The notes under the pieces are model-generated. The model searched no databases, was not told where the DNA came from, and saw only the letters and a list, made by a program, of their open reading frames with translations. Of a DNA stretch of 64,000 nt, positions 1 through 64,000 are shown piece by piece. This stretch comes from a virus (taxonomy: Duplodnaviria; Heunggongvirae; Uroviricota; Caudoviricetes), in IMG/VR virus record IMGVR_UViG_3300026488_000246, positions 83,463 to 147,462 of that record; one strand, written 5' to 3'. Position 1 is the first letter of the stretch. Each line of letters begins with the position of its first letter. The translations under genes were made by a program, and so were the position numbers.

Positions 1-1
1 A

Positions 2-613
2 ATTTCTCAGAAACCACTCTCTGGGTTTGACATTGATGAGATATCTATCGTACATAAACAAGATAAGATTACAACACCTTTGATTGCTGATAGTCCAGAG
101 GAAATCGTTGAATATCTTGAACGTTTACGTAGCCAAGATTTAGAATTACTTATCGTACCAATAGGAGCTCCTGGTTCTGGTAAATCTACATTAAGAAAGA
201 AACTGCAAGAAGCTTTTGATGATTTAGATGTTGTTTCTTTTGATGATCTTAGAGTTCAACTTTACACAGGAGATCCAACTAAAACTAAGGAAGATCTATC
301 TACCGAGGAGTATCAGAAAGCTTTTGAATTTTGCAAACGCAGAGATCTGAATTCTATTCTACAGCAGTTTATTAGACGTTCCAAATTCGTTTATGTGGAT
401 AATACAAACACGTCCAATAGACAAAGAAATGTTGCAATATCATCAGCCAAAAACAAGATTAAGATAGGCATCTTCTTTATGAATTCTTTAGAAGAAATAC
501 TTAAAAGAAATTCATCAAGAGAACCAAAGATCCCAGAAGATGCTATCCGATTTCATTATTTTAGAACTCAATATCCAAGTTATAAGCATTTTGATTTTAT
601 AGTGCTCTTTTAA
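2..613 (+). CDS. P-loop kinase, polynucleotide kinase-like (5'-truncated at window edge)
   Basis: Reading frame is open from the window start. Walker A motif GAPGSGKST. Lies next to an RNA ligase, as in the T4 Pnk/Rnl tRNA-repair pair. Confidence 0.55.
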   Translation: MSQKPLSGFDIDEISIVHKQDKITTPLIADSPEEIVEYLERLRSQDLELLIVPIGAPGSGKSTLRKKLQEAFDDLDVVSFDDLRVQLYTGDPTKTKEDLSTEEYQKAFEFCKRRDLNSILQQFIRRSKFVYVDNTNTSNRQRNVAISSAKNKIKIGIFFMNSLEEILKRNSSREPKIPEDAIRFHYFRTQYPSYKHFDFIVLF

Positions 614-1347
614 TGGGGATCTTCCCTACCCTATCTTTTTCGGAGGTAGCCATGTACAGAGAGAAGCTTGCAAAACTTGTAAATGAACAACGTTCTGAAA
701 ATCATGATGAGTTAACTGACTTAGATAGAGATATATTGGTGGCTATGCTGAGATACATATTCATCGAAACTGGTGAAGCAATATATGAAAGAGGGAGACT
801 GAAACCTAATGCAATTTTTAGAACGGAAAAAGAATTGAGAGATTTGCTTAACTACTTTGGTATAACGATCGATGATTTGAGGGATATATCACTTTCAGAC
901 AACACTGTTTATTATGAAGATCTATTTAGATATGGGTTGATGAAATTCAGAGATTTTGCCACGTATATTATTGAGCATTATCCAGATAGAATAATCCGAT
1001 TTCTGATTTATCCACTTTGGGATCGTGTAATCTACGGAATATCTTGTAATATGAAAGGGAAAATCCTTATAAAGACGTTTACTATTCAACTTCTCATCGG
1101 ATTAATAGGAGGATGGTTGTTGGATATGCATATAGTAGATATTGTTGATGTTATCATCCTCTTCTCATTATGTACAGTACTTTTAATGGGTTATATGATC
1201 TATGAAGTTCAAAGAACTGTACCATCGGATAATTATACAAGTTTCAAACAATGGAAGAAGAAAGTAGTTCCTAAACTAAAAAGAAAAGCATCAAGTCAAC
1301 ATGAGGGAGAAGATCCATTAGGAATAGAAGAGACTAATCTTCGTTGA
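613..1347 (+). CDS. hypothetical membrane protein
   Basis: 244-aa ORF. C-terminal hydrophobic helices (LLIGLIGGWLL..., IILFSLCTVLLMGYMIY). Confidence 0.6.
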   Translation: MGIFPTLSFSEVAMYREKLAKLVNEQRSENHDELTDLDRDILVAMLRYIFIETGEAIYERGRLKPNAIFRTEKELRDLLNYFGITIDDLRDISLSDNTVYYEDLFRYGLMKFRDFATYIIEHYPDRIIRFLIYPLWDRVIYGISCNMKGKILIKTFTIQLLIGLIGGWLLDMHIVDIVDVIILFSLCTVLLMGYMIYEVQRTVPSDNYTSFKQWKKKVVPKLKRKASSQHEGEDPLGIEETNLR

Positions 1348-1369
1348 AGCTTCCAGAAGGAGGTCAATC

Positions 1370-2497
1370 ATGATAGACAAGCTCATGGATATATGCAAAA
1401 CTAACAAAGCCTTTGCATACAAAACATGGGAAGAAGATGGTAGAAGATTGATAACGTTTTTCTATAATATCCAACATGATGATATGTTTAAAACACCAGA
1501 AGAAAGGGAGATAAGAGGTATTGTTTTCGATTATGATACAGGAGAGATTGTTTCACGGCCATTCCATAAATTCTTCAACATAGGAGAAAGAGGGATTTCA
1601 CCTAATCCAGATAGTATTATCATGATTCAGGAAAAAGTAGATGGTTCTATGATTCATCCTTACCTAACCAAAACTCATATAGGATGGAAAACAAAGAAAT
1701 CTCCAGTTTCTGATGTTGCAATCACATTCAAGAAATGGTTATCACAACACCCACAACAACACAGTCTAGAAAGATTTGTCTATGATTTGCTTTCTGAGGG
1801 ATATACACCTATATTCGAATTTTACCACCCAAAACATAGAATTGTTGTTGACTATGGCAATCAACCTTTCATAAAGCTACTTGCAATAAGAAAAAATGGT
1901 ACAGGAGAATACTTCCACTTTCTAACTCATGAAGATATAGCTATCATGTTTGGTAACTATCCAATACTTACACCAGATTTCATTCCTAAGAGATATGATT
2001 TCAATCTTGACCAATTAAAAGAGATTCAGCAAACTTATAAGGATCAAGAAGGTTTTGTAGTTGTAGATGATGTTGACTTTTACAAAGTTAAAGTTGTTTG
2101 GTATCTTGATAGACACAATCTTTACAACATTTCAGACAGGGCTTTATGGGAGATGATTGTACTCGATAGAATAGATGATATTGAAGCATTAGCTAGACAA
2201 CTGAAGTATGATGATATACTAAGAAGAATTGATAAACTTAAGAAGCTTTATTTTGATTTGATTCAACAGATAACAGACGTTGTTAAACTGTTTAATGAAA
2301 GCTTTAGACATCTTCAAGGTAAGGAAAGGGCCTTGAAAGCTAATGAGTTTCTTGATTCTTTTGCTTTACCAAAAGAACTAAGGTCTCTTGCATTTAGTTT
2401 GATTATGAGACAAGTTGACAATGCTGAACAAGAAGTAATCAAAGCAATAAAGAAGAAACACACTGTTTACTGGAAGTATGTAAGAAACTTACTGTGA
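1370..2497 (+). CDS. ATP-dependent RNA ligase (Rnl-like nucleotidyltransferase)
   Basis: RBS AGGAGG. Ligase motif I KxDG (EKVDGSM), motif IV EGFVV, motif V FYKVKVV. Confidence 0.6.
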   Translation: MIDKLMDICKTNKAFAYKTWEEDGRRLITFFYNIQHDDMFKTPEEREIRGIVFDYDTGEIVSRPFHKFFNIGERGISPNPDSIIMIQEKVDGSMIHPYLTKTHIGWKTKKSPVSDVAITFKKWLSQHPQQHSLERFVYDLLSEGYTPIFEFYHPKHRIVVDYGNQPFIKLLAIRKNGTGEYFHFLTHEDIAIMFGNYPILTPDFIPKRYDFNLDQLKEIQQTYKDQEGFVVVDDVDFYKVKVVWYLDRHNLYNISDRALWEMIVLDRIDDIEALARQLKYDDILRRIDKLKKLYFDLIQQITDVVKLFNESFRHLQGKERALKANEFLDSFALPKELRSLAFSLIMRQVDNAEQEVIKAIKKKHTVYWKYVRNLL

Positions 2498-2505
2498 GGT
2501 TAGAA

Positions 2506-2889
2506 ATGGATATCGTATTCTTTTGTCCAGAAGAAACAATGCCTGCTAGACTGGAGTTTGAACTGGGTTGTTTTCTTCATTTCTTCTTGAAGAAGAGGTG
2601 TTGTTATATGGAATCAGATTACTACATGTTTGACGATTTTTGGATAACATTTGATGCAAATACAATAAAGATAATAGACCAAGAAGAGAATGAAGTTTAC
2701 GTTGCTGTCGATTTTTCATTCGGTAATGAATTCACCCTTCAGTCACTAGAAGAAACATTCACATTTAAACTTATAAGAACTGATGAATTTCATGTAAAAC
2801 TACCAGAGTCCGAGGTGGTTAAACTCGAGAAATTCGTAGAGGATCTCAATAAAACCATACATAACAATAGCGTCGAGGAAGTTCTCTAA
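2506..2889 (+). CDS. hypothetical protein
   Basis: ORF with GAGG RBS. Followed by a hairpin terminator. Confidence 0.5.
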   Translation: MDIVFFCPEETMPARLEFELGCFLHFFLKKRCCYMESDYYMFDDFWITFDANTIKIIDQEENEVYVAVDFSFGNEFTLQSLEETFTFKLIRTDEFHVKLPESEVVKLEKFVEDLNKTIHNNSVEEVL

Positions 2890-2896
2890 CTCTGTA

Positions 2897-2940
2897 TGGG
2901 GTTCAGGATCTGATACAGACGATCCTGAACCCCCACAATC
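2897..2940 (+). terminator. hairpin terminator
   Basis: Inverted repeat GGGGTTCAGGATC / GATCCTGAACCCC. Confidence 0.5.
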
Positions 2941-2960
2941 TTTCATCAAGGGAGGATCAA

Positions 2961-4418
2961 ATGCAACTAACTAAAGAGCAACAAACGGTGGTTGATACTG
3001 TTGGAAACTTAGACTCTCACTTAGTTATCAATGCTTATGCAGGTACAGGTAAAACTACAACACTAGTAGCTATCGCTGAAAGTTATCCACAATACAGATT
3101 TCTTTATCTTGCTTATAACAGATCTGTTAAAGAAGAAGCTGAAGCTAGATTTCCTTCTAATGTAAAAGTATTAACAACACATGGTTTAGGATATAGATGG
3201 TACATAACTCATGTAGGGAAACCAAACTTAGGATACAATATAAGACCTTATACTCTTTGTGAATTGTATGATATTGATTATAAATCAGCATATTATGCAA
3301 CACGAATTTTCCATGAATATTGCAATAGCATTGATAAAGATATGCATACTATAGCAAAACAAATAGCTTATAGTGCTACTGATGATAAGGATTATATTTA
3401 TCGAGGAAGAGATGCAGCTTTACTTTTATGGAAGGATATGAAAGATAGAGTTGTAGAGATTACACATGATTTCTATCTTAAACTAGCATCAGAATCTGAT
3501 TGTAGTGAATTGTTAACTGGTTATGATTTTATTTTGCTAGATGAAGCACAAGATACTAATCCTGTTGTATTTAAGATATTACTGAATTCTGGTAAGCCTA
3601 TCATTGCTGTTGGAGATATTCATCAGAAGATTTATGGTTTCAGAAATGCTATGGATGTAATGAGTAAACTTCATGATAAGCATGGTGCTAAACTACTCTA
3701 TCTAACTGAAAGTTTTAGATTTCCACAGGAAATTGCAAACTTAGCTTATGAATGGCTTAAACTTAAACCAAACTTCAATCCAAAAATTTATCCTGAAATT
3801 AAAGGGTTAGGTCCAAAAGATCCAAGAGCAAAATCAGAAGCTTACATTACAAGGACTAATCCAGGAATTGTTGAGAAAATAGCTTCTGTTGATCCTAAGA
3901 AGGATTTTTATTCGTATAGAACTCCATCAGAAATTTTTGCACTACCTATGGTAATTGCTAAGCATTTCAATGGATATGTACCTCCTATAAAGCTTCCAGA
4001 AAATCTTGAAAAATTTGTATCAAAATTTGATACATTAGGTGACCTCTTTAAATATGCAAAAGATGCTAATGATATTGAAGTTAAGAAATCAATCGAGATT
4101 GTTGAAAAGTATGGTCATAGATTAACTGAACTATACAAATTACTAAAATCAAAAAATAGAAAGAAAAAGGGACTTTGTATATTAACAGCTCATACATCAA
4201 AAGGACTGGAATTTGGTACAGTTACATTAGGTGGAGATTGGGAATGGAAAACACAGAAAAATAGCCAACAAGAAATAGAAGAATATAATCTTATGTATGT
4301 TGCAATAACAAGAGCCATCCATACTCTGTATCCAAATGAAATAGTAAAAGATAAACTGAAACTTGGGAATGATTTCTACATAACAAGAAAAGCTTTATCT
4401 GTTGAAGAAATTTTCTAG
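2961..4418 (+). CDS. SF1 DNA helicase, UvrD/PcrA-like
   Basis: Motif I AYAGTGKTT, motif II LLDEAQD, C-terminal TAHTSKGLEFGTV. Confidence 0.65.
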   Translation: MQLTKEQQTVVDTVGNLDSHLVINAYAGTGKTTTLVAIAESYPQYRFLYLAYNRSVKEEAEARFPSNVKVLTTHGLGYRWYITHVGKPNLGYNIRPYTLCELYDIDYKSAYYATRIFHEYCNSIDKDMHTIAKQIAYSATDDKDYIYRGRDAALLLWKDMKDRVVEITHDFYLKLASESDCSELLTGYDFILLDEAQDTNPVVFKILLNSGKPIIAVGDIHQKIYGFRNAMDVMSKLHDKHGAKLLYLTESFRFPQEIANLAYEWLKLKPNFNPKIYPEIKGLGPKDPRAKSEAYITRTNPGIVEKIASVDPKKDFYSYRTPSEIFALPMVIAKHFNGYVPPIKLPENLEKFVSKFDTLGDLFKYAKDANDIEVKKSIEIVEKYGHRLTELYKLLKSKNRKKKGLCILTAHTSKGLEFGTVTLGGDWEWKTQKNSQQEIEEYNLMYVAITRAIHTLYPNEIVKDKLKLGNDFYITRKALSVEEIF

Positions 4419-4433
4419 AAAACAAGTTTGCAA

Positions 4434-4461
4434 AATCATTTATATAAAACTGATAGAAAGC
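4434..4461 (+). promoter_or_regulatory. repeated promoter-like motif B (AATCATTTATATAAAACTGATAGAAAGC)
   Basis: Near-identical copies at 36694, 49996 and 61221. Each lies upstream of a + strand gene. Confidence 0.45.
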
Positions 4462-4521
4462 ATTCTTAGTGGGTCGTTGTTGACCCGCTGTTTAAAAAAC
4501 TTTCAAGAAATGAGGTAGGAC

Positions 4522-5220
4522 ATGCTGAAACCCAAGACATGCAAAACCAAGATCAAATTTATCGCTCCAATTCTTGGATCTGCACCACCAACACCAGATA
4601 TTTATGAAAGGTATCTCAGGAAGAAACTTGAGAAGGAGATCGAAAAGATTGAAAAGAGATTACAAAAGAAACCAGATCCTATGCTACAAGAGAAACTTGA
4701 ATCATTACGAGAAGAATATGAAAGGATACCAATACTCGCGGAGATCGAACCACATGAAGAGAAGCTTACAATATTCTACAGAGATGAAAACAACTATCCA
4801 GTCATCAGAGCACATCAGGTGCTTGGATTTCTCAAAGAAGTTGGCAATGCATTTAAAGATAAGATAGGTATCAAGAATCTTAGACAGAAGATAAACTACT
4901 ATGTAGCTGTTAGACCTATTGAGATTCCACTTTTCAGAGATGAGGATCTTACAGAGCGAATAGCAAAACCTGATGAACTTTTTGAGAGACCGCTCAGAGC
5001 TCAAACTTCTCAGGGACCAAGATCTAGTATAGCTAAGTCTGAAAAGCTTGATCCTCCTGTATATGCAGAATTTGAAATCCATATACTTCCCAATAAGCAA
5101 GGAGTTAATGAAAAACTCATTAAGCAATTACTAGATCTTGGAGTTTACAGAGGGATCTCTCAATGGTCTAATAGTAACTACTATGGAACATTTGAAGTTG
5201 TAGAATTCAAATGTGAGTAA
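4522..5220 (+). CDS. hypothetical protein
   Basis: 232-aa ORF with RBS GAGGTAGG. Confidence 0.7.
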   Translation: MLKPKTCKTKIKFIAPILGSAPPTPDIYERYLRKKLEKEIEKIEKRLQKKPDPMLQEKLESLREEYERIPILAEIEPHEEKLTIFYRDENNYPVIRAHQVLGFLKEVGNAFKDKIGIKNLRQKINYYVAVRPIEIPLFRDEDLTERIAKPDELFERPLRAQTSQGPRSSIAKSEKLDPPVYAEFEIHILPNKQGVNEKLIKQLLDLGVYRGISQWSNSNYYGTFEVVEFKCE

Positions 5221-6102
5221 TGGGAAAGTCCTGCCTAGTACTGTGAAGGTTAAGCGTTGTATTGTGAGGTTAAGGTGGCGTCCCGTTCCGCAGAGGTTAA
5301 GTGTCGTATTGTCAGGGTCCCGTAGCGTCCCGTTCCGTAAAGGTATAGTTAGGCACAGTTAGGTTAGGGTTTTGTGAGGTTCTGTTACGTGAAGATTCTG
5401 TTGAGGTAACGTGTAGTTTGGTGAGGTGCTGGTTCTGTGCCGTGCTGTACTATTGAGGTTTTGTATCCATTAACATAAACATCTAAGAACTCTCTTATGA
5501 ACCAAATTAAAGGAGGAATTATGAAACCTACATGAAGCATTTACATTAAGAAAATCATAGTTGCAGTTAAACTATAAGAACCAACTCTCTGCAGTCAGGA
5601 GAGTTGGTTATCAGTTACTAAATCAAATGAAACTTTCAGAAGCAATTGAATTTAAGAAACTTAAAGACTACATAGCCAACCCAGGCAAGTTCTTTACAGA
5701 ACTTGTCAGGTTGGTAAAGAGCAGTTACCGCGTACCTGCATTCCAGAACTTCATGTTTTCTAATTGAATTTCTGGTTTAAGGTACGCATTGTATCGTCTC
5801 GTAGTGGTATCGTTTGGTCTGGTGCAGGTATTGTATAGTTTGGTGTTGTGTAGGTGGAGTCATGTTTAGCAATAGTTATGCGGTGTTTGGTGATGTGTAG
5901 GTGGCGTCATGTTTAGCAATGGTAATGCGGTGTTTGGTGACGTCATGGTGACGTATTGTTTCGTTATGTAGAGGTGTTGTACTGTTGTGGTTATGTCCTG
6001 TACTGTTGTGGTTGTGTTCTGTTGCGTACTGTTTCTGGGTCCTTGGAGCTAATCGTGGTTCCAAGGACCTCTCCTTTCACAACAAAAAAAGGAGGTAGAA
6101 AC
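5221..6102 (+). repeat. G+T-skewed, GC-elevated noncoding repeat island with two 47-bp tandem duplications
   Basis: First 47-bp tandem pair at 5247-5293 / 5294-5340 (AGGTTAAG.GT.GTATTGT.AGG...GCGTCCCGTTCCG). Second 47-bp tandem pair at 5848-5894 / 5895-5941. GTACTGTTGTGGTT occurs twice. Hairpins at 5578-5608 and 6038-6069. Almost no A-runs, in a genome that is otherwise AT-rich. Confidence 0.6.
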
Positions 6103-7164
6103 ATGGAGAACCTTATTCGCACTAAACCAATTATCAAACTCAGAAAGCTTGGTAACTACTACAAAGCATTTTTTGATTCATCAAAAGCTTTAACACTCAG
6201 AGATTTAGATGAGAATGTAATCTGGAAGGAAGAAGTAGTTCCAGAGTTGCTTGATATATCTATTACTAAGAAGTGTAATTTCAAATGTCCATATTGCTAT
6301 CAATCTGCAGGTGAAGGAATGCATATGACTATGGAAGATTTTGAATGGTTACTAGATTTTATGGGAGAAGATAAGCCTTTTCAAGTAGCACTTGGAGGTG
6401 GAGAAGTTATATGCAATCCTTGGTTTAAAGAAATGCTTAAGAAATGGTACGAGAATGGTGTAGTACCAAACTATACAACCAATGGTTATACTCTTCTTGA
6501 TGAAGATGCTGTTAAAGCCACAATCAAATATTGTGGAGGAGTAGCATTAACTTATCACTGGCATGATTTATCATTGTTTAAACAAGCTTTAGAAGTACTT
6601 ACTAAACTCCCAATTCAAAGAAACATTCACCTTATTGTTGGTAAACCACATGTAAATAAGCTTGAATCTGTTATTGAAGAACTCAAGGACAAAGTTGATG
6701 CTATAGTACTTTTGGAGTTCCATGACATAGGAAGAGGTAATCAATTCAAAGATTGGAAACTAAGCAGAGAAGATAAGGATCATATTAAGAAGCTTCTTCT
6801 AAAATATGGAAAACAAGGTAAACTTGCTGTAGGAGCCTCTCTAATTCCATTAGCAATTGAAACTGTTGTGGAGGATGGAGCTGATAAAACTTTCGTTGAG
6901 CAATTCTATTACAACCCTGAAAGTCTTCTTACTGGGTATGTAAATGAGCAATTACAATTAGCACCATCTTCTTTCTGGACAGGTGAAAAGATTGATCTTA
7001 AACAATTTAAATCTTTCAGAGAAGCTTACAATAGTCCTTTGATGAAAGAATTAAGGAAGAAACAATATGAATTAAGAAAGATATGTGATTATGCTTATAT
7101 ATGTAATGGTGGTATGCATGCTGATTGTTGTAAAGATTGTAGATTGAAGAAGGCTTTGGTTTAA
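6103..7164 (+). CDS. radical SAM enzyme with C-terminal Cys cluster (SPASM/twitch-like peptide-modifying type)
   Basis: RBS AAAGGAGG. CxxxCxxC motif (CNFKCPYC). GGGEV motif. C-terminal CDYAYICNGGMHADCCKDC. Confidence 0.75.
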   Translation: MENLIRTKPIIKLRKLGNYYKAFFDSSKALTLRDLDENVIWKEEVVPELLDISITKKCNFKCPYCYQSAGEGMHMTMEDFEWLLDFMGEDKPFQVALGGGEVICNPWFKEMLKKWYENGVVPNYTTNGYTLLDEDAVKATIKYCGGVALTYHWHDLSLFKQALEVLTKLPIQRNIHLIVGKPHVNKLESVIEELKDKVDAIVLLEFHDIGRGNQFKDWKLSREDKDHIKKLLLKYGKQGKLAVGASLIPLAIETVVEDGADKTFVEQFYYNPESLLTGYVNEQLQLAPSSFWTGEKIDLKQFKSFREAYNSPLMKELRKKQYELRKICDYAYICNGGMHADCCKDCRLKKALV

Positions 7165-7172
7165 CTATGTAT

Positions 7173-7198
7173 GGTGGGCTTTGTCCCACCAGTTTTTA
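7173..7198 (+). terminator. rho-independent terminator
   Basis: Stem GGTGGGCTTTGTCCCACC followed by a T-run. Confidence 0.7.
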
Positions 7199-7214
7199 TT
7201 CGATGTTGTTTCTT

Positions 7215-7267
7215 TAGTAACTAACCATATAATTGTATACAACTATATTACAAAATGAAACGCTTCC
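7215..7267 (+). promoter_or_regulatory. conserved intergenic cassette A (TAGTAACTAACCATATAATTGTATACAACTATATTACAAAATGAAACGCTTCC)
   Basis: Six copies in the window (7215, 7621, 8014, 41907, 43207, 55774). Each ends 10-20 nt upstream of a start codon. Confidence 0.55.
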
Positions 7268-7286
7268 TCAGTTTCTTGGAGGAAAC

Positions 7287-7640
7287 ATGGTTTCTTTTCT
7301 ACATCCATCGAGTATAACTGCTTCAGCTCTAGTATGTGCTACTTTTAGAAAAGTTAAACCAGCTAAGACTAAATCGATAACGTTTCTTAGTATTAGCTTT
7401 GATGATCTAATACAACATTTAGAATTACATGCAGAAGAAACATATTGTCGTTCATCAGGTGTAAAGCTCTCGATACAAACAAATGGAAATCCATCTAGAT
7501 TAATTGCAGAATTAATAGCACCAAAAATGGATGAGGAGTATGTAAGTCGACGAGAATCACTACAAAGGGAACTTGAATTGCTTGGTTACACAATTGTAGA
7601 TGGGTTCAGCATGAAACAGTTAGACCTAACCTTATTGTAA
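7287..7640 (+). CDS. small protein, divergent member of the TNSS N-motif family (paralog of 7681..8016)
   Basis: RBS GGAGG. Shares VRPAKTK...ISF.ELIQ.LELHAEE...RESLQ.ELELLG with the next gene. N-terminus SFLHPSSITAS. Confidence 0.6.
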   Translation: MVSFLHPSSITASALVCATFRKVKPAKTKSITFLSISFDDLIQHLELHAEETYCRSSGVKLSIQTNGNPSRLIAELIAPKMDEEYVSRRESLQRELELLGYTIVDGFSMKQLDLTLL

Positions 7641-7664
7641 CCATATACAACTTGAAACGTTTCC
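7621..7664 (+). promoter_or_regulatory. intergenic cassette A (short variant)
   Basis: CCTAACCTTAT...CTTGAAACGTTTCC. Overlaps the stop codon of the upstream gene. Confidence 0.45.
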
Positions 7665-7680
7665 GTGATACGGAGGTTTC

Positions 7681-8016
7681 ATGAGATCTTTAAACTCATC
7701 ATTCATTACAAACAGTAGCACAACTGTTACTTTCGTTAGATTAAGAAGAGTTAGACCAGCTAAAACCAAAATGATAACAATGTTGAATATTTCGTTTGAA
7801 GAATTAATTCAACAACATCTTGAGTTACATGCAGAGGAAGCAGTAGATGGCTTTGGTTCACAAATTATTGTTGAAACTGTAGAAGAACCAAGATTACTTG
7901 CTAGGCTATGCTCCACTAGTGTTTACTCTGAATATGAAGATAAACGAGAATCTTTACAAAAAGAACTAGAGCTACTTGGTTTTTCAGTGATTGATGAGGT
8001 CTCTGTTGATTGTTAG
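7681..8016 (+). CDS. small protein of the TNSS N-motif family
   Basis: N-terminus MRSLNSSFITNSSTTVTFV. Confidence 0.7.
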   Translation: MRSLNSSFITNSSTTVTFVRLRRVRPAKTKMITMLNISFEELIQQHLELHAEEAVDGFGSQIIVETVEEPRLLARLCSTSVYSEYEDKRESLQKELELLGFSVIDEVSVDC

Positions 8017-8060
8017 TTACCTAACCTTATACTATTTTTGTTAATTTAGAAACGTTTCCA
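8014..8060 (+). promoter_or_regulatory. intergenic cassette A
   Basis: TAGTTACCTAACCTTATA...TTAGAAACGTTTCCACCAATGGAGG. Confidence 0.5.
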
Positions 8061-8077
8061 CCAATGGAGGTTGCATA

Positions 8078-9289
8078 ATGTATCAAATCATAGTAAAGGA
8101 TAAGGATACAAACCAACTCTATAGGCTAAGCTATACAACTTACAGGAAAATGAAAGAGAATCCTGATTATCATTTATCGTATCCAGGGTTAGGACCAGTG
8201 ATTTCATCAAAAGAATTCTTTGATAAATTTGAAATAGTAGGTCCTACAACAGCTAAGGTTGATTATCCAACTATTAAGCAATGGTTGTATCAATCTGCTA
8301 GTTGTAAAGGACAGTATGTAATAGCGGAAGATAACGAAGGTAATAGTTATGTAACCTATGCACACACAACACTAGGTAAGCAAATTATCCAATTTATAAA
8401 AGGTGAAACTGATAGAATCTTGTATTATGGTCAAGATGTAACGGATATCATCAAACATCTTAATTTTCGGTTTCTAACTCATACTCAATATAGTAAATGG
8501 AAACAAGATAAGGAAGTGAAGCCACTTAGAACCTTCATATCTACCAAACTTGGTATACGTCCTTCTGTGGATGTTGAAAAACTTTTTCACCATTTCTTTT
8601 TCAAATCAAAGCTTACAGGTAAAACGTATACCTTATCCATTAACTACACCAGGAATGATTTTGATCATAGGCTAAGCTTTGAGGAAGTATACTATAAGAA
8701 ATGCCCTGCATGGCTCAAAATTCGCATTTCACCAAAGCTATTCTTATCTTTATTTGAATTCACGGGTGAAGAGTTTTATGGAATGAGATCTAGACCTATG
8801 CATTATCCATCTTTATTTGAATCTGATGAAGCTTTATCTATTCGTCATAATAGACTCTATGATCCACAATTAGATATGGTAATCAACCTCAAAGATAATC
8901 GTTGTGTCATAGATTGGTTGTTTAAAGGCGAATTTGTGAAGTATGGTGTAGCATTCAAACATACAGTTTCACACTTTAACGTTATAACCAAAGAAATTCT
9001 TAGCAAAAAGAAAGCTTTAACATTCTACAACTATTATCTGCTTCGTGGACTACATGAGAAAGATCTACCTTCCATAACAAAGCTTAATAGACCAATGGAT
9101 GAGTTTTATGTTTATCTTGTACTTAAGAATGGTAGAATCTTAAAGCATGCTGTTGTAGCTAAGCATATTTCACAAGTTTATCATAAACATAAGGAAATGT
9201 TGGATAGCATTATAGTTTTCAAAGTAGCAGGACGTTTCAATTATCTTGAAGGTAAAATCAAAGAGGTTCGTAAATGTTTGTTGAAGTAG
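8078..9289 (+). CDS. hypothetical protein
   Basis: 403-aa ORF directly downstream of cassette A and its embedded RBS. Confidence 0.7.
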   Translation: MYQIIVKDKDTNQLYRLSYTTYRKMKENPDYHLSYPGLGPVISSKEFFDKFEIVGPTTAKVDYPTIKQWLYQSASCKGQYVIAEDNEGNSYVTYAHTTLGKQIIQFIKGETDRILYYGQDVTDIIKHLNFRFLTHTQYSKWKQDKEVKPLRTFISTKLGIRPSVDVEKLFHHFFFKSKLTGKTYTLSINYTRNDFDHRLSFEEVYYKKCPAWLKIRISPKLFLSLFEFTGEEFYGMRSRPMHYPSLFESDEALSIRHNRLYDPQLDMVINLKDNRCVIDWLFKGEFVKYGVAFKHTVSHFNVITKEILSKKKALTFYNYYLLRGLHEKDLPSITKLNRPMDEFYVYLVLKNGRILKHAVVAKHISQVYHKHKEMLDSIIVFKVAGRFNYLEGKIKEVRKCLLK

Positions 9290-9660
9290 GTTTGCTTAGA
9301 TGCTCTAGACCTTTACCCATGAAACATAGGGGATCTTTGTGGATCCCTGTTGCCTCTATATTTCGACGTTTCAAACATAATGTTTTGCTGTTTTACAATA
9401 CGTTTATATATGAACCTATAACTACCTTTAAGCAATACGGAATTTTCTATAACTTAGGATCTATTATGGACGAGGATTGTCAGCGATTTATTGCCATTAA
9501 TGCTAAATCCCATGAAAAGTTTCTTAAGTTTTATAGAGAAACTAGGCATGAGGATTCATGGTCACAATTTGTTTACAAAAGTATTAAAACTTTACCTGAT
9601 TTCTTGCTAGAATTCAATGTTGAAAAACAATGTTTTGAGAGGTTTGAAATTGGTTGTTGA
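9274..9660 (+). CDS. hypothetical protein
   Basis: ORF with GAGGT RBS. Overlaps its neighbours. Confidence 0.45.
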   Translation: MFVEVGLLRCSRPLPMKHRGSLWIPVASIFRRFKHNVLLFYNTFIYEPITTFKQYGIFYNLGSIMDEDCQRFIAINAKSHEKFLKFYRETRHEDSWSQFVYKSIKTLPDFLLEFNVEKQCFERFEIGC

Positions 9661-10165
9661 AGGAGACGCATATGCAACAGTTGATATCATAAAACTTTAC
9701 AGGAAACTATCACCAGAACCAAACAGATTCATTCAGCTCTCAGATTCCAATCCTTTGAAAGATTTAGGATTGCTTGCAATGTACTATCGAAAGGGTCGTT
9801 ACTATTTAGCAGATCCTGAATATCCCGATTATGAGATTACTTGTCCATTAAGTTTATGGGAAAAGTCAAAACAATATTACACACGCATATCAACTTTACT
9901 CATATATGTTATTGATGAGTATGAGACCGTACTGAAGAAGGACTACGATCTAACACTAGATTATTGGCCATACTTCGTTTGCAGAAAGCATTATGAGCTT
10001 TATGGTCCTTATACACCTTTACGAGTTGTTTTCAAGTTTAATTCTAATGGTTGGTTAAAGGATATCCAAGTTACTGGTCTTGAAGGCAGTCAATATGAAC
10101 AAGACACAAAACAACCAACATCTTTCATAAGCAAAGTTAAAAGGTTCTTGCGAGGCGTGCTATGA
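9617..10165 (+). CDS. hypothetical protein (start uncertain)
   Basis: 182-aa ORF. No clear RBS. Confidence 0.4.
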   Translation: MLKNNVLRGLKLVVEGDAYATVDIIKLYRKLSPEPNRFIQLSDSNPLKDLGLLAMYYRKGRYYLADPEYPDYEITCPLSLWEKSKQYYTRISTLLIYVIDEYETVLKKDYDLTLDYWPYFVCRKHYELYGPYTPLRVVFKFNSNGWLKDIQVTGLEGSQYEQDTKQPTSFISKVKRFLRGVL

Positions 10166-10683
10166 ACCCTATGGTGTATGGGGATCATAAATCGAAACCT
10201 GAAATACTTCATCAAGAAGAGCGAGATCGCTTCAGGATTATGATTTTATCATTTGGTACTCATCCATGTGCTTATATTGGAGTACCAAATGATAGTCCTT
10301 TAGTTAACCTCGATTATGGTTTGTTGGATAACTTCATTAATGTGCATGGTGGATTTACGTTTGGTTGTCAGGGTTCAGATGAACGCTACCCTTTTATAGC
10401 AGGTTACTATTGGTATGGTTGGGATTATGCTCACCTGGATGATTGGTTAGGATGCCACTTTGAAGATGAATGGATAAAAGATCTATGGCAAGCTATAAGA
10501 CCTAAGAAATGGACTACAGAAGAAATATATGAGCATTGTTTAGTTGCTTTAGAGCAATTCAAACAACTTGAAAAACGAATGTTACATGATGTTGAATTCT
10601 ATGATTCATTGATTCAATGCAACCTCAATTCAGAAGATCCTCTCCGTTTCTCTCATTACATTCCTTCTGCACCTGATAGATAG
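10162..10683 (+). CDS. hypothetical protein
   Basis: 173-aa ORF. Overlapping start and stop suggest translational coupling. Confidence 0.55.
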   Translation: MNPMVYGDHKSKPEILHQEERDRFRIMILSFGTHPCAYIGVPNDSPLVNLDYGLLDNFINVHGGFTFGCQGSDERYPFIAGYYWYGWDYAHLDDWLGCHFEDEWIKDLWQAIRPKKWTTEEIYEHCLVALEQFKQLEKRMLHDVEFYDSLIQCNLNSEDPLRFSHYIPSAPDR

Positions 10684-10727
10684 AAACTTTTATTTCCAAC
10701 TATGAAAATCATACATGAGGTGTAAGA

Positions 10728-11678
10728 ATGACAAAAGAGCAAGTCAAACAAGAATTACTGAAATACTTCCCTAACCAAGAAGAAGCTATAAAAACTCTAA
10801 CACAACTTGGTCTTTCAGAGGATGAAGCAAAATCAAGAGTTAACTGTTCAATTAATGAAATAGTGATTTATGAAGCAGCTCATAGGATCATTGATAGGTT
10901 AGCTTCATATTCAGATGACATTTTAGAAAGGTTTGCAAAGATTCTCAATGTAGAAGATAGTAGATTTTCATTCAAAACAGAATTCCTATTCAGAGCTGTA
11001 TACTTCCTTAAGAAAAAGGCTTATGCACAATACATCATTGAGAGAGAAGGAGCTCTCATTCAAGAAATAGCTCAATCAAACATTGGAGTTAAGTCGGATG
11101 TACCGGAATTAACTCGTATAATGATAAGAGACCTATTCAAAGTTATAATGTATACGAATTGTGATCAAACTCTGATAAATCGAGCATTAACGCTATGGGA
11201 GAGCAAATTTAGAAAACTGATCCGAGAAAGGTCAGTATCAATATGTACTCCTTGTGGATTCAATAAGGAACTTAAAGAATACAAGAACGTTAATGATTGC
11301 ATTAGAGGTATGCTTCTCTATAACGAGCTTATAGGACAAGAATACTTCAAGGTTGGTATGAAAGGGTTCAAAATTTACTGTAATGGTTTTGATTATACTA
11401 AGCTTAGATTGGATGCAAAACAATTCCATGAGAAACTTATGAATGTTGCTAAGAAATTGGATGAGCTTAGCGGCAAACAAACATATACTAAGAAACCAGA
11501 AAAACTACTTGACAGAATTGTTATACCCGATGATTCTGAAAGAATTCCTGATTGGATCAAGCTTGATGAGAAAACAATAATGGATAAGGTTTTCGTTTCT
11601 AAAGCCAATGAAATCCTAGAACCTTTAGGCATACAACTTGATACAGGTACATCTGTGGCATTACAAGATTTATTCTAG
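10728..11678 (+). CDS. hypothetical protein
   Basis: 316-aa ORF with RBS GAGGTG. Confidence 0.7.
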   Translation: MTKEQVKQELLKYFPNQEEAIKTLTQLGLSEDEAKSRVNCSINEIVIYEAAHRIIDRLASYSDDILERFAKILNVEDSRFSFKTEFLFRAVYFLKKKAYAQYIIEREGALIQEIAQSNIGVKSDVPELTRIMIRDLFKVIMYTNCDQTLINRALTLWESKFRKLIRERSVSICTPCGFNKELKEYKNVNDCIRGMLLYNELIGQEYFKVGMKGFKIYCNGFDYTKLRLDAKQFHEKLMNVAKKLDELSGKQTYTKKPEKLLDRIVIPDDSERIPDWIKLDEKTIMDKVFVSKANEILEPLGIQLDTGTSVALQDLF

Positions 11679-11694
11679 CGAGAGGAATACTAAC

Positions 11695-12096
11695 ATGTCA
11701 TTAAGAAAGACTCATCAATTAATGCTTAGTTGGCCAACCTTAGAAAAAGGGACAACTTTAGGAATTTCTGAAAGGTGTTTAGATACCTTTATGGAGCTGG
11801 TTAAAAATGCTAAAGGGTTACCAGTATATCAGTTTGTGTCCGTTGACTCAATACTAGATTCTCCTCATCAATATCAAATTGGAGAGGTTAGCAATGTAAA
11901 GTTTGAAGGTCATCCATTGATAACTGTAGAATACTATTACGGTAAAGCACCGAAAGATGAATCCGTTCTTGTTCCTATCACGTTAGGAAAGCCTGTTCCT
12001 AACTACGAAATCTATCATGTAAGTATAGAAGATATAGAGGAACTCATAGGATTCATGCTTTATCCTTTGTCATTGATCAAGCAACATCTAAACTAA
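11695..12096 (+). CDS. hypothetical protein
   Basis: RBS GAGAGGAA. ATG at 11695. Confidence 0.55.
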   Translation: MSLRKTHQLMLSWPTLEKGTTLGISERCLDTFMELVKNAKGLPVYQFVSVDSILDSPHQYQIGEVSNVKFEGHPLITVEYYYGKAPKDESVLVPITLGKPVPNYEIYHVSIEDIEELIGFMLYPLSLIKQHLN

Positions 12097-12111
12097 AGTA
12101 TGAGGTAGCTT

Positions 12112-12471
12112 ATGATCTCCACAGTTTGCAGATCATTTGTGACTAATTCTAGCACATCTACGACTATTGTTTACTTTCAAAAAGTAGGACCTATAGATGC
12201 AGAAGAAGTAAGGAATACGCTTCCAGAACCTTTCAAAAAGTATGCTGATGATATTATCAAAGCTTTGTTATCCATAAGAGCAGCTGAAGTATTTGTTGTG
12301 ATTGAGTATGATAACTATGGGATTATGTCTTATATAATCAGCAAATGTCCAAGAAAGCAATATAGTCCACTTGTAACGATTCCTGGTGGTTACATAGATG
12401 AACGTTTACAGGATTGCTTTCAGAAACTGAAAGGTTTAAGACTTGTTGATTCTTATAGCTTTATACACTAG
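12112..12471 (+). CDS. small protein of the TNSS N-motif family
   Basis: N-terminus MISTVCRSFVTNSSTSTTIVYF. Immediately upstream of a radical SAM gene. Confidence 0.7.
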   Translation: MISTVCRSFVTNSSTSTTIVYFQKVGPIDAEEVRNTLPEPFKKYADDIIKALLSIRAAEVFVVIEYDNYGIMSYIISKCPRKQYSPLVTIPGGYIDERLQDCFQKLKGLRLVDSYSFIH

Positions 12472-12485
12472 GATGGGAGGTTCTA

Positions 12486-13556
12486 ATGAAAATTGGATAT
12501 GGAGTTAACTGGTTTCTTACAAGAAAATGTAATCTAAAGTGCTCCTATTGTGCAGTAATCAATATGAAAACGTTTCAGGAAGCTTATGGTCACATTGATC
12601 CATTCAAACAAGATGTTGATATTGAAGAAGCTAAAGAATTCATCAAAAGATTAAAGAAGCATAATCCAGATGCATTTCATATGTTTTTGGGTGGTGAACC
12701 TACTGTTTACAAGCATCTTGTAGAATTGGTTGATTTCTGTAACAAAGAAGGTGTATTGTATACTGTCATTACAAATATGACCGATTACTCTTACAACAAA
12801 CTTAAGCAGATTATAGATGAAGTGGGATATCTTAATGGACTAAGCTTTACTGTTGATCCCGTTCTATGGGATGAAAACTATCCGAAGGATGATGATAGAT
12901 ACAGAAAATCAAAGGAAGCTTACGAGAAATTCATAACATTTAGAGATGATCCCAGAATCAGAGAATTTGTTGGTATAGTTGGAGTTGATAGTCAGAATAT
13001 CAAATATCTGCATAGAATGTGTGACGATCTAACTAAAGCTGGTGTTTGGATAGATCTGATTCTGCTTGAAACAAAGCTTAATAAGTACTACGATTTCCCA
13101 TCACCATTAGACTATGATTTACTGGTTTGGGATACAGAGAAACATAGAAAGATTCTTATGGAAGTTTACGAGAAAGCTGAAAAGGGAGAATACACTGTAT
13201 TATTCCATCCTGTAATCAAATACAAAATGGTTCCTAATCTTCCACAAAAGTATATTTGCACCATTGATAAAAGAATGGACACCATGACTATTGATGCTGA
13301 TGGAAAACTAAGGCTATGTTTAAGAATCAGAGGAGTTAAAACACAAGAATTTCATATGCTTGATATTCTTGATGAAAACGGAAATCTAACTGATAAGTTT
13401 CAAGAAGCTCTTAAAGCTATGCAATGGGATAAAAAGAATTTCTGTTATGGATGTCAATGGACATGCCCTATGGCTGGTGAATTGATTGCTGATGGTATTA
13501 TGAGTCCAGAATTGATGAATCATAGAAACATAGAAATTCAACCAAAAACAAAATAA
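12486..13556 (+). CDS. radical SAM enzyme, SPASM-like
   Basis: CxxxCxxC motif (CNLKCSYC). FLGGEPT motif. C-terminal NFCYGCQWTCPMAG. Confidence 0.75.
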   Translation: MKIGYGVNWFLTRKCNLKCSYCAVINMKTFQEAYGHIDPFKQDVDIEEAKEFIKRLKKHNPDAFHMFLGGEPTVYKHLVELVDFCNKEGVLYTVITNMTDYSYNKLKQIIDEVGYLNGLSFTVDPVLWDENYPKDDDRYRKSKEAYEKFITFRDDPRIREFVGIVGVDSQNIKYLHRMCDDLTKAGVWIDLILLETKLNKYYDFPSPLDYDLLVWDTEKHRKILMEVYEKAEKGEYTVLFHPVIKYKMVPNLPQKYICTIDKRMDTMTIDADGKLRLCLRIRGVKTQEFHMLDILDENGNLTDKFQEALKAMQWDKKNFCYGCQWTCPMAGELIADGIMSPELMNHRNIEIQPKTK

Positions 13557-13569
13557 AAGATAGACAGAG

Positions 13570-14745
13570 ATGAATAGCGTTAAAGAAACATACAGAAACG
13601 TCAACATATTTATTGACGATAGCAATCATGGATTTCTTCAGGGTATAACTTCAGATCATAATGGTAATGTAATCGTGTGTGGTCATGATGAAGATTTCAT
13701 CAGTTTGCGTATAACTAAATTCGATAACGTTTTAAGGGATGTTAAACAAGAAATAGTTTTAAGAGATGAAAAATGCAAATATTTTTACGGGATAACAGTT
13801 GACTCTGATAACGTATTTGTATGCGGTATGATTGACTATGATTTCTGCATTGTTAAGCTTAATAGTAGTCTAAATCTGATTAAGCAAGTAATAGTAGATA
13901 TTGGGGAAGCAACAGCCAGCTATGGAATGGCTACAGACTATAATGGAAATGTGTTTGTATGTGGGTCTCATGACAAAGATTTCTACATAGCTAAGCTGAA
14001 TAACGATTTGAATATTGTTAAACAGATAACCATTAACAATGATGGAGATGGAATTTTTCGAAATCTAGCTACGGACTGTAATGGAAACGTGTTTGTATGT
14101 GGTTACATTAATACCGGTATACTAAACAACGGCCTTTATATAGCGAAGTTTGATAATGATTTGAATGTCATCAAACAGATGGTAATCGAAAGTGGTAAAC
14201 GTAGTTATCTTATCGGAATAACTATTGATGATAACGGAAACGTATTTGTATGTGGGAAGACTTGTAATGAATGTTATGTGGCTAAGATCGCTAATGATTT
14301 AAATCATATTAAACAAATAGCAATCAATGGTGGTAAGAAAACCGATTTTCATGGGATTTCTACAGATCCTCATGGAAATGTATTCGTATGTGGACAAACC
14401 AAAGAGAATCTTAGTTCGAACTTATGCGTTGCAAAATTTGATAACAATCTACTTCTTGTTAAGCATGTTGTATGTGCTTGTGATGGAGTAACAATCAGTC
14501 GTGACGGACTAACAATTGATTCTAATGGTAACGTATTTACATGTGGGACATTTCATAGTGATTTCGTTAATACTCCCTTCATAATTAAATTCAATGATAA
14601 CCTTGATTATCCTGATAAGTTGAAAGCTGGTTCTTATACATTCACCTTTAGTGAACCAACTTGGATTTCTACTGTACAAGATTATCCTGTTACAGTAGAA
14701 AACTGGGTTCCCATTATTCAGAACTGGATACCACGAGTGGTATAG
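13570..14745 (+). CDS. beta-propeller repeat protein (NGNVFVCG / IAKFDNDLN repeats), fibre-like
   Basis: About 9 repeats of roughly 40 aa. C-terminal SYTFTFSEPTW...W..Q.W module shared with 14765 and 19827. Confidence 0.65.
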   Translation: MNSVKETYRNVNIFIDDSNHGFLQGITSDHNGNVIVCGHDEDFISLRITKFDNVLRDVKQEIVLRDEKCKYFYGITVDSDNVFVCGMIDYDFCIVKLNSSLNLIKQVIVDIGEATASYGMATDYNGNVFVCGSHDKDFYIAKLNNDLNIVKQITINNDGDGIFRNLATDCNGNVFVCGYINTGILNNGLYIAKFDNDLNVIKQMVIESGKRSYLIGITIDDNGNVFVCGKTCNECYVAKIANDLNHIKQIAINGGKKTDFHGISTDPHGNVFVCGQTKENLSSNLCVAKFDNNLLLVKHVVCACDGVTISRDGLTIDSNGNVFTCGTFHSDFVNTPFIIKFNDNLDYPDKLKAGSYTFTFSEPTWISTVQDYPVTVENWVPIIQNWIPRVV

Positions 14746-14764
14746 AAGTTTAACTAAAAAGAAG

Positions 14765-15991
14765 ATGGAGAAAATGAACAAAGCTACAGAACCATATGAA
14801 AGTGTCAGTGTATTTACTGGCAACAACGTTGAATATAATAATCTTCTTGGTATGGTTACAGATCATGATGAAAATGTGTTTATATGTGGAGAGGTTTTTG
14901 TTAAACGATGGTTCAGAGCTGGTTTCGATATTGTTAAATTTGATAGCACTTTAAACTTCATCAAATATATAGCAATAGGAAATAATGAATACAACATTGA
15001 ACTGCATGGAATGATAGCAGACGGTACTGGTATCATATTTGTTTGTGGAGAAATTGGTAATCATTATAACGACGATTTCTACATAGCTAAACTTGATGGT
15101 AATTTAAATCTTGTTAAGCAAATTGCTATCAATAGTGGTAAACCATATAATCGTCTTTATGGAGTAACAGTAGACTCCAATGGGAACGTGATCGTTTGTG
15201 GAAGTACTAATGATGGTCACTACTATAATGGTTATATTGCTAAATTCGATAACGATTTAAATCCAGTTAAGCAAATTACTATCGACGATAGATATTGTGG
15301 TGATCTTTATGGGATAGCCGTTGATTCCAATGATAACATATTTGTTTGCGGTGCCACGAAAGGTAAACCCTACGTTGCCAAACTTGATAATAAACTAAAT
15401 GTTATCAAACAGATATCCATTGATATTGGTGAACCTGGCTACCTCAATAAGGTGACCATTAGTTCCAGTAATAATGTTTTCATAGGTGGTATCTACGATG
15501 GGCATATTTATGTAGCTAGATTTGACGATGATTTGAACCTTATTAAACAAGTTACTATTAATACTGGAACTAATAATAGCTTTTACAGTTTCGCTGTAAA
15601 CTCTTACGATGATCTATTTATATATGGGCGAATTAAGAACTATCCTGATTGGGACTTCTATATCGCAAAACTTGATAATGAGTTATTTCTTCTTAGACAA
15701 GCAATTATTGATGGTGGTCATCATGTTACTTTACCTTTAAAGGATGAAATACTTGTATGCAGACGAAGTATCACTTATTCTGCTGATAATATGCTTATAG
15801 CTAAATTCGACAAAAACTTAAGTAATCCTAGTGTATTGAAAACAGGTTCTTATACATTTACTTTTAGTGAACCAACATGGTTAGTGATTGTACAGGATTG
15901 GCCTGTCATAACAGAAGATTGGGTTCCTACTGTACAGAATTGGGCACCACGAGCGGCAAACAGTTTCATTGTAACTGAAGAGTTCGCATAG
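14765..15991 (+). CDS. beta-propeller repeat protein, paralog of 13570
   Basis: Same repeat unit and C-terminal module. Confidence 0.65.
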   Translation: MEKMNKATEPYESVSVFTGNNVEYNNLLGMVTDHDENVFICGEVFVKRWFRAGFDIVKFDSTLNFIKYIAIGNNEYNIELHGMIADGTGIIFVCGEIGNHYNDDFYIAKLDGNLNLVKQIAINSGKPYNRLYGVTVDSNGNVIVCGSTNDGHYYNGYIAKFDNDLNPVKQITIDDRYCGDLYGIAVDSNDNIFVCGATKGKPYVAKLDNKLNVIKQISIDIGEPGYLNKVTISSSNNVFIGGIYDGHIYVARFDDDLNLIKQVTINTGTNNSFYSFAVNSYDDLFIYGRIKNYPDWDFYIAKLDNELFLLRQAIIDGGHHVTLPLKDEILVCRRSITYSADNMLIAKFDKNLSNPSVLKTGSYTFTFSEPTWLVIVQDWPVITEDWVPTVQNWAPRAANSFIVTEEFA

Positions 15992-16103
15992 AAGCTATAA
16001 ACTCACCACTAGTTACACTATCTTGGGTTATCGAGGGTCTAATGAAATCTGTAAATCTTTTAGTTGATGAGCATGCAGAATTCTAGAAAAAAAGGAGGTA
16101 GTT

Positions 16104-16436
16104 ATGGGAGTATCAGTTGCTGTGTTCAAGAAAGGGAATAAACTCTTCAAAGTAAGGACAAATACTAAGATTGGTAAACAGTTACTTCAAAGAGCCAATG
16201 GAAAACGTGTTAAAATTACTTATCGTGGTATTGATGTGACTACCAAACTAAAGGATGTTGAATTGCTTTATCAATATGAAGTGTTTGACACAATCAAGCA
16301 ACAACGCCTAAGAAAAGCTCTCTCAAAAGTACCATCAGTTACAGCATTTCTACTTGATGCTAAAACTAAGAAACTAACAAAGAAAGATAAGCAAATTCTT
16401 GAGTTTTACGGAAATCCTGAAGAAGAGGAGGTGTAA
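16104..16436 (+). CDS. hypothetical basic protein
   Basis: RBS AAAGGAGG. Lys/Arg-rich. Confidence 0.6.
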   Translation: MGVSVAVFKKGNKLFKVRTNTKIGKQLLQRANGKRVKITYRGIDVTTKLKDVELLYQYEVFDTIKQQRLRKALSKVPSVTAFLLDAKTKKLTKKDKQILEFYGNPEEEEV

Positions 16437-16437
16437 C

Positions 16438-16581
16438 ATGACAAAAGAGGCTGTAGAAATCCTTGAAAAGGTACAGGCTGTAGGATTTGACACAGCAATT
16501 GCACATGCTACAGATGCTGAAGTACAAGCAGGAGCTGCATGTGGACAACTTAGTATCATTGCTGAAGTTGAGAATGAATAA
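16438..16581 (+). CDS. 47-aa Ala/Gly-rich peptide, candidate RiPP precursor
   Basis: RBS AGGAGGTG. Sequence MTKEAVEILEKVQAVGFDTAIAHATDAEVQAGAACGQLSIIAEVENE. Followed by a hairpin and then a radical SAM gene. Confidence 0.45.
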   Translation: MTKEAVEILEKVQAVGFDTAIAHATDAEVQAGAACGQLSIIAEVENE

Positions 16582-16589
16582 CTGATATC

Positions 16590-16635
16590 GGGGATCTGGA
16601 GAAGATTCAATCTCCAGATCTCCACAACCTTTTTC
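16590..16635 (+). terminator. hairpin (terminator/attenuator) between the peptide gene and the radical SAM gene
   Basis: GGATCTGGAGA / TCTCCAGATCC, 11-bp stem followed by TTTTTC. Confidence 0.55.
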
Positions 16636-16644
16636 GAGGGTCAC

Positions 16645-17376
16645 ATGAAAGAAGGATTGAGAATTGTTGCTACTTATCAATGTAATAGAAATTGCAAGTT
16701 TTGTTATCAAGCCTCTAAAGAATCACCATACTTGGATACTGAAACATTGAAGAAATGTTTAGATTATTTGAAGTTTACTAAGAATTTCATTCCTATCTAT
16801 GTAACAATCCAAGGTGGTGAAGTTACAATTGACATGGAAAGATTACGAGAAATTGCAAAATTGGTTGATTACTACTATCCACAAGTTTTCAGGAAATCTG
16901 TCACAAGCAATGGTGATGCAGATGTTAGCGATTATGAATCATTAGCTTTGTATGGTATAACTCATTTATCATTTAGTTTGCACGGTAAGAATAAGAAACT
17001 GGAAGATAAACTCAAGTATCTTGCAAAAAGTGGATTCTTTACTATAAGAGTTAATTGTTTTGCTCATCAAAACATAGAAAATCTTAGGTATGTTTACGAT
17101 TTTTGTGCAAGCAATAAAATTCAACTTACATTTTGTGAAGATCTGAGAAATAAGATTGTTGAAGACGTTACTGATAAAATCGTAAGATTTGTTGTTGGAC
17201 ATTCCGATGTAGAAATCATAAGACATAAGTTTCAACATATAATCATTGATAACAAAAGAAAGTTTAGATGTTGGATCTATAAGCATTTAGACAGTTATGA
17301 TTACAACAACTATATCATTCTTCCGACAGGAAAGATTGTCGATAATTTTGATTTGGTTATTCAATCCAAACTGTAA
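16645..17376 (+). CDS. radical SAM enzyme (short, no C-terminal Cys cluster)
   Basis: CNRNCKFC and QGGEVT motifs. Confidence 0.7.
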   Translation: MKEGLRIVATYQCNRNCKFCYQASKESPYLDTETLKKCLDYLKFTKNFIPIYVTIQGGEVTIDMERLREIAKLVDYYYPQVFRKSVTSNGDADVSDYESLALYGITHLSFSLHGKNKKLEDKLKYLAKSGFFTIRVNCFAHQNIENLRYVYDFCASNKIQLTFCEDLRNKIVEDVTDKIVRFVVGHSDVEIIRHKFQHIIIDNKRKFRCWIYKHLDSYDYNNYIILPTGKIVDNFDLVIQSKL

Positions 17377-17392
17377 TCAAAGAGGGAAAGAA

Positions 17393-18262
17393 ATGGAAAT
17401 TGTTAAAATCAGAAAATTTACTAATGGTTGGGTAGCAGCAATCAGGTTATCAGATGGAAGACTTATTGAGAGCACAAACACATGCCTTCCTTTACATACG
17501 GAATTGAGAGGTTTCAATAACAAAAGAACTACGAATGCAATACTATCCTATGATTTTACGAAAACTTACTTCCATGAAAAGAATATGGTAGGTGTTTCGA
17601 CACAATCTGGTTGTCCAATTATGTGTAAGTTTTGTGCAGTAAATGCTGTAACTAGAAAACATGGATGGAGAAACTTAACTGATGATGAAATTGTGCAACA
17701 AGTTGATTTTGCATTAAAGGTAACAAAAGACCTATTTAACTATGATTACTTTGAAAGTAAGCCTAAACTATTCAGAATCTTGTTTACAAGAATGGGCGAG
17801 CCATCCTTAAACATCGAAAATGTAGTTAATGCCATACAAAAACTAAAACATAAGTTTCCAGAAGCAAGAGTTCAGATTTCAACAATTGGAATTCCTGAAT
17901 CAAAAGATCTTGTTCATGAATTAATGAAACTTGAAGATGAGCTATCAGATCATGATTTCCTTGAACTTCAGTTCTCAATTCATTCAACAGATATGAATTT
18001 TAGGAGATGGTTACAAACTCCAAGAGTTATGGACAATTCAGAGATCAATAAACTTGCACAGGAATTCTATTACAAACATCCAAGAAAGTGGAAGGTTACA
18101 TTAAACTTTACTTTATCTCAGAAAACTCCATTTGACGTTAATGAATTACGAAAACAGTTTGATCCTGGTTGTGTATTCATAAAACTATCACCATTAAATG
18201 AGAACCTTGTAAGTAAATCTAACAACTTGAAAACTTTAATTAGGCAAGAAAACTATGTTTAA
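17393..18262 (+). CDS. RlmN/Cfr-family radical SAM methyltransferase-like
   Basis: VSTQSGCPIMCKFCAV, MGEPSLNIENVV, ISTIGIPE and FSIHSTD motifs, collinear with the RlmN motifs. Confidence 0.65.
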   Translation: MEIVKIRKFTNGWVAAIRLSDGRLIESTNTCLPLHTELRGFNNKRTTNAILSYDFTKTYFHEKNMVGVSTQSGCPIMCKFCAVNAVTRKHGWRNLTDDEIVQQVDFALKVTKDLFNYDYFESKPKLFRILFTRMGEPSLNIENVVNAIQKLKHKFPEARVQISTIGIPESKDLVHELMKLEDELSDHDFLELQFSIHSTDMNFRRWLQTPRVMDNSEINKLAQEFYYKHPRKWKVTLNFTLSQKTPFDVNELRKQFDPGCVFIKLSPLNENLVSKSNNLKTLIRQENYV

Positions 18263-18719
18263 GCTTGATTTTGGAAGCGGTTACAATCCTCAACCTGGTT
18301 GGTATACGTGTGACGTAACAATGAATTGTGATTTCTATTTTGACAAATCAACCTACAGAATCTTAGATATATCAGATAATTCTGTAGATTTCATTAGAAT
18401 GAGAAATGTATTGCATCATATCCCTGATATTCAAAGATTGCTTTTTGAATTTGAAAGAATCTTGAAACCTGGTGGTAAAGTGATTATTATTGATATCAAT
18501 CCACACCATTACAAAACTAACTTCTTCTTAGATTGGTTATGGTATAGATGGATCTATCCGAGATATGAAGTGTGGTTCTCTAGGACGTATAGAGACATTA
18601 AAGATTATTTATCAGAAACATCTTTCGTCATTGTGAAAAGAATGTATCATGTATTTCGAGAAATAATCATACTTGAAAAACAACTATACAAACAAGGAGG
18701 TTTAACATGGCTTACTTAA
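18255..18719 (+). CDS. class I SAM-dependent methyltransferase-like protein
   Basis: FGSGYNP and ILKPGGKVIIIDIN motifs. Confidence 0.45.
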   Translation: MFKLDFGSGYNPQPGWYTCDVTMNCDFYFDKSTYRILDISDNSVDFIRMRNVLHHIPDIQRLLFEFERILKPGGKVIIIDINPHHYKTNFFLDWLWYRWIYPRYEVWFSRTYRDIKDYLSETSFVIVKRMYHVFREIIILEKQLYKQGGLTWLT

Positions 18720-19045
18720 TCCAACTTGATTCACAACCAGGTATCATAGTAGCAGAAACAATGACTCAAGGAGACAGATGGATAGAAGTCTACAATGCAT
18801 TTGCTATCGTTCCTGGACCACAAGGAAATACTCAAATGATTCCTGTGCATCCTTTTGGTAAAATCAGTAATCCTGTTAAAATTAACAAAGATAAAATTGT
18901 TATGCTTTCAGAAGATAAGGAGTTTGATAAAGAATTAGAATCTATCATCGAGCAATATAAAGCTCAACAAGCTGGTATCACAATAGCTAAAGACACCAAG
19001 GATGTTGAAAACGTAGCTAAGAAGTTGCAAATCGTGAAGAAGTAA
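18707..19045 (+). CDS. hypothetical protein
   Basis: RBS AAGGAGG. Confidence 0.6.
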   Translation: MAYLIQLDSQPGIIVAETMTQGDRWIEVYNAFAIVPGPQGNTQMIPVHPFGKISNPVKINKDKIVMLSEDKEFDKELESIIEQYKAQQAGITIAKDTKDVENVAKKLQIVKK

Positions 19046-19052
19046 AGATTTT

Positions 19053-19096
19053 GGCCCATGGTCCAGCTTTCTGGATCATGGGCCGTTTTTTTTTTT
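19053..19096. terminator. bidirectional terminator at the + to - strand switch
   Basis: GGCCCATGGTCCAG / CTGGATCATGGGCC, then T11. Confidence 0.75.
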
Positions 19097-19114
19097 GCTT
19101 TCTGTATTCAAATC

Positions 19115-19297
19115 TTACAGTTTCTTTCTTATAGAATCTTCAATTTTAGATTCCAATTTGCTTAGTTTCGTTTTAATTGTTTCAAGATCTTCCTTCACTT
19201 CATGCTTTATAGCAGCATGATTCTTATAAGCAAGAATCCCAAGAACGAAACCTATTAAAAATATTACGATATCTACTGTGATGCCAGGTACATGCAT
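19115..19297 (-). CDS. small membrane protein (one TM helix plus charged tail)
   Basis: IVIFLIGFVLGILAY. RBS AGAGGT. Confidence 0.5.
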   Translation of the reverse strand: MHVPGITVDIVIFLIGFVLGILAYKNHAAIKHEVKEDLETIKTKLSKLESKIEDSIRKKL

Positions 19298-19334
19298 AAC
19301 AATAACCTCTTCTAATTAGGGTTGTACAATGTAA

Positions 19335-19763
19335 CTATTCGGATTGCTCTGATTCCTTGGATTCTACACCATAGATTTCTTTGAATAGCTGACCAACTTT
19401 GTTTTGTCTTTCCATTATCCTGTCAATCAACTCTTTACCACCACTTACAGCAAATTCAACATCAGCTCTGGTTTGAATGGAATGATATTTTTGAAAAGCA
19501 TATTCAATCATAGCTCTATCTTCGGCAGGAATCCTGTTTTTAGTATTGGCTGGAAGAGCTTCATAAATTCTAGAAAGCAAAGCAAATATCAATGAAATTG
19601 CTTTAGCATTATCAGCTACACTATCATGAATATCGAAAACTTCATTGTTAACTCTATATCTCATTTTACCTTTCTTAGTTAAAGGTAGTTGATCTGGCTC
19701 TTCTACTACTAGTTTCTTGAATAAACCTGGTTTTACTTGTTTTTTCTTAATTTTGAGTTTCAT
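19335..19763 (-). CDS. hypothetical protein
   Basis: ATG at 19763 with RBS AAGGAGG. A hairpin at 19797-19817 separates it from the fibre gene. Confidence 0.6.
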   Translation of the reverse strand: MKLKIKKKQVKPGLFKKLVVEEPDQLPLTKKGKMRYRVNNEVFDIHDSVADNAKAISLIFALLSRIYEALPANTKNRIPAEDRAMIEYAFQKYHSIQTRADVEFAVSGGKELIDRIMERQNKVGQLFKEIYGVESKESEQSE

Positions 19764-19826
19764 TATGATCCTCCTTAGTTTGCAGGATAGAAAAAGGATG
19801 GTGGGAAGAACCCACCAAAACAAAAG

Positions 19827-22800
19827 TTACTCAGTCCATAAGTCAACTTGAAATCTATCAACATAAACGTCTTTATCACCATTAATAACTAGTCTTAGAT
19901 ACCTAGCATTCTTAGATATATCTTTATAAGTCATAGTTACCCAATCTGAGTTGTAAGTGTAAGTTTGGGATTCAATTGGTTTAGTATTCTTAGGTATTAC
20001 GACCTTTGTTATTGAAGTAAGTTCTTCTTTTGTTATGATTTTGACTTCTCCAATACCTCTTCTATCGTAGTAGTAATCTACTTCATTAGGTGTAAATGAA
20101 ACTGGTTGTGGAGACCAACTTTGTGTGGTGGGTGTCCATGATTGTGTAGCAGGTGACCAACTCTGTGTAGTAGGTGCCCATGATGGTTCATTAAATGTAA
20201 ATGTATAAGAACCTACTGTTACTGAATTAGGATGATCTAAATCATTATTAAATTTAGCTATGTAGAAATTCCGATGGCTATTATGAATATCATAAACATA
20301 ACCACATACGAATATATTACCATTGGAATCAGTTGTTACACCTTGAAAAATTTCATCATTTGTACTATCAATAGTAATCTGTTTAATTAGGTTTAAATCG
20401 TTGTCAAATTTAGCTATATAGGAATCGTCATTAGAACCATTATAAGTGCGCCCGCATACGAATACATTGTTATTGGAATCTGTTGTTATTCTGTAAAGAT
20501 TATCATTTCTACTACTTTCAATAGTTATTTGCTTAATAAGATTCAAATCATTATCAAATTTTGCAACATAGAAATTATAATCTGAGGAATTGCTATAACT
20601 ATGTCCACATACAAATACATTATCATAAGAATCTGTAATTATTCCATGACAAATATCTGAATTGCCGCTATTAATTGTTATCTGTTTAATGAGATTTAAA
20701 TTGTTATCAAATTTTGCAATATAGAAATTCAAAACAGAACCATTATAAGTATCGCCACATACAAATATATTACCATTAGAATCTACAGTAATATCATAAA
20801 GATGATCAACATAACCACTATTAATAGTTATTTGTTTAATTAGGTTTAAGTCATTATCAAATTTAGCTATGTAGAAATCTTCATTAAAACCGCATACAAA
20901 TATATTACCATTGGAATCTGTAGTTATTCCATGAAATTCATCACCTTTACCACTGTCTACAACAATATGTTTAACAAGATTTAAACTGTTATCAAATTTT
21001 GTAATGTAAAATTCCAAGCGAGAATCATTATCAGCATCAACTTGCCCGCATACAAATACATTATCATTGGAGTCTACAACTATATCTAAGAACCTACTAT
21101 AAGACTTATCAATGATTATTTGCTTAGTAATGTTGAAATGATTGTCAAATTTTGCTATATATGCTTTATTATCTAAGTTCCCACATACAAATACATTATT
21201 GTTAGAATCTGTTACTATTCCGTAAAGCTGACCTTGCTTACTATCATTCCCAACCACAAAAGTTCCTAGTTCCTTCACAACTTCAACTTTTGATACTTCC
21301 TTATCTTCATCATTAACCTTTATAACATCTCCAGATCTTACTAAATCCTTATCTAGTTCTTTAACGACTACATAATTGTTTCCAGTTTTGATTATCTGAG
21401 AAGTAACATCTAAATCTTTCCAAGTACATCTCTCATAAACATCTTCAAATGCAAATTCTACTCTTATGCTATTTTCTTTGTATATATCTGATGGTGGATT
21501 TTTGAGATTAAGAGAAGATATATCAACTTTATAGACATTTTCCTTAACTGTGTAAGAACCTTTATCCCAAGTATAAGATACTTCTGTTGGAGCCCAAGAT
21601 TGAGTAGTAGGAGACCAACTTTGAGTTGTTGGTGCCCATGATTGTGTAGTAGGTAACCAAATTTGATCAGTTGTAGTCAAATCCGGTTCAGTAAATAAAA
21701 ATGAATAAGACCCAACTGTTATTGAACTTGGATGATCAAGGTTATTGTTAAATTTAGCTACAAAGAAATCATAATTAGAACTGTCTCCTATATATCCACA
21801 TACAAATATATCACCAGTAGAGTCTATAACTATATCTCTTGGTATATCATGTTTTCCACTATTTATTTGAATCTGCCTGATTAAATTCAAATTGCTATCA
21901 AATTTAGCTATGTAAAAGTCTTTATTAGAACCATTATCAATACTACCGCATGCAAAAATATTTCCTTCAGAATCAATTGTTAATCCGAGTAATTCACCTC
22001 CCATATTTTCAATGGTGGCTTGTTTAATCAAGTTCAAATCATTATCAAATTTAGCTACATAAAGTCCTCTATCATGATCATTATGAGTATGACCGCATAC
22101 AAATACATTACCATTGGAATCTGTAACTATACCAACGAGTATAGCATAAACTCTAGCGTCAATAGTTATTTGCTTAATAAGATTCAAATCATTATCAAAC
22201 TTACCTATGTAGAAATCTTGATCAGAACCATTATAAGTATATCCACATACGAATACATTTCCGTTAAAATCAATAGTTATATTGTAAAGCCAATCATTAG
22301 TGTTGTTTATAGTTATTTGCTTAATAAGATTCAAATCATTATCAAACTTACCTATGTAGAAACTGTTATTGGTATGACCACATACAAATACATTATTATT
22401 GGAATCTATTGTTATTCCAAGAAATTCTTCACTGTTACCGCCATCTACAATAACTTGTTTAACTAAATTCAAATTGTTATCGAATTTAGCTACATAGAAA
22501 TCTTCTTTAGAACCATTACGAGTATATCCACATACAAATATGTTTCCATTAGAATCCGTTGTTATTCCTTGAAGATAATCAATGTAACCGCTATCAATAG
22601 TAACTTGTTTAACCAGATTTAAGTCATTATCAAGTTTAGCTATGTAAAAATCCTGGTTGGGACCATTATTAATACAACCACATACAAATATATTACCATT
22701 GGAATCAGTTGTTATTCCATAGAGATAATCATCTTTACCGCTGTCACCAACAGCCATATAATACTCAACATTTTCAGTAGTTTCTTCAATCTTATTTACA

Positions 22801-23018
22801 ATTAATGGCTTTATATCTGAACCTTCTCTTACTAATATCTTTTGGCCAACTTCAAGCTTATCATTTTTATAGGTGAAATAATCAGTAGTTGCTTCTGTAA
22901 TTTTAACTTTAAGAGGTTTACAAGTAAGATTAACTCTTGCTCTTTTCCAATCTGGTTCGTTTGATTCTTGTTTGAAAACTTTAGAAACCCATTTTGCATT
23001 ATCTTTTAATGCTTTCAT
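19827..23018 (-). CDS. large fibre-like structural protein with duplicated beta-propeller arrays and PTTQSW hexapeptide repeats
   Basis: 1063 aa. Two blocks of about 8 NGN(I/V)FVCG repeats. Each block is followed by (A/S)PTTQSW x3-4. C-terminus YVDRFQVDLWTE is shared with 23074. Confidence 0.7.
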   Translation of the reverse strand: MKALKDNAKWVSKVFKQESNEPDWKRARVNLTCKPLKVKITEATTDYFTYKNDKLEVGQKILVREGSDIKPLIVNKIEETTENVEYYMAVGDSGKDDYLYGITTDSNGNIFVCGCINNGPNQDFYIAKLDNDLNLVKQVTIDSGYIDYLQGITTDSNGNIFVCGYTRNGSKEDFYVAKFDNNLNLVKQVIVDGGNSEEFLGITIDSNNNVFVCGHTNNSFYIGKFDNDLNLIKQITINNTNDWLYNITIDFNGNVFVCGYTYNGSDQDFYIGKFDNDLNLIKQITIDARVYAILVGIVTDSNGNVFVCGHTHNDHDRGLYVAKFDNDLNLIKQATIENMGGELLGLTIDSEGNIFACGSIDNGSNKDFYIAKFDSNLNLIRQIQINSGKHDIPRDIVIDSTGDIFVCGYIGDSSNYDFFVAKFNNNLDHPSSITVGSYSFLFTEPDLTTTDQIWLPTTQSWAPTTQSWSPTTQSWAPTEVSYTWDKGSYTVKENVYKVDISSLNLKNPPSDIYKENSIRVEFAFEDVYERCTWKDLDVTSQIIKTGNNYVVVKELDKDLVRSGDVIKVNDEDKEVSKVEVVKELGTFVVGNDSKQGQLYGIVTDSNNNVFVCGNLDNKAYIAKFDNHFNITKQIIIDKSYSRFLDIVVDSNDNVFVCGQVDADNDSRLEFYITKFDNSLNLVKHIVVDSGKGDEFHGITTDSNGNIFVCGFNEDFYIAKFDNDLNLIKQITINSGYVDHLYDITVDSNGNIFVCGDTYNGSVLNFYIAKFDNNLNLIKQITINSGNSDICHGIITDSYDNVFVCGHSYSNSSDYNFYVAKFDNDLNLIKQITIESSRNDNLYRITTDSNNNVFVCGRTYNGSNDDSYIAKFDNDLNLIKQITIDSTNDEIFQGVTTDSNGNIFVCGYVYDIHNSHRNFYIAKFNNDLDHPNSVTVGSYTFTFNEPSWAPTTQSWSPATQSWTPTTQSWSPQPVSFTPNEVDYYYDRRGIGEVKIITKEELTSITKVVIPKNTKPIESQTYTYNSDWVTMTYKDISKNARYLRLVINGDKDVYVDRFQVDLWTE

Positions 23019-23073
23019 AAACTTCTACCTCTCTCTTGAAATTAATTGTTGAATTGAATGGGCTGGGGGTAGG

Positions 23074-23586
23074 TTACTCCCCAGCCCATAAATCAACTTT
23101 GAAATCGTTTACATATGTATCTTCAATACCTTCAAGTTTGACTCTCATCGCTCTACCTTTCTTATTAACAGCTTGGTATCTTGATTTAATAACATCTTGG
23201 TCTGACAAGTAGGTTCTATATTGTAGAGTTTGAAGTCTGGTTCTTTGAGGAATGATAACTGAAGTTATTGCTGAAGATTGTTCAGGAACTGTGATTTGGT
23301 AAACAATAGATAAAGAGTATTGAAAGATTTTTCTAGCATGATCATCTACTATATACATTTTGATACCGTTTGAATGGAAGAAGATACCTCTTGGATAGAT
23401 ACTCAGTACACCAACATAAAATTCAGATACAAAAGACGCTGTTGTTATATCCCATGGAGTGGAAAGACTATATTGATAAATACTATCACTATCAAAACCT
23501 ACTACATACATTTTGGTACCATCTGGATGAAAGAAGATATCTGATGGGGCGATTATCTTGACCACTAACACTGTAACTAGATACAA
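23074..23586 (-). CDS. C-terminal part of the same fibre protein, reached by a frameshift in a G4 run
   Basis: No real start codon. Carries the same FFHPDGTKMYVV...YQYSLSTPWDITT repeats. C-terminus YVNDFKVDLWAGE matches the 19827 C-terminus. Confidence 0.5.
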   Translation of the reverse strand: MYLVTVLVVKIIAPSDIFFHPDGTKMYVVGFDSDSIYQYSLSTPWDITTASFVSEFYVGVLSIYPRGIFFHSNGIKMYIVDDHARKIFQYSLSIVYQITVPEQSSAITSVIIPQRTRLQTLQYRTYLSDQDVIKSRYQAVNKKGRAMRVKLEGIEDTYVNDFKVDLWAGE

Positions 23587-26500
23587 AAGACACTGTAGTT
23601 ATATCCCATGGTGTTGATAGGTTATATTGATAAACTTTAGCATATTGTTCACCTACTATATACACTTTAGTGCCATCTGGATGAAAGAAGAGGTTTGATA
23701 CTGTTGAATCTTGATCAGCAATATAAGAATCAGATTCAAAAGTTGCAGTAGAAACATCCCAAGGTGCAGATAATCTATATTGATAAATTTTAGTATAACT
23801 CACTACATACATCTTAGAACCATCAGGATGAAAAAAGATACCTTGTGGATTTGAATCTTGATCACCAACATAGTAATAAGTTATGTGGGATGCAGTAGTT
23901 AAATCCCACGGTGTTGAAAGGTTGTATTGATGGACTTTTTTATACTGTTCATCTAGTACATATAGTTTAGTTCCATCTGAATGAAAAAAGATACTTATTG
24001 GTGCTCCATTTTGATCGCCAATGTAATAATCAGATTCATAAGATGACGTAGTTATATCCCAACTACCACTTGTTGTAACATTACTCACATTCACATTTTT
24101 TCCATTCACCACTAATTCATCATTGTTTTTTACTAACTCTTTTCTACTATCAACAAATTCAAAACTGTTAGTTGTAGCATTCTGTATTTTATCGCTTATA
24201 TCTTCATCAAAGTATAGACATCTATCTGGATTTGACTCCATTGCTACATAAACTTTAGTAGGCTTTTTCCATGCTTTCTTAGGTGGAGTTGTAAGACTGA
24301 AGGAGGAAATGTCTGCCTCCCTGAAGATTATTTTAGTTATCCGTTTGTCACACCCAGTATAGTTTAATGAGGGATGCGTTGAATAAATAGAGGTTTCAAC
24401 TAAATCGAGGTTTACCGAAACTTGAGAATAGCTACTATAATTGCTAAAATCCGAACCAGAAGCATGTAATGAAATCGTTTCAGACTTACATGTAAAGCGT
24501 ATATCAGAACCGAAATCACCACATGATTCGTTGGAGCAAATATCCTGCCCTATATCTTCATAAGATAATCTAATTAAAGGAATTGCACTTTTGTGTGATT
24601 CAGTATCATATTCAAACTTTCCTGTAATTAGAAAGTAATCTTTGGAACCTAAATTCTCGTAATGGATATCAAATAATGTAGGATTATCTACATTAGTCGT
24701 GATACGTAAAGCTTTCACAAAGTTTAAGTTAGATGAATCTAATACAGCCAAAAGGTTATCAGAAAGCACTACAATTTTATCTCTATAGGATAACAACTTG
24801 CCACAAACACCACTTTCACCTGCTCCATCCGAACTGATAACTTTTCTAACACCATCACTATTACGATATGATACATAAATCGTGTCGTTAATTGTAGTTA
24901 CATATGGTTGAGAATTCATTGAAGCTACTTGTGAATCAGTAATGTTCAATGAATTCTTTTCGATAGAAAAGTATCCTCCTCTACTATCATAACTATGAAT
25001 TAAAGCAATAACTAAGTGGGATGAAGTTGCAGTAACATCTACAACATCAGTAGATGAAAAAGGACTTCTAAACACTCTATAATCTTGTATAGAAAAATCT
25101 AATGATGAGACTTTTACAACACCAAAACCATTATCGTCTGCATCATGCCATGAAAATACCCAATAAATAAAAGGATTTTCATAATAAAGTCTTGATGCGC
25201 CGATAGTCTTAGCAGGTGTTGAGCTCAAATACCTCACTGTTTCTATATTCAAATTTTGATCTAAAACAACAAGAAATTTGTTATCAACTAGCGAAACTAG
25301 TTTTCCATTACAAATCAATAAATCTTCTGAACCTGCATGATCGGCCAAGTATAAAACATCTAGTGGTTGTAAACTGAATCTATCATATTTAATAAGTAGA
25401 TGCCTACTAGCACCTTGACCTATAGTGAAAATATAACTATCATTATAGTCTATATGTATCCCTAGATGATCATCACTATTAAAAAGTGCAAACTTAATTC
25501 CTAATTCAGTAAAGTTTTTCACAGAACCAGTAACATCTCCAATCTCTCCTTCCTTAACTCCATCTACACTGTTATACAGTATAACTTTTTCACCAGTCAC
25601 AATTTCATCTACAGTTTTTAAGGTATTCTTATCAGAGCCAGATAAAATCTTGATTTCTTTTGGTTTTTCAGTAACAGTTACTTGATATTGATACCAATCA
25701 TTATCAGTTTCTTCTTGTTCAAATACTTTAGACACCCAAATAGCAGGAGATTGCTTTTTGAATGCTTTAGAAGGAGTAGATGTTAAGGAGAAAGAGGAGA
25801 TGTCGATAGAGTTATATTGCATATAGTATTGAGCTATCTTCCCCTGTGATGTAATAAATAAGAATTTTCCATTAGGTTCAATAAAAACATCACTACCGCC
25901 TGAATCTAGAGTAAAACATCCATTATAACCAGCAGTTGTTATATCCCAAGGAGTAGAAAGGTTGTATTGACAAATCTTACCATTACCTAACATATCTACA
26001 ACAAACATTTTAGTTCCGTCTGGATTGAAAAAGATCCCATGGGGGGCATTTGAATGTGAGGAGATATCAAGTGTTGCTTCCTGCGAAACATTTGAAATAT
26101 CCCAAGGTGTAGAAAGGGAATATTGGTATACATTATCAGTTGCATTACCTAGAAAATATAATTTTGTTCCATCTGATGAGAAAACAAAATCTGTTATGCC
26201 AAAGCTTCCAGCCCCTCCAGCATCTATGGTCTTAGCACCATCAGACTTAACACTTGAAATATCCCATGGATTATCAAGAATGTATTGATAAATTCTATCA
26301 CTATAGTTACCAATAAACACTTTACGCCCGTCGGATGAGAAGTACAAGCCATAAGGCGTAGGGTTATCTGGGGTTGCTGATTTAATATCAAAATAGATAT
26401 TATCGTAATCTACGGAGCTGATGTTCCATGGCTTCGTTAATGAATATTGTTTAAGGAGTCTGTTTGAATATTCTAAAGAAAATAGCTTTTTTCCATTAGG

Positions 26501-26740
26501 AGAAAAGAATATGCTTATCATCTTATTGGCAAGATCAACATTAGCATAAAGCTTTAAGTTACTAACATCCCATACTGAACCTTGCTGAGTAACACTTCCA
26601 ACATTATTCCTTATGTAACTACTACCATCAAATAATACTAATTCTTCATTCTCCTTTATCTTAACTGGTGTAAGCAATGTATTTTTGTTAGAACCTGGAA
26701 GAATCGGTATTTCTTTCCAACCACCTTTAAGGGATTTCAT
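23492..26740 (-). CDS. beta-propeller (YQYxLSTPWDI / FFHPDGTKMYVV repeat) fibre protein, N-terminal part
   Basis: 1082 aa. RBS AGGAGG. Repeat frame continues into 23074..23586 after a 1-nt shift. Confidence 0.65.
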   Translation of the reverse strand: MKSLKGGWKEIPILPGSNKNTLLTPVKIKENEELVLFDGSSYIRNNVGSVTQQGSVWDVSNLKLYANVDLANKMISIFFSPNGKKLFSLEYSNRLLKQYSLTKPWNISSVDYDNIYFDIKSATPDNPTPYGLYFSSDGRKVFIGNYSDRIYQYILDNPWDISSVKSDGAKTIDAGGAGSFGITDFVFSSDGTKLYFLGNATDNVYQYSLSTPWDISNVSQEATLDISSHSNAPHGIFFNPDGTKMFVVDMLGNGKICQYNLSTPWDITTAGYNGCFTLDSGGSDVFIEPNGKFLFITSQGKIAQYYMQYNSIDISSFSLTSTPSKAFKKQSPAIWVSKVFEQEETDNDWYQYQVTVTEKPKEIKILSGSDKNTLKTVDEIVTGEKVILYNSVDGVKEGEIGDVTGSVKNFTELGIKFALFNSDDHLGIHIDYNDSYIFTIGQGASRHLLIKYDRFSLQPLDVLYLADHAGSEDLLICNGKLVSLVDNKFLVVLDQNLNIETVRYLSSTPAKTIGASRLYYENPFIYWVFSWHDADDNGFGVVKVSSLDFSIQDYRVFRSPFSSTDVVDVTATSSHLVIALIHSYDSRGGYFSIEKNSLNITDSQVASMNSQPYVTTINDTIYVSYRNSDGVRKVISSDGAGESGVCGKLLSYRDKIVVLSDNLLAVLDSSNLNFVKALRITTNVDNPTLFDIHYENLGSKDYFLITGKFEYDTESHKSAIPLIRLSYEDIGQDICSNESCGDFGSDIRFTCKSETISLHASGSDFSNYSSYSQVSVNLDLVETSIYSTHPSLNYTGCDKRITKIIFREADISSFSLTTPPKKAWKKPTKVYVAMESNPDRCLYFDEDISDKIQNATTNSFEFVDSRKELVKNNDELVVNGKNVNVSNVTTSGSWDITTSSYESDYYIGDQNGAPISIFFHSDGTKLYVLDEQYKKVHQYNLSTPWDLTTASHITYYYVGDQDSNPQGIFFHPDGSKMYVVSYTKIYQYRLSAPWDVSTATFESDSYIADQDSTVSNLFFHPDGTKVYIVGEQYAKVYQYNLSTPWDITTVSFVSSYSVSGQDNRPIRYLLSSRWYQNVCSRF

Positions 26741-26761
26741 ATATTAAGCCTCCTATTACAA

Positions 26762-28498
26762 TTATGCATCTAAATCCCAACCATCATTATATTCGGTATT
26801 ATCTTTAAAGTTAGATACACTTACAGCTGAATCAGATACGAGTGATACATCTTTGATAGTAAGTTGTTTAGAAGATTTATCAGTAACAATTTTGCTATCT
26901 GAATTTCTGGTTACCCATAAGGTGATTGTAGCTTTTGTATCTTTGTCAACTTCTGGTAAATTCCAACTGAAATGCATTCCTGTTATTGTGAGTGTTCCAT
27001 GAGTAACTGTTCCTTTTAAGGTATACTTAGTTATATCAAATGCTCTACCACCATCATGAGTGACATCACCTTCTACTGTAGAAAGCTCATTCTCTTGTGA
27101 TGGAATCGTATACTCGATTTGATATTTATCTGTATTGTATTCAAGCACATTAGACCAATTTGAAGAATGACCTTGATCTCCATTATACTTTGCTCTCACA
27201 TAATAAGTTGAATCAACATCAAGTATATCATTGTTAATTGTTAACGTATCTTGTTTTGATGGATCAGTTTCAGTATAGTCAAGCACTAGGTTGTTGAATT
27301 TTGGATCGGTGGCTATTTGCCAATCTGTACTCTTCCAGTTATCAGAATAACCATGAGCTTTAAATGGTGTAAGTTTAAATGTTGGATACAATGTACCAGT
27401 ATCAGATGTAGATAACGTAGGTGTTTCTATGTAAGCACTAGCTGTTGTAAACTTAACAGAATTAGACCATTCAGAATTATGGTTATCAGATTTGTATCTT
27501 ACTCTCACATAGTAAGTAGTATCTGGATCAAGATGTTGTGGTTGATAAGATGTCAAATTCGTTTTATCATCGTAAGAAGATTCTACAATGTTTTTGAATT
27601 CAGAATCAGAAGCTATTTCCCAGTCAGAGGCTTCATGTTCTCCATAGAAAAGATCTGTAGGTTTATATGCTGAAGATTTGATTGTGCCTGAAAAATCTGT
27701 TTCACCATCTTTTGGTTGCACTATTGATGGTGTTTCAATTAGTATTGCTGAACCTCTGGATGAAGTGAATGTACCAAGTAGAAGGTAGCCATCATTCAAT
27801 AATAGCCCTACAACCACAGAAGTTTTTGAAGTTGTAAGTTTACCGGATTCTGATAGGTATACGTAGGAACCTGGATCTGCTGTTAAGTTTGTTTTTACGA
27901 TGCCTGAAGTAATAATACGCTTATGTTTTAAATCTGCAAGACCTACAATTCTATCTTTATCTTTGCTAGTAGCTGGATATGCTTTACCTGATTTATCAAG
28001 ATAGACAATCATACCATCTTCTACAGATTCGTCGAAATTGTCAAAATTGAAGTATGTTTGTGCGTGTGTTGCAAAAGAAATATCATCAACTACATCTATA
28101 CTTCCATCAGGTTTTACAGAACCTAGAAACAGAGCATCTTCAATGGATTCTGTTGAAATTATAATCTTTGCTGGATCTACAGTTTTTGATTGTTTCCATT
28201 CATACTTTAGATATACGTAGTTTGTCTTACTTGTATCTGCTAAGGAAGTTTCTTGATAACTTGTTAAATCATCAAGTTTTCCAACTAGGATAAATGTATG
28301 ATCTACTATTGCAACGAATGGATATATTCTGAGTTTATCGCCTACCTTCTCAAATGGTGGTTTTCTTAACCAAGATAGGACACAATTATTAGCTTCGTCA
28401 AATCCTGTTGATATAATTCTAATTCCTGTTGCATATATAGTTTGAAATGGTTCAGCAGTTCTAATTTGTTGTCCTGGTACAAATGCAACATTGCTCAT
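26762..28498 (-). CDS. structural protein with two fibronectin type III-like domains
   Basis: TYYVRVRYKSD..SEWSNSVKFTT and STYYVRAKYNGD...SNWSNVLEYNT. Confidence 0.55.
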   Translation of the reverse strand: MSNVAFVPGQQIRTAEPFQTIYATGIRIISTGFDEANNCVLSWLRKPPFEKVGDKLRIYPFVAIVDHTFILVGKLDDLTSYQETSLADTSKTNYVYLKYEWKQSKTVDPAKIIISTESIEDALFLGSVKPDGSIDVVDDISFATHAQTYFNFDNFDESVEDGMIVYLDKSGKAYPATSKDKDRIVGLADLKHKRIITSGIVKTNLTADPGSYVYLSESGKLTTSKTSVVVGLLLNDGYLLLGTFTSSRGSAILIETPSIVQPKDGETDFSGTIKSSAYKPTDLFYGEHEASDWEIASDSEFKNIVESSYDDKTNLTSYQPQHLDPDTTYYVRVRYKSDNHNSEWSNSVKFTTASAYIETPTLSTSDTGTLYPTFKLTPFKAHGYSDNWKSTDWQIATDPKFNNLVLDYTETDPSKQDTLTINNDILDVDSTYYVRAKYNGDQGHSSNWSNVLEYNTDKYQIEYTIPSQENELSTVEGDVTHDGGRAFDITKYTLKGTVTHGTLTITGMHFSWNLPEVDKDTKATITLWVTRNSDSKIVTDKSSKQLTIKDVSLVSDSAVSVSNFKDNTEYNDGWDLDA

Positions 28499-28550
28499 TA
28501 TACACTACCTCTTATTGTTTTTTCGTAATCATAAGTCAAAAAGTAGTTAA

Positions 28551-28585
28551 GCCTAAAGGGCCACCATAATCTTGACCCTTTAGGC
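28551..28585 (-). terminator. hairpin
   Basis: GCCTAAAGGG ... CCCTTTAGGC. Confidence 0.4.
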
Positions 28586-28631
28586 TCCATGCGTGCACTC
28601 GTTCTATAGAATAGTTCTAAAACAATGATTG

Positions 28632-28934
28632 TTATTCTTCCTCTCTTATTTCACGACCAATCTTTTTAGCACAATCAAGTTTGTTAAAGAGTTCTGCAGC
28701 TTTTTCAGCTATGTCATCATAATGCCATTCTCTTGCCCTCAGATAAGCAGCGAAAAGAAGGGAACAATCATATTCACAGTTAGGATTCATAATAGGAAAT
28801 TTAAGCTCATTTGGCATAAGAAAAGCTTTTTCACCACATTTCTCAAAGAGTTTTTCTCTGTTAGATTTTCTTGATATAAACTTTCTAAGTTTTGCTGGTA
28901 TGATTGCTTCAAGAATACCTTTGAGTGTTGTCAT
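28632..28934 (-). CDS. hypothetical protein
   Basis: RBS GAGGAG. Confidence 0.55.
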   Translation of the reverse strand: MTTLKGILEAIIPAKLRKFISRKSNREKLFEKCGEKAFLMPNELKFPIMNPNCEYDCSLLFAAYLRAREWHYDDIAEKAAELFNKLDCAKKIGREIREEE

Positions 28935-28982
28935 CTGGTTATCTCCTCATAGTATTATTGGTTAGCTCTATCATAAGTTCAT

Positions 28983-29513
28983 TTAAGTTTCAAACTCTGT
29001 TAAACCAAATAGATAAGCATCAGTTACTCTATTCATCCAACCAAAGTAGAATTTTCTAAGAATTCTACGCTTTTGCACCAATCTTGTGTAGTAAAGTGTA
29101 GCTTGATTGTTATAAGCTTCATAAACTAAATCTCTATTTGAATTCTCTAAAGATTCTAATGTTTTCTGTCCAATAAGACCATCAACTACAACATCAAAAC
29201 CTGATCTTCTTAGAGCCTTTTGTAGAAACTTACCAGCTCTTGATATGCCTGTATTAACACAATAATTGAAATGTAGGAATGCTAATCTTTGACTTAAAGC
29301 TTCAATCTTATCACATTTTCCTCTTAACCAATAATCTTTCCAGTAGATCTCTTTAGCTTGCTCAATAGTAAGATTTTTGATATCAAGATCTGGATATTGC
29401 CTTTTGCTTATACCATACTTTGTTTCACCACCAGGATCATCTGGATCATTAACATATCCACCTTCCCATTTCAGTATAAACATAAAAGCTTTTTCAAATG
29501 CTAAGCTGTACAT
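28983..29513 (-). CDS. endolysin, glycoside hydrolase family 108 (lysozyme-like, with peptidoglycan-binding domain)
   Basis: Signature WEGGYVNDPDDPGGETKYGI. Confidence 0.7.
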   Translation of the reverse strand: MYSLAFEKAFMFILKWEGGYVNDPDDPGGETKYGISKRQYPDLDIKNLTIEQAKEIYWKDYWLRGKCDKIEALSQRLAFLHFNYCVNTGISRAGKFLQKALRRSGFDVVVDGLIGQKTLESLENSNRDLVYEAYNNQATLYYTRLVQKRRILRKFYFGWMNRVTDAYLFGLTEFET

Positions 29514-29623
29514 CGTAGCCAATCTCCATTAAACAAATCTGGTTTCTGAATGTTGTTCCATTTATATACTATTGAAACCTGAATGTTTTATTTTGTTTGA
29601 AAAGAAAATGAAGGAGGTGCAAC

Positions 29624-30049
29624 ATGAGACTAATAGACTACAGAAAGGTTATGACTTACCTGCTATTCAATAATAACCCAAAATTGGAGGCAAAACTTCC
29701 ACGTATATTAAAGAATCTTAACAAGTTTGCTGTTTCTGTAAGACTTGGTGACAAAAAATCTGATCGATATAAGCTAAATGTGTATCTTACGCAACATAAA
29801 CATCAACCAAGAGTTAAGGTGATCTATAGAAACATCAATGTTTGTTCCGTTTGGTATGACAGTGGTGTTAAGTATGTTGGAAATTTTGAATCGTTACCAA
29901 AGAAACTTCGATCATATCTGGTTTGCTTTCTAACTTATTGTTGGAATGAATTCATTAAGAGAGTAAATAATTCACCAGAAACAGTTTATGACTTGCTAAT
30001 TGCAACAATGGAAAACTTTAGAAAACGAGGTTGCAAACAAATCTGTTGA
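29624..30049 (+). CDS. hypothetical protein
   Basis: RBS AGGAGGTG. Confidence 0.55.
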   Translation: MRLIDYRKVMTYLLFNNNPKLEAKLPRILKNLNKFAVSVRLGDKKSDRYKLNVYLTQHKHQPRVKVIYRNINVCSVWYDSGVKYVGNFESLPKKLRSYLVCFLTYCWNEFIKRVNNSPETVYDLLIATMENFRKRGCKQIC

Positions 30050-30087
30050 AAAATGAAAACATTCCATTCAAAGGGAGGGTACTGTCA

Positions 30088-30444
30088 ATGAAACGGATAA
30101 CAGTCCTTATTTCTTTATTTTTCGCAATCACAAGCCATGCTTTCACAATGCAAGATTATGCTAAAATGGCTAGAAACCTCGTTAGACACGACCTTAACAT
30201 CTGTATTGAAAACGAAACTGCTGCTATGTGTGTATGTTATTTCTTATCAAACTGGTATTGTGATACATCAGAATATGATCGTTGTAGAAATGTTTATGCT
30301 ACGTTGTTAATGAGAATCTGCGAAGACAGAAATGATGGTAATTGCTCTGCTGTATATGGCCAAACAGAAAGAATATGCGAGCAAGAAGTTCAAAGAAAGC
30401 TTCTAAGAATCATGTTGAATGATCGAAATAACAAGGATTTTTGA
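30088..30444 (+). CDS. secreted Cys-rich protein
   Basis: RBS AGGGAGGG. Signal-peptide-like ITVLISLFFAITSHA. Nine Cys residues. Confidence 0.5.
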   Translation: MKRITVLISLFFAITSHAFTMQDYAKMARNLVRHDLNICIENETAAMCVCYFLSNWYCDTSEYDRCRNVYATLLMRICEDRNDGNCSAVYGQTERICEQEVQRKLLRIMLNDRNNKDF

Positions 30445-30469
30445 ATCTACGTGGACGAGAGAGAGATAT

Positions 30470-30506
30470 GGCTCCAGGACCACTATTAGATCCTGGAGCC
30501 TTTTTA
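30470..30506. terminator. bidirectional terminator
   Basis: GGCTCCAGGA ... TCCTGGAGCC, then TTTTT. Confidence 0.7.
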
Positions 30507-30523
30507 TCAACATCTTTTTTTTG

Positions 30524-30982
30524 CTATGTATGCAATCTTAAAGCTTTAATTAGTTTCTTAATAGCATCTTCTGTAATGTAATCTTTCTTAGAAGCTTCTA
30601 CAGACTCTTTGAGGTGTTTCTTTTCAATTCCTTCTGTATCCATCTGTCTCAATACTTTCTGAAGAATCTTAAGATTATCAAGAGCTAATGCTATGTAATC
30701 AAGAGTTACAGACCAAGCATTAAACACCTTTTCTTCAGGTGACTTTCCAGGCATTCTTCTCCATACACGGCCAACATAAGTTTTAGCCATGTCTTTCATC
30801 ATACCAAATGCAAATCCTTCACGATCCTTCTTAAGATTCTGTTTTAATTCTTTAAAGAAAGCATAGAAATCTTCAAATTTCTTGATAGCATACTTTCTTG
30901 CAAATTTAGTCATAGACCCATCTGACTTGACCATACATAGAGTAAGAAATGCTTTCAATCTTTGGTATTCCTTTTGAGTCAT
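30524..30982 (-). CDS. hypothetical protein
   Basis: RBS GAGGA. Confidence 0.6.
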   Translation of the reverse strand: MTQKEYQRLKAFLTLCMVKSDGSMTKFARKYAIKKFEDFYAFFKELKQNLKKDREGFAFGMMKDMAKTYVGRVWRRMPGKSPEEKVFNAWSVTLDYIALALDNLKILQKVLRQMDTEGIEKKHLKESVEASKKDYITEDAIKKLIKALRLHT

Positions 30983-31028
30983 AGTTAGTTATCCTCATTT
31001 TATTTTTCTAACGTTATCATAAGCTGTT

Positions 31029-32357
31029 CTATTCACAATAAATCTCTTTGAATGCTTGTTGCCATCTATCAGGTTTTGCAAGCTTTAAATCAATAGCTGC
31101 TTCAAAGGTTCTGAAATCAATTTCTAAAGATGGACATTTCTTTTGCACATCTTTGAGGAATGAAAGTACTTCAAGTTTTACGTTTCTTTCAACATTAGGA
31201 GCTACATAATCTATAAGCTTTTCAATGATTTTCACAATCTTTTCTGATGTAAAGTCTATCCTAACTGGATAGAATCTTGAAAGTAAAGCTTTTGGAATAT
31301 CTTTCTTTTGCTTATTTGTAATGAGGATTACTTTAGAAGTAAACACAAATCTTTCAGGTACTAACCAACTAGAAGATCCTTGTGTTGATGCAAACTGAGC
31401 TTGTGGGAATGTAATGATCCTTTTCTTATAAGAATCTGCAGCTGCTTTAAGAATGTTAACAACATCTTCATCTTTAAGTATTGTATCAAAATCATCAAAG
31501 ACAATAACATATCCAGAATTGTACTTATACAAGATATGTATAACGTCCCTTAAAGTCATTGTAGCACCTTTGAAAGTTACATGCTTAACCTTATTGAAAT
31601 ATAGAGTCCTTCTAACTACATAAGATTTTCCTGTCCCAGGTCTTCCATAAACTAATACACCATTAAGATGATCTGATGTTGTTAAAGTTTCAATAGCATC
31701 AATAAGATCTGCATATTCTTCTAAAGCTGGTTTATGCTTTGATTGTCCTTTGAAAATTTCTTTGTCAATTTGAGATTCTACAACTTGTGCTTTCTTTTCG
31801 GCTAACCATAAAGCAAATGTTTTCCAATAGAAAACAAGTATAACCATAAGAGGAATCAAATAAGCTGTAAAGATTGTAATCACTTGACCTTTTGGAGTTT
31901 GCATAAATTCAATTATCTTCAATGCTAATCTGTCAAGAAAACCTTGTTTCTCATCATCAGATGGATTATCAAATTGAAGATTTGGTAGATCTGCAGATTC
32001 TTTTAGAATCCTTTTCTTAATTTTAGGAAGCACAGCAGCATAAAGTAGAATCAGTTTCGCAAATTCATCAGTTGTAGCGTGTTTCTTTGGTTTGGTAACT
32101 ACAACTGATTTGTTTCTTTTAAGAGTCTTCTTGTTTAACCATTCAGCTCCTACAAGCTTAACTTCTTTACCTTCTACATAGACATACAGTCTTCCATATT
32201 TGTTACCATCTACTTCAATCATAAAAGTATCAAAGGAATATGATCTTTTCTTGACAACAAGCTCTCTCTTACCAAGATATTTAATCCTTACTGTTGAGTT
32301 TGGAATCTTAATCCAACCTTTGGATTGTTTAAGTTTTGAATAAAGATTTTTGCTCAT
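31029..32357 (-). CDS. membrane-anchored P-loop ATPase (AAA-like)
   Basis: Walker A VLVYGRPGTGKSY. Walker B VIVFDDFD. TM helix VITIFTAYLIPLMVILVFYW. Confidence 0.55.
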   Translation of the reverse strand: MSKNLYSKLKQSKGWIKIPNSTVRIKYLGKRELVVKKRSYSFDTFMIEVDGNKYGRLYVYVEGKEVKLVGAEWLNKKTLKRNKSVVVTKPKKHATTDEFAKLILLYAAVLPKIKKRILKESADLPNLQFDNPSDDEKQGFLDRLALKIIEFMQTPKGQVITIFTAYLIPLMVILVFYWKTFALWLAEKKAQVVESQIDKEIFKGQSKHKPALEEYADLIDAIETLTTSDHLNGVLVYGRPGTGKSYVVRRTLYFNKVKHVTFKGATMTLRDVIHILYKYNSGYVIVFDDFDTILKDEDVVNILKAAADSYKKRIITFPQAQFASTQGSSSWLVPERFVFTSKVILITNKQKKDIPKALLSRFYPVRIDFTSEKIVKIIEKLIDYVAPNVERNVKLEVLSFLKDVQKKCPSLEIDFRTFEAAIDLKLAKPDRWQQAFKEIYCE

Positions 32358-32364
32358 TATTGCA

Positions 32365-32886
32365 TTAATCCTCCTCGTTTTCAAGAGATAATGTCAAATC
32401 TTTTACTTTAGGAACTCGTTTTGGTTCTTCAACCATTTCTTTCTTAAGTTTAGCTATCTTTTCAACAACTTTTGTTTGAGCAGCAACAGTTGTTATCTTT
32501 TCAACAGATCTTGCTCCTATGTAACCTGTAAGACCATATTTGATTAGCTCCCATACGTGATCTGGAAGATTCAAGATTGGTACATGCAATCCAAATGCTT
32601 GTCCATATGGTACAAGAATATAGTTGTTAGCTATAATGAATACAAAAACAAGCATAGTTATTGGTCTCCAGTTTCTTTGCAACCAACTATGACCTGTTGC
32701 TTCTGATACAATGATATCTGCTTGGCTTTTCAATAGCTGTTGCTCAAGTTTAGCTACATTTTGCATATACTCTCTTTGAATTTCTAATGAAAGTTTTTGT
32801 TTTAAAGCTTTATCTTGTACATGTTTGTCAATGATATCTAGAATTTTTGATCCAAGTGCCATCAATCCTGGAACAATGTTGACCAT
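32365..32886 (-). CDS. membrane protein, possible holin-like
   Basis: TM segment ITMLVFVFIIANNYILVPY. Coiled-coil N-terminus. Lies in the lysis neighbourhood. Confidence 0.3.
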   Translation of the reverse strand: MVNIVPGLMALGSKILDIIDKHVQDKALKQKLSLEIQREYMQNVAKLEQQLLKSQADIIVSEATGHSWLQRNWRPITMLVFVFIIANNYILVPYGQAFGLHVPILNLPDHVWELIKYGLTGYIGARSVEKITTVAAQTKVVEKIAKLKKEMVEEPKRVPKVKDLTLSLENEED

Positions 32887-32889
32887 ACT

Positions 32890-33395
32890 TAATATCCTCT
32901 TGCTCTAAGGTTCAATAACAGTTCACTAACAAATAGAGGTCAATCTATTAGCAATGTCTAATCTAATGAACACTGTGCTTGGAGCATATGCAAAATTCAA
33001 TTGTTTCTAATCACCATAAAAACTATGCATAAACTGAATAATCATTGTTGAATCATATCAGTATCAAAAATGGTAACCGTTTCATTTTAACGTGGTTTAC
33101 CTGTATATATCCTATAGTATTCATGAAAAATGAAAATAAAAGAATCAAGAAATCAGTAATGCAATAACCATTCCAAGCAACAATGAATTTACATCAACAT
33201 TCAATTATATTGAAGAAACAACATTAACCAAGCTTAAGAATTGTATCATCATTGAAAGTTACATTGATTATGATAATTCAAGTTTAGTTTTTAGAATATG
33301 CATAAAGAAATGAAAACAACAAAGGATATAACATCAGTATCAACAATGGTTGCTAGCTTATATGAAGTTGTACTACATTGAATCAACAATGAAGT
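32890..33395. repeat. 505-bp AT-rich noncoding region with iteron-like ATCAACAATG repeats
   Basis: CAACAATG occurs 3 times directly and once inverted (TCATTGTTG). CATATCAGTATCAAAAATGG at 33052 repeats as CATCAGTATCAACAATGG at 33326. Confidence 0.4.
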
Positions 33396-35282
33396 TTATG
33401 CAGCTATTGGTCGAGAATATGCATTGATTGGTTGAATCAGACTTCGGATTACATCAACTATGAAAGCAACGGAATCTATCTGCATGAACCACAGTTTGTA
33501 AAGAAGCTTATATCTATGCTGTTTCGACATCGGTTTGATTCCTTTTGGAAGATGCATAAGCTTGAGTATGTAGTCTCTTGACTTCCAGCATGAAACAGCA
33601 TTAGCAAAAATGAAGCTTCTTACATTATCAACAACATCTTTAATGTTGTGCTCTTCATAGTATGCTTGGAGTTTATCTGAAAGTACGTCTAAAGCTTCTT
33701 TAACGAGATCTTTGTCTCCTTCTCTAAGTGTGTATATGAAAAGCATTTTGAAACATTCGTCCTTAACCACTCTACCTTCAATCTTCTCATGTACTTTACC
33801 TTCATTGAGAATTTTACCAAGAGCATATATGGTGAAATGCTTTTGAGTTGCATTCCATGCTAATGATTGTCTTAACATAGAGTAAACTTCAAAAGGCATT
33901 CTTATGGTAAGCCTTTTATAGGTTGTGTAAGTTGTCATATCTGTGTAGAGCTCTTTTTCAACAGAAATTAAACCAGCTTTCTCAAATTCTTCAAGATGCA
34001 TGCTTATTGCTCTATGAGACAAAGGAGTTTTACCACCTTTGAATGCATTAAGGAAGCTATGAAATTCTTTAATTGTGTTAAACTTGAAAACAAATTCTTG
34101 TGATTCAGCATCATAGGTGCATACGTCATTTCTCAATGTTAAAGCAAGAAGAGTAACAGCAATGATTTGTTTAACTTCATAGCTTGTGGGTCTCTTTTCT
34201 GAGAGCCTTTTAGGCTTGACAATAACTATATCAGAACTATCAGAATCTTCAACAAACTGAGAAAGATCAAGCTTATAGTTGAAGTGATTCTTTAGGTAAA
34301 GTTTAAGAGTTGGAATGCCATAATAAGTTGTCCTGTTGACAATATACTTGAGAGGATCAAACCTTTTCTTCCTTTCCTCGTCGTCCTGAGGTATAATAGA
34401 CTCAAGAGCTTGTCTGACTTTTTCAACGTCCTCTTTGAAATGTCTATAGAGAACACCTGTTATGATCATTGAAAGGTTCTGTCTATGACCTTTAACCCAG
34501 AACCTTTCAGCTATAAACTTACATAATTCAAAAGCTCTGAGTCTATTATTTAAACAATGAATCTCATACTCACGCTTTATATGGAAGAAGCATGAGTTAT
34601 GAGACTTTTCATCAACGAGCTCTTCTACGAGAGCCCTAAGTAGCTCAATGGGGTCGAGGTCAAGCTCTTTTGCAAGTTGAAAGATGTCAACAGATTTTTC
34701 AGCATGCTTGACCCTTACATAGAATTTCCTTCCGATGCCAAGCCTTGGCATCCTGAAAGGATGGTTAATATGAGTTGAAGTTGCAGGGTCAGCATTAAGG
34801 ACCCTTGCAAGCTCTTTATGAATTTTTGATAAGAACAAATCATGAACCTTGGCCCATTGAGCTACGGGCTCAAGGTAACTAGCTATTGTTGCCTCTATTG
34901 AGGAGCTTTGATTTTCGATTAAGTATTTCAGCCCCTCGTAGCTGACACCTTCTTTTAAGTTTACGAACACATGAAGGTGACCATTGTTTGGATTTTTATC
35001 AATGGTCATGTAGGGTTGGCTTTGGCTCCTTTGGGAGTCTATATCGAATCCTAATGTCTCCCAAAGTAGGATGTTGTTGGTTGATCTTACGTAGAGGTTG
35101 GGGCATGCTACTGCTTCCCAGCCTCTACCAATTTCCCAACCCTGTCTTATTGGAAGTATCTTACCGGATTTGATATATCCGGATATTTTTCCAGTTGCGT
35201 AGACGGTTTTTGGTTTTTTGGGCTTGGGTTCTTTTTGGACCTGAGCCCTCACTTTTTGTCCGATTACGTTCTTCTTTTCCAT
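33396..35282 (-). CDS. putative primase-polymerase (AEP superfamily) replication protein
   Basis: AEP motif I LGFDID. Motif II NGHLHVFVN. RBS AGGAGGG. Confidence 0.45.
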   Translation of the reverse strand: MEKKNVIGQKVRAQVQKEPKPKKPKTVYATGKISGYIKSGKILPIRQGWEIGRGWEAVACPNLYVRSTNNILLWETLGFDIDSQRSQSQPYMTIDKNPNNGHLHVFVNLKEGVSYEGLKYLIENQSSSIEATIASYLEPVAQWAKVHDLFLSKIHKELARVLNADPATSTHINHPFRMPRLGIGRKFYVRVKHAEKSVDIFQLAKELDLDPIELLRALVEELVDEKSHNSCFFHIKREYEIHCLNNRLRAFELCKFIAERFWVKGHRQNLSMIITGVLYRHFKEDVEKVRQALESIIPQDDEERKKRFDPLKYIVNRTTYYGIPTLKLYLKNHFNYKLDLSQFVEDSDSSDIVIVKPKRLSEKRPTSYEVKQIIAVTLLALTLRNDVCTYDAESQEFVFKFNTIKEFHSFLNAFKGGKTPLSHRAISMHLEEFEKAGLISVEKELYTDMTTYTTYKRLTIRMPFEVYSMLRQSLAWNATQKHFTIYALGKILNEGKVHEKIEGRVVKDECFKMLFIYTLREGDKDLVKEALDVLSDKLQAYYEEHNIKDVVDNVRSFIFANAVSCWKSRDYILKLMHLPKGIKPMSKQHRYKLLYKLWFMQIDSVAFIVDVIRSLIQPINAYSRPIAA

Positions 35283-35601
35283 AGCACTTCCCTCCTATTT
35301 CAGATTTTTTTCAAGTTTGAATAATAGCTCAAACGTTTTAACAGATGATTATCAAGTTTCAAAAGAGTATTTTAAGAAAACAAACCTTACAAAAAAAAAA
35401 ACGTAACCGCCTACGCAAACTGGTGATACTTCCAACAAGGTTGGGAACCAACAACATCCTGGGAGCCAACCCTAATGAACCTTCATGTGTTCATCAATAA
35501 GGTGCCAGCATCTTGAGGCAACAATAGCATGTGGGTAAACATTTCCCACATATTTTTGTGTTCTAATAGTGGGGTGGCTAAGAAAGTACCACCCCCAAAA
35601 A

Positions 35602-36168
35602 CTATGACTTGAAATCTCCAACTTTCTTTGCACCTAGTGAAAGCAATAAATCTTCAAACAAATCAGGAGACATTTTCCAACAAGGAACGTCTTCTGATAT
35701 CTTACCAATAAACTTCAGGCATAAACATTCCTTTTCACTACAGAATAAGTAGCCATTTCTTTTAAGTTTGAATGGAATTACAAATGATACGATAGCTTTC
35801 CAATCATAAGGAATTCCTAGGTAAGCACATGTATGTTGAAAATCAAGAGCTTTCTGATATTGAGTTCTGTTAACTTCTAATTCATAAACTGTAAATGGTG
35901 TTCCTGGTGTATGGTTATGAAGACTTGAATAGATAACACGAGTTTTCCATAAAGGTTCACCTTTTGGTGTCCAAGCTTCAATAATAGATTGTGGTTTATA
36001 TAAGCTTTCAACTGTTCCATCAAAAATTTCTGGATTGATGAAGAATGCATGACTTCTTTTACTTCTTGTCCAAAATTTGATTAAGGTAGAAGTCCAAGAA
36101 AGTCCAGACTCCAAACCAAAGTAAAGTTTTCTTCTCATAGTTTTTGTTCCCAGAAATGGTTCTACCAT
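35602..36168 (-). CDS. hypothetical protein
   Basis: ORF; start TTG or ATG. Confidence 0.5.
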   Translation of the reverse strand: MVEPFLGTKTMRRKLYFGLESGLSWTSTLIKFWTRSKRSHAFFINPEIFDGTVESLYKPQSIIEAWTPKGEPLWKTRVIYSSLHNHTPGTPFTVYELEVNRTQYQKALDFQHTCAYLGIPYDWKAIVSFVIPFKLKRNGYLFCSEKECLCLKFIGKISEDVPCWKMSPDLFEDLLLSLGAKKVGDFKS

Positions 36169-36566
36169 ATGCAATCACTAATCAATGATATAGTATAGTT
36201 TCCTGATGAATCTTCTTGTACTATTTTTAGATACTTAACAGGGATCCATGTGTCTAATGTATAAGTATAGTCACCATTACTAGGAATAGTAACTTTTAGA
36301 GGTTTAGGTGTATCATGTATGGAATCACCACTATCAGATCTATAGTAGATGCAATAAGGATACCAATTTTCACCATCAACAGAAACAAGCAATGATAATT
36401 CACCTATTGATGAGCTCAATCCTTCTGCATGAATTTGCATACCAATCATTGATAATTTTGGTAGTTTAGCAATTACTTCTGTATTATCGTTTTTGATGAT
36501 TTCTATACTTTCGACAAAAGTGGACTGCCAAGCACTCCCTATATCTGGTAGCTCAAGATGTATCAT
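36162..36566 (-). CDS. hypothetical protein (start uncertain, may extend to 36614)
   Basis: Internal ATG preceded by AAGGAGG. Confidence 0.45.
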   Translation of the reverse strand: MIHLELPDIGSAWQSTFVESIEIIKNDNTEVIAKLPKLSMIGMQIHAEGLSSSIGELSLLVSVDGENWYPYCIYYRSDSGDSIHDTPKPLKVTIPSNGDYTYTLDTWIPVKYLKIVQEDSSGNYTISLISDCIW

Positions 36567-36693
36567 AACAGTCATATCCTCCTTTGTTTGTTCAACAATA
36601 AGTTCGAGAAACATTTATATTTTTCTGATGGGAGGGCCAACTGGCCCTCCTAGCAAGGTGAGGTTGGGGAGGAGTCATTTTATTGCTCAAAAG

Positions 36694-36721
36694 AATCATT
36701 TATATAAAACTGGTAGAAAGC
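36694..36721 (+). promoter_or_regulatory. promoter-like motif B
   Basis: AATCATTTATATAAAACTGGTAGAAAGC. Confidence 0.45.
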
Positions 36722-36748
36722 AAAATTATTTCTTGAAGGAGGTGTAAG

Positions 36749-37117
36749 ATGATTAAGAAATTCGATCATGGAGCAGACAGCATTCATGAAGCTCTTGGTT
36801 ATCCAAGTCAACGTAAGTTTATGCAATGGTTAAAGTCTACATTCACAGGTATTGATTTTGGTGACCCTCAAGGTCTTACCGATGATCAAATGCTTGCAGT
36901 TGCTGTTACTATTACAAAAAATCTTTCAGATTTTCTAACCGTTACAGATGCTGAGAGGATTGAACCTATTATCAATATGGCAGCAAAATCTCAGATAATT
37001 GAGATTCTTTATGAAACTATGAAAGAAGATCCAGTTTTCAGAGCTTATGCATTAGGATTTTTAGCAACTAGAATGAATTGTCCGAAGTTTCTGGTTCAAG
37101 ATTTGTTTGAAAAATAA
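36749..37117 (+). CDS. hypothetical protein
   Basis: RBS AAGGAGGTG. Confidence 0.65.
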   Translation: MIKKFDHGADSIHEALGYPSQRKFMQWLKSTFTGIDFGDPQGLTDDQMLAVAVTITKNLSDFLTVTDAERIEPIINMAAKSQIIEILYETMKEDPVFRAYALGFLATRMNCPKFLVQDLFEK

Positions 37118-37134
37118 ACAATGGAGGTCAAGAT

Positions 37135-37326
37135 ATGGAAGAAAGGATTAGAGAACTTGTAAGAAGGTTTCTTGTAGAAGATACAGAAGTACCATCTATG
37201 CTAAAACAATTGATCGAGAAACAGTATGAGAAAGGATACTTCAACAGCTTCCTTGATTTCGCCAAAGATGAACCAGAAGAGGCAGAAGAGTTTTTAAATA
37301 AGTTGGAAACATATCTCTTTGATTGA
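37135..37326 (+). CDS. small acidic protein
   Basis: RBS GGAGG. Followed by a hairpin at 37337-37368. Confidence 0.5.
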   Translation: MEERIRELVRRFLVEDTEVPSMLKQLIEKQYEKGYFNSFLDFAKDEPEEAEEFLNKLETYLFD

Positions 37327-37392
37327 AAACCTAGAGAGAGGAGAGTCATTTTCGGCTCTCCTCACAATCTACAAGCTTAAGAGAGGTGAGAT

Positions 37393-38319
37393 ATGGAAGA
37401 ATTCTATCGATTCCTTGAACTTGACCAAGAAGGCGTTCCTTATGAATTCTTTCGAGATGTCATAAGAGACGTATACGACTCTCTTTTTCGAGAAAATAAC
37501 ATATTCGTTCAACCTAAGTACTATTGGAGTTCAGAGTATGACAGATTATGGAATATTTGCCTATATTTTTCTGATCCGAAAAGACGTCAGTTAATTATAG
37601 ATCTATATCATAAACCAACAGAGGTTCTTAAACTTACTGGACCTTACCATCCGTTATGGTATATGTCTGTAAGAATTGGGCGACGTCAACCAATTCTTAA
37701 GTTTGTATTGCAAAATGAAGTTAATGAAGGATACTTTGTCTCCCTTTCTGAATTGAGAGAATTTCTTTCAAACGTTTATCAGCATATAACTCAAATACGT
37801 CAACAATTGTCAATTGATGATCTAGATGAACCTAAAGAGTTTCGTTTAGTTTGTGAATATAGTCCTGAATATAACATTTGCTATTGGAAACTCGATCTGC
37901 CAGTTTTACCAGAACTAAGTTACTTCCTAATTGAATCTAATCACTATAAGTATGATTTTGCAATGGTTTACCCTAGGATTTTTCATGTTGCACGATACTC
38001 AATGGAAACTTACTACATTTTGAATGATATGCTAGTATACTTAACGAACCAAAAAGCAGTTTTCGATTTCAAACATCTCAGATATGAATTGGAAAACATA
38101 GAGAAACTGATTAACTTTGTTAACAATCTTGATAAAATTGCAGATACTACATCATCCATACCCTATATCTTACGAGAGATTTTCTACAATAGTAAACTTT
38201 ACATATACGATGATGATAGTAAGAAGGTTTATCAACTTTATCTACATGCAAGAAAGCGTTATGTTCAGCGAATAAGTTATAACCGCTTTACTGAAATGAT
38301 TATAGAACGTACGCTCTAA
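37393..38319 (+). CDS. hypothetical protein
   Basis: RBS GAGAGGTG. Confidence 0.65.
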   Translation: MEEFYRFLELDQEGVPYEFFRDVIRDVYDSLFRENNIFVQPKYYWSSEYDRLWNICLYFSDPKRRQLIIDLYHKPTEVLKLTGPYHPLWYMSVRIGRRQPILKFVLQNEVNEGYFVSLSELREFLSNVYQHITQIRQQLSIDDLDEPKEFRLVCEYSPEYNICYWKLDLPVLPELSYFLIESNHYKYDFAMVYPRIFHVARYSMETYYILNDMLVYLTNQKAVFDFKHLRYELENIEKLINFVNNLDKIADTTSSIPYILREIFYNSKLYIYDDDSKKVYQLYLHARKRYVQRISYNRFTEMIIERTL

Positions 38320-38345
38320 GTAAGGCCATATAAGGAGGTAAATAA

Positions 38346-38756
38346 ATGTCAACAAAAACTCCTTTCTTAACAACAGATAACTTAGAAACAACCTTAAAAG
38401 ATATACTACAAGTTCCATACATCATCAATATACTTATATCAGGAGCACCTGGTATTGGTAAATCTGAAATCACATATCAAGTAGCAAAAGACTTAGATCT
38501 AAAAGTTTTTGAAGTTAGACTTTACGAAGAAGGAGAAACTGCTGTAGGTTTACCAAAGCTTAACGAAGAAACTACTGAATTTAGCAAACCATGGTGGTTT
38601 AAAGACTTGGAACAAGGTGATTATGATATACTCTTTCTTGATGACTTTCACCTTGTTCCAGCAACATTACAAAGCTATTTATATAGATTCTTAACTGATA
38701 GAACTTTGCATAACTATAAGCTTAACAAGAATATCTTGCTCCATATTGTAACATAA
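38346..38756 (+). pseudogene. truncated paralog of the MoxR-like AAA ATPase (62513..63583), ending at the IS607 insertion
   Basis: Collinear with the intact paralog (ISGAPGIGKSEITYQV...LFLDDFHLVP...SYLYRFLT) up to residue 136. Stops 30 nt before tnpA. Confidence 0.55.
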
Positions 38757-38787
38757 TATGAAAAATAGAACTAAATTTGGAGGACTC

Positions 38788-39450
38788 ATGTATACACTAG
38801 AAGAATTTTCAAAACTTACAGGATTGAGCAAAGATACATTAAGACAATACGACAAAATTCTTCAACCTTATCGTACTCCAGGAGGTCATAGAAGATATAC
38901 AGATGAGCATCTTGCAAAACTTTATCAGTTAAACATGATTAACAAAGATCATAAGATTCAAGCCATAGTTTATGCTAGAGTTTCCACAAAATCTCAACTA
39001 AAAGATCTCAAAAGACAAGTTGAAGCTTTACTTTCATTTGCTTCAAGTAAAGGCATCATAGTTGACGAAATAATACAAGATATTGGTAGCAGCATAAACT
39101 TTTCCAGACCAGGTCTTGAAAAACTTATAAGACTTCTTTTAATGAGGAAACCTGAGTATCTGATAGTTGCAACAAGAGACAGACTAACAAGAATTGGGTT
39201 TGAAATCTTTGAGCAAATATGTAAAACAACGGGTACAAAATTGCTGATCCTGTACGATGATTTGCAAGCTGACGATTATGATCCAGTTAAGAAAACTGTT
39301 GAAGAGTTAGTTCATATTGTTCATCTGTATGCAATGAAACTTTATGGACAAAGAAGTTACAAAAAGATCAAGCAACTTGAAAATGAGGTGCTTAAGAATG
39401 TATCAGGTTTTGACGATTCGAATCAAAGGGAAGAAGAAACGAATTCTTAA
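38788..39450 (+). CDS. tnpA: IS607-type serine recombinase/resolvase (MerR-like HTH N-terminus)
   Basis: RBS GGAGGA. Catalytic region YARVSTKSQ. HTH region EEFSKLTGLSKDTLRQY. Confidence 0.7.
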   Translation: MYTLEEFSKLTGLSKDTLRQYDKILQPYRTPGGHRRYTDEHLAKLYQLNMINKDHKIQAIVYARVSTKSQLKDLKRQVEALLSFASSKGIIVDEIIQDIGSSINFSRPGLEKLIRLLLMRKPEYLIVATRDRLTRIGFEIFEQICKTTGTKLLILYDDLQADDYDPVKKTVEELVHIVHLYAMKLYGQRSYKKIKQLENEVLKNVSGFDDSNQREEETNS

Positions 39451-40720
39451 AGAATTCATGGAAACAGTGTTCTCACTTAGAATCAAACTGTTCAGATTCT
39501 TATCACGATTGGCAGATGAGTCTCATCTGCCAATCTTCTTCAATACTTACAAACTAGAGAAATTCTTTGCTAGAAACCCAAAGGTTGATAAGCTTGATTA
39601 CGACTTGTATTCTTTTATAGAAAGACATTATTACACAGAATGGTGGAAGTTGCTTTACGAATTGCGTCAATTACCACAAATGGTTGTTTATGGTTTAGTT
39701 AGACAATGGGTGCAAGCTTTCAAATCTTGCATTACTAAGAGAAAACAAGGTTTAAAAGCTTCTTTACCTGGAGTACGCAAACCAAATAGCATAGCAATTG
39801 ACATTGATGGTTTACTACTAGAAGTTGATAATTCCTTGGTAACGCTAAAACTTTCAAGATGTTTAAAGTTACATTGGAAGATACCAGATAACATAGAAAA
39901 CGTTACATCGTGTCAAATTGTGTATTTCAGATACATTGATGAATTAGAATTAAGAATTCGTTATCAGATCCAACCAGAATCAGCAAATGTTAGCTTACAA
40001 AACTGGCTTTCAATCGACTTAGGAGTAAATAACTTAGTAAGTGCTATTTCGAATACTGGACCAAGCTTTATCATATCATCAGGATGGATTACATCTCTTT
40101 TGAACTGGGCATACGATAAGATTTCAATATCTCAATCTTTCGGATTTGAGAAAATGAGAAAACGAATCTATGCATACTTAAAACGACGCATACATACTAA
40201 TCTCCATCAACTTACATCAAAGATAATTGAATATTGTTTACAATACTCAATTGGTGTGATATTCATAGGTCAGAATGTGATTGATTCTATAAGAAACTCC
40301 AAACAAAACAAATCTATCTCAAAACAGTTAAGATGGATATTAGGCAAACTACCATTTGGAAAGTTTGTACAGATGCTTAAAGCTAAAGCTGAAAAATTTG
40401 GCATACAAGTACAACTTGTTAATGAATCTTATACATCCAAAGCATCTGCATTAGATGACGAACCTATTAAACAAGAAACATATTCGATCAAAAGAATTCA
40501 AAGAGGATTAGTTAAGTCAGATAAGAATGAAGTCTGGAATGCTGATCTTAATGCTTGTTTAAACATTGCTAAGAAAGCAAAGGTACTTTCAAGTACCGAA
40601 GTGAAACAAAACAGACATTTTTGGTTAAGAAAACTTTCTAACACATTGAAATTCACATTTGGAAAACTCTTGAAATACAGCTGGTGTAACCAACCATATT
40701 GGTTGGTAGCCAGTAGTTGA
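39398..40720 (+). CDS. tnpB: TnpB (RuvC-like RNA-guided nuclease family, IS200/IS605/IS607 OrfB)
   Basis: N-terminus MYQVLTIRIKG. RuvC-III motif NADLNACLNIAKKA. Zn-finger region present. Confidence 0.7.
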   Translation: MYQVLTIRIKGKKKRILKEFMETVFSLRIKLFRFLSRLADESHLPIFFNTYKLEKFFARNPKVDKLDYDLYSFIERHYYTEWWKLLYELRQLPQMVVYGLVRQWVQAFKSCITKRKQGLKASLPGVRKPNSIAIDIDGLLLEVDNSLVTLKLSRCLKLHWKIPDNIENVTSCQIVYFRYIDELELRIRYQIQPESANVSLQNWLSIDLGVNNLVSAISNTGPSFIISSGWITSLLNWAYDKISISQSFGFEKMRKRIYAYLKRRIHTNLHQLTSKIIEYCLQYSIGVIFIGQNVIDSIRNSKQNKSISKQLRWILGKLPFGKFVQMLKAKAEKFGIQVQLVNESYTSKASALDDEPIKQETYSIKRIQRGLVKSDKNEVWNADLNACLNIAKKAKVLSSTEVKQNRHFWLRKLSNTLKFTFGKLLKYSWCNQPYWLVASS

Positions 40721-40862
40721 CCCAGACCCTAGAATTTCTCATTAGTAAACCTATGGTTGGTGGGAGTCAATTGACACATCAGCATCAATTTTAAATAAGC
40801 AATATCTAGATGCAGTTAGCATCATACTACATAATGCACACAAGATTAATGTAGATATTCTT

Positions 40863-41168
40863 TTGGTTGATAGTGATATTGTATCAGTTTTTGAATCAGT
40901 TGATAAGAATTTCGAGATGCTTAAACTTAAACAATTTCTTAAACATAGAAAAGGTTTTGGTGGAACATGCATATCACCTGTGATTGGATGGATTGAATCT
41001 CGTAAGAAGCATTATGATGCATGGTTTCACATTTCAGCTGACTTAGAGATTTACGACTTAAATTCAGCTAAACATCCAAGAAACACCAAATCAGTTTTTT
41101 GGATTGTAGAATTAACACCTTACACACGAGATAAAGAAGTTCCATTTGGAAAGAAATTGTATTATTAG
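40863..41168 (+). CDS. hypothetical protein (TTG start, uncertain)
   Basis: ORF. The same frame is open upstream to 40749. Confidence 0.35.
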   Translation: MVDSDIVSVFESVDKNFEMLKLKQFLKHRKGFGGTCISPVIGWIESRKKHYDAWFHISADLEIYDLNSAKHPRNTKSVFWIVELTPYTRDKEVPFGKKLYY

Positions 41169-41186
41169 CAATGGGGAGGTTGCTAA

Positions 41187-41909
41187 ATGAAACTCTATCA
41201 ATTCAATGATTGGTATCAACAAGCTGTGGATTATTGGTCAGATCCTAACCATATCGATTGTCCCGATAAATGTGTGGAGAAACTAAAACAACTGAAATCT
41301 GAAGTAGAATCTTATTTCAGCAACACGGGTGAATCCTATGTATGGTTTAAAAGAATCGTATCTACTATGCTTTCATTAAGGCTAACCAAGTTTCACATGG
41401 AAGTCTATAAAATTGTGGGGGAGGATGAAAATGGTCAACTTAAGCTCGAAAAACCAGATGATTTACCTGATATATCTACAAATGCTACAAACTTCAAGGA
41501 ACTTTTAGGAGCATTCATTGTAGACTTACCAGAAATTGAAACTTTGTTTAGCACATACACAACTACACAATCATCCGATGGTTTGGAAGACGATGATGAT
41601 AGTAAATGTATTCAATGTGGTGAATCTGGAACAGACGCAAGTGGTAATGTTGTACAACAATGTTTAGATACGTCTAAAGTTGACGAATTTATCGAAAAGG
41701 TCAAAGGGTTACCTAAAGAAGATCTAAATAGAATCTTTGCTTTCATTGATAGCCTAGATGAAACTGATAGATCTTTGTATGTGATGTTTAAGTCTAATGA
41801 GCTATATATGAAAACAGATCAAATAACCATGAGAGAATTAGCTATTGAAGCTGGTTTAGATGATGTAGTTTCTGTTTACAAATGGGTCATTCCAGGTTTC
41901 AATTCCTAG
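41187..41909 (+). CDS. hypothetical acidic protein
   Basis: RBS GGGGAGG. Confidence 0.65.
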   Translation: MKLYQFNDWYQQAVDYWSDPNHIDCPDKCVEKLKQLKSEVESYFSNTGESYVWFKRIVSTMLSLRLTKFHMEVYKIVGEDENGQLKLEKPDDLPDISTNATNFKELLGAFIVDLPEIETLFSTYTTTQSSDGLEDDDDSKCIQCGESGTDASGNVVQQCLDTSKVDEFIEKVKGLPKEDLNRIFAFIDSLDETDRSLYVMFKSNELYMKTDQITMRELAIEAGLDDVVSVYKWVIPGFNS

Positions 41910-41960
41910 TTACCTAACCTTATAATTGTATACAACTATATTACAAAATGAAACGCTTCC
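41907..41960 (+). promoter_or_regulatory. intergenic cassette A
   Basis: TAGTTACCTAACCTTATAATTGTATACAACTATATTACAAAATGAAACGCTTCC. Confidence 0.55.
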
Positions 41961-41969
41961 GAGGATGGT

Positions 41970-42500
41970 ATGTTAAAATCGTTAATCGACTCCGTAAGAA
42001 TATTTGATAGTGATTTCATTGCAATATTCGAGCAAAATTACACAGGTGAGTATGAACCTTTGAATCATACCTATGAATCATTCATACCTTTTATTCCCAA
42101 GGACTACAAAGATTCTGTGTTTCGAATTGAGATACTTTTCGTGACAAACAAAGATAAACTTCCATTACCATCTGTCATTAGGAAACGATATTGTGAACTT
42201 GGAACTTTTGCTCTTGCTTTTATTGGATCTGGACACGTGGAGATTGATTTCCTGCGTTATAAACTAGCTGTAAATCTTAGCAAATTCAAAGACAATCTAA
42301 AACTACTTTTGGAAGTCTTTAGAAGCTTATCTGACTGGGAACTTGTTAAACTTATACGCGCCCCAGCTAACTTGCTAATTGAAACATATGAAGGCAAACT
42401 GATTCCATTAGTTTATTCCAAAAGACCCTTACCAGTAAAAGATGTAAAGTCATTGCATACTATGAAAAATATTTGCTTCCGTGCTGAGAGCATAGATTAG
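41970..42500 (+). CDS. hypothetical protein
   Basis: Downstream of cassette A. Confidence 0.65.
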   Translation: MLKSLIDSVRIFDSDFIAIFEQNYTGEYEPLNHTYESFIPFIPKDYKDSVFRIEILFVTNKDKLPLPSVIRKRYCELGTFALAFIGSGHVEIDFLRYKLAVNLSKFKDNLKLLLEVFRSLSDWELVKLIRAPANLLIETYEGKLIPLVYSKRPLPVKDVKSLHTMKNICFRAESID

Positions 42501-42510
42501 GAGGTAGGTT

Positions 42511-43209
42511 ATGGCTCAAACAACTAGACAGAAACTTAAAGAGTTTGTATCTAACATTCTTACAAAACCAGCTTTAGTTTTTGATATTGAAACTATTCCA
42601 GATAAAGAAAAGATTGAAGCTTACTATACACAAGAGGAACTTTCTGAAAAGGAAACTCTCTATGAAGTATCAATAGGATTTCATAGAGTTATATCATTTG
42701 CTTGTACTGAAGTGCGTTACAATCCAACAACTAAAAACTTTGAAAAATCAGATACAACATTACTTTTCAACCCTGATGATGAACTACAACTATTACTAGA
42801 TGTATCAAAGATAATGCAACAATATGAATACTTCATTACATTCAATGGTTCAAGATATGATTTTCCAGTACTTGAAAGAAGAGCTTTATTTCATGGATTA
42901 CAGAAATCATACAAAGATAACACAGAAAGGCTTTTACTTAAGGAACTAGTTTTGAATTGCTCAGAATTACAATGGTGTCATTGGAAACATCTTGATATCT
43001 TTAATCTGCTTAATTTGAAAGGACAGAAAGGAGGATTAGCATTACTTCTTGATTATATGGGACTACAGAAGCATAATAATATGACTGGCAAAGAAGTTTA
43101 CAGCCTACATCAATCAAAGGATTATGAAACTCTGAAGCAATATGCTACTAAAGATGCTGAATTAGAAGCTACATTGTTTATCGAATTAGTGAATTTCTTT
43201 AGGTCATAG
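42511..43209 (+). CDS. DEDDy-type 3'-5' exonuclease (DnaQ/PolB-exo-like)
   Basis: Exo I FDIETIP. Exo II FNGSRYDFPVL. Exo III YATKDAE. Confidence 0.65.
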   Translation: MAQTTRQKLKEFVSNILTKPALVFDIETIPDKEKIEAYYTQEELSEKETLYEVSIGFHRVISFACTEVRYNPTTKNFEKSDTTLLFNPDDELQLLLDVSKIMQQYEYFITFNGSRYDFPVLERRALFHGLQKSYKDNTERLLLKELVLNCSELQWCHWKHLDIFNLLNLKGQKGGLALLLDYMGLQKHNNMTGKEVYSLHQSKDYETLKQYATKDAELEATLFIELVNFFRS

Positions 43210-43264
43210 TTAGGAACCTAACCTTATAACCTTATACAACAATTGTTAATTTTGAAACGCTTCC
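43207..43264 (+). promoter_or_regulatory. intergenic cassette A
   Basis: TAGTTAGGAACCTAACCTTATAACCTTATACAAC...TTTTGAAACGCTTCC. Confidence 0.5.
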
Positions 43265-43274
43265 GAGGATTGAA

Positions 43275-43643
43275 ATGAAATCTATCTCAATGACATATGT
43301 AACGAATAGCTCAACTTTAACATGCATTGTTATCGTAAGAAAGGATATAGATCTACCAACTTATGAAGAGATTAAGGATGAATTAACAAAATCTTTTGAC
43401 AAGTTTTTCAGAAACTATCCGGAAGATTTTAAGGAAGAAATTAAGTTGAAACTTCGAGATATGTATGATTTCATGAGACATGAGATTACAACCAGCAAAG
43501 ATGAATATGTCATGTTTGACATTCGTGCAATCGAGGGTGGGTCTTTGATAGATCAAGATTCACCAGCTGTTTATGCTTTAGCTTTTGTTGTACATCAGGT
43601 TCTTGCTAAATGTGGATATATTTACGAATATGAAAGACATTGA
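43275..43643 (+). CDS. small protein of the TNSS N-motif family
   Basis: N-terminus MKSISMTYVTNSSTLTCIVIV. Confidence 0.7.
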   Translation: MKSISMTYVTNSSTLTCIVIVRKDIDLPTYEEIKDELTKSFDKFFRNYPEDFKEEIKLKLRDMYDFMRHEITTSKDEYVMFDIRAIEGGSLIDQDSPAVYALAFVVHQVLAKCGYIYEYERH

Positions 43644-43648
43644 TGCAT

Positions 43649-43695
43649 GGCTCTGTAGGTTAAGAAGACCTACAGAGCCGTTATCTTTATTTATG
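43649..43695 (+). terminator. rho-independent terminator
   Basis: GGCTCTGTAGGT ... ACCTACAGAGCC, then a T-rich tail. Confidence 0.7.
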
Positions 43696-43749
43696 ATTCA
43701 TCAGTTCTTGGTTTATACGTTACATACATCAACATAAGGGGGGTATGTT

Positions 43750-44154
43750 ATGATTACATTTCAAACAGGATTCATAACGAATAGTTCTACTGAAGCTTTG
43801 GTTATAATTTTCCCGAAAGAGAATCATCAATGCATCAAAGCGCTCCTTGAAAATGTTGATACTATAGATTGGAAAACAAAACTCGACAATTCTGTTGTAG
43901 CTAAGAAGCTTAAGCATATAGGTCATTCATACTATGATCATCTGAAGGAAAACATTCAGTCTATAGTAAAGGATGTTGCAACAAAGCTTTCCTCGAAACT
44001 TGACGACCAATCTAACGTACTGATAGACATAGAAGTAGATGTTGATGGATGTGCATATGAAAGTCCAGAATCCAACTATTATACATTCGTAGCTCTTGAA
44101 TTACTAACACAAATGCTTTCTGAGTATGTATATACAACAATGGAGTATCGTTAA
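43750..44154 (+). CDS. small protein of the TNSS N-motif family
   Basis: N-terminus MITFQTGFITNSSTEALVIIF. Confidence 0.7.
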   Translation: MITFQTGFITNSSTEALVIIFPKENHQCIKALLENVDTIDWKTKLDNSVVAKKLKHIGHSYYDHLKENIQSIVKDVATKLSSKLDDQSNVLIDIEVDVDGCAYESPESNYYTFVALELLTQMLSEYVYTTMEYR

Positions 44155-44168
44155 GAAAGGAGGTAGAT

Positions 44169-44717
44169 ATGGTAATCAAGCTTTATCTAGAACGTCCCAA
44201 TGATTGGAAATCTGTTTTTAGAAATCGATCTTATGTAGATATAGATATGAGACCTTACTTTGAAACAAGTGTTTACAGTCCAAAGGAAGTAGAAGAATTC
44301 ATTCAGCATTTACAAAAATACACCCGATACTTTCACTTTAACCTTACTTCCTACTGTCTAGAAGATGAATTTCATAGATTCATAGACTACAAACTTGATT
44401 ATGCTACATATTATACTCAGATAGAAGTTGGTGAAACTATTGATGAAGAAAATGATGATGTAGTAAGCTATGTTAGATCCTATGAGGTTGTAGAGATTTG
44501 GACAATAGATGCCTTCAAACAACTACAACAAAAATTCCCAGATGTAGTTTTTGAAGTTGCTAGGATTCAGTTTCATTCTAATAACATACGAATGATTAAT
44601 AGAACTACAAGAACCATTGAATGGTTTCGTATGCTTAATGATGCGAAACTTGCAGATCTGGACTTTATTACCATTGACAAACAAATCATGCTTAGTAATG
44701 ATAACATCAACTGGTAA
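44169..44717 (+). CDS. hypothetical protein
   Basis: RBS AAGGAGG. Confidence 0.65.
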   Translation: MVIKLYLERPNDWKSVFRNRSYVDIDMRPYFETSVYSPKEVEEFIQHLQKYTRYFHFNLTSYCLEDEFHRFIDYKLDYATYYTQIEVGETIDEENDDVVSYVRSYEVVEIWTIDAFKQLQQKFPDVVFEVARIQFHSNNIRMINRTTRTIEWFRMLNDAKLADLDFITIDKQIMLSNDNINW

Positions 44718-44730
44718 AGGAGGTACATCA

Positions 44731-46602
44731 ATGTCCAAAGACTACTCCAAAGACCATATTCAGGTTCTATCAGAAATTGAGCATATCCGACATGCTCCTG
44801 GTATGTATATTGGATCCGTTGATAATCCTTCTAAGCTTCTAGATGAAATACTAGATAATGCAATTGATGAGTTACCTTATTGTAAGAATGGAATTCATGT
44901 GATAGCTGACTACAAAGACAATATCTATGAAGTCAAAGATACAGGTAGAGGAATTCCATTAGGAACTTCAAAAACACCTGATGGTAAAGAATTACCAATT
45001 CCTGTACTTATAGCAAGTAAACTATTCTCTTCTGGTAAGTTTTCAGATAAAGCTTATGATATAGCAGCTGGAGTACATGGTGTTGGTTTGGTAGCTGTTA
45101 ATGCATTGTCAGAATGGATGGAGATAGAAGTATTCAGAGATGGTAAACATTGCAAATTCATCTTCAAGAATGGTGAATGGAAGGAAGATGAATCTTTCTG
45201 TGAAGATTATGATACAACAAAGTTTACGGGTACTATTGTAAGATTTAAGCCTGATAAGCAATACTTTGATTCAGATGTTATTCCCAAAGAGCATATCATA
45301 GAACGACTGCTTACAGTTAAGCTTTATGAGGAATACAGAAACTATCCAATCAAGCTTACATTTATAGAAAAGAATGGTCAACAAAAAGAGTATGAAGTAC
45401 CAACCACTGAACCTGTAATCTTCAAGAATGCATTCAAACCATTAGTTAATATCAAACTTCAGAATAGATCCACCAAAGAATCTATTGAAATCTATCTTTC
45501 ATGGGATAAGAAGGAATACAATCAGCAATATGGTGGAGCTGTTAACGTAATTCCTGTTAATGATGGTACGCATATTTCGTTTGCAAAATCCCAAGTTAAG
45601 AAGGCCTTGCAGAAACTTATCGAAAAATACAAGAGAAACATACTACCTGATGATTATCAATATGGTATAAGACTTTACGTACTTACAAAGATTAAAGATA
45701 GAAAGTTTACTTCACAATCTAAGGAAAAATTAGCCACACCTGTAAGATACTTCCAAGACTTATTTGGAGATAAACTTGCAGATGCAATCTACAAACAACT
45801 TGATGCTAATGATAAACTAAGGACTGAAATACTTGATAAACTTGAAGCTTATAGGACATACCTTTCAAGCAAGAATATTGTTAAATCTCTTAAATCAGAT
45901 ACAAAAGGAGGTAAAACATCAAGAGGTTTATCTGATGTACCTAATCTAAAAGATTGTCTTTCACCTTCAACGGATGATACAGAGCTATTTATCGTAGAAG
46001 GTGAATCTGCTGGTGGCACAGTTCTTGCTGTAAGAAATCCAGATAAACAAGGTGTACTACTTCTTAAAGGTAAGGTTATCAATGCTGAATCACATAACCT
46101 GGAAAGAGTATTGAAGAATAAAGAGATACAAGCATTACTGAAAGCTTTAGGAACTGGGATTGGAAAAGAGTTTGATGAAAGTAAGTTAAGATATCAGTCA
46201 GGAGTCTACTTTATAGCAGATGCTGACGAAGATGGAAAACACATACAATGTTTACTTATAACAGTTTTCGCAGTTTTAGTTCCTGAGATGCTGAAGAATG
46301 GTAAAACTTTCATTGTTAACATGCCTCTCTATGGTGTAACTCACAAGAAAACAAAGAAGTTTACACCTATTTGGAGCAAAGAAGAATGGATGAAGTATGA
46401 TGATAAAGAATATCTTAAACATAGATACAAAGGTCTTGGTGAGATGGATCCTCATGAAATGAAAGCAATTCTAGATAAACGCCATGAAATTGCAATACCA
46501 GTTGTACTCAATGACGAAGAAATCAGATTCCTTAAAGATCTTATGACTTCACCTGCATTAAAGAAGCAGTTACTGGTAGAGAAAGGTATCATTAAGGAGT
46601 AA
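44731..46602 (+). CDS. type II DNA topoisomerase ATPase/Toprim subunit (GyrB-like, T4 gp39-type)
   Basis: GVHGVGLVAVNALS. Toprim motifs LFIVEGESAGG and FIADADEDGKHI. RBS AAGGAGG. Confidence 0.8.
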   Translation: MSKDYSKDHIQVLSEIEHIRHAPGMYIGSVDNPSKLLDEILDNAIDELPYCKNGIHVIADYKDNIYEVKDTGRGIPLGTSKTPDGKELPIPVLIASKLFSSGKFSDKAYDIAAGVHGVGLVAVNALSEWMEIEVFRDGKHCKFIFKNGEWKEDESFCEDYDTTKFTGTIVRFKPDKQYFDSDVIPKEHIIERLLTVKLYEEYRNYPIKLTFIEKNGQQKEYEVPTTEPVIFKNAFKPLVNIKLQNRSTKESIEIYLSWDKKEYNQQYGGAVNVIPVNDGTHISFAKSQVKKALQKLIEKYKRNILPDDYQYGIRLYVLTKIKDRKFTSQSKEKLATPVRYFQDLFGDKLADAIYKQLDANDKLRTEILDKLEAYRTYLSSKNIVKSLKSDTKGGKTSRGLSDVPNLKDCLSPSTDDTELFIVEGESAGGTVLAVRNPDKQGVLLLKGKVINAESHNLERVLKNKEIQALLKALGTGIGKEFDESKLRYQSGVYFIADADEDGKHIQCLLITVFAVLVPEMLKNGKTFIVNMPLYGVTHKKTKKFTPIWSKEEWMKYDDKEYLKHRYKGLGEMDPHEMKAILDKRHEIAIPVVLNDEEIRFLKDLMTSPALKKQLLVEKGIIKE

Positions 46603-46610
46603 TTCCCAGA

Positions 46611-46640
46611 GGGATGGTAACCAGAGTTGGTTACCATCCC
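46611..46640 (+). terminator. hairpin terminator
   Basis: GGGATGGTAACC ... GGTTACCATCCC. Confidence 0.6.
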
Positions 46641-46669
46641 ATCAAATCATATTCACAAGGAGGAAAAGT

Positions 46670-47074
46670 ATGCTTGTCGAATTCTCATTTCCATCATTAG
46701 AAGGTAGCATATATTTTCTGTTTGAGGTTGATGATGAAAAGCAATTCAAGAAAGACCTTAAAGAATGTCTAGAGCAAGTGATCAGGAAGAGCTATAAGGA
46801 GAAATTGGAATTCATCAAAGCAAATCCAGGATGGAAAGATTTTCCTGAGATCAGGATTGAAAGGATAGCTTATCCTCTTTATAAATGTCTTAAAGAGAAA
46901 GGTTATAAGAAAGCTAAGAGGGCTACATATTTAGCAGATGCTTGGGCAGTACTTGATAAAGATGGAAAGTTTTGTCCATTCTATGAAGAATCAGATTACG
47001 AGAAAACTGAATTTGAGCAACTGATTGAAGAAATTGCAACGAAGGTTGTTAAAACTTTGAATAACGAGGGTTGA
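46670..47074 (+). CDS. hypothetical protein, paralog of 49586..49987
   Basis: FEVDDEKQF..DLKECLEQVI and KGYKKAKRATYLADAW are shared with 49586. Confidence 0.65.
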   Translation: MLVEFSFPSLEGSIYFLFEVDDEKQFKKDLKECLEQVIRKSYKEKLEFIKANPGWKDFPEIRIERIAYPLYKCLKEKGYKKAKRATYLADAWAVLDKDGKFCPFYEESDYEKTEFEQLIEEIATKVVKTLNNEG

Positions 47075-47076
47075 TC

Positions 47077-47262
47077 ATGCTTAAACTTAAATGTGACATT
47101 TGCAATAAACTAATCACCAAACCGGGCGCTTTGTTGTTCTCCCCGCCAATTGATGATTCCTGGACAGTCAAGAAGTTTCATATCTGTGTTGAGTGTTATA
47201 AACAATTGTTTGGTTTCCTACATAATGAAGAAGATATAACAGATGTTGAACTAACAGATTGA
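47077..47262 (+). CDS. small zinc-ribbon protein
   Basis: CDICN...CVECYK. Confidence 0.45.
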   Translation: MLKLKCDICNKLITKPGALLFSPPIDDSWTVKKFHICVECYKQLFGFLHNEEDITDVELTD

Positions 47263-47315
47263 AATCAAGTTCGCTTAAACATCATTAGCTATGAAATAGA
47301 TTCTTTTGAGGAGCT

Positions 47316-47669
47316 ATGGTTAATTATACAATAGCAGTTTTCATTAATGACAAACGTAAGGCTTTAGTTTCTCTTAATCATGAGCAATTAGATATTGATG
47401 CTCTTTTGTTTTACGCGAAGAACCTGAATCTATTCTACACACCAGCCTTAAAACTGATTGAGTATCACAAGGACGGAATTCAACTCATTATAGATAATCT
47501 TCTCAACAAACTAATTAATCTGATTGAAGAAAGTGATTCATCATTCATTGTATCTGTGCAAACCAGTTATAGTTTTCAAGAAGATGATAAGTTATGTTTA
47601 CAGGAATATATTATGTCATTTATGTTTGCAAAACTAGCTTTAGATTCTTTCCCCTACGTTGTTTACTGA
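47316..47669 (+). CDS. hypothetical protein
   Basis: RBS GAGGAG. Confidence 0.6.
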   Translation: MVNYTIAVFINDKRKALVSLNHEQLDIDALLFYAKNLNLFYTPALKLIEYHKDGIQLIIDNLLNKLINLIEESDSSFIVSVQTSYSFQEDDKLCLQEYIMSFMFAKLALDSFPYVVY

Positions 47670-47678
47670 GGATAAACT

Positions 47679-47960
47679 ATGATAGTGGTGATATTAACTG
47701 TTAGAAACTTACAAGAAATCTTTAAAGTGGTTGAAAGTTTGAGAAACGTTCAAGTTACAGACTCAGGGGTTACGAATTCTGTAGATCAGATAGTTTGTTC
47801 CTATGAAGAATTTGAAAAGCTAGTAGCACACAAAGAGATTGTGCATGCCAAAGCAACCTTCAAAACATCTTTCAAATCCTTAAATGGTGAAATCTACAAG
47901 ATTTTTTCCACGCAAGGTTTTGAGATTTGTTTTGATTCTGTTGATGATTATAGAAGGTAA
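47679..47960 (+). CDS. hypothetical protein
   Basis: RBS GAGGA. Confidence 0.55.
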   Translation: MIVVILTVRNLQEIFKVVESLRNVQVTDSGVTNSVDQIVCSYEEFEKLVAHKEIVHAKATFKTSFKSLNGEIYKIFSTQGFEICFDSVDDYRR

Positions 47961-48011
47961 CAAAACATTCTGACATTTCTTGTAAAAAGTGTAGAAGTTA
48001 GCGAAATTTAT

Positions 48012-48182
48012 ATGAGTTCTAATGATCACATTATGATATTCAAACATGGACCAGATCATGATGACTATTTCAAAGATATACAATTCATTCCTCGTGATTC
48101 TGTAAAAGAATATCGTTTTGCATCTCATAGGTTCGAAAGCTTAACTCCTACATATAATCAATTCATAATCAAAGAGGTTTAG
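48012..48182 (+). CDS. possible 56-aa small protein
   Basis: ATG-started ORF filling the gap before 48183. No strong RBS. Confidence 0.25.
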   Translation: MSSNDHIMIFKHGPDHDDYFKDIQFIPRDSVKEYRFASHRFESLTPTYNQFIIKEV

Positions 48183-48584
48183 ATGCAACATGTAACTGTT
48201 GGATTCATAACTAACAGTTCAACACTTGTATCGGTCATTTACATCCATTCAGAAAGAGACAGAAAACTTGTGAAGCAATGTATTCTTCATGGATTTCCAG
48301 ACGATCTAAGAGCTTCTATGAAAACAATGCTTAAAGATCTTGATTTAAGCCATCATAATGATTTAGTTGAATTCATTTACGATTGGTTAGATAAGCATGG
48401 GGAAGATTATATCATAGATCAACTACTGAAACAAATTGAAACAGAAAGATCTATCTATGCTTATGCTCATGCTGATGATTCTGCTTGTGATGGTTATGAT
48501 AATCCAGGTGAGTATTGGTTCTACCTGGTTATAAATTACATCTTGGAAGTTTATGACTTGAAAGGTGGGGTTTATTGTAAGTAA
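48183..48584 (+). CDS. small protein of the TNSS N-motif family
   Basis: N-terminus MQHVTVGFITNSSTLVSVIYI. Confidence 0.7.
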   Translation: MQHVTVGFITNSSTLVSVIYIHSERDRKLVKQCILHGFPDDLRASMKTMLKDLDLSHHNDLVEFIYDWLDKHGEDYIIDQLLKQIETERSIYAYAHADDSACDGYDNPGEYWFYLVINYILEVYDLKGGVYCK

Positions 48585-48598
48585 GGAGAGAGGTAGCC

Positions 48599-49015
48599 AT
48601 GGTTAGTATTTCTCAATCTTTTGTGACAAACAGTTCCAATTTCGTATTATCTTTACTTGTTACACCTCAAATCAAGCAAAAAGTTATCAAACATTTGTTA
48701 CACATTCCAGATTGGAAGTTTATAGTGAATAAAGTTGATAAGTATTTCAACTTTGTTGACTATCCCGAAACTATTCAGAAGTTGTTTGACCAATTAGATC
48801 AGAAAGACGAACTTCAAGAACTACTTTCTAATCATGCACAAAAGCTTATTGATCAACTAGAGAAAAATGAAGAATGTATTGTTATAGAAATTCAAACTAG
48901 TAGATTCTATGGATCGGAACAACCAAGAGAGAAAGACATAAAAGAATATGCGATGGCTCTTTTATTGACATATCTTGCATTAGGTGGAATACCGTTTAAG
49001 GAGATGACCTTATGA
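48599..49015 (+). CDS. small protein of the TNSS N-motif family
   Basis: N-terminus MVSISQSFVTNSSNFVLSLLV. Confidence 0.7.
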   Translation: MVSISQSFVTNSSNFVLSLLVTPQIKQKVIKHLLHIPDWKFIVNKVDKYFNFVDYPETIQKLFDQLDQKDELQELLSNHAQKLIDQLEKNEECIVIEIQTSRFYGSEQPREKDIKEYAMALLLTYLALGGIPFKEMTL

Positions 49016-49581
49016 TTAGCATAAGCTTCTATCTTGATTCAGAACCATTTACACGAGTGGTTACTAAAGGTAAGATAGTTACAACTGAGTTTGATTCTAC
49101 AACCAAAACTAGTAAACAAGAAATAATAGGTCAGTTTTCTGATCCACGAGGCATCTCAGAAGATTTGCTTTCCAAATGTACTGGTGCTAATGACTATTAT
49201 ATTGTTGATTTTGAACTTAGCAATAAATTTCAATCCTTGAAATCTCATATTAAATCTATTTTGATCAGCTATACATGGAGGATTCCGAAACTTGAATTCT
49301 ACTTTACGTTGAAACTTGAATTTGAATCATATGAAAATCTACTATCTTATATTGATTTGCTTGATGAACTACTTGTGCTCTCAAATCATACATATTCAGT
49401 TTATAGCGATCAAGGTGTTATTTTGATTCCAACAAGCCTTACATCTTTTACTGAAGTGAAAATCTTACCATTCTACAAAGTTGAGAAATGTGTTTACTAT
49501 GATGGTGTAAGTGATGAGTTTCATTCCTTTAAAGATGATTACAATGTTTTCTATGTTTTGAAACAACATCAAAAGAGGTGA
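49012..49581 (+). CDS. hypothetical protein
   Basis: RBS AAGGAG. Confidence 0.6.
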   Translation: MISISFYLDSEPFTRVVTKGKIVTTEFDSTTKTSKQEIIGQFSDPRGISEDLLSKCTGANDYYIVDFELSNKFQSLKSHIKSILISYTWRIPKLEFYFTLKLEFESYENLLSYIDLLDELLVLSNHTYSVYSDQGVILIPTSLTSFTEVKILPFYKVEKCVYYDGVSDEFHSFKDDYNVFYVLKQHQKR

Positions 49582-49585
49582 AAAC

Positions 49586-49987
49586 ATGAAAGTTGTAACT
49601 GTTGAAGCTGGTAGTTATGAAGATTATTACTACTTTCAAGTTGTTTTAGAGTCGGAAGATCAACTTCCAAAATTCGAGCAGGATCTTTATGAATGTATCA
49701 AACAAGTTATTCTAGAATGCAAAGATGACGAAATGTATGTCTTTGAAGACGACGTAAGGAACGACGTTACATTACCGATTGACTCCATTTTCAACAGGAT
49801 TAGAGATTGTATCTATGCTAAAGGATATAGAGCTCCTGAAACAATTAAAACCTATTCAGTTGATGCTTGGGGTTCAATTTCTCTTAAAGAAAAGAGATAC
49901 AGATCCTTTCATGATAAACCAAAGGGTAGGTTCACCGAGCTTGAGGAGATGTTTGACAAAGCAGCTGAAGAGGTATTGAAGAAATAA
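49586..49987 (+). CDS. hypothetical protein, paralog of 46670..47074
   Basis: See 46670. Confidence 0.65.
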   Translation: MKVVTVEAGSYEDYYYFQVVLESEDQLPKFEQDLYECIKQVILECKDDEMYVFEDDVRNDVTLPIDSIFNRIRDCIYAKGYRAPETIKTYSVDAWGSISLKEKRYRSFHDKPKGRFTELEEMFDKAAEEVLKK

Positions 49988-49995
49988 CACTGATG

Positions 49996-50020
49996 AATCA
50001 TTTATATAAAACTGAAATAG
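49996..50020 (+). promoter_or_regulatory. promoter-like motif B
   Basis: AATCATTTATATAAAACTGAAATAG. Followed by a hairpin at 50021-50050. Confidence 0.4.
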
Positions 50021-50080
50021 AGGGATAGGATAGGTGTTTATCCTATCCCTCGAAAATACAACTGTTTTAGGAGGTGTGAG

Positions 50081-50269
50081 ATGCTAGCAGAAATCATCAC
50101 ATTCGATAATGGTGCAGTAGCTAATGTTACAGAAGAAAGAGGTCAGAAAAACATTCATGTTCTGGGTTTCCGCTCTGGAGAACCTAGAATAACAATTCCA
50201 TCAAGGTTGGCTGAGGACGAAAGGCAAGTTTTGAAACAAGTCTTAAAAGAGCTTGCTGAGTCTCTCTAA
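50081..50269 (+). CDS. small protein
   Basis: RBS AGGAGGTG. Confidence 0.5.
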   Translation: MLAEIITFDNGAVANVTEERGQKNIHVLGFRSGEPRITIPSRLAEDERQVLKQVLKELAESL

Positions 50270-50334
50270 TCTGTTTCACCCCCTCCCTTGGGGGATTCTT
50301 TTCTTCGAAATTATTGCTTAAAAGGAGTGTAAGA

Positions 50335-50751
50335 ATGAAAAGCATATCATTCAATTTTATTGCAAATTCTTCAATCTCTGTTACGATGATCACTTTTAAG
50401 AAGAAACAAGATTCTGAAATTCAAGATCTACAGACTTATTTCGATACTCATTTCAGTCAAATTACTAACGTATCTAATCAGTCTATAGAAACAATCAAGA
50501 GAGCACTTTCAAAAATTCATAAGTATGTAAGCACGATAAATGATGAACAGCACAAAGTGGTGATTGAAGAAAGAAGATTAGGGATCAATGTAAAAATTGA
50601 TGGAGATCATATCACGGATCTAACCCAGCAAGCAGATATCGATTTACATACAGATACTGTTAACGCCATAATACATATGTTTGAAGATAAAGGATACGAA
50701 ATTGAAGATTTTGACATTTACGGTGAAGGACCTTCGTTGGACAGACATTGA
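50335..50751 (+). CDS. small protein of the TNSS N-motif family
   Basis: N-terminus MKSISFNFIANSSISVTMITF. RBS AAGGAG. Confidence 0.7.
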   Translation: MKSISFNFIANSSISVTMITFKKKQDSEIQDLQTYFDTHFSQITNVSNQSIETIKRALSKIHKYVSTINDEQHKVVIEERRLGINVKIDGDHITDLTQQADIDLHTDTVNAIIHMFEDKGYEIEDFDIYGEGPSLDRH

Positions 50752-50797
50752 TAGAAATTAAGTTTCTAAAAAATGAAAACAAATTGGGAGGATGATT

Positions 50798-51235
50798 GTG
50801 AAATCTCTAACTCTTGGTTTCACAACTAACTCTTCTTCTGTATGTAAAGTAATCATATTTCAAAAGAAATCTTCATCCAATCTTAAAGATGTAGATTTCT
50901 ACTTCAAGAAACACTTTGAAGAAACTCTCAACTCGTGGAAACAAGAAGGTTGCATTAACAAAGAGTTAAGGAATGAGTTGGAAAGCTCCATCAGAAAAAC
51001 TTTATCCTCATTCATTGATGTTATCCAGAAGTCATCCTCGGATATCATATATGTCAGACAACAATCGGACTACTTTGATATTAACAACCAATTTTCCTCA
51101 CAATTGACGGAATTAGGGCCGGACGAAATTGAAATGCTTACAGAAGCTCTAGAAGAAATGCTATGTGATGCTGGTTATATTAAAAAGCTAACTATTACGA
51201 GTGATGATTGGCCCAACATAGAACAACACGATTAA
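50798..51235 (+). CDS. small protein of the TNSS N-motif family (GTG start)
   Basis: N-terminus VKSLTLGFTTNSSSVCKVIIF. RBS GGGAGG 6 nt upstream of the GTG. Confidence 0.65.
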   Translation: MKSLTLGFTTNSSSVCKVIIFQKKSSSNLKDVDFYFKKHFEETLNSWKQEGCINKELRNELESSIRKTLSSFIDVIQKSSSDIIYVRQQSDYFDINNQFSSQLTELGPDEIEMLTEALEEMLCDAGYIKKLTITSDDWPNIEQHD

Positions 51236-51257
51236 TGAATAAAGAGGAGGTAAGCAT

Positions 51258-52640
51258 ATGAATCAAACACTAGAACTCATCAAAGAATTTCTTACTGATT
51301 ATGCAACCTATGTAAACCAAACAAGAGCTAATGTTGCATTAGATGGTTTCAAAGCTGTACAGAGAAGAATATATTATGCTACATGGAATATTGCAAGAGA
51401 TAAGTTTGTTAAAACAGCAACTATCGTAGGAAATGTGTTAGCTTATTATCATCCTCATGGTGATTCATCTGTAGCTGATGCTATAGTTGGAATGGTTAGA
51501 AATGGATATCTAATTGGTAAAGGTAACTGGGGAACTAAATGTACATTAGAAGAAACAAAAGCTGCAGCTATCAGATATACAGAAGTAAAGTTTAACAAAG
51601 CTCTCAAATGGTCAATGAATTACATTAAGTATGCTGAATACACTAAATCAGATATAGACTATGATGAACCTCTGCTCATACCAACTCCTATACCAATTGG
51701 TCTTATAGGAGACCTTGTTAACTATCCTCAACCACAACAAGGAATTGGTGTTGGTATAAGAACTGTTGTACCACTCTATAAAACAGAAGATCTCAAACAG
51801 CTCATTAAAGCCTTATTCACCAATCAAGAAGTGCCTGTTGTTGATCCTTATTTTGGTTCAAATGTTAAGGTTCTTGAGTCTGATTCTTATCAGATACTTA
51901 AAAGTGGTACAGGCAAAGCTACCATTCTTCCAAACTTTAAGTATGATGATACAAGCAGAGAATTGCATATTTTTGCATTGACAAAGAATCTTCTTACTAT
52001 CATCAAACCTTGGAAAGATAAGCTTGATGTTATAGATCTAGGTAAGCCAGATCATACTCATGTGATTATCAGACCTAAGAAATATCAAAAAATAAACTTC
52101 GAGGATGTTGCAAATGAAATTCTTGTAAAAATGAAACATACAGTTTCATTTAAGATCTATGTTGCTATCCCAAATCAAGATAAACACTTTATCGTTTATC
52201 AGATTGGCGTACTACCATGGCTTAAAGCCCAATTTACCTATTATCTTGAATGTAGAAAGAATAAACTTCAACAACAGAAAGAGAAACTTGTTACCATATT
52301 AGCAGAATATGATATCATTGAGCAAATCAGACCTTACTTAGCTAACTATCTTAAACAAACAGATAAACCAAATCCTGATGAATTCATACAACAACTTCCA
52401 GATTCTTTCGATAAAGCTGCTGTGGATCAAGTATTGAGGAAGCATTCAATTAGGAAGCTTCTTTCATTGGAGCTTGACAGACAACCAATTCTCGAAGAGC
52501 TCAAACAAGTAGACCATGAACTTGATAACTTACTTGACTATGCTTTGAAAGATTTAGAAGTAGTATCATCTAAGAAAGAAAAAAGAGATCCTATGATGGA
52601 AGAAGTAGCAGAAGATCTATTCACATTTTCTGGATTCTAA
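51258..52640 (+). CDS. type II DNA topoisomerase DNA-cleavage subunit (GyrA/ParC-like, T4 gp52-type)
   Basis: YHPHGDSSVADAIVGM. Active-site region AAAIRYTEVKF. RBS AGAGGAGG. Confidence 0.75.
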   Translation: MNQTLELIKEFLTDYATYVNQTRANVALDGFKAVQRRIYYATWNIARDKFVKTATIVGNVLAYYHPHGDSSVADAIVGMVRNGYLIGKGNWGTKCTLEETKAAAIRYTEVKFNKALKWSMNYIKYAEYTKSDIDYDEPLLIPTPIPIGLIGDLVNYPQPQQGIGVGIRTVVPLYKTEDLKQLIKALFTNQEVPVVDPYFGSNVKVLESDSYQILKSGTGKATILPNFKYDDTSRELHIFALTKNLLTIIKPWKDKLDVIDLGKPDHTHVIIRPKKYQKINFEDVANEILVKMKHTVSFKIYVAIPNQDKHFIVYQIGVLPWLKAQFTYYLECRKNKLQQQKEKLVTILAEYDIIEQIRPYLANYLKQTDKPNPDEFIQQLPDSFDKAAVDQVLRKHSIRKLLSLELDRQPILEELKQVDHELDNLLDYALKDLEVVSSKKEKRDPMMEEVAEDLFTFSGF

Positions 52641-52681
52641 TGACAAGCTATCTGAATGTTTTTGCTAGGAAGAGGTGAGAA

Positions 52682-53128
52682 ATGCTCAGCTACAGATTCG
52701 AAAATAACGGTTCTTTAGTTCAAGTTTATCCTTTGGATGAAAGGTCATATATTGCATTACTTGACATATTAACCTATCTAGGTTTTCACTGGCTTGAAGG
52801 TCAAAAACCTAACACATGGATTCCAGAAAGATTAGGATATCTTACACTTAATACAACGGAGAAATGGCTTAGGTACACATATGATAATGCGAAACTATTT
52901 TTAGAACAAACAGTTCCACTTTTAGAAAGTCTTGGATTCATAAAAGGAACGCGTAGACAATACGAGAATCCAGCTTTCGAATCATTCATACTTCTAGATG
53001 AATGCCAGCTTAAATCAATCAGCGCTCTCATGAAAGACTTCCGTAGTTTAGCAGAAACATCTCCACAAATTTCATTTGATGAAAATACTTTAGGTGATCT
53101 TCTGGAGAGTGAGACAATGGTTGTTTAG
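52682..53128 (+). CDS. hypothetical protein
   Basis: RBS AAGAGGTG. Confidence 0.6.
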   Translation: MLSYRFENNGSLVQVYPLDERSYIALLDILTYLGFHWLEGQKPNTWIPERLGYLTLNTTEKWLRYTYDNAKLFLEQTVPLLESLGFIKGTRRQYENPAFESFILLDECQLKSISALMKDFRSLAETSPQISFDENTLGDLLESETMVV

Positions 53129-53150
53129 AAATGACAAAGGGAGGTAGATA

Positions 53151-54317
53151 ATGTATGACAAGTACCATCTAACAACACTCAATACTATCAAACAACTTGG
53201 AATTGACTCAGGACATATAACTGTTTTTGAGTTATTCTTTAGAGAACCTGGTCCTGATAATGAACCAATCAAGACAGCTTATATTAACCCAAAACTCTTT
53301 AATGAAATTGTAAGAAAAACTATAAAGCAAGTCTTAGACTTTCATAGTGATAAGAATCTAAGAATCAAGAAAATTCAAATGCTTGGAGATGATCCAAATC
53401 TCCCAGAAATTGTAGATGTAGAACCAAGATGTCCATTAGTAAGAGTTATAGGAGAAGGTCTAGATCCTATCATATTTGAATCAGCTTTATTGAATGTCGT
53501 ACAACGAGAAATCATCTATCAAACAAGATTACTTGAGATCATACAAGATGATATGATTATGGATATATTCAAAAGAATATCAGATTTTGGATTCAGGAGA
53601 GCACCAAGTATTGATTCAGCTGATAGATTTGCAGAATTAGCAATTAGATTTGGTCTTACATCTTCTAATATGAATCTTTTTAGCAAGTACCCAGATAAGA
53701 TTATTGGAACACTTCCACATGCATTCATCCAATATGCATCTGTTATTGAATCTAATAGCACAGAAATCGACAAACTTATTGAGAAAGAAACTCAGATATG
53801 GGTTCATCTTCTTGAGAATAGACTAACGAATGTAATCCTTCCAGATGCTCACAATTTCATAAAAGTTGTTGAAAATGTTGCAAAACATATTGCAACATAT
53901 AAACCAAATATTAAAGGTTTTATTGTAAGGATTGATTCAGGAGATGTAATAGGCAACATTAAATTCATAGCACAACTTTCCCAAAACTATAAGCTAGATA
54001 TCAAATGTATTATCTCAGGTGACCTCAATTACGAGAAACTTAAACAGTATGCTTTACTTATCGATAAAGAGAATCTTGAAAGATACGTTTATGGTGCAGC
54101 TATAGGTTCACAAGTTGTATCAAACTTTAAACCACTCTCTATTGTATACAAACTAGTTCAAGTTGATGATAAACCAGTTACTAAATTTGCATCTTCTAAA
54201 GGATATGAACCAGGTCCACATCAAATCTATGTACGAGATGATGGTTTGATTGTTGGTAGAGAACGCATCACCATTGAAGATGCTTTAAGAAGAAATGATG
54301 TGTATGAATGGGTCTAA
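53151..54317 (+). CDS. hypothetical protein
   Basis: RBS AGGGAGG. Confidence 0.65.
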   Translation: MYDKYHLTTLNTIKQLGIDSGHITVFELFFREPGPDNEPIKTAYINPKLFNEIVRKTIKQVLDFHSDKNLRIKKIQMLGDDPNLPEIVDVEPRCPLVRVIGEGLDPIIFESALLNVVQREIIYQTRLLEIIQDDMIMDIFKRISDFGFRRAPSIDSADRFAELAIRFGLTSSNMNLFSKYPDKIIGTLPHAFIQYASVIESNSTEIDKLIEKETQIWVHLLENRLTNVILPDAHNFIKVVENVAKHIATYKPNIKGFIVRIDSGDVIGNIKFIAQLSQNYKLDIKCIISGDLNYEKLKQYALLIDKENLERYVYGAAIGSQVVSNFKPLSIVYKLVQVDDKPVTKFASSKGYEPGPHQIYVRDDGLIVGRERITIEDALRRNDVYEWV

Positions 54318-54353
54318 AAGACTAGTGTAAACTAATAAACAAGGAGGATCATC

Positions 54354-54602
54354 ATGAGAAAAGTACTTCTCGTGGTACTTCTAGGGTGTCTCTTAAGCGC
54401 ACCATCTTATGCTAGTGTATGGCAAACTCAATGTGCAGGATGCCACAATGGGTCTTTAGCACCAAGTAAGACTCAACTGAAAGCTAAGTATTCCAAAAAC
54501 GAGTTTGTTAAGAGAGCATTAGAATCAAGCAATCCTATGATGTCTGCTTTCAAAAACAACAAAGATGTTATTCAGAAAGCTGCTGATGAATTATACAAGT
54601 AG
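54354..54602 (+). CDS. small secreted mono-haem c-type cytochrome-like protein
   Basis: Signal peptide MRKVLLVVLLGCLLSAPSYA. CxxCH haem-binding motif (CAGCH). Downstream Met residues (NPMMSAF). Confidence 0.5.
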   Translation: MRKVLLVVLLGCLLSAPSYASVWQTQCAGCHNGSLAPSKTQLKAKYSKNEFVKRALESSNPMMSAFKNNKDVIQKAADELYK

Positions 54603-54615
54603 CAAGGAGATGAAT

Positions 54616-54924
54616 ATGAAACTTGTATGCCCTAAATGTGGTACACCCATAACAAAAGATACGTTATTTGTAAACGTTGATTTTGTGTTAGGTATTCCTA
54701 TTTACTCTAAAGCATTTGGATACAAGGATGGTAAGGTTGTGGAAGTAGAGGAATTTTGCGAACCTGATATATCTGGAGTTGGAAGCATAGAATTCATCTG
54801 TAAGAAGTGTAATTCCCCATTGGAATCTAAAGAGTTGCATGACATATATGAGAAAGTTTATGATGAATCAGATTGTGATTATGTAGCAGCCATAAAAGCT
54901 GTTTACGAAAGTTTAGAAGAATAA
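54616..54924 (+). CDS. zinc-ribbon protein
   Basis: CPKCGT...CKKCNSP. RBS AAGGAG. Confidence 0.5.
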   Translation: MKLVCPKCGTPITKDTLFVNVDFVLGIPIYSKAFGYKDGKVVEVEEFCEPDISGVGSIEFICKKCNSPLESKELHDIYEKVYDESDCDYVAAIKAVYESLEE

Positions 54925-54941
54925 GAGTTTCAATAGCAACA

Positions 54942-54968
54942 GGGAGGGTCAAGAATCCCTCCCTTTTC
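54942..54968 (+). terminator. rho-independent terminator
   Basis: GGGAGGG ... CCCTCCC, then TTTT. Confidence 0.65.
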
Positions 54969-55000
54969 CCCACAAAACTAAAGAAAAAGGAGGTAGAACC

Positions 55001-55447
55001 ATGAGGAGTTGCTCTGTTGGATTCGTAACTAACAGCTCAAGCTATGTTGCTTGTATCATTTATTCTGGTAAGTTTGACAAAGAGAAGTTTGATGCATTTA
55101 GCAAAAACATACTCAATCACAAGTGGATGAGCGACGAGTTTAAAAATGATGAAACTGTCAAGCAAATCACACCTGTAATCATTGAGAAACTTAAGAGAAT
55201 CTTGGAACCATCCACAACAGTAACTTTTGCATTTGAAAATATGTACGGAAATCCACCACATTGCACAATTGCAGGATGTGATGGTGTGCTTGATATTCGA
55301 GATTACTTTCCAGAAGAATGGTTTGAAAGTATGGATAGTGCACCAGAAATGTGGCTAACTAATGGTTACTGGTTCTGCGATCAACTTGAAAATCTACTAC
55401 AAGAATCTGGATTCACTATTCCAAAAGTTGTGTTTGACTTCCGTTAA
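55001..55447 (+). CDS. small protein of the TNSS N-motif family
   Basis: N-terminus MRSCSVGFVTNSSSYVACIIY. Confidence 0.7.
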   Translation: MRSCSVGFVTNSSSYVACIIYSGKFDKEKFDAFSKNILNHKWMSDEFKNDETVKQITPVIIEKLKRILEPSTTVTFAFENMYGNPPHCTIAGCDGVLDIRDYFPEEWFESMDSAPEMWLTNGYWFCDQLENLLQESGFTIPKVVFDFR

Positions 55448-55773
55448 AGAAGAGATGATGGTGAATTCTAAGTAGTATGTTGGATCAGACTTTAAAACTG
55501 GTCACTAACTCTTATCTTGGAAGATGGAACTCTCGAAAAACGTTAACTTTACAATAAACTTTTAGATAGCTTTCAAAGATTTGAAGGATTATCTGGGGGG
55601 GAAGTCAATCTCCCCCCCATTGATCTCCTATAATCGGCTTAAAGCGTACAATAAGAGAATAGAGCGCTTAGAAATCGGATCACTAAGAGCGATGTTATGA
55701 CGAGAATGATCGTTATTTCAGGTGAAGGATGAAGGTGTTGTATGCATTCAATAAATCTTTGTGTTTACCATCA

Positions 55774-55827
55774 TAGTAACCTAACCATATAATTGTATAC
55801 AACTACATTACAAAATGAAACGCTTCC
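55774..55827 (+). promoter_or_regulatory. intergenic cassette A
   Basis: TAGTAACCTAACCATATAATTGTATACAACTACATTACAAAATGAAACGCTTCC. Confidence 0.55.
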
Positions 55828-55842
55828 ACCAATGGAGGGAAT

Positions 55843-56859
55843 ATGAACGTAGAGAACATCAACAAGAAGAAAGTTGGAGTTTTTGTAGTTACAGGTATAA
55901 TTTCTCTCATAATTTTCATTCTAGTAGCATCTAGTATCGTTAGAATTGAGACTGGTTCTGTTGGCATCAAATCTATCTTTGGAAAATACGAAGAAAAAGA
56001 ATTACAGCCAGGACTTCACTTTGTCAATCCTTTCACAACAGATGTAATCATCGTTGATACTCATGTGCATGCTATCACATATAAGAAAGGTATGCATGGT
56101 GAAAAGGATAATGGTGTAATCTATCTACCAGATATAGTCGTAAGAGATTCAAGAGGTCTTCCTGTATCTGTTGAGTTGACTGTGCAATATAAACTAAAAC
56201 CAGAATTTGCTGCAGAGATGTATGCTAAATGGGGTGAGAATTGGGAGGAAAAACTTATTAACCCTGTTGTAAGATCAGCGGTTAGAGATGTCATTGGTAA
56301 ATATGCAGCAGAAGAAATTCCATCTCATAGATCTGAAATCGAACAAGCAATCATATCAAGGATTCAAAAAGAGATTTTGAAAAACTCCAATGGATGGGTT
56401 GAAGTTATTGGAGTTAACATGAGGAAAATCACACTTCCTCAATCTGTTATGGAGAAGATACAAGAGGTTCAGAAAGCATCATTAGAAGCACAAAAGATGA
56501 AACAGATGATTGTCATAGCTCAAAGGCAACAGCAAGCCGAGAAGATTCAGGCTGAGACTGAGAAACTTAAGAAGGTTATAGCAGCTCAAGCTGAAGCTCA
56601 AGAAAGAATCGAAAGAGCAAAAGGTTTAGCGGAATCTAAGAAACTTCAAGCAAAAGCTGAAGCTGATGCATTACTTATGAAAGCAGAAGCTCAAGCAAAG
56701 GCTAACCAAATGATTGCTAAGTCCTTAACTCCTCAACTCATTGAGCTTAAAAGAATTGAAGTTATGAAAGAACAAGCGAAAGCTTTAGCTAATAATCCAA
56801 ACATTAAGATTTGGGTAGGTGCTCCTAAAGAAGGTATGTTTGTTTTTCCATTGAAATGA
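55843..56859 (+). CDS. SPFH/band-7 (stomatin/prohibitin/HflC-like) membrane protein
   Basis: N-terminal TM helix. VRIETGSVGIKSIFGKY..LQPGLHFVNPF. C-terminal Ala/Glu/Lys coiled coil. Confidence 0.65.
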   Translation: MNVENINKKKVGVFVVTGIISLIIFILVASSIVRIETGSVGIKSIFGKYEEKELQPGLHFVNPFTTDVIIVDTHVHAITYKKGMHGEKDNGVIYLPDIVVRDSRGLPVSVELTVQYKLKPEFAAEMYAKWGENWEEKLINPVVRSAVRDVIGKYAAEEIPSHRSEIEQAIISRIQKEILKNSNGWVEVIGVNMRKITLPQSVMEKIQEVQKASLEAQKMKQMIVIAQRQQQAEKIQAETEKLKKVIAAQAEAQERIERAKGLAESKKLQAKAEADALLMKAEAQAKANQMIAKSLTPQLIELKRIEVMKEQAKALANNPNIKIWVGAPKEGMFVFPLK

Positions 56860-56864
56860 TTATC

Positions 56865-56893
56865 GGAGGGGCATTCTGCCCCTCTCTTTTTTA
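56865..56893 (+). terminator. rho-independent terminator
   Basis: GAGGGGCATTCTGCCCCTC, then T-run. Confidence 0.7.
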
Positions 56894-56948
56894 TTGAACA
56901 TGATTTCTGAATAGCTCATAAGAAATTTTGAGAAGAGGTAATGAAAGT

Positions 56949-57263
56949 ATGTTTAACTTAAAAGTTGTCAAAGTTACTTCAAGTGCAGAAACAGAAGTAT
57001 TCAAAGCAACAAATGATACAGTAATCAAGAGTCTATCAATACTATTTCCAAATAATGCTGGAATGAAAACCGTAAATCTATATTTCAAGGAATCCCCATC
57101 GTCAGACAAAGCTGCATTCTTATACAATAAAATGGTAACAAAAGATGGTGTTTATCTGAGCAACATATTTCTTGGTCCTGAAAATGTGATAACTGTTGAG
57201 TGCCCAGATTTGACATCAGGTGATACACTTGACGTTATAATTCAGTACATCGAACTAACCTAA
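56949..57263 (+). CDS. hypothetical protein
   Basis: RBS GAGAAGAGG. Confidence 0.5.
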   Translation: MFNLKVVKVTSSAETEVFKATNDTVIKSLSILFPNNAGMKTVNLYFKESPSSDKAAFLYNKMVTKDGVYLSNIFLGPENVITVECPDLTSGDTLDVIIQYIELT

Positions 57264-57279
57264 ACGAGGAAGGTGAGGA

Positions 57280-59283
57280 ATGCCAAACATCAAGACTAGT
57301 TATGATTTCAATGGCCAAAATGTAAAAGTTAAATCCACTGAATTAGCTGATAATAGCTATGTTTATCCTGGTGATTTGATTGTTGACAAAACTTCAAATA
57401 AAATCTACATTGTCAAGAAAGCTTGTAACTTTGAAAAAAGTAAAATAGAAGTTTTAGTTAATTCAGGTTCACTTGCTCCAGTTGAGGCTGAGTTGCTAAA
57501 AGTCTCTAAACCTACGGTTAAAGCATCAAGCAATTATGCAAAACCTGGTGATACAGTAACATTAACAGCTTCTGGGTCTCACTCACCAGACTCACCAAAC
57601 ATTACATATCATTGGGTCTTACCAGATGGGACAACAAAAGAAGGTGATACATTGTTGTTTGTAGTTCCTGCTTCTGCAAAAGAAGGTGATAAGTATACAA
57701 TACTATGCTATGCTACAGATGACTTAAATAACAAATCACCATCAGAATCTGTAACCATAAATGTTGTTGAAAACTATCCACCTGTAATTCAGAAAATCGA
57801 ATGGAGTTCAGAAATACTTGTTGCAGGAAATACATATCATGCAAAAATGACAGCAATTGATCCTGAAGCTACAGCTTTAACATATACATTAACAGCAAGT
57901 GACCCAACAATTACTATAACAGAAACAACACCTGGTGAATGGGATGTTTCATTTCCTAAGAAATCAACTACATATACAGTAGATTTTACATTCACAGTTA
58001 CAGATGCAGATGGAAGATCAGCAACTGAAAAACAGACTAAGACAATTCTAGTTGTTAAAGAGAGAGTCTTTCAGTTTCCAGATAGCGATACAGAATCTGT
58101 TTATGCAAAAACCGTTGATAATTCATTGTTTGTTTATGTAGTACAATATACTAAGCAAAACAAGGTTTGGGTTGGCACAATTGATATTAGTGGAAACATT
58201 CATAAGCAATTTGAAATTCCAGATTTTAATGTTGAATCTGCTGGTTATGCAAATAACTACTTAGTCCTAATAGGGAAGAATACTTCAAATGAAACAAGAA
58301 TAATCAAGACAGATTTAGATGGTAATATTGTTAAAGCAATAACACATGATTTCGATTATGCCCATTGTATTGTTAATGATAACAACCTATACTCATTGTT
58401 TGTCAATTCAGATGACGTACATTGGGGTAGATATGTCTTATTTGATGACAACTTAAATCTAATTGTAGCAAAGAAAGTAGAATACAATAGAACTGGTGAT
58501 AAATATTCAGACTCGCACAGAAGGTTTATGGATTTCGCTAATGCTAAGTTGGTAGTTTCAGGTGATAACTTTGAAGTTGTTTCAAGATCATTATTGTATT
58601 ACATGAATAGAGATGAAGCACGAGTAAGGATTAAACTCGATGGAACTTTAGAACCTATAGGTTATAGAAATTCACCAGATGGTGTGTTTAAGATTATTGG
58701 GCATCATAATACGTTTACAAGTTATCGTACTATGTATGGAAAGTATGTAGCCCTCACATGTGATGCTTTTACTGGAAAATTCTTGATTTATGCATGGGAT
58801 GGTACAGAAAATAAGCCTGACAATCAGAATTGGATCGTAGCTTCTTATTCACTGTTAAAGAATAGGCCAATAGTACAGGGTAATACTGATAGGCTTCTCT
58901 TTGATCAATATACAACTAACCAAGATGATCATTGGAATATTTTCAGATTGAATAACAAGTTTAGTTTCAAAGAAGGATTTGAATCAGTTGCATTTACAAG
59001 TTTTGGATACGAGTTTTTCATAGGTAATATAGATAACAAAGCTAGCTTCATAGGTCTATTGCAATCATATGATCTGACAGATAGAGGATGTGGTGGTGTA
59101 AACATTTCTCCATATGATGGTTCGTTTTACAGGGTGAGTAGCTATAGCGATTCATGGTCATCTATCACTCACTCAAGTTATCAGCTTTATTTCTATGATT
59201 TCATTGTTAATACATCTACAGTCACATCAACAATCTCTACAAACTCAACATCAATTATGTTTGTATCTTGTGAATTAACATAA
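57280..59283 (+). CDS. large hypothetical protein with PKD/Ig-like domain
   Basis: SGSHSPDSPNITYHWVLPDGTTKEGDTL. RBS GAAGGTGAGG. Confidence 0.5.
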   Translation: MPNIKTSYDFNGQNVKVKSTELADNSYVYPGDLIVDKTSNKIYIVKKACNFEKSKIEVLVNSGSLAPVEAELLKVSKPTVKASSNYAKPGDTVTLTASGSHSPDSPNITYHWVLPDGTTKEGDTLLFVVPASAKEGDKYTILCYATDDLNNKSPSESVTINVVENYPPVIQKIEWSSEILVAGNTYHAKMTAIDPEATALTYTLTASDPTITITETTPGEWDVSFPKKSTTYTVDFTFTVTDADGRSATEKQTKTILVVKERVFQFPDSDTESVYAKTVDNSLFVYVVQYTKQNKVWVGTIDISGNIHKQFEIPDFNVESAGYANNYLVLIGKNTSNETRIIKTDLDGNIVKAITHDFDYAHCIVNDNNLYSLFVNSDDVHWGRYVLFDDNLNLIVAKKVEYNRTGDKYSDSHRRFMDFANAKLVVSGDNFEVVSRSLLYYMNRDEARVRIKLDGTLEPIGYRNSPDGVFKIIGHHNTFTSYRTMYGKYVALTCDAFTGKFLIYAWDGTENKPDNQNWIVASYSLLKNRPIVQGNTDRLLFDQYTTNQDDHWNIFRLNNKFSFKEGFESVAFTSFGYEFFIGNIDNKASFIGLLQSYDLTDRGCGGVNISPYDGSFYRVSSYSDSWSSITHSSYQLYFYDFIVNTSTVTSTISTNSTSIMFVSCELT

Positions 59284-59296
59284 ACGGAGAACCAAC

Positions 59297-60154
59297 ATGA
59301 CTTACATAACTGAGAATGATTTAGTATACGACGAAAATGGTAATCTGATAGTGAGAGCTAGATACGATGAAGAAACTGGAAAAATCTTTGACATAGCAGA
59401 TTTGAATCTACGAAAATTTTACATAGATGAAAACGGCATCAAACATATCAGAAAATACAAAGAAGAATGGCAAGAGTTAGAATGTAAATGGAATGATGAA
59501 CTAGTGTTTGATGAATCATTAAAACGATGGAGAGTCAAAACTGAAAAAGAAAAACTTGAAGAGATAAAACAACAGAAAATCAATGAGTTAAAACAGAAAG
59601 CTTATGAATACATCATATCCCATTATCCATTATGGAAACAAAGTAATGATTTATCTGATAAGGAAACTATTGTAATCAAGTTAATTGCTATGTTTGATAA
59701 TGTAGTGACAGCTGATGACATAAGAAAATCAATCTACAATGTTATGGCTGGTCATACAACGTCGTACATGGAGCTTGTTAAGTATGGCGTAAAAGCTGGT
59801 TATATTCAAACAGATGAGAATGGATTTCCGTTATACACATATGAATTGAAGGATGGAAGCATAATCGTTGCTAATATTAACAGAGAATACGAAGATTCTG
59901 ATGGGAATAAACAGGTCATACCGGAAGAACTAGTAGTTGATAGACACTTACTATTCACCAAAGGTGTCAATATGAATATCATCAATGAAGCAATAGAATT
60001 AGTAGACAAGCTACTAGAGATTGTAAAAAGAATTGTTTGGAAGGATTCAGTACGTGCAAAGGTAGATGAATTAGAGCAGAAAATCTTAAATGCTAGAAGT
60101 ATTGATGAAGTAAACAACATTGATCTGTCATACATAGAGGTTCCATTTGCATAA
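59297..60154 (+). CDS. hypothetical protein
   Basis: RBS ACGGAG. Confidence 0.6.
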   Translation: MTYITENDLVYDENGNLIVRARYDEETGKIFDIADLNLRKFYIDENGIKHIRKYKEEWQELECKWNDELVFDESLKRWRVKTEKEKLEEIKQQKINELKQKAYEYIISHYPLWKQSNDLSDKETIVIKLIAMFDNVVTADDIRKSIYNVMAGHTTSYMELVKYGVKAGYIQTDENGFPLYTYELKDGSIIVANINREYEDSDGNKQVIPEELVVDRHLLFTKGVNMNIINEAIELVDKLLEIVKRIVWKDSVRAKVDELEQKILNARSIDEVNNIDLSYIEVPFA

Positions 60155-60245
60155 GATTCAAGGGTGGGTAACCATTTTAGCTTTGTTGGTTGCCCACCCG
60201 TTATATCGTACTATATTTTGCAAAGAATGAAACTCGAAAGGAGGT

Positions 60246-61169
60246 ATGATGAATATAGCAAACCTCACAACATACGTACTACAACTTCCTATACTTGCTA
60301 TGTATGATACTAGTAAATCATATGAAGTTTGGGGTGTAACAGAAGCTGAAAAACGATACCTTAAAAGTCTGTCTGATGAACCAACAATCTTGAAAAACGA
60401 GGATGAGCCTATTGAAGTTTACCGCATTTATGGACGAGAGTTATATGTGAGAGCTTGTGACCTCAATGAAGCTCGACCAAAATATTCAAATCATATGATT
60501 CTTCCAAGAGTCTTAGAGCATCTTACTTTCAAAACAATAAGAAGCATATTTCTTAACGGTTACGAAAAAGTTACGTTTTGCTCACCAGCTATGGATGACA
60601 CATTCTATAATTTCCTTGCTAGATTAGACATACATGCTCTACAACAAATTCGTGCCAATTTTGAAATTTGTAATGAGTTTGAAGATGTTTACCATGATGC
60701 TCATAAATGGTTTACATCTGAGGATAACATAAAAGAAATCCTCAGGCTCCAAGAACTTGACACAATGTATATTGGAGGATTTAAGCAATATGTAGGAATT
60801 GCTACTGGTATCCAACGTTCGTCTAACCCAATGCTTTTTGATCTAGATATTCCTAAGGTTCGTGAGCATACAGAAAAGTTTCTTAGTGATGTTTTTCATG
60901 CATGTTGTTATTCACCATATGAAATTCCTTATAAGCTGCTACAATGTTATGAAAACGGCTACAATGAAATTCCTGTAGTTATTTTCAAAAATATGCATTA
61001 CTTTGAGCATAATCCAGTACTGGAGCTGGATGGTTATCTTATTCGTACATTGCTAACAGAAGAGTTCCTTAGTAATTTGCTTATGATGGATAACATATTG
61101 ACAATTGAAACTGTAGTTCAAAATAGTTTAAAACCAGGATTAGCTACAGCCATCGTGAGTGCAAAATAA
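60246..61169 (+). CDS. hypothetical protein
   Basis: RBS AAGGAGG. Confidence 0.6.
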   Translation: MMNIANLTTYVLQLPILAMYDTSKSYEVWGVTEAEKRYLKSLSDEPTILKNEDEPIEVYRIYGRELYVRACDLNEARPKYSNHMILPRVLEHLTFKTIRSIFLNGYEKVTFCSPAMDDTFYNFLARLDIHALQQIRANFEICNEFEDVYHDAHKWFTSEDNIKEILRLQELDTMYIGGFKQYVGIATGIQRSSNPMLFDLDIPKVREHTEKFLSDVFHACCYSPYEIPYKLLQCYENGYNEIPVVIFKNMHYFEHNPVLELDGYLIRTLLTEEFLSNLLMMDNILTIETVVQNSLKPGLATAIVSAK

Positions 61170-61220
61170 CCATTCGGGGAGTATGGCCAATAAGTGACCA
61201 TACTCCCTTTGCTTTCATTG

Positions 61221-61245
61221 TTCATTTATATTAAACTGGTAGAAG
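61221..61245 (+). promoter_or_regulatory. promoter-like motif B (variant)
   Basis: TTCATTTATATTAAACTGGTAGAAG. Preceded by a terminator hairpin at 61177-61207. Confidence 0.35.
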
Positions 61246-61345
61246 TGATATATTTGCTATTTTGTTTTGGTTCGTTATAATATAGTTTGGTGGTGTAGAT
61301 CTTGATGTATAAGTTACATACATCAATTGTACGTCGAGGTCTAAA

Positions 61346-61729
61346 ATGCGTTACATTGAGGTTTACTCGTTTAAGGTTTTCTTGAAAACTTCTCCAATCA
61401 ACAAGAGCAAGCATTGGATTGAATTAGAAGTTAGACACAAACTAGATGATTATATGGCTCTTGATGTCGATGATAGGGAACGAGCTGCAATGCTTATACG
61501 ACAAATAGCTGATTTCTTATTTGAATCGTCTGTGATTGTCTTCACACTTGAAAGGCTTGGTTATCTGGATGAATCATCTGATGTAGATTTCTTCTTTTCA
61601 CTGAATGGTAAATTTAATGCATGTAAATCAGATGATGAGTTACTTTATCAGATAATTCGTGCATTTTGCTATGTAGTGGAGCATAAGATGCCATGTTTTC
61701 AACTCGTACATACTCAAGTTTCAGCTTAA
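61346..61729 (+). CDS. hypothetical protein, paralog of 62115..62510
   Basis: IADFLFESSVIVF aligns with IVDFLYESSIILF in 62115. Confidence 0.6.
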   Translation: MRYIEVYSFKVFLKTSPINKSKHWIELEVRHKLDDYMALDVDDRERAAMLIRQIADFLFESSVIVFTLERLGYLDESSDVDFFFSLNGKFNACKSDDELLYQIIRAFCYVVEHKMPCFQLVHTQVSA

Positions 61730-61759
61730 AAACAAGCAAAAAAAAAAGGAGGTGTTGTA

Positions 61760-62109
61760 TGGAGTACTTACAGAAGATTGACTGGAACCTCTTCAAGCAA
61801 TGTGTGGATGGAGATGCTACAAATCTAGTCATCAACAAAATTCTGAAACTCCAAGAAGAGGTTGGTGAATTAGCTGCCATCTGGCTTGCTAAAATCAATG
61901 CTTCAAACAAAAGTGGTTCTTCTGTTAGACAACTTGAAGAAGATCCAAGTGCTGTTATGGAAGAAGCTCTTGACGTGTTACTCGTAACTATTGATTTGAT
62001 TGAAGCAATCAAAAAACATGAAAAGATTTCTGATGATGTTATTGCTAATATCTTTAATAGAAAAGTGAGAAAATGGGCAAGAAAACTTGAGAAATCCAAG
62101 GAAGGATAA
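61760..62109 (+). CDS. MazG-like nucleoside triphosphate pyrophosphohydrolase
   Basis: KLQEEVGELAAIW. RBS AAGGAGGTG. Confidence 0.55.
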
Positions 62110-62114
62110 AAGCG

Positions 62115-62510
62115 ATGATGTACATTGATAGTTTCTCATGTAGTACGTACGTTAGGACACTACCGATTAAAGCAAGTAAGGATGAAATTGTAAGGATGTT
62201 GCAACAAGAAATTATGAAGATGAGAAAGAATGATCCAGAAATTCCGGATATTGAGACTTGTGTTTTAGATGAGATTGTAGACTTTCTCTACGAATCATCT
62301 ATAATCCTTTTTGTTGAAATAGTATGGAAATACAGCGAAAACGGATCGTATGAGGAAAGGTATATGGATGCAAAGGGCAAATCTGGTGTAAGATATGTTA
62401 AGGAATACATTAACGTTGAGTATCCATCTCCTCTTTTCCTGGTGCTTTCAGCACTTAGGTCAATTTTAGATAAACTAGAATGTTTCATCACACTAAAAAC
62501 GGAGGTGTAA
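62115..62510 (+). CDS. hypothetical protein, paralog of 61346..61729
   Basis: See 61346. Confidence 0.6.
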   Translation: MMYIDSFSCSTYVRTLPIKASKDEIVRMLQQEIMKMRKNDPEIPDIETCVLDEIVDFLYESSIILFVEIVWKYSENGSYEERYMDAKGKSGVRYVKEYINVEYPSPLFLVLSALRSILDKLECFITLKTEV

Positions 62511-62512
62511 AC

Positions 62513-63583
62513 ATGCAGCTAATGGAAATCACAAACCTAGCTAAGTTTCTTGAAAGTGTATTACCTATGAAGTCCACAGAAAACCTACTTATCTCAGGTG
62601 CTCCTGGAATTGGAAAGTCTGAAATCACCTATCAAGTTTGTGAAAAGCTTGGGTTGAATCTACTTGAAGTCAGGCTTTATGAAGAGGGAGAGACAGCAGC
62701 TGGTCTTCCTAAACTACACTCAGACATCACAGAATTTACTAAGACATGGTGGTTCAAAGAGCTTGAGACAGGAAAGTATGATGTGTTATTCCTTGATGAT
62801 TTTCATCTTGTTCCACCTATGATTCAATCTTATCTTTACAGGTTCCTTACATCAAGAGTTTTCCACAACTATACACTAGACAAACCAATCAAGATAATAG
62901 TAGCTGGTAACTTCAATCTACAAACAGCATCTGCTACAGAAGTACAATCTCCTATTATGTCTAGATTTTCAATGGCGGTTGAATACAAACCAACAGTTGA
63001 TACATTCATTGAATATATGACACAAAAACCTGATGTTTTCCATGTATCAATCATCGCATTCCTAAAAGCATTTCCAGATTATCTTTATCATACAGATCCA
63101 CCTTACACAGAAATGTATCACAATCCTCGTTCATGGGAAAGGTTATCAAGATACATCATGGAAAATGAACAGATGCATAAGTTTGCACCTGCTATTGTGG
63201 GATATGATGCAGGAGGTAAGTTTGTCGAATATTGGAAGATTCTTGCAAGACCTCTACGTGATCTCCTAAATGTTGATATTCAAACTATCAAAGAAAATTC
63301 TCCAAGAGATGTTTATGCACATCTAGCCGCTATTGCATTACATTTTGCAGATGCAGTAAACAAAGGTGATAAAGAATCTGTTAAAGCCATTGTAGATTAT
63401 GTATCACAGCAAGTAGATCCTGATTCAGAAGAAGGTAACTTTTATAACTTGTTTGTTTACCAAATCTTCAAGTCAAGGAAACTCTTTGGAAAACTACATA
63501 TTGTAGCTATGAGATCTACACCTGATGTTAGAGAGTACCTTAAAAAGTATACGGAAGAAATGGTTTCTATTTCAAACCTTTAA
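62513..63583 (+). CDS. MoxR-like AAA ATPase
   Basis: Walker A ISGAPGIGKSE. Walker B VLFLDDFHLV. RBS ACGGAGGTG. Confidence 0.6.
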   Translation: MQLMEITNLAKFLESVLPMKSTENLLISGAPGIGKSEITYQVCEKLGLNLLEVRLYEEGETAAGLPKLHSDITEFTKTWWFKELETGKYDVLFLDDFHLVPPMIQSYLYRFLTSRVFHNYTLDKPIKIIVAGNFNLQTASATEVQSPIMSRFSMAVEYKPTVDTFIEYMTQKPDVFHVSIIAFLKAFPDYLYHTDPPYTEMYHNPRSWERLSRYIMENEQMHKFAPAIVGYDAGGKFVEYWKILARPLRDLLNVDIQTIKENSPRDVYAHLAAIALHFADAVNKGDKESVKAIVDYVSQQVDPDSEEGNFYNLFVYQIFKSRKLFGKLHIVAMRSTPDVREYLKKYTEEMVSISNL

Positions 63584-63586
63584 CAA

Positions 63587-63612
63587 GAAGGGCCTTAAAA
63601 GGCCCTTCTTAG
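63587..63612 (+). terminator. hairpin terminator
   Basis: GAAGGGCCTT ... AAGGCCCTTC. Confidence 0.55.
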
Positions 63613-63635
63613 CTTCTTTCTTGGGGGAATGATTA

Positions 63636-64000
63636 TGGATTTAAAGACAGTTAAAACCTTAGCTTATAGGATTTTAAGGACATCAGGTTTATGGGTGGTT
63701 CCTGTCCAATTCAAAGATGATATTACAAGTTGGACAGATGGTAAGATTATTACAATTGCAGATAAACACAGAAAAGATGATGCTGAATTTCTTTATACAT
63801 TCATACATGAATTTCTTCATATGATTCTTCTTCATCCAAGAAGAATGCAAACAATTAGACTTGACAATCGATACAGAATCATTTACAATATAGCTGCTGA
63901 TGCAGTAATAGATTCCATTGTTAACAGTTTACCAAAGGATCTAGTACCTAAATGGATAGATAAGATTCAGCAACATGCCACAATGGATTCAAAGGTAGCT
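63636..64000 (+). CDS. HExxH metallopeptidase-like protein (3'-truncated at window edge)
   Basis: FIHEFLHMILLH. Partnered with the MoxR-like ATPase, as in MoxR/VWA-metallopeptidase pairs. Confidence 0.45.

Follow-up and report, generated by a model that had tools for sequence, protein, structure and literature searches.

G+T-rich pentamer arrays beside a small Cas7-like gene of a large phage: very probably the RNA half of a VIPR system

What is encoded by the noncoding stretch at positions 5221-6102 of this phage DNA, which lies between a small Cas7-like gene and a radical SAM gene? We addressed this question in the window, by which we mean the whole 64,000-nucleotide stretch of DNA that was analysed, with the coordinates of its features given on the plus strand. 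An earlier note, made from the letters and a list of open reading frames, had described a single 880-bp island of about 50% GC. The GC content was measured as 42% over this stretch (34% over the whole window), and the island resolved into two G+T-rich blocks (5221-5466, with GC 48% and G+T 68%; 5774-6035, with GC 44% and G+T 75%) separated by 307 bp of ordinary AT-rich spacer (5467-5773; GC 34%, G+T 44%). The main feature of the blocks, which that note overlooked, is a G-T periodicity of 5 nt. In our reading, the region is very probably the RNA half of a Viral Interference Programmable Repeat (VIPR) system of a large phage.

The periodicity was evaluated by counting GT dinucleotides that recur at a lag of 5 nt, with 1000 dinucleotide-preserving shuffles as the null. 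The count was 26 in the first block (array A; shuffles 7.2 ± 2.3, maximum 15) and 31 in the second (array B; shuffles 11.2 ± 2.9, maximum 21). The lag-5 score per 200 nt reached 25-26 in the blocks, compared with 0.6 (sd 1.8) on average across the window, and the periodicity was confined to these two blocks within the 64-kb window. A unit parse resolved array A (5227-5466) into approximately 44 tandem G-Y-N-N-N units and array B (5774-6035) into approximately 48 tandem (G)G-Y-N-N-N units on the same scaffold. The units of both arrays comprised 70 pentamers and 18 hexamers, for a mean unit length of approximately 5.2 nt, and in array A a GGY-NNN hexamer recurred at intervals of 4-5 units. In the pentamer logo, G2 and Y3 were each present in 100% of units, values that are not independent evidence because the units were chosen by a G[CT] anchor; Y3 was T in 86-90% of units and the remaining positions other than G2 were mixed.

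The fixed G-Y is backed independently by the lag-5 shuffle test and by mismatch rates across the clade. Among 179 alignable array pairs, the scaffold positions changed least (G2 1.9%, hexamer G1 3.9%, Y3 7.0%) and the variable positions more often (N5 8.6%, N4 10.0%, x1 10.7%, N6 19.3%), with position 1 as variable as N4 and N5. Within the window, G2 is kept through approximately 90 consecutive units, including a few irregular ones with 11-nt steps at 5388 and 5446. The suggestion of structured noncoding RNA in the earlier note was right in its noncoding-RNA category and wrong in its structure: arrays A and B folded no better than shuffles (z +0.9 and -0.5, respectively), and no recurring 3' tail or structure was found between their units, which run continuously. 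A search of Rfam with the whole window at gathering thresholds found no family, and a search of 5000-6300 at E ≤ 1 returned only one chance-level sRNA match and no hammerhead.

The arrays contain tandem duplications that follow the same scaffold. In array A, a 47-nt duplication at 5247-5340 has 9 units per copy, made up of one 26-nt and one 21-nt super-period (TRF: 5246-5344, period 47, 2.1 copies, 78% matches). Array B holds three 47-nt tandem units at 5826-5966, the first two 91-92% identical over the repeat (TRF: 5838-5940, period 47, 2.2 copies, 92%, with the third, more diverged copy reaching 5966), and the differences between these two are limited to N4, N5, and x1, with G2 and Y3 always kept. 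A 21-nt tandem repeat at 5978-6022, comprising 4 units in one super-period, carries both of the GTACTGTTGTGGTT copies that had been noticed earlier. The two 47-bp tandem pairs reported before are therefore real, but they are not unrelated, as had been claimed: they align at 62-70% identity because one scaffold underlies both. The 21-, 26-, and 47-nt duplications all keep to the hexamer super-period, and it is our guess that a 47-nt unit of 9 repeats corresponds to one guide.

Related assemblies provided a view of variation between strains. Array A was identical in locus L105 (ERZ27262635), differed by one Y3 change (C to T) and one N-position change in L106 (SRR7968109), and differed by two N-position changes in L009, where the 47-nt unit is present in a single copy, one fewer than in the window. 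Array B was identical in the independent sample L002 (SRR7968109). Strain variants thus differ only at N or Y positions and in unit copy number, and since independent assemblies share the sequence, the repeat region is not an assembly artefact. Assemblies were seen to break within or beside the repeat blocks.

The literature on VIPR, first described in 2026, consists of two preprints from one laboratory (bioRxiv 10.64898/2026.04.26.720920 and 10.64898/2026.04.26.720927), in which Escherichia phage SUSP1 (type II) is the reference member. As described there, Vipr protomers polymerise on pentamer-repeat vrRNA, the variable bases of which read dsDNA, and competing phages are silenced. The preprints put VIPR forward as a programmable DNA-binding platform of very small size and propose that CRISPR RAMP effectors have it as their viral ancestor. 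Among the features that they give for VIPR are long intergenic flanks, a phage context, an absence of self-targets, and, in some cases, continuous tail-less "staggered arrays"; type II vrRNAs are described as having 9-16 repeats and a conserved structured 3' tail.

The gene directly upstream of array A (4522-5220) encodes a 232-aa minimal RAMP (Cas7-like) protein with an RRM core, which we designate the window's Vipr. It has a helical hairpin insertion of approximately 45 residues (25-67), a beta-hairpin thumb at approximately residues 150-178 with the motif ERPLRAxTxQGPR, and the G-loop GISQWSNSNYYGTF; its closest structural relatives are Csm3, Cmr4, and type VII Cas7. The ORF is intact and carries 11 of the 11 invariant family residues. 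An hhalign comparison of a 53-sequence profile with SUSP1 Vipr (KT454805.2 28477-29061, minus strand) gave a probability of 90% and an E-value of 1.5e-6 over 175 columns at 21% identity, and a PDB profile search reached 36pp_D, "SUSP1 Vipr protein", at E 0.18 only. These profile comparisons indicate a homology to the validated SUSP1 Vipr that is remote but full-length. In the alignment, SUSP1 H17 corresponds to S20, D177 to an invariant Q214, and W178 to the retained W215. At the position of R179, the Y3 contact in SUSP1, the window's protein has S216 and most members of the clade have R.

The arrays travel with this gene. A search with an 11-sequence alignment identified at least 556 IMG/VR relatives of the window's Vipr, and in 61 of 80 related loci the vipr homolog was followed directly (at most 400 nt after its stop codon) by the start of an array of 9 or more units. 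Unit density was 41.9 units/kb there and 1.15 elsewhere. When only GT anchors were used, nine loci had arrays on the vipr strand and no locus had one on the other strand. Across the 80 loci the RAMP gene was the only constant partner of the arrays, whatever the neighbouring module. The commonest vipr neighbour in other loci was an XRE-type HTH protein, and in locus L012 the homolog adjoins a Prim-Pol primase. A DNA search of INPHARED found no close relative among isolated phages, and tblastn returned only seven remote protein matches, to Hydrogenobaculum phage 1, an Aquificae virus, and gut phages. The window places VIPR in a large phage from environmental metagenomes, with an assembled length of at least approximately 170 kb, and its Vipr clade is very abundant but uncharacterised.

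The locus has much in common with VIPR of SUSP1: a small single-RRM RAMP protein with a G-loop and thumb, full-length homology, a phage-encoded setting in which neither cas genes nor a CRISPR array lie close by, and pentanucleotide repeats on the vipr strand that fill long intergenic flanks and conserve a G and a pyrimidine while the rest is hypervariable. As a positive control, the same parser applied to SUSP1 (KT454805.2) recovered vrRNAs of 12-15 units, one of them upstream and the other three downstream, in agreement with the preprint. There are also differences. The repeat here is x-G-Y-N-N, whereas that of SUSP1 is G-G-Y-N-N. The preprint text gives YNNGG as the canonical repeat consensus and YNNNG as an alternative, and judged by its sequence the window's clade is the "YNNNG" variant, in which position 1 is variable. 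H17 and D177 are described as the residues that read G1 in SUSP1 (bioRxiv 10.64898/2026.04.26.720927), and their replacement by S and Q here fits with the loss of a fixed G1.

The window's clade has a conserved GGY-NNN hexamer at intervals of 4-6 units, whereas SUSP1 repeats are nearly all pentameric, with 48 of their 53 steps measuring 5 nt, and the available preprint text does not mention such a hexamer. The arrays here are continuous, with 44 and 48 units, in contrast to SUSP1, in which each guide has its own promoter and a pseudoknot tail of approximately 40 nt; discrete tail-capped vrRNAs of the type II architecture were not found in the window. The layout is compatible with the "staggered arrays" of the preprint. 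In addition, no accessory gene (vap1-6) was identified here, and no conserved candidate emerged from the 84 related loci; the preprint calls vap typical, not universal. The UvrD-like helicase, a 46-aa ORF in the spacer, and the radical SAM gene were each considered as candidates and are not supported in this role, as none has a homolog near vipr in the 84 loci.

By analogy with SUSP1, the gene at 4522-5220 would supply the small Cas7-like RAMP protein Vipr, and both G+T-rich blocks would be transcribed from the vipr strand as vrRNA arrays and processed. Array A is probably co-transcribed with vipr, since its first unit follows the vipr stop codon at a distance of 7 nt. One Vipr protomer would then occupy each repeat, with the invariant G-Y (G-G-Y in hexamers) flipped out and gripped and the variable bases presented. 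The resulting helical filament would pair these bases discontinuously with the dsDNA of a competitor (a phage, satellite, or prophage) and block its transcription.

How the variable bases would be read in this clade is a separate matter. The published code, as given in the preprint, is GGY/NN with a 1-nt skip, and we regard it as possible, if somewhat doubtful, that the window's clade uses a different one. Pairing with the target might extend to the third variable base (an NNN or NNNx reading), which if true would be a second noncontiguous code. The GGY hexamer could be a signal that sets the register or punctuates guides; its spacing of 4-6 repeats is close to one turn of a 5-subunit target-bound filament. 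Three features of the sequence can be put to the test, namely the loss of fixed G1 together with replacement of its readers, the hexamer per approximately 5 repeats, and growth by duplication of 9 repeats (47 nt), and all three are relevant to the decoding of the code and to the way in which tail-less arrays are divided into guides. Searches for self or local targets found none above shuffled controls, as reported for VIPR. Exact-match scans of IMG/VR with a few guide windows (four under the xNN rule and one under NNNx) gave 0 matches, and a scan of JGI metagenomes gave 11 matches, the flanks and third positions of which were at chance level.

The shared fold also invites a comparison with class 1 CRISPR systems. 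The RAMP protein has the fold of their Cas7 proteins (Csm3, Cmr4, type VII Cas7, Csf2) and presumably shares their mode of RNA binding, in which RRM helix-1, the G-loop, and the thumb flip out bases periodically and each protomer covers one short RNA segment. The locus differs from these systems in having a single RAMP gene with no Cas6, Cas5, Cas10, or Cas11 partner, no adaptation genes, and no other cas-like neighbour, and the neighbouring genes had no Cas Pfam matches. TRF and a repeat search found no CRISPR repeat-spacer array, only the pentamer scaffold and its 21-, 26-, and 47-nt multiples. Furthermore, the periodicity here is written in the RNA itself (5-6 nt, with a fixed G-Y), whereas Cas7 imposes a free 6-nt register on an arbitrary spacer.

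One alternative is that Vipr binds the repeat RNA for some other job, such as RNA targeting, a sequestering or antitoxin-like RNA, or a decoy for the backbones of host type III or type I CRISPR systems. Csm3, Cmr4, and type VII Cas7 belong to RNA-targeting complexes, the local, IMG/VR, and JGI scans found no DNA target, and both the three variable bases and the hexamer punctuation fall outside the preprints' tests. Tandem repeats followed by a hairpin and then a gene also recall ToxI-ToxN. We nevertheless consider this improbable, because the protein is homologous over its full length to a Vipr for which dsDNA binding and transcriptional silencing have been demonstrated, and because hypervariable N positions on a fixed scaffold are predicted for a programmable guide, not for an antitoxin or sponge. 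The gene downstream is, moreover, no ToxN-like nuclease.

The arrays can also be compared with two known RNA systems. ToxI repeats are near-identical structured pseudoknots that are cut by the downstream ToxN endoribonuclease. The likeness to ToxI/ToxN and CptIN is one of layout, with tandem RNA repeats of tens of nucleotides (47 here), a hairpin, and then a gene; the units here, unlike those of type III toxin-antitoxin systems, are unstructured and hypervariable, their partner is the upstream RAMP protein, and the gene downstream encodes a radical SAM enzyme. TRAP is an 11-mer ring of beta-sandwich subunits that binds 11 (G/U)AG-NN repeats and attenuates the downstream operon. It resembles the present case as an oligomeric protein that reads a short motif every 5-6 nt on unstructured RNA, but its fold is unrelated, its repeats have no hypervariable informative bases, and the arrays here show no link to the downstream gene. 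TRAP-like attenuation and type III toxin-antitoxin RNA were dropped given the RAMP partner and the clade-wide linkage, as were RiPP precursors serving the SPASM enzyme, Chi-like or RecA-preferred GT islands, minus-strand rut sites, and a retron or DRT template.

An element acting at the level of DNA and recognised in double- or single-stranded form, namely a replication origin containing iterons or a site for packaging or injection stop, in which half-helical-turn (5.2 bp) repeats phase a DNA-binding protein, was among the proposals of the earlier note in its origin and packaging forms, and it is very unlikely. The mean unit of approximately 5.2 nt does equal half a DNA turn, the blocks stand beside a replication module (the UvrD-like helicase, PolB, UDG, and RNA ligase), and there is also the homolog by Prim-Pol in L012. 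However, in 80 unrelated phage loci the arrays have one constant partner only, the RAMP gene, which invariably precedes them on their own strand, and its fold is that of an RNA-binding Cas7, not of an initiator or terminase. An origin or packaging site would leave unexplained both this obligatory partner and the strand- and position-specific conservation (G2 1.9% against approximately 10% at three N positions). The homologous SUSP1 repeats are, according to the preprint, transcribed and co-purified with Vipr. The breaks of assemblies in or beside the blocks, which could be taken as a sign of such an element, are expected in any internally repetitive, strain-variable array.

The downstream neighbour of the arrays is a radical SAM/SPASM-like gene (6103-7164; Pfam PF04055), which is not part of the system. 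The earlier note had offered the repeats as a leader or attenuator of this gene, and such a role, or that of a riboswitch-like 5' UTR, with the mini-ORFs as leader peptides, is extremely unlikely. What speaks for it is the hairpin at 6038-6069 just upstream of the radical SAM Shine-Dalgarno sequence and the perfect Shine-Dalgarno sequence before the 4- and 5-codon ORFs. Relatives of the gene (45-63% identity, four checked in L003-L008), however, have no upstream array and no GT periodicity, only ordinary upstream gaps of approximately 35-80 nt, and no homolog of the gene occurs in any of the 84 vipr loci; the repeats keep company with the upstream RAMP gene in the 61 of 80 loci noted above. 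The repeat blocks are unstructured with no Rfam match above chance level up to E 1, and the radical SAM gene is separated from the mini-ORFs by more than 550 nt, a distance that includes array B. The relatives of this gene came from hydrothermal-vent and similar samples.

That the locus is a decaying, non-functional VIPR remnant, as S216 in place of R179, the irregular units, and the orphan Shine-Dalgarno sequence and mini-ORF fragments in the spacer might suggest, is hardly credible given an intact ORF with every invariant residue, a G2 maintained throughout the arrays, a locus that is conserved across samples and changes only at its variable positions, and recent 47-nt duplications that indicate an actively evolving array.

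The spacer and the array ends contain several smaller elements, most of which had been pointed out before and were recovered here. A perfect 11-bp stem-loop at 5579-5609 (MFE -18.9 kcal/mol, z -4.4) lies approximately 110 nt past array A and has no U-tract; it may be a processing or termination element. The second hairpin (6038-6069), with a perfect 10-bp stem and 15 pairs in the fold (MFE -25.0 kcal/mol, z -5.2), begins 2 nt beyond the final unit of array B and ends 34 nt ahead of the start codon of the radical SAM gene. Its probable role is that of a terminator or insulator (its T-tract is weak), or else of a cap at the 3' end of the final vrRNA; terminal hairpins were not enriched in the clade (median MFE after arrays -9.2 kcal/mol, controls -13.3 kcal/mol). 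The mini-ORFs MKPT* (5521-5535, its ATG at 5521 preceded by the Shine-Dalgarno sequence AAAGGAGG at 5509-5516) and MKHLH* (5532-5549) are both present in the spacer and showed no sign of function. The 46-aa ORF at 5627-5767 is unsupported, with no family match and no homolog among the 84 related loci.

For annotation, G+T-skewed, pentamer-periodic "junk" that directly follows a small unannotated gene calls for annotation as a vrRNA array, and arrays of this type also break metagenome assemblies. The window otherwise consists of tightly packed phage-like ORFs. Upstream of vipr, the UvrD-like SF1 helicase of the replication module (2961-4418) was assigned by matches to Pfam and to a PHROG DNA helicase, and a terminator-like hairpin at 4471-4486, identified by eye, lies between it and vipr.

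The gene vipr (4522-5220, +) and the repeat arrays downstream of it belong to a known, very recently described kind of phage system, VIPR, of which this locus is a newly recognized member. According to the text of two preprints (bioRxiv 2026.04.26.720920 and 2026.04.26.720927), VIPR comprises a phage-encoded minimal RAMP (Vipr) and vrRNAs, guide RNAs of 9-16 pentamer repeats in which a conserved GGY alternates with a hypervariable NN. Each repeat is bound by one Vipr protomer with the GGY flipped out, while the NN dinucleotides base-pair with dsDNA and leave out every third base of the target; the resulting R-loop triplex silences transcription in competing phages, satellites, and prophages. 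The same text distinguishes seven types, alternative repeat consensus sequences (NNNGG, YNNNG, NNNNG), several array layouts (tail-capped; staggered or overlapping; ribozyme-interspersed; single), and accessory vap genes that vary among systems. The locus has the defining VIPR features that an in silico analysis can address: a protein with a RAMP fold that is homologous to a validated Vipr, a pentamer scaffold of fixed G-Y and variable bases flanking the gene, a phage context, and no self-targets. Its arrays lack the tail-capped layout of type II, and no vap gene was identified at the window locus.

The earlier note had described 5221-6102 as a single 880-bp G+T-skewed repeat island. Our reading of 4800-6500 upheld the G+T richness but divided the island into block A (segment 5221-5466; GC 48%, G+T 68%) and block B (5774-6035; 44%, 75%) with ordinary AT-rich DNA between them (5467-5773; 34%, 44%); the whole window has 34% GC and 50% G+T. 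Repeat and fold analysis bore out the 47-bp tandem repeats and both hairpins, and GTACTGTTGTGGTT does occur twice, both copies inside one 21-bp tandem repeat. The two 47-bp families, previously called unrelated, align to each other at 62-70%. Underlying these features is a recurrence of GT every 5 nt, sometimes 6, seen in both blocks when they are split at every GT. Lag-5 GT-GT counts were 26 in block A and 31 in block B, values never reached in 1000 dinucleotide-preserving shuffles (7.2 +/- 2.3 and 11.2 +/- 2.9), and nothing close was found elsewhere on either strand of the 64 kb. The repeats are real and far beyond chance. Dynamic programming parsed about 44 units in block A (array 5227-5466, +) and about 48 in block B (5774-6035, +). 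The step from unit to unit was 5 nt in 70 cases, 6 nt in 18, and 11 nt in 2. As a positive control, the parser was run on the genome of Escherichia phage SUSP1 (KT454805.2), the type II reference member, where it recovered one vrRNA upstream and three downstream, of 12-15 units.

Since independent metagenome assemblies reproduce both blocks, we take the sequence to be real. Block B in contig L002 (SRR7968109) and block A in L105 (ERZ27262635) are identical to the window, and block A in L106 (SRR7968109) has two differences, one at the pyrimidine Y3 (C to T) and one at an N position. L009, a strain with a 96%-identical upstream protein, lacks one 47-nt unit and carries two N-position substitutions. 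Contig ends repeatedly fall in or beside the blocks (5491, 5617, 5756, and 6041 for L106, L105, L002, and L001, and also the ends of L009 and L010), which fits a repetitive, strain-variable array. One 116-kb contig terminates at 5617; taken with the window, it puts the size of the phage genome at about 170 kb or more.

Among the interpretations offered previously, noncoding RNA survives in a broad sense only. A leader or attenuator of the radical SAM/SPASM-like gene (6103-7164) fails: its relatives from vent and marine metagenomes are 45-63% identical to it, and in the four with fetched contigs the upstream gaps are short and free of GT periodicity, whereas the array tracks the upstream gene. 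An origin or packaging site did not hold up either. The Vipr protein has 54 homologs, one of which (34% identical) lies at a 184-kb contig's end with about 700 nt of the same GT-periodic non-coding sequence after it, and IMG/VR contains at least 556 vipr relatives. In 61 of 80 fetched loci, 9 or more units form an array that starts within 400 nt past the homolog's stop, with 41.9 units/kb downstream of homologs vs 1.15 elsewhere; by GT-only anchors, arrays lay on the gene's strand in nine loci and on the opposite strand in none. The window's other neighbors (helicase, 46-aa ORF, radical SAM gene, and others) occur in 0 of 84 vipr loci. The conserved module is thus the protein plus its downstream array. 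The array of block A begins 7 nt past the vipr stop codon and is therefore likely co-transcribed with vipr. Between the UvrD-like helicase gene and vipr, a terminator-like hairpin (4471-4486, GGGTC-gttgtt-GACCC, then GCTGTTTAAAAAA) suggests that vipr and block A begin a separate transcription unit.

The 232-aa Vipr protein had no family match in Pfam, PHROG, NCBIfam, or PADLOC. Searched as a profile against PDB sequences, the family matched type VII Cas7 at E 1e-3, the G-loops of Csm4, and, with a weak E of 0.18, 36pp_D, which is named "SUSP1 Vipr protein". AlphaFold modeled the protein with confidence (pLDDT 90, pTM 0.75), and in Foldseek the model matched only Cas7-family RAMPs (E 1e-6 to 1e-4); hhalign aligned the family profile with SUSP1 Vipr over its full length (probability 90%, E 1.5e-6). 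Family motifs are PILGS, GFLKE, ERPLRAxTxQGPR, and G(I/L)xQWRNxGYGxF. Residues 25-67 form a helical hairpin insertion of about 45 residues (KEIEKIEKRLQKK...LREEYERIP), common only to the closest relatives (P0122, P0126), at the position of the SUSP1 alpha-bundle, which contacts the skipped target base.

The repeat code of this clade departs from the published consensus. Across the window and 35 related loci the pentamer logo is x-G-Y-N-N, equivalent to the "YNNNG" alternative in the preprint text. No more than 28-34% of units have G at position 1 in the two arrays of the window, and the share in the related loci is roughly 15-55%. The identity of Y tracks genome GC (T in the window, C in GC-rich phages). 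The 6-nt units (GGY-NNN) are not noise. After 6-nt steps the G is itself preceded by G in 17 of 18 cases for the window and 436 of 510 for the clade, vs 28% after 5-nt steps. Hexamers recur in the window (5227-6035) and downstream of vipr homologs in L011 and L013-L092. Gaps between them are 4-6 units in 14 of 15 cases in the window and 134 of 196 in the clade; random placement would instead yield a geometric distribution. With gaps this regular, the arrays read [GGY NNN][GY NNN]x3-5 with a super-period of 21 or 26 nt. Each 47-nt duplication corresponds to 26 + 21 nt, and the 21-nt one to a single super-period. SUSP1 vrRNAs, in contrast, hardly deviate from pentamers (5 nt in 48 of 53 steps), and the preprint text, as distinct from its figures, speaks just of "internal degeneracy" and never mentions a hexamer. 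This clade-level punctuation and the third variable base of the repeat are worth follow-up.

Mismatch rates over 179 alignable, non-independent array pairs were 1.9% at G2, 3.9% at the hexamer's G1, 7.0% at Y3, 8.6% at N5, 10.0% at N4, 10.7% at x1, and 19.3% at N6. The hexamer's extra G is thus nearly as conserved as G2, and position 1 of the pentamer is as free as both canonical N positions. In SUSP1, H17 and D177 reportedly read G1, R138 and W178 read G2, and R179 contributes to the reading of Y3 (text of 720927). In our alignment, the G1 readers correspond to S20 and an invariant Q214, W178 is retained as W215, and R179 corresponds to position 216, R in most of the clade and S in the window. 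On this alignment, the fixed G1 and its readers appear to have been lost together.

When the window and the fetched loci were searched under the published xNN rule, nothing scored above shuffled guides, in agreement with the absence of self-targeting reported in the preprint text. Exact-pattern scans found no match in IMG/VR to four xNN windows of 10-11 units or to an NNNx window of 8 units. A single scan of JGI metagenomes gave 11 exact matches, with flanking units and third positions at chance level.

Rfam and folding found no ribozyme or recurring tail between units. A terminal hairpin after the arrays is not a clade feature, so the one at 6038-6069 is most plausibly a local terminator or insulator ahead of the radical SAM gene. 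The spacer hairpin (5579-5609) may be a processing or termination element. Family searches and the 84 loci lent no support to the Shine-Dalgarno sequence and mini-ORFs proposed by the earlier note, nor to a 46-aa spacer ORF.

Ahead of the VIPR locus (window 1370-2497 and, upstream of the window start, L105 1-9897) lie genes for a T4 Rnl1-like RNA ligase, a KTI12/AAA_33 kinase-like protein, a family B DNA polymerase, UDG, and a CTP-transferase-like protein, a set that resembles an RNA-repair-type module beside replication genes. The C-terminus of the radical SAM protein is Cys-rich and SPASM/twitch-like. The protein's closest homologs are in hydrothermal-vent metagenomes, and it shows weak similarity to prokaryotic viperin models (pVip of PADLOC, E 8e-12; viperin_w_prok of NCBIfam, at E 6e-9 below the cut-off). 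Downstream of its gene, two adjacent small paralogous ORFs (7233-7640 and 7681-8016, +) with no family match have in common VRPAKTK.IT.L.ISF..LIQ.HLELHAEE and a C-terminal RESLQ.ELELLG; their products are possible substrates or partners for the enzyme. Farther along, a 1063-aa ORF (19827-23018, -) contains 150-bp tandem repeats at 20364-20878 and 22020-22731 (2.3-3.4 copies, 71-76% matches) and also 21/42-bp repeats (21585-21666), and presumably encodes a repeat-domain structural or fiber protein.

Follow-up and report, generated by a model that had tools for sequence, protein, structure and literature searches.

RlmN and Cfr are class A radical SAM methylases that modify 23S rRNA A2503 and tRNA A37, at adenine C2 or C8. 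In RlmN a second conserved cysteine, Cys118, resolves the covalent intermediate, and the N-terminal domain has an RNA-binding role. Another small protein of radical enzymology, GrcA/YfiD, is a stand-alone autonomous glycyl-radical cofactor. In RlmN and Cfr the methyl carriers are Cys355 and Cys338, respectively, each on a flexible C-terminal loop (PMC3702613).

The window, the whole stretch of 64,000 nucleotides of viral DNA that we analyzed, carries four radical SAM genes, which we call A, B, C and D. They belong to two unrelated systems, both apparently undescribed until now: System I comprises A and B together with proteins of the TNSS family, and System II (16438-18719) comprises D and a 47-aa Cys-loop ORF, with C and a small methyltransferase in the same block. 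The explanation we favor, and regard on the whole as fairly probable, is that System II is a split RlmN/Cfr-type enzyme and that the enzymes of System I work with the TNSS proteins. Phage origin of the window is consistent with its IMG/VR relatives, its T4-type Rnl1 and topoisomerase II genes and its large fibre-like proteins; among 50,697 deposited phage genomes there was no close relative.

Radical SAM genes of the window

The features between genes A and D and in their immediate surroundings are as follows.

6103..7164, + strand: gene A, radical SAM enzyme whose SPASM-type C-terminus is reduced
7172-7191: terminator-like hairpin, 3' of gene A
12486..13556, + strand: gene B, twitch/SPASM-type radical SAM enzyme
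13570-14745 and 14765-15991, + strand: SBBP beta-propeller paralogs ('NGNVFVCG' genes); PF06739 87.3 and 42.0 bits
16438..16581, + strand: 47-aa Cys-loop protein; AACGQL with putative methyl-carrier Cys35; RBS GAGGAGG
16590..16623, + strand: 13-bp perfect hairpin between the Cys-loop ORF and gene C
16645..17376, + strand: gene C, small radical SAM enzyme of MoaA/viperin-like fold
17393..18262, + strand: gene D, RlmN/Cfr-like class A radical SAM core
18255..18719, + strand: minimal class I SAM methyltransferase; first 8 nt shared with the end of D

When every ORF of the 64-kb window with 90 aa or more was scanned, five had a CxxxCxxC motif, of which four are the radical SAM genes: A (CNFKCPYC), B (CNLKCSYC), C (CNRNCKFC) and D (GCPIMCKFC). 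The fifth was a chance match, in which the motif sits inside an SBBP repeat protein. All four genes passed the gathering score of the Pfam Radical_SAM model PF04055 (29.5 bits), with 34.8 bits for A, 51.6 for B, 46.9 for C and 35.4 for D; coordinates, motifs and scores thus confirm the four radical SAM genes proposed in the first-pass annotation.

None of the four reached a curated NCBIfam subfamily cut-off. The MoaA models gave best scores of 30–31 bits against a cut-off of 284, the NrdG2 model 20–26 bits against 131, and the prokaryotic viperin model 29–50 bits against 180, while the QueE model was absent among the matches listed (the best 25 each for A, B and C, and all 21 for D). PADLOC pVip matches were confined to the N-terminal cluster region. 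The first-pass annotation had proposed a protein- or peptide-modifying system, against which it set classification of the enzymes into nucleotide or cofactor pathways. That classification holds in part, as D falls into a class that modifies nucleic acids and the fold of C resembles those of MoaA and viperin, but by the curated cut-offs none of the four is confidently QueE, NrdG or MoaA.

The beta-propeller paralogs at 13570 and 14765 were correctly recognized as such and are SBBP repeat proteins (PF06739). They had also been put forward as substrates, a role for which we find no support: none of the related A, B, C or D loci carries them, and on present evidence the pair lies outside both systems.

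Genes A and B and the TNSS family

Gene A is ∼30% identical to 344-aa bacterial “radical SAM/SPASM” proteins. Its C-terminal cysteines C328, C334 and C346 are invariant, and several SPASM cysteines have been lost in the phage subfamily. In B, five cysteines (C258, C278, C320, C323 and C327) are invariant across 30 homologs, and the C-terminal Cys clusters ascribed to both genes at first pass are therefore real. Neither A nor B had a Pfam SPASM match; a bacterial homolog of A, P0227, scored 29.5 bits against the SPASM model TIGR04085 (cut-off 27). The nearest folds of B are SPASM/twitch enzymes, with BlsE as the best structural match. BlsE acts on a nucleoside and not on a protein, which counts against the System I reading of B.

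Genes A and B appear to share with BlsE and the SPASM/twitch maturases (anSME, SuiB, PqqE, SkfB, CteB) the fold and Cys motifs of the C-terminal auxiliary-cluster type, and both have a conserved small gene as partner, in the way that a maturase has its substrate. They differ in that the partner is a protein of ∼120–145 aa with an N-terminal F-x-T-N-S-S motif and not a leader-core peptide or a sulfatase, in that they reach no known subfamily model, and in that phage A lacks part of the SPASM Cys set. The TNSS family, correctly identified at first pass, proved larger than first reported, with nine paralogs in the window.

7287..7640, + strand: TNSS paralog with degenerate N-terminal motif SSITASA; 47% identical to the 7681 paralog, E 1e-26
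7681..8016, + strand: TNSS paralog SFITNSSTTVTF; tied by motif and BLAST to the paralogs at 12112, 43275 and 48183
12112..12471, + strand: TNSS paralog SFVTNSSTSTTIV, directly upstream of B; TNSS HMM E 2.9e-4
43275-43643 and 43750-44154, + strand: two TNSS paralogs; TNSS HMM E 1.8e-9 and 1.7e-9
48183-48584 and 48599-49015, + strand: two TNSS paralogs; TNSS HMM E 9.1e-9 and 8.6e-6
50792..51235, + strand: TNSS paralog GFTTNSSSVCKV; TNSS HMM E 6e-9
55001..55447, + strand: TNSS paralog GFVTNSSSYVAC; TNSS HMM E 1.8e-8

In bacteria and archaea, an A-like radical SAM/SPASM gene directly follows a TNSS-motif ORF in 69 of 80 loci, the partner being a protein of ∼135 aa with the motif “MKIKxDFVTNSSSTSF”. 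In the phage locus L249 a relative of A is followed by four TNSS paralogs; two of the four loci with close A homologs (L079 and the 3.8-kb L248) have no TNSS gene. A TNSS ORF abuts B in 7 of 31 B-family loci, in the position seen at 12112, and 40 TNSS ORFs were found in 598 kb of B loci versus none in 1,265 kb of control phage loci, an association to which a single syntenic phage lineage contributes most. Within the TNSS family, bacterial and phage members alike, conservation is limited to F7, T9, N10, S11 and S12, with 11–25% identity over the remainder.

The first-pass annotation had named the TNSS proteins as candidate substrates. The gene associations in the 69 bacterial and archaeal loci, in L249 and in the seven B loci support a functional partnership with SPASM-type enzymes; on sequence grounds it is plausible that the TNSS proteins are the substrates of A and B, and they could be partners instead. 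We propose that A and B work with the TNSS proteins and would act most likely on the invariant N-terminal F-x-T-N-S-S motif. A somewhat unlikely alternative is that the TNSS proteins are accessory subunits, regulators or effectors and that the true substrate of A and B is a small molecule or nucleotide. However, the restriction of invariance to a short N-terminal motif fits a recognition or modification site, the many paralogs per enzyme in phages are as expected of substrates, and the nucleotide-gene neighbors of B are not conserved.

Gene D, its Cys-loop protein and the associated enzymes

Gene D resembles RlmN and Cfr in its GCxxxCKFC cluster and its barrel. The D family profile aligned with residues 112–283 of E. 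coli RlmN (58.8 bits; envelope from residue 93), and D matched RlmN in the PDB with an E value of 4.8e-7. Its score against the RlmN model TIGR00048 (63.4 bits) is far below the cut-off of 290, and the Cfr models gave 37–40 bits against cut-offs of 468–550. D starts at approximately the equivalent of RlmN residue 60–90, and it lacks the RlmN N-terminal accessory domain (residues 1–∼60). In the profile alignment an invariant Gly stands opposite Cys118, and the three cluster ligands are the only invariant cysteines of the D family. D ends before the C-terminal loop and lacks the Cys355 loop itself.

The loop is found instead on the 47-aa protein, which aligned with the RlmN segment GF..(15 aa)..AACGQL, Cys355 included, and whose ORF was called as a gene in independent assemblies too. 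The direct match between this peptide and RlmN covers little sequence (7.7 bits; E 0.34 when tested among 2,158 sequences), and the argument therefore rests on a chain through fused homologs and on gene context. A small same-strand ORF of 41–63 aa with the loop motif adjoins D in 79 of 80 IMG/VR loci, representing 22 lineages, and no other neighbor of D is conserved among these 80 loci. Two phages in culture, D479 and P778, have the small loop ORF as well. In a set of D homologs made up of the best 150 representatives, xCGQ was fused at the C-terminus in 59 and at the N-terminus in 2, and was missing from 52; in contrast to the separate protein of the phage, the loop is fused to the enzyme only in more distant relatives of D. 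An HMM of the peptide matched the termini of unsplit D homologs with E values of 7.7e-11 to 7e-4. Judged by sequence, the 47-aa protein represents, in detached form, the Cys355-loop module that the RlmN/Cfr-like gene D lacks.

Direct observation covers the homologies, the split and fused forms and the gene associations, and from these we infer the following chemistry and substrate. D and the 47-aa protein would form one split class A (RlmN/Cfr-type) radical SAM enzyme, with D providing the [4Fe-4S]/SAM barrel and the small protein providing the mobile loop in trans. The loop Cys of AACGQL would be S-methylated by SAM and converted to a thiomethylene radical, which would attack the substrate at an sp2 carbon; the likeliest substrate is a purine of RNA or DNA. 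Because Gly replaces the resolving Cys118 in D, another thiol would have to resolve the adduct, or the adduct may persist. Since D has neither Cys118 nor the RlmN N-terminal domain, it may lack methyltransferase activity altogether. The arrangement may be likened to that of GrcA/YfiD, where a small protein gives a radical enzyme its catalytic C-terminal loop in trans; that enzyme belongs to another family, uses a glycyl radical and not a methyl-Cys, and has no known sequence relation.

Gene C encodes a 243-aa protein with no SPASM domain. Its predicted model (pLDDT 90.8) gave as best Foldseek matches MoaA 1tv7 (TMq 0.74) and viperins (∼0.65), at identities of 14–16%. It differs from both in its size and its scores, which were 30.9 bits for MoaA (cut-off 284) and 28.9 for prokaryotic viperin (cut-off 180), and its extra invariant cysteines C138, C154 and C164 lie inside the barrel region and not in a C-terminal MoaA-type cluster motif. 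The class I methyltransferase-like gene proposed at 18255 was verified by Methyltransf_11 (40.1 bits, cut-off 21.2) and phrog_5399 (E 2.5e-30). At least seven loci have C and the methyltransferase alongside D and the loop ORF. All four genes occur together in the window and in L080, L082, L085, L095 and L097, and partly in L084, and the methyltransferase is co-located with C and D in L080, L082, L085, L095, L097 and L101. In a subset of phages, we suggest, C and the small methyltransferase serve the D operon as accessory enzymes.

A narrower reading, compatible with the split enzyme, would make C, D and the methyltransferase a hypermodification pathway for nucleotides or nucleic-acid bases. 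C would, like MoaA or viperin, act on a purine NTP, D with the Cys-loop protein would C-methylate the purine, and the small methyltransferase would add another methyl group; the product would protect phage DNA or alter host tRNA or rRNA. The proximity of the C fold to MoaA and viperin, both of them NTP-using, the place of D in the class that methylates adenine C2/C8, and the RNA-repair genes of the window (Rnl1 and a polynucleotide-kinase-like protein) are all in keeping with such a pathway. We nevertheless consider it unlikely, as none of the loci links the block to a gene for dNTP handling, a transglycosylase or DNA modification, D and its loop ORF mostly occur without C or the methyltransferase, and a fold likeness at 15% identity does not fix the substrate.

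It is more improbable still that the 47-aa ORF, named in the first-pass annotation as a candidate substrate, is a RiPP-type precursor on which C, D and the methyltransferase act, for instance with its single Cys methylated or drawn into a thioether cross-link. A small loop ORF does lie directly upstream of C in every C-bearing locus, and the strong RBS followed by a stable hairpin (−27.3 kcal/mol, z −3.97, equal folding in 0 of 200 shuffles) is common for precursor genes. The best NCBIfam match of C is the ranthipeptide maturase PapB, though at 35.6 bits against a cut-off of 340. However, in 77 of the 80 D loci the small ORF is present without both C and the methyltransferase. The RlmN Cys355 loop forms its conserved core, and 61 of 150 representatives have that module fused to a D-type enzyme, at one terminus or the other. 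The lack of a SPASM domain in C and its nearest folds argue in the same direction. The region contained no protease, transporter or RRE match, and the TNSS partners of A and B, at ∼120–145 aa, are proteins and not peptides. In place of one RiPP cluster we see two systems, and in place of a peptide precursor an enzyme module of D.

Gene associations and a probable part in virus-host conflict

The first-pass annotation had treated the 12 kb as a single system, whereas A, B and the C/D block are each found separately in other genomes, and of these B alone is shared with L003. The same facts would suit a chance build-up of four accessory genes, unrelated and functionally unlinked, in a variable region of the genome. 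This very improbable account holds between the two systems, but recurrent gene orders already refute it within each: D is found repeatedly in one operon with the loop ORF, C and the methyltransferase, and A and B each recur with TNSS genes.

In bacteria and archaea, the pair of TNSS and A-like genes usually follows an Avs2-like STAND NTPase. An NTPase gene lies upstream of the pair in 64 of 80 genome loci; the protein, of ∼880 aa, combines an Avs2-like NTPase (PADLOC Avs2 match, 8e-27) with an N-terminal SMEK/REase-like domain (1e-51). The window differs in carrying only the TNSS and radical SAM components, with no STAND NTPase gene, and tblastn with the Agrobacterium NTPase gave no match in it at E ≤ 1. 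The three-gene cassette is not a listed PADLOC system, and its TNSS and radical SAM members have no specific PADLOC model.

RlmN/Cfr-like enzymes with a separate loop protein are widespread in phages. The conserved cassette of TNSS and radical SAM genes, which in bacteria and archaea usually has an Avs2-like STAND NTPase upstream, is therefore probably part of virus-host conflict.

Radical SAM genes and their surroundings

Four ORFs of the window carry the CxxxCxxC motifs assigned to them in the first-pass annotation, whose gene calls were also correct, and all four scored above the Pfam Radical_SAM gathering score. When all window ORFs of at least 90 aa were scanned, CxxxCxxC was present in only five, the fifth being a chance match within an SBBP repeat protein. 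None of genes A, B, C and D reached a curated NCBIfam subfamily cut-off. The gene at 18255 encodes a minimal class I methyltransferase, and the "NGNVFVCG" genes encode SBBP beta-propeller proteins. The region had been read as a single 12-kb RiPP-like system; it comprises two systems, not one. System I consists of genes A and B with the TNSS proteins (small proteins with an N-terminal F-x-T-N-S-S motif), and System II consists of gene D and a 47-aa ORF (16438-16581), accompanied by gene C and the methyltransferase (18255-18719). We found no evidence supporting the SBBP fibre paralogs as substrates, a role for which they had been put forward.

Genes of the window start and the radical SAM ORFs
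80-613 (+), AAA_33/polynucleotide-kinase-like protein
between the 80-613 and 1370-2497 genes (+), unknown 244-aa protein
1370-2497 (+), T4 Rnl1-type RNA ligase
2961-4418, UvrD helicase, following the RNA-repair-type set
6103-7164, gene A, CxxxCxxC radical SAM ORF
12486-13556, gene B, CxxxCxxC radical SAM ORF
16645-17376, gene C, CxxxCxxC radical SAM ORF
17393-18262, gene D, CxxxCxxC radical SAM ORF

Deposited phages included no close or near-identical DNA relative of the window, and a 161,948-bp metagenomic contig carries gene C at 100% identity. The gene content fits a large phage, with its Rnl1-type RNA ligase, UvrD, T4-type topoisomerase II and giant propeller proteins. The window starts with an RNA-repair-type gene set (80-2497, +). 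A T4-like split topoisomerase II is encoded by GyrB-like and TopoIV-A-like genes (44617-46602 and 51258-52640, +), and the ~4.6 kb between them hold three TNSS paralogs (48183, 48599, 50792). The two ~400-aa SBBP propeller genes (13570-15991, +) are paralogs of repeated modules in a 1,063-aa protein (19827-23018, -), including its C-terminal "TFTFSEPTW...QNW.P" segment, next to which another giant propeller protein (1,082 aa; 23492-26740, -) is encoded. A TnpB/IS605 OrfB-like ORF also lies within the phage genome (39344-40720, +), with a Cas12f1-like TNB domain (1.9e-10) and OrfB_IS605.

Upstream of gene A is an ~880-nt non-coding stretch (5246-6033) with 47-nt direct repeats, at 78% identity in 5246-5344 and at up to 92% in 5838-5961, and 21-nt repeats at 5806-5845 and 5978-6022. 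These repeats could be iterons, or origin or promoter arrays. They had no Rfam match, and Rfam found no RNA family across the whole window.

Gene D and a detached Cys-loop ORF

The only specific similarity of gene D was to RlmN and Cfr, the textbook examples of self-methylating radical enzymes; Cfr is a clinically important resistance determinant. D scored 63.4 bits against TIGR00048, far under the cut-off of 290, and matched RlmN in the PDB with an E of 4.8e-7. A profile built from six D-type proteins aligned to residues 112-283 of E. coli RlmN (58.8 bits), with an invariant Gly opposite RlmN Cys118. The N-terminal domain of RlmN is absent from D, and D ends just past the strand equivalent to RlmN "KINLIPWNP".

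In RlmN and Cfr, the SAM-derived methyl group is received by Cys355 and Cys338, respectively, which are located in a flexible C-terminal loop (PMC3702613). Cys355 falls within AACGQL in the E. coli RlmN sequence. The 47-aa ORF contains ...VQAVGFDTAIAHATDAEVQAGAACGQLSII..., and HMMER aligned it to the RlmN segment with this AACGQL. A peptide HMM ranked RlmN top among 2,158 sequences, yet with an E of 0.34, a match that is short and weak alone, and phmmer of the 47-aa peptide alone against the PDB returned only noise. Because the direct match is weak, we drew support from fused homologs. An exhaustive HMMER search recovered 1,037 relatives of D, and among the best 150 representatives inspected, the xCGQ module was fused C-terminally, as in RlmN, in 59 and N-terminally in 2; it was missing in 52, among them every one of the closest relatives. 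The fused termini were hit by a small-ORF profile with E values of 7.7e-11 (P0273, N-terminal) and 1.1e-7 (P0271), down to 7e-4.

The small ORF also accompanies D where the two are separate. D seemed to be solitary in cultured phages, but the ORF is present there too: Yersinia phage P778 has one copy of the module (ORF008), and in Vibrio phage D479 a 93-aa protein encoded just downstream of D (VPHD479_0342; L002 8800-9081) has two in tandem, ...AGFDAGLAIATDAEV.AGAACGQMAIL, and so two candidate catalytic Cys within one protein. IMG/VR held 255 relatives of D (22 lineages at 85% identity). In 79 of the best 80 loci, we found a same-strand ORF of 41-63 aa with ...AIAT.[AS]E[IV]..[GAN]AACGQ[LM]..., usually abutting or overlapping the stop codon of D, and these 80 loci showed no further conserved neighbour of D. 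These three independent lines (cultured phages, IMG/VR loci and fused relatives) make the match to RlmN solid. They argue that the 47-aa ORF, earlier taken for a possible RiPP precursor, is, judging by homology, a Cys-loop module split off from a class A radical SAM enzyme and no precursor. At the sequence level, System II is thereby shown to be a two-piece RlmN/Cfr-type enzyme.

In the window, the 47-aa ORF has a strong RBS, and a 13-bp hairpin (-27.3 kcal/mol, z -4) lies between it and gene C. Among relatives of D, the 315-aa P0273, with its module at the N-terminus, is a natural circular permutation, and the 601-aa D-type protein P0272 has an intein-like insertion directly after the cluster motif. 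In five lineages (L088-L094-type, e.g. L090 2499-3998), a phage gene for nicotinate/nicotinamide phosphoribosyltransferase (NF006629, 510 bits) immediately precedes D and the Cys-loop ORF.

Gene C had only 20 homologs. In every C locus recovered, a D-type gene adjoins C, the Cys-loop ORF is directly upstream of C and the methyltransferase is downstream. Identity to the window's C was 46-49% in L080, L082 and L085 and 28-31% in L095 and L097, and L084 is a fragment; another locus, L101, lacks C and has the other three genes (D, methyltransferase, loop ORF). The order is usually D, loop, C, methyltransferase, and in the window it is loop, C, D, methyltransferase. C and the methyltransferase were each found in just 3 of the best 80 D loci; D and the loop ORF thus form a self-sufficient pair, to which these two genes are accessory. 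Three additional Cys of C are invariant (C138, C154, C164). The closest folds to the confident predicted model of C (pLDDT 90.8) were MoaA (TMq 0.74) and then viperins (about 0.65), all of them NTP-using enzymes. In Bacillus Herelleviridae phages, members of the methyltransferase family are also found on their own. C and the methyltransferase hint at further steps on a nucleotide-like substrate.

Genes A and B and the TNSS proteins

The sole feature common to the TNSS proteins is the N-terminal motif [GS]F[IV]TNSS[ST]. Nine paralogs are encoded in the window, three of them in the radical SAM region: two directly after A and one directly before B. The proteins had no match in Pfam, NCBIfam, PADLOC or PHROG and no significant sequence relative in the PDB. 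A sequence is shared upstream of genes 7287, 7681 and 8078 (...TATACAACT..GAAACG[TC]TTCC, at 7233-7290, 7624-7664 and 8019-8059), and could act as a promoter or regulatory motif specific to the phage.

Gene A shares ~30% identity with bacterial "radical SAM/SPASM domain" proteins of 344 aa. Immediately upstream of the A-like gene in Agrobacterium lies a gene for a 131-aa protein starting MKIKLDFVSNSSSTSFVYIS, and NCBI labels the bacterial TNSS protein "hypothetical". Scanning one genome per species yielded 304 A-like relatives. Of the best 80 loci, 69 had a same-strand ORF of ~135 aa immediately upstream, starting MKIKxDF[VI][TS]NSSSTSF. The A-like loci range through Proteobacteria, Bacteroidota, Firmicutes, Cyanobacteria and methanogens; the loci from Asgard archaea (L168-L173, L189) showed no motif ORF immediately upstream of the A-like gene. 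Upstream of the pair, 64 of the best 80 loci encode a ~880-aa protein that combines a SMEK/REase-like domain at its N-terminus (PADLOC 1e-51) with an Avs2-like STAND NTPase (8e-27). One example of this three-gene cassette is Agrobacterium WP_111791087, WP_111791089 and WP_111791090.

The pairing extends to viral loci. A 46%-identical relative of A is followed by four TNSS paralogs in L249. When searched with a TNSS HMM, the 598 kb surrounding B-family genes gave 40 ORFs, spread over 13 of the 31 loci; 642 kb covering other viral radical SAM loci and 623 kb covering D loci gave none. The TNSS ORF of seven B loci ends no more than 150 nt from the start of B, as it does in the window. These data demonstrate that TNSS proteins and SPASM/twitch radical SAM enzymes are conserved partners; in cells the partnership is linked to an Avs-like NTPase, and in phages it is expanded. 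The earlier proposal that TNSS proteins are substrates is thus well supported as to the link (the cellular loci, the B loci and L249), and not yet as to substrate status. F7, T9, N10, S11 and S12 are the only (nearly) invariant residues when bacterial and phage TNSS proteins are compared, a pattern that points to a recognition or modification site and not to a catalytic fold.

We considered and rejected three other readings. The sole close IMG/VR relative of B (65% identity, L003) is inserted among genes for a Gat-QueC fusion, a QueE-like radical SAM protein, a dNMP kinase and a 470-aa unknown protein (7598-14679), probably a 7-deazaguanine DNA-modification cluster. We dropped that pathway for B because L003 and the window share B only, because an 87%-identical relative (L004) has other neighbours, and because the linkage of a PTPS gene to B in a T4-like lineage is synteny within that one lineage. 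The FxSxx-COOH peptide and radical SAM/SPASM system (Kaur et al., PMC7159879) is a different one: it is metallopeptidase-dependent and actinobacterial and its motif is C-terminal, whereas that of the TNSS proteins is N-terminal. A viperin or defence reading was dismissed, with PADLOC pVip matches to A, B and C limited to the N-terminal cluster motif and NCBIfam viperin scores far under cut-offs. Separately, tblastn of B and C against phages returned only N-terminal motif matches.

Possible chemistry and significance

By analogy with RlmN and Cfr, the 47-aa protein would dock on D, and cluster-bound SAM would methylate its Cys. A second SAM would then give rise to a 5'-deoxyadenosyl radical that takes an H from the S-methyl group, and the resulting thiomethylene radical would attack an sp2 carbon that probably belongs to a purine. 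As D lacks an equivalent of Cys118, freeing the methylated product would take a thiol from elsewhere, for which another copy of the small protein is a candidate; otherwise the small protein would remain attached to the substrate. In System I, A and B probably modify the N-S-S motif, the obvious options being oxidation of the anSME kind or a cross-link, and the phage copies may act in conflict with host or rival systems.

We speculate, as a long shot, that System II, with the resolving Cys absent from D-type enzymes and the methyl-carrier Cys on a free, well-expressed protein, does not methylate at all, that the 47-aa protein instead becomes S-CH2-bridged to a purine of host RNA or DNA, or serves as a stoichiometric methylene donor, and, separately, that TNSS proteins with their radical SAM/SPASM enzymes represent a new protein modification. 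If true, the former would amount to "peptidylation" of nucleic acid by radical SAM chemistry in many phages, crAss-like gut phages among them, and the latter would be a modification common to an Avs-linked defence cassette and phage counter-measures.

Both systems appear from their homologies to be of known kinds, System II belonging to the class A radical SAM methylases and System I pairing a SPASM-type enzyme with a partner protein. In open-access full text we found neither system described: phage RlmN-like enzymes, a split RlmN or Cfr and the TNSS cassette were all absent, and searches on the SMEK domain with radical SAM and on phage P778 likewise returned no account of either system.

Relatives of the split enzyme occur in hundreds of phage genomes: besides those from IMG/VR there are several cultured phages and one crAss-like gut phage. 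A natural version of RlmN/Cfr with its putative catalytic Cys loop as a separate gene would be a ready-made two-component system for dissecting the mechanism, and makes one ask which host molecules phages methylate or cross-link. It also changes the annotation of small ORFs adjoining radical SAM genes, since these are not automatically RiPP precursors. The TNSS and radical SAM/SPASM pairing defines an unannotated protein family with a clear candidate modification site. The family is widespread in bacteria and archaea beside Avs-like NTPases and forms large sets of paralogs in big phages, which makes the pairing a testable lead to a possible new protein modification in phage-host conflict.

Follow-up and report, generated by a model that had tools for sequence, protein, structure and literature searches.

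The window analysed here, the whole 64-kb stretch of phage DNA, carries six copies of an intergenic cassette, all on the coding strand with the 3′ end 9-19 nt ahead of a start codon. All six sites are present on the + strand where the original prediction had placed them. The unit consists of AACCTAACC, W, a TATAAT-like hexamer, TATACAAC, T(A/T)TATTAC, a W-rich spacer and GAAACGYTTCC, and every window copy is followed by a Shine-Dalgarno (SD) ribosome-binding site and an ATG. The description of a roughly 50-nt cassette repeated six times holds for four full copies, and in two (7624-7664 and 8019-8059) the part between CCTAACC and GAAACG is reduced by 8 nt (29 vs 37 nt). The cassettes, the genes that they serve and the adjoining terminators are as follows.

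7172..7201, + strand: intrinsic terminator, a 7-bp GC-rich stem then GTTTTTATTC, 16 nt upstream of copy 1
7218..7267, + strand: copy 1, full, TAACTAACC-A-TATAAT-TG-TATACAAC-TATATTAC-AAAAT-GAAACGCTTCC; 19 nt to ATG 7287; nhmmer E 2.6e-14
7624..7664, + strand: copy 2, shortened; 16 nt to ATG 7681; nhmmer E 4.8e-5
8019..8059, + strand: copy 3, degenerate; 18 nt to ATG 8078; nhmmer E 0.11
7287-7640, 7681-8016 and 8078-9289, + strand: genes served by copies 1-3, two paralogues and a 403-aa hypothetical
41909..41960, + strand: copy 4, full, the reference copy; 9 nt to ATG 41970; nhmmer E 8e-16
41912-41919, 41921-41926 and 41929-41936, + strand: block A, TATAAT hexamer and block B (TATACAAC) of copy 4
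41937-41944 and 41950-41960, + strand: TATATTAC core and block C (GAAACGCTTCC) of copy 4
41970..42500, + strand: 176-aa hypothetical gene served by copy 4
43213..43264, + strand: copy 5, full-length variant; 10 nt to ATG 43275; nhmmer E 4.7e-12
43275..43643, + strand: 122-aa gene, distant TNSS-family member, served by copy 5
43647..43691, + strand: 15-bp hairpin with T-rich tail, closing the single-gene unit of copy 5 (43275-43643)
55776..55827, + strand: copy 6, full, core TACATTAC; 15 nt to ATG 55843; nhmmer E 8.6e-15
55843..56859, + strand: SPFH/Band_7 gene (PF01145, E 3.3e-35) served by copy 6
56865..56895, + strand: intrinsic terminator closing the single-gene unit of copy 6 (SPFH 55843-56859)

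Copy 2 keeps blocks A, B and C, lacks the TTATTACAAAA segment and has 3 nt extra between A and B; copy 3 retains block A with TATACT, and block C, around a diverged centre; and copy 5 carries AATTGTTAATTTT at its centre in place of TTTATTACAAAAT. The edges are sharp, conservation beginning at AACCTAACC and ending at TTCC with nothing common to the flanks. In 20 of 20 copies, the two shortened ones included, a TATAAT-like hexamer comes at a fixed spacing behind CCTAACC-W; a terminal C replaces T in five of them, and the hexamer is less conserved than the adjoining blocks. In the spacer, AAAA and TTTT are swapped among copies with no intermediates. The 11-mer GAAACGYTTCC occurs exactly six times on both strands of the window (7257, 7654, 8049, 41950, 43254 and 55817), never outside the six cassettes; with one mismatch allowed there are 9 matches, against 0.98 expected from shuffles. 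The long core TGTATACAACTATATTACAAAATGAAACG is found at only three sites (7234, 41927 and, with one mismatch, 55794) against 0.00 expected. A profile of 17 full copies, run with nhmmer --max, returned the four full window copies at E <= 5e-12 and zero copies in the window beyond the six.

The downstream genes had been correctly identified: those at 7287 and 7681 are clear paralogues (47% identity), 43275 is a distant relative, 8078 and 41970 are unrelated hypotheticals, and 55843 encodes the SPFH/Band_7 protein. Counting all copies, at least six mutually unrelated gene families stand behind the cassette. The proposal that it often incorporates the upstream stop codon is borne out at 8014 and 41907, where the upstream ORF ends at the TAG fronting the cassette, but not at 7215 and 55774, where no gene ends; at 43207 the upstream stop lies 4 nt ahead of that TAG, and at 7621 the upstream ORF enters copy 2 and stops at TAA 7638-7640. 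A TAG is not obligatory, since TAA and TGA also occur as upstream stops among 20 copies; most copies directly abut the stop codon. Copy 1 opens a block of 12 kb whose genes all run the same way, and no strong + strand terminator follows until 19052-19095. Copies 5 and 6 each stand before a lone gene, at whose end lies a strong terminator-like hairpin; copy 6 comes at the end of a 330-nt gene-free stretch. The tandem copies at 7218, 7624 and 8019, 400 nt apart, would be redundant as promoters. A 17-kb minus-strand block of lysis genes and giant repeat proteins is free of the cassette. The neighbourhood also includes T4-like replication genes (RnlA, UvrD-like helicase, topoisomerase II subunits, RIIA, SbcCD), and IS607-type TnpA and TnpB genes lie inside the window.

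A motif search of the genome and related phages, suggested as a check in the original prediction, found copies upstream, in a sister strain and on other contigs. Two lie in the same genome, likewise on the coding strand, within the 9.3 kb upstream of the window (L020 1654-1703 and 3131-3181), the first directly behind an HNH endonuclease gene (L020 1076-1636). At least ten further loci, all on the coding strand, occur on contigs of metagenome Ga0256838, including a strain 91-95% identical; on the related contig Ga0256838_1000204 they sit among tail sheath and baseplate genes. Across all copies the distance from cassette end to start codon is 9-31 nt, the cassette lying just ahead of the SD. 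Orthologous copies differ at 0-4 of 50 positions, a conservation no better than that of their flanks. Searches of IMG/VR, JGI metagenomes and GTDB genomes did not find the cassette outside one phage lineage.

Beyond the window end, at a distance of 2.6 kb, come genes for a split beta/beta′ multisubunit RNA polymerase; they are in sequence L021, which matches the window end at 99.98% identity; ORFs with Rpb1_2, Rpb1_5 and Rpb2_6/7 domains occupy L021 8670-9815, 10762-13164 and 15138 onward. This is the only polymerase gene set seen and has 24-34% identity to bacterial rpoC; by sequence it may come from the metagenomic mReC lineage rather than from phiKZ relatives (PMC7481178). The mReC phages are multimeric-RNAP-encoding Caudovirales known from metagenomes (PMC7481178).

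The early promoters of polymerase-carrying jumbo phages are conserved, AT-rich and centred near -10, the consensus being TATATTAC in phiKZ, a motif containing TACATTAT in EL and AAATATATATTAT-(6N)-G+1 in AR9 (PMC7058600, PMC7598289, PMC5312081). The motifs of 201phi2-1, OBP and N1M2 span 33-35 nt, EL has ...CCTACATTATY, and the AR9 virion polymerase is reportedly intolerant of single changes (PMC5312081). Like the virion-RNA-polymerase jumbo phages, the present phage has split beta/beta′ genes, and its cassette is likewise highly conserved, AT-rich, present in many copies and located on the coding strand ahead of small genes. The core, T(A/T)TATTAC or TACATTAC, is identical or nearly so to the phiKZ and EL cores, window copies reading TATATTAC-AAAATG-A; a conserved G/A lies 5-6 nt downstream, as at AR9, phiKZ and phiR1-37 start sites; and conservation reaches upstream, as in 201phi2-1, OBP and N1M2. 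The likeness to phiKZ/AR9-type promoters was raised before the polymerase genes came to light. TATATTAC was one of many consensus sequences compared. Taken by itself, the 8-mer core shows no enrichment (7 sites on the + and 2 on the - strand of the window, where about 8 would be expected on each), so that this match could be due to chance in AT-rich DNA. Unlike these promoters, the cassette has a C-rich upstream half, AACCTAACC, where theirs is plain AT-rich, conserves 11 nt past the predicted start, lacks the T(A/T)TATTAC core in half of its six window copies (7624, 8019 and 43213) and at 50 nt exceeds all of them in length; compared with the phiKZ enzymes, the polymerase is nearer to cellular rpoC. 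A second motif, CATTTATAT, occurs on the + strand only (4437, 29559, 36612, 36697, 49999 and 61223), and in four copies, one in the window and three in L020/L021, the 10th nt after TATAT is a hairpin-opening G. These copies have the AR9 geometry, and such a promoter architecture thus appears to be in use in the phage.

Promoters of the T7-group single-subunit RNA polymerases comprise 23 bp, from -17 to +6. Like the cassette they are long, near-invariant and phage-specific, with a specificity block ahead of a melting region that resembles TATA, and with conservation of the initially transcribed sequence. The cassette has twice their length and no apparent sequence similarity to them, and no single-subunit polymerase was seen. 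Start-associated sequences (SAS) are 13-bp elements that include the SD and lie 3-8 bp from the start codon; these and the ESAS are said to have been described by Pope et al. in 2011 in Cluster K mycobacteriophages. Both SAS and cassette are conserved, repeated right upstream of the start codons of some genes, and putative in function, but the cassette has 50 nt, excludes the SD, lies 9-31 nt from the start and has no inverted-repeat extension. Morons are autonomous promoter-gene-terminator units, and copies 5 and 6 form cassette-gene-terminator units at 43213-43691 and 55776-56895; morons, however, share no common promoter cassette, and are defined in temperate phages and expressed from the prophage.

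A further likeness is with the promoter-early stem-loop (PeSL) cassettes of T4-type phages (Arbiol et al., 2010, PMC2839356; Comeau et al., 2014, PMC4122927), which are also conserved, intergenic and about 50-100 nt long, with an SD and start codon at their end. They too are concentrated between small accessory genes and coincide with insertions or deletions between close relatives. A cassette of this type would be read by the host RNA polymerase, with the TATAAT-like hexamer as a sigma-70-family -10, block A as an upstream or activator element, and early expression plus modular shuffling as its main role. The fixed hexamer in 20 of 20 copies, the T4-like replication genes nearby and indel ends within cassettes, as in PeSLs (PMC4122927), speak for this reading, which we nevertheless hold to be distinctly unlikely. 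PeSLs are defined by a sigma-70-like -35/N17/-10 promoter and an upstream stem-loop terminator, neither constant here: the stem-loop is present at one copy only, the six window copies share no conserved -35 at 16-18 nt from the hexamer, and the two of six that pass a sigma-70 scan both do so through a non-conserved -35. Sigma-70-like sites over the window are fewer than in shuffles, the hexamer has C for the critical T in the five copies noted above, and the phage, not being a T4-type dependent on the host polymerase, has multisubunit polymerase genes of its own. The indel in question is the only large one in 11 kb between the window and the 91-95% identical strain (L008), and consists of one paralogous gene plus one cassette; identity is lost within block A on the left and regained within block C on the right, the junction being copy 3 (8019..8059). 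The mobile or recombination element of the original prediction thus gains one good case, with both ends in cassettes, and no evidence of homing or transposition at the cassette. At its centre, copy 3 does not read as a simple chimera of the two cassettes in L008. A selfish nature, in which the cassette would be a mobile or homing-associated element that spreads by itself without a regulatory role, for instance as a nuclease or transposase target or footprint, is very improbable: the sharp boundaries at unrelated loci, the HNH gene in front of one L020 copy and the TnpA and TnpB genes would suit it, but terminal inverted repeats, target-site duplications and hairpin ends are all absent, the strict placement and orientation ahead of start codons would be unexpected, the 17-kb minus-strand block is free of the cassette, and the element is confined to one lineage in the databases searched.

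At the RNA level, the cassette might be a leader or translational operator within polycistronic mRNAs, with no promoter of its own: a G-poor unstructured standby or enhancer region, a site for an RNA-binding repressor, or a 3′ CUUCC acting as an anti-SD that masks the ribosome-binding site. The constant position just ahead of the SD, the adjoining stop codons, a nearly G-free and structure-free 50-mer resembling known enhancer leaders (predicted fold 0 to -3 kcal/mol, z about 0), and a CTTCC-GGAGG pairing that is predicted in about half of the copies and extended by flanking pairs at 7257 and 7654 lend the originally proposed translational operator slight support. We consider it unlikely overall. 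RNAalifold finds no conserved pair, Rfam gives no match, hairpin z-scores run from -2.8 to +1.3, and the distances to SD and start codon vary; in at least five copies (41950, 43254, L001-1453, L003-10494 and L007-2033) the SD stands directly behind CTTCC, so the stem is impossible there. The AAAA/TTTT swap would alter an RNA site, fitting a DNA spacer better, and the invariant upstream half would be left unexplained. Copy 1 comes after a terminator and copy 6 after 330 gene-free nt, so that the genes there need a promoter. It is also distinctly unlikely that block C and repeated AACC-W-TATA units form an operator array for a phage DNA-binding regulator, switching a gene set jointly on or off or blocking elongation like the stoperators of L5-type mycobacteriophages. 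About half of the copies have the perfect 10-bp palindrome GAAACGTTTC in block C, several contain AACCTTATA-type units in duplicate, and the cassette is uniformly oriented to transcription next to stop codons; yet the remaining half carry GAAACGCTTC, so that the perfect palindrome is not favoured, asymmetric conservation over 50 nt far exceeds the need of a dimer operator, and no candidate regulator was found in the window. Such an operator would be compatible with a promoter, for instance as a shut-off site at +1 to +10.

Among the three readings first proposed, the phage-specific promoter or RNA-polymerase site is the best supported, on circumstantial grounds: the want of a consistent sigma-70 pair, the terminators around copies 1, 5 and 6, the nearby polymerase genes and the core's match to jumbo-phage early promoters. 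We put at roughly 55% the probability that the cassette is a promoter of a phage-encoded polymerase with a conserved transcript start, doubling as a recombination module in the manner of the PeSL cassettes; the promoter activity, the polymerase that reads it, the start site and the recombination mechanism are what we infer from the arrangement described. The cassette is probably of early or middle class; the middle or late class originally suggested is not supported, the lysis and giant-repeat-protein block being free of it, and the copies among tail sheath and baseplate genes argue against a purely early class. The upstream recognition part would be AACCTAACC-W-TATAAT-like hexamer followed by TATACAAC, with the AT-rich T(A/T)TATTAC core around -10 and transcription beginning some 6 nt further downstream, on the G or A opening GAAACGYTTCC. 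This 11-mer would be a conserved initially transcribed sequence, and the leader that it opens, short, unstructured and poor in G, would continue to the SD and start codon. Near-identical 50-nt copies front unrelated genes, and the cassettes may therefore also act as sites of homologous exchange, at which gene-plus-cassette units would be gained or lost. In this reading the cassette would be a portable expression signal of an uncultured jumbo phage, one whose transcription relies on a split multisubunit RNA polymerase of its own.

The repeated intergenic unit upstream of start codons in this jumbo-phage genome is a real, lineage-specific expression cassette of 50 nt. The six sites of the original prediction all exist: the terminal block, GAAACGYTTCC (block C), occurs exactly six times in the 64 kb, always on the + strand, and the longer core described there occurs three times, against 0.00 expected. 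A profile made from 17 full-length copies recovered these and no others in the window.

Cassette copies in the window
7218-7267, + strand, copy 1, block C at 7257, strong (E <= 5e-12)
7624-7664, + strand, copy 2, block C at 7654, intermediate (E 4.8e-5)
8019-8059, + strand, copy 3, block C at 8049, weak (E 0.11)
41909-41960, + strand, copy 4, block C at 41950, strong (E <= 5e-12)
43213-43264, + strand, copy 5, block C at 43254, strong (E <= 5e-12)
55776-55827, + strand, copy 6, block C at 55817, strong (E <= 5e-12)

Gapless alignment of 20 copies from the window and related contigs gave the anatomy (T)AG-N-AACCTAACC-W-(TATAAT-like hexamer)-NN-TATACAAC-T(A/T)TATTAC-A(AAA/TTT)T-GAAACGYTTCC, with sharp conservation edges at AACC (start) and TTCC (end) and unrelated flanks. 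The spacing of the CCTAACC-type 5' block (block A) and the hexamer is constant in 20/20 copies, and the cassette contains just 2-4 G per 50 nt. In the copy at 7624, 11 nt of the centre are missing and 3 nt are added between block A and the following block B; at 8019 and 43213 the centre is of another type, TTGTTAATTT. The core T(A/T)TATTAC, followed after 5-6 nt by G/A, is present in three of the six window copies and in nearly all copies elsewhere. Its window contexts are CAAC-TATATTAC-AAAATG-AAACG at 7244 and 41937 and TACATTAC at 55804, while the form elsewhere is TTTATTAC. A genome-specific core variant was considered as a sign of concerted evolution and abandoned, since this genome by itself carries copies of all three forms.

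Each window copy ends 9-19 nt before an ATG, and every ATG is preceded by a Shine-Dalgarno sequence (SD). That the cassette often takes in the stop codon of the upstream gene was borne out in part: the stop at 7638 lies inside a copy, those at 8014, 41907 and 43207 lie at or within a few nt of the 5' edge, and no gene ends at 7215 or 55774. Among the aligned copies, an ORF of at least 115 codons terminates between -27 and +13 of CCTAACC in 15 of 20. The upstream stops are TAG, TAA or TGA, which rules out TAG as an obligatory part of the cassette or as a sign of recoding; genome-wide, TAG accounts for 23/90 stops. The cassette heads three of the four members of the TNSS family (7287-7640, 7681-8016, 43275-43643 and 55001-55447). 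These small proteins share an N-terminal (F/V)(I/V)TNSS(S/T) motif and have no Pfam or PHROG match, and just three homologues were found among 5.8 billion clustered proteins.

Contigs from ENA that are 99.98-100% identical to the window add 9.3 kb to this genome (33% GC) on the upstream side (L020) and 9.6 kb on the downstream side (L021), and one window protein was found on a JGI contig of 161,948 nt. L020 holds two further copies, at 1654-1703, directly after an HNH gene, and at 3131-3181; none occurs in the 9.6 kb of L021 past the window or in an additional 8 kb upstream, giving eight copies in about 92 kb. The HNH endonuclease gene (L020 1076-1636) ends 18 nt upstream of its cassette, and a homing link is possible. 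In scans of IMG/VR, JGI metagenomes and GTDB genomes, the cassette was found in metagenome Ga0256838 only. Pattern scans for distant carriers beyond the Ga0256838 relatives gave chance matches only (L004, L005, L009-L011, L014-L018). Two contigs, the sister strain L008 and L002, are 91-95% identical to the window; in the other Ga0256838 contigs, which carry DNA ligase, SbcCD, RIIA, tail sheath and baseplate wedge genes, the cassette is the sole sequence in common with it. Every copy lies on the coding strand, and the genes headed are mostly small and mutually unrelated. A selfish element is a highly improbable reading. A transposable element or MITE was ruled out, because the aligned copies and their flanks contain no terminal inverted repeats, hairpin ends or target-site duplication.

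No close cultured phage was found by megablast of 25 kb, and the best protein identity, 34%, was that of the topoisomerase; a topoisomerase-based search of IMG/VR gave no relative. The phage encodes RNA ligase 1, a UvrD-like helicase, both topoisomerase II subunits, a B-family polymerase exonuclease, IS607-type TnpA/TnpB, four radical SAM proteins, giant SBBP-repeat proteins, NAPRTase, SPFH and an endolysin. The endolysin combines GH108 and PG_binding_3 domains, which points to a bacterial host with peptidoglycan. ORFs with RNA polymerase domains begin 2.6 kb past the window's 3' end and span about 2.6-9.6 kb beyond it, on the same genome.

RNA polymerase genes downstream of the window
L021 8670-9815, beta' N-terminal part, Rpb1_1/2 domains
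L021 10762-13164, beta' C-terminal part, Rpb1_4/5 domains
L021 15138 onward, beta C-terminal part, Rpb2_6/7 domains

Together these ORFs make up a split beta'/beta multisubunit RNA polymerase, an identification backed by tblastn matches to rpoC-like genes of other phages. Its identity to bacterial rpoC in alignments is 24-34%. The ~92 kb examined contained a single polymerase set; phages of the phiKZ/AR9 type have two, one of which is packaged in the virion. Between the two beta' parts lie a 172-aa ORF and a 413-nt spacer. From its sequence, the polymerase may be of the metagenomic lineage of multimeric-RNAP-encoding Caudovirales (mReC; cf. PMC7481178), in the description of which the word "promoter" is absent (PMC7481178).

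In published work, the early operons of jumbo phages with multisubunit polymerases are preceded by a conserved AT-rich motif that has its centre near -10 and is read by the virion polymerase (PMC7598289). The early-promoter consensus is TATATTAC in phiKZ, ...BTATATTACDWHDGTG in 201phi2-1, ...CCTACATTATY in EL and ...KATATTATYWAAGTG in N1M2/OBP (PMC7058600); that of AR9 is AAATATATATTAT-(6N)-G+1, and a start 6 nt downstream also occurs in phiKZ and phiR1-37 (PMC5312081). As in phiKZ and AR9, this phage has split beta/beta' genes, and the core of the cassette and its spacing to the predicted start resemble those of their virion-polymerase promoters. The likeness to the phiKZ-type core was noted before the polymerase genes were found. 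The core match has limited weight by itself, because the 8-mer is not over-represented in the window. By phiKZ/AR9 geometry, transcription would start at the G or A opening GAAACGYTTCC. This block would accordingly be an initially transcribed sequence that is conserved, and the W4 stretch a spacer in which change is tolerated, in agreement with its AAAA/TTTT alternation.

A second motif, CATTTATAT (in full WTCATTTATATWHWACTG), is likewise conserved and intergenic; the window has six copies against 1.7 expected, all of them on the + strand.

Copies of the second motif
Window 4437, + strand, second motif
Window 29559, + strand, second motif
Window 36612, + strand, second motif
Window 36697, + strand, second motif
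Window 49999, + strand, second motif
Window 61223, + strand, second motif
L020 507 and 8089, upstream extension, second motif
L021 about 9835, in the spacer between the two beta' parts, second motif
L003 5668 and 1492, related contig, second motif

The right-hand + strand block opens with a divergent region, and two copies are found there. Four copies have a G as the 10th nt after TATAT, and a strong hairpin starts at this G. The arrangement is that of AR9 early promoters, TATATTAT-(6N)-G+1, and it puts a hairpin at the extreme 5' end of the predicted transcript. The second motif is probably a further class of promoter for the same phage polymerase, with a 5'-end hairpin on its transcripts, and as such it supports the promoter architecture proposed for the cassette. 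The minus-strand block 19115-36575 holds the SBBP giants and, among its lysis genes, the endolysin, and it has scores for a holin family. Neither motif occurs on this block, as expected if an inconspicuous late promoter is used there, as in phiKZ and AR9. Early promoters of the phiKZ/AR9 type are absent from late genes. The cassette is present among sheath and baseplate genes of a related contig. An archaeal TATA-box, weighed for both motifs owing to TTTATATA, was dropped in view of the endolysin.

The genomic setting of several copies resembles that of transcription units. Copy 1 lies 16 nt downstream of an intrinsic terminator (7172-7201) and opens a co-directional block that reaches the next strong + strand terminator at 19052. 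Copy 6 stands at the end of a 330-nt gene-free stretch, and the following SPFH gene is closed by a terminator at 56865; the gene after copy 5 is closed by a 15-bp hairpin at 43647. Copy 6 would drive the SPFH gene alone, and copy 5 a single gene. Four radical SAM genes (6103-7164, 12486-13556, 16645-17376 and 17393-18262), an unusual enzymatic cargo for a phage, share a single co-directional block of 12 kb, where a methyltransferase and SBBP-repeat proteins are encoded as well. The SBBP-type beta-propeller repeat proteins (~150-nt, 50-aa units; 13570-15991, 19827-23018 and 23492-26740) probably serve as fibres or in host recognition; two of them are minus-strand giants, with 1063 and 1082 aa. 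G/T-rich tandem repeats at 5246-5344 and 5806-6033 (units of 47 nt and 21 nt, matches of 78-92%) lie on either side of a small gene cluster that closely precedes the radical SAM gene 6103-7164, and they coincide with an ENA assembly break (contig k141_94985, ending at 5617). An IS607-type element at 38758-40720 (serine-recombinase TnpA; TnpB with OrfB_IS605 and Cas12f1-like TNB domains) lies 1.2 kb upstream of copy 4.

Most likely, with a probability of about 0.55, the cassette serves the phage's own multisubunit polymerase as a promoter that includes a conserved start of the transcript, and is secondarily a recombination module. It is not a host-type promoter, because it has no conserved -35 at the right spacing, just two of the six window copies pass a sigma-70 scan, and its hexamer may end in C. 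In a canonical sigma-70 promoter, TTGACA-N16-18-TATAAT, the second base of the -10 hexamer is A and the sixth is T. No conserved -35 hexamer lies 16-18 nt upstream of any -10-like element in the 20 aligned copies, the last hexamer position is C in 5/20, and both scan passes use a non-conserved -35, in flanks that are themselves not conserved; sigma-70-like sites throughout the window are fewer than in shuffles. Other consensus forms include T4 late (TATAAATA), ECF-type (TGAAAC...CGTATA), Bacteroidetes -7 (TAnnTTTG) and AR9 late (AACA-N6-TA); none of these, nor the T4 MotA-box, fits the spacing or conservation of the aligned copies by eye.

Comparison of L008 with the window over 11 kb revealed substitutions and one large indel (window 7560-8110, L008 1590-2560), in which L008 has a third paralogue of the 7287/7681 family and an extra cassette. 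This unit falls between the left and right halves of window copy 3: identity is kept through TAGTTACCTAACCT and is back at TTTCCACCAATGGAGG, both ends lying inside cassettes. The centre of copy 3 is no simple chimera of the two L008 cassettes, and the adjoining genes are themselves paralogues. Cassette-bounded indels are the pattern reported for the promoter-early stem-loop (PeSL) cassettes of T4-type phages (PMC4122927), where close relatives differ by indels or replacements, as in this one case (L008). A PeSL read by the host polymerase is quite unlikely all the same, since it has a sigma-70-like promoter (-35, 17-nt spacer, -10) and a built-in upstream stem-loop terminator; the cassette has neither, and only copy 1 has a terminator upstream. 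The cassette appears to work like a phage-polymerase promoter and a PeSL, yet it falls outside the definition of the latter. An operator array, in which the recurring copies would serve as regulatory sites, is equally unlikely; among the 17 and 12 families listed by pooled PHROG scans of 50 window ORFs (up to 25 per pool), there was no transcription factor or sigma gene. A leader or operator acting in the RNA is improbable, if somewhat less so. The terminal CTTCC is able to pair with a downstream GGAGG in about half of the copies, and in at least five the SD directly follows CTTCC, making a stem impossible. An SD-masking hairpin was rejected as the defining feature, since its occurrence is inconsistent: these copies lack it, and z-scores are mostly near 0. 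The cassette is not a structured cis-regulatory RNA (riboswitch, RNase III site or ribozyme): the window has no Rfam match at the gathering threshold, RNAalifold predicted 0 pairs on 15 copies, and folding energies range from 0 to -3.1 kcal/mol, with z about 0. The start-associated sequence of Cluster K mycobacteriophages is a 13-bp motif, inclusive of the SD, at a distance of 3-8 bp from the start codon. The cassette is not of this family, because it ends before the SD, at a variable 9-31 nt from the start.

As a phage-polymerase promoter, the cassette would be unusually long, in a phage group without described transcription signals. A bolder and tentative proposal is that an mReC-like, uncultured jumbo phage could here show the first class of promoter recognised for its multisubunit RNA polymerase, a deeply branching one. 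Such a signal would combine, within ~50 nt, a recognition block at the upstream side, an AT-rich core like that of phiKZ and a transcribed start that is conserved, and it would serve also as a recombination module for swapping accessory genes. If the promoter reading is wrong, the cassette is still a clean, lineage-specific, start-associated repeat. Phages with their own multisubunit RNA polymerase are known mostly from metagenomes, and a candidate 50-nt promoter and the adjoining polymerase genes would form a pair that can be tested directly, by in vitro transcription and in tools for orthogonal expression. With the cassette as a guide, early and accessory transcription units of this lineage could also be annotated by sequence alone, and the cassette-bounded indel would extend PeSL-type regulatory cassettes, as drivers of gene shuffling, past the T4-type phages that use the host polymerase.
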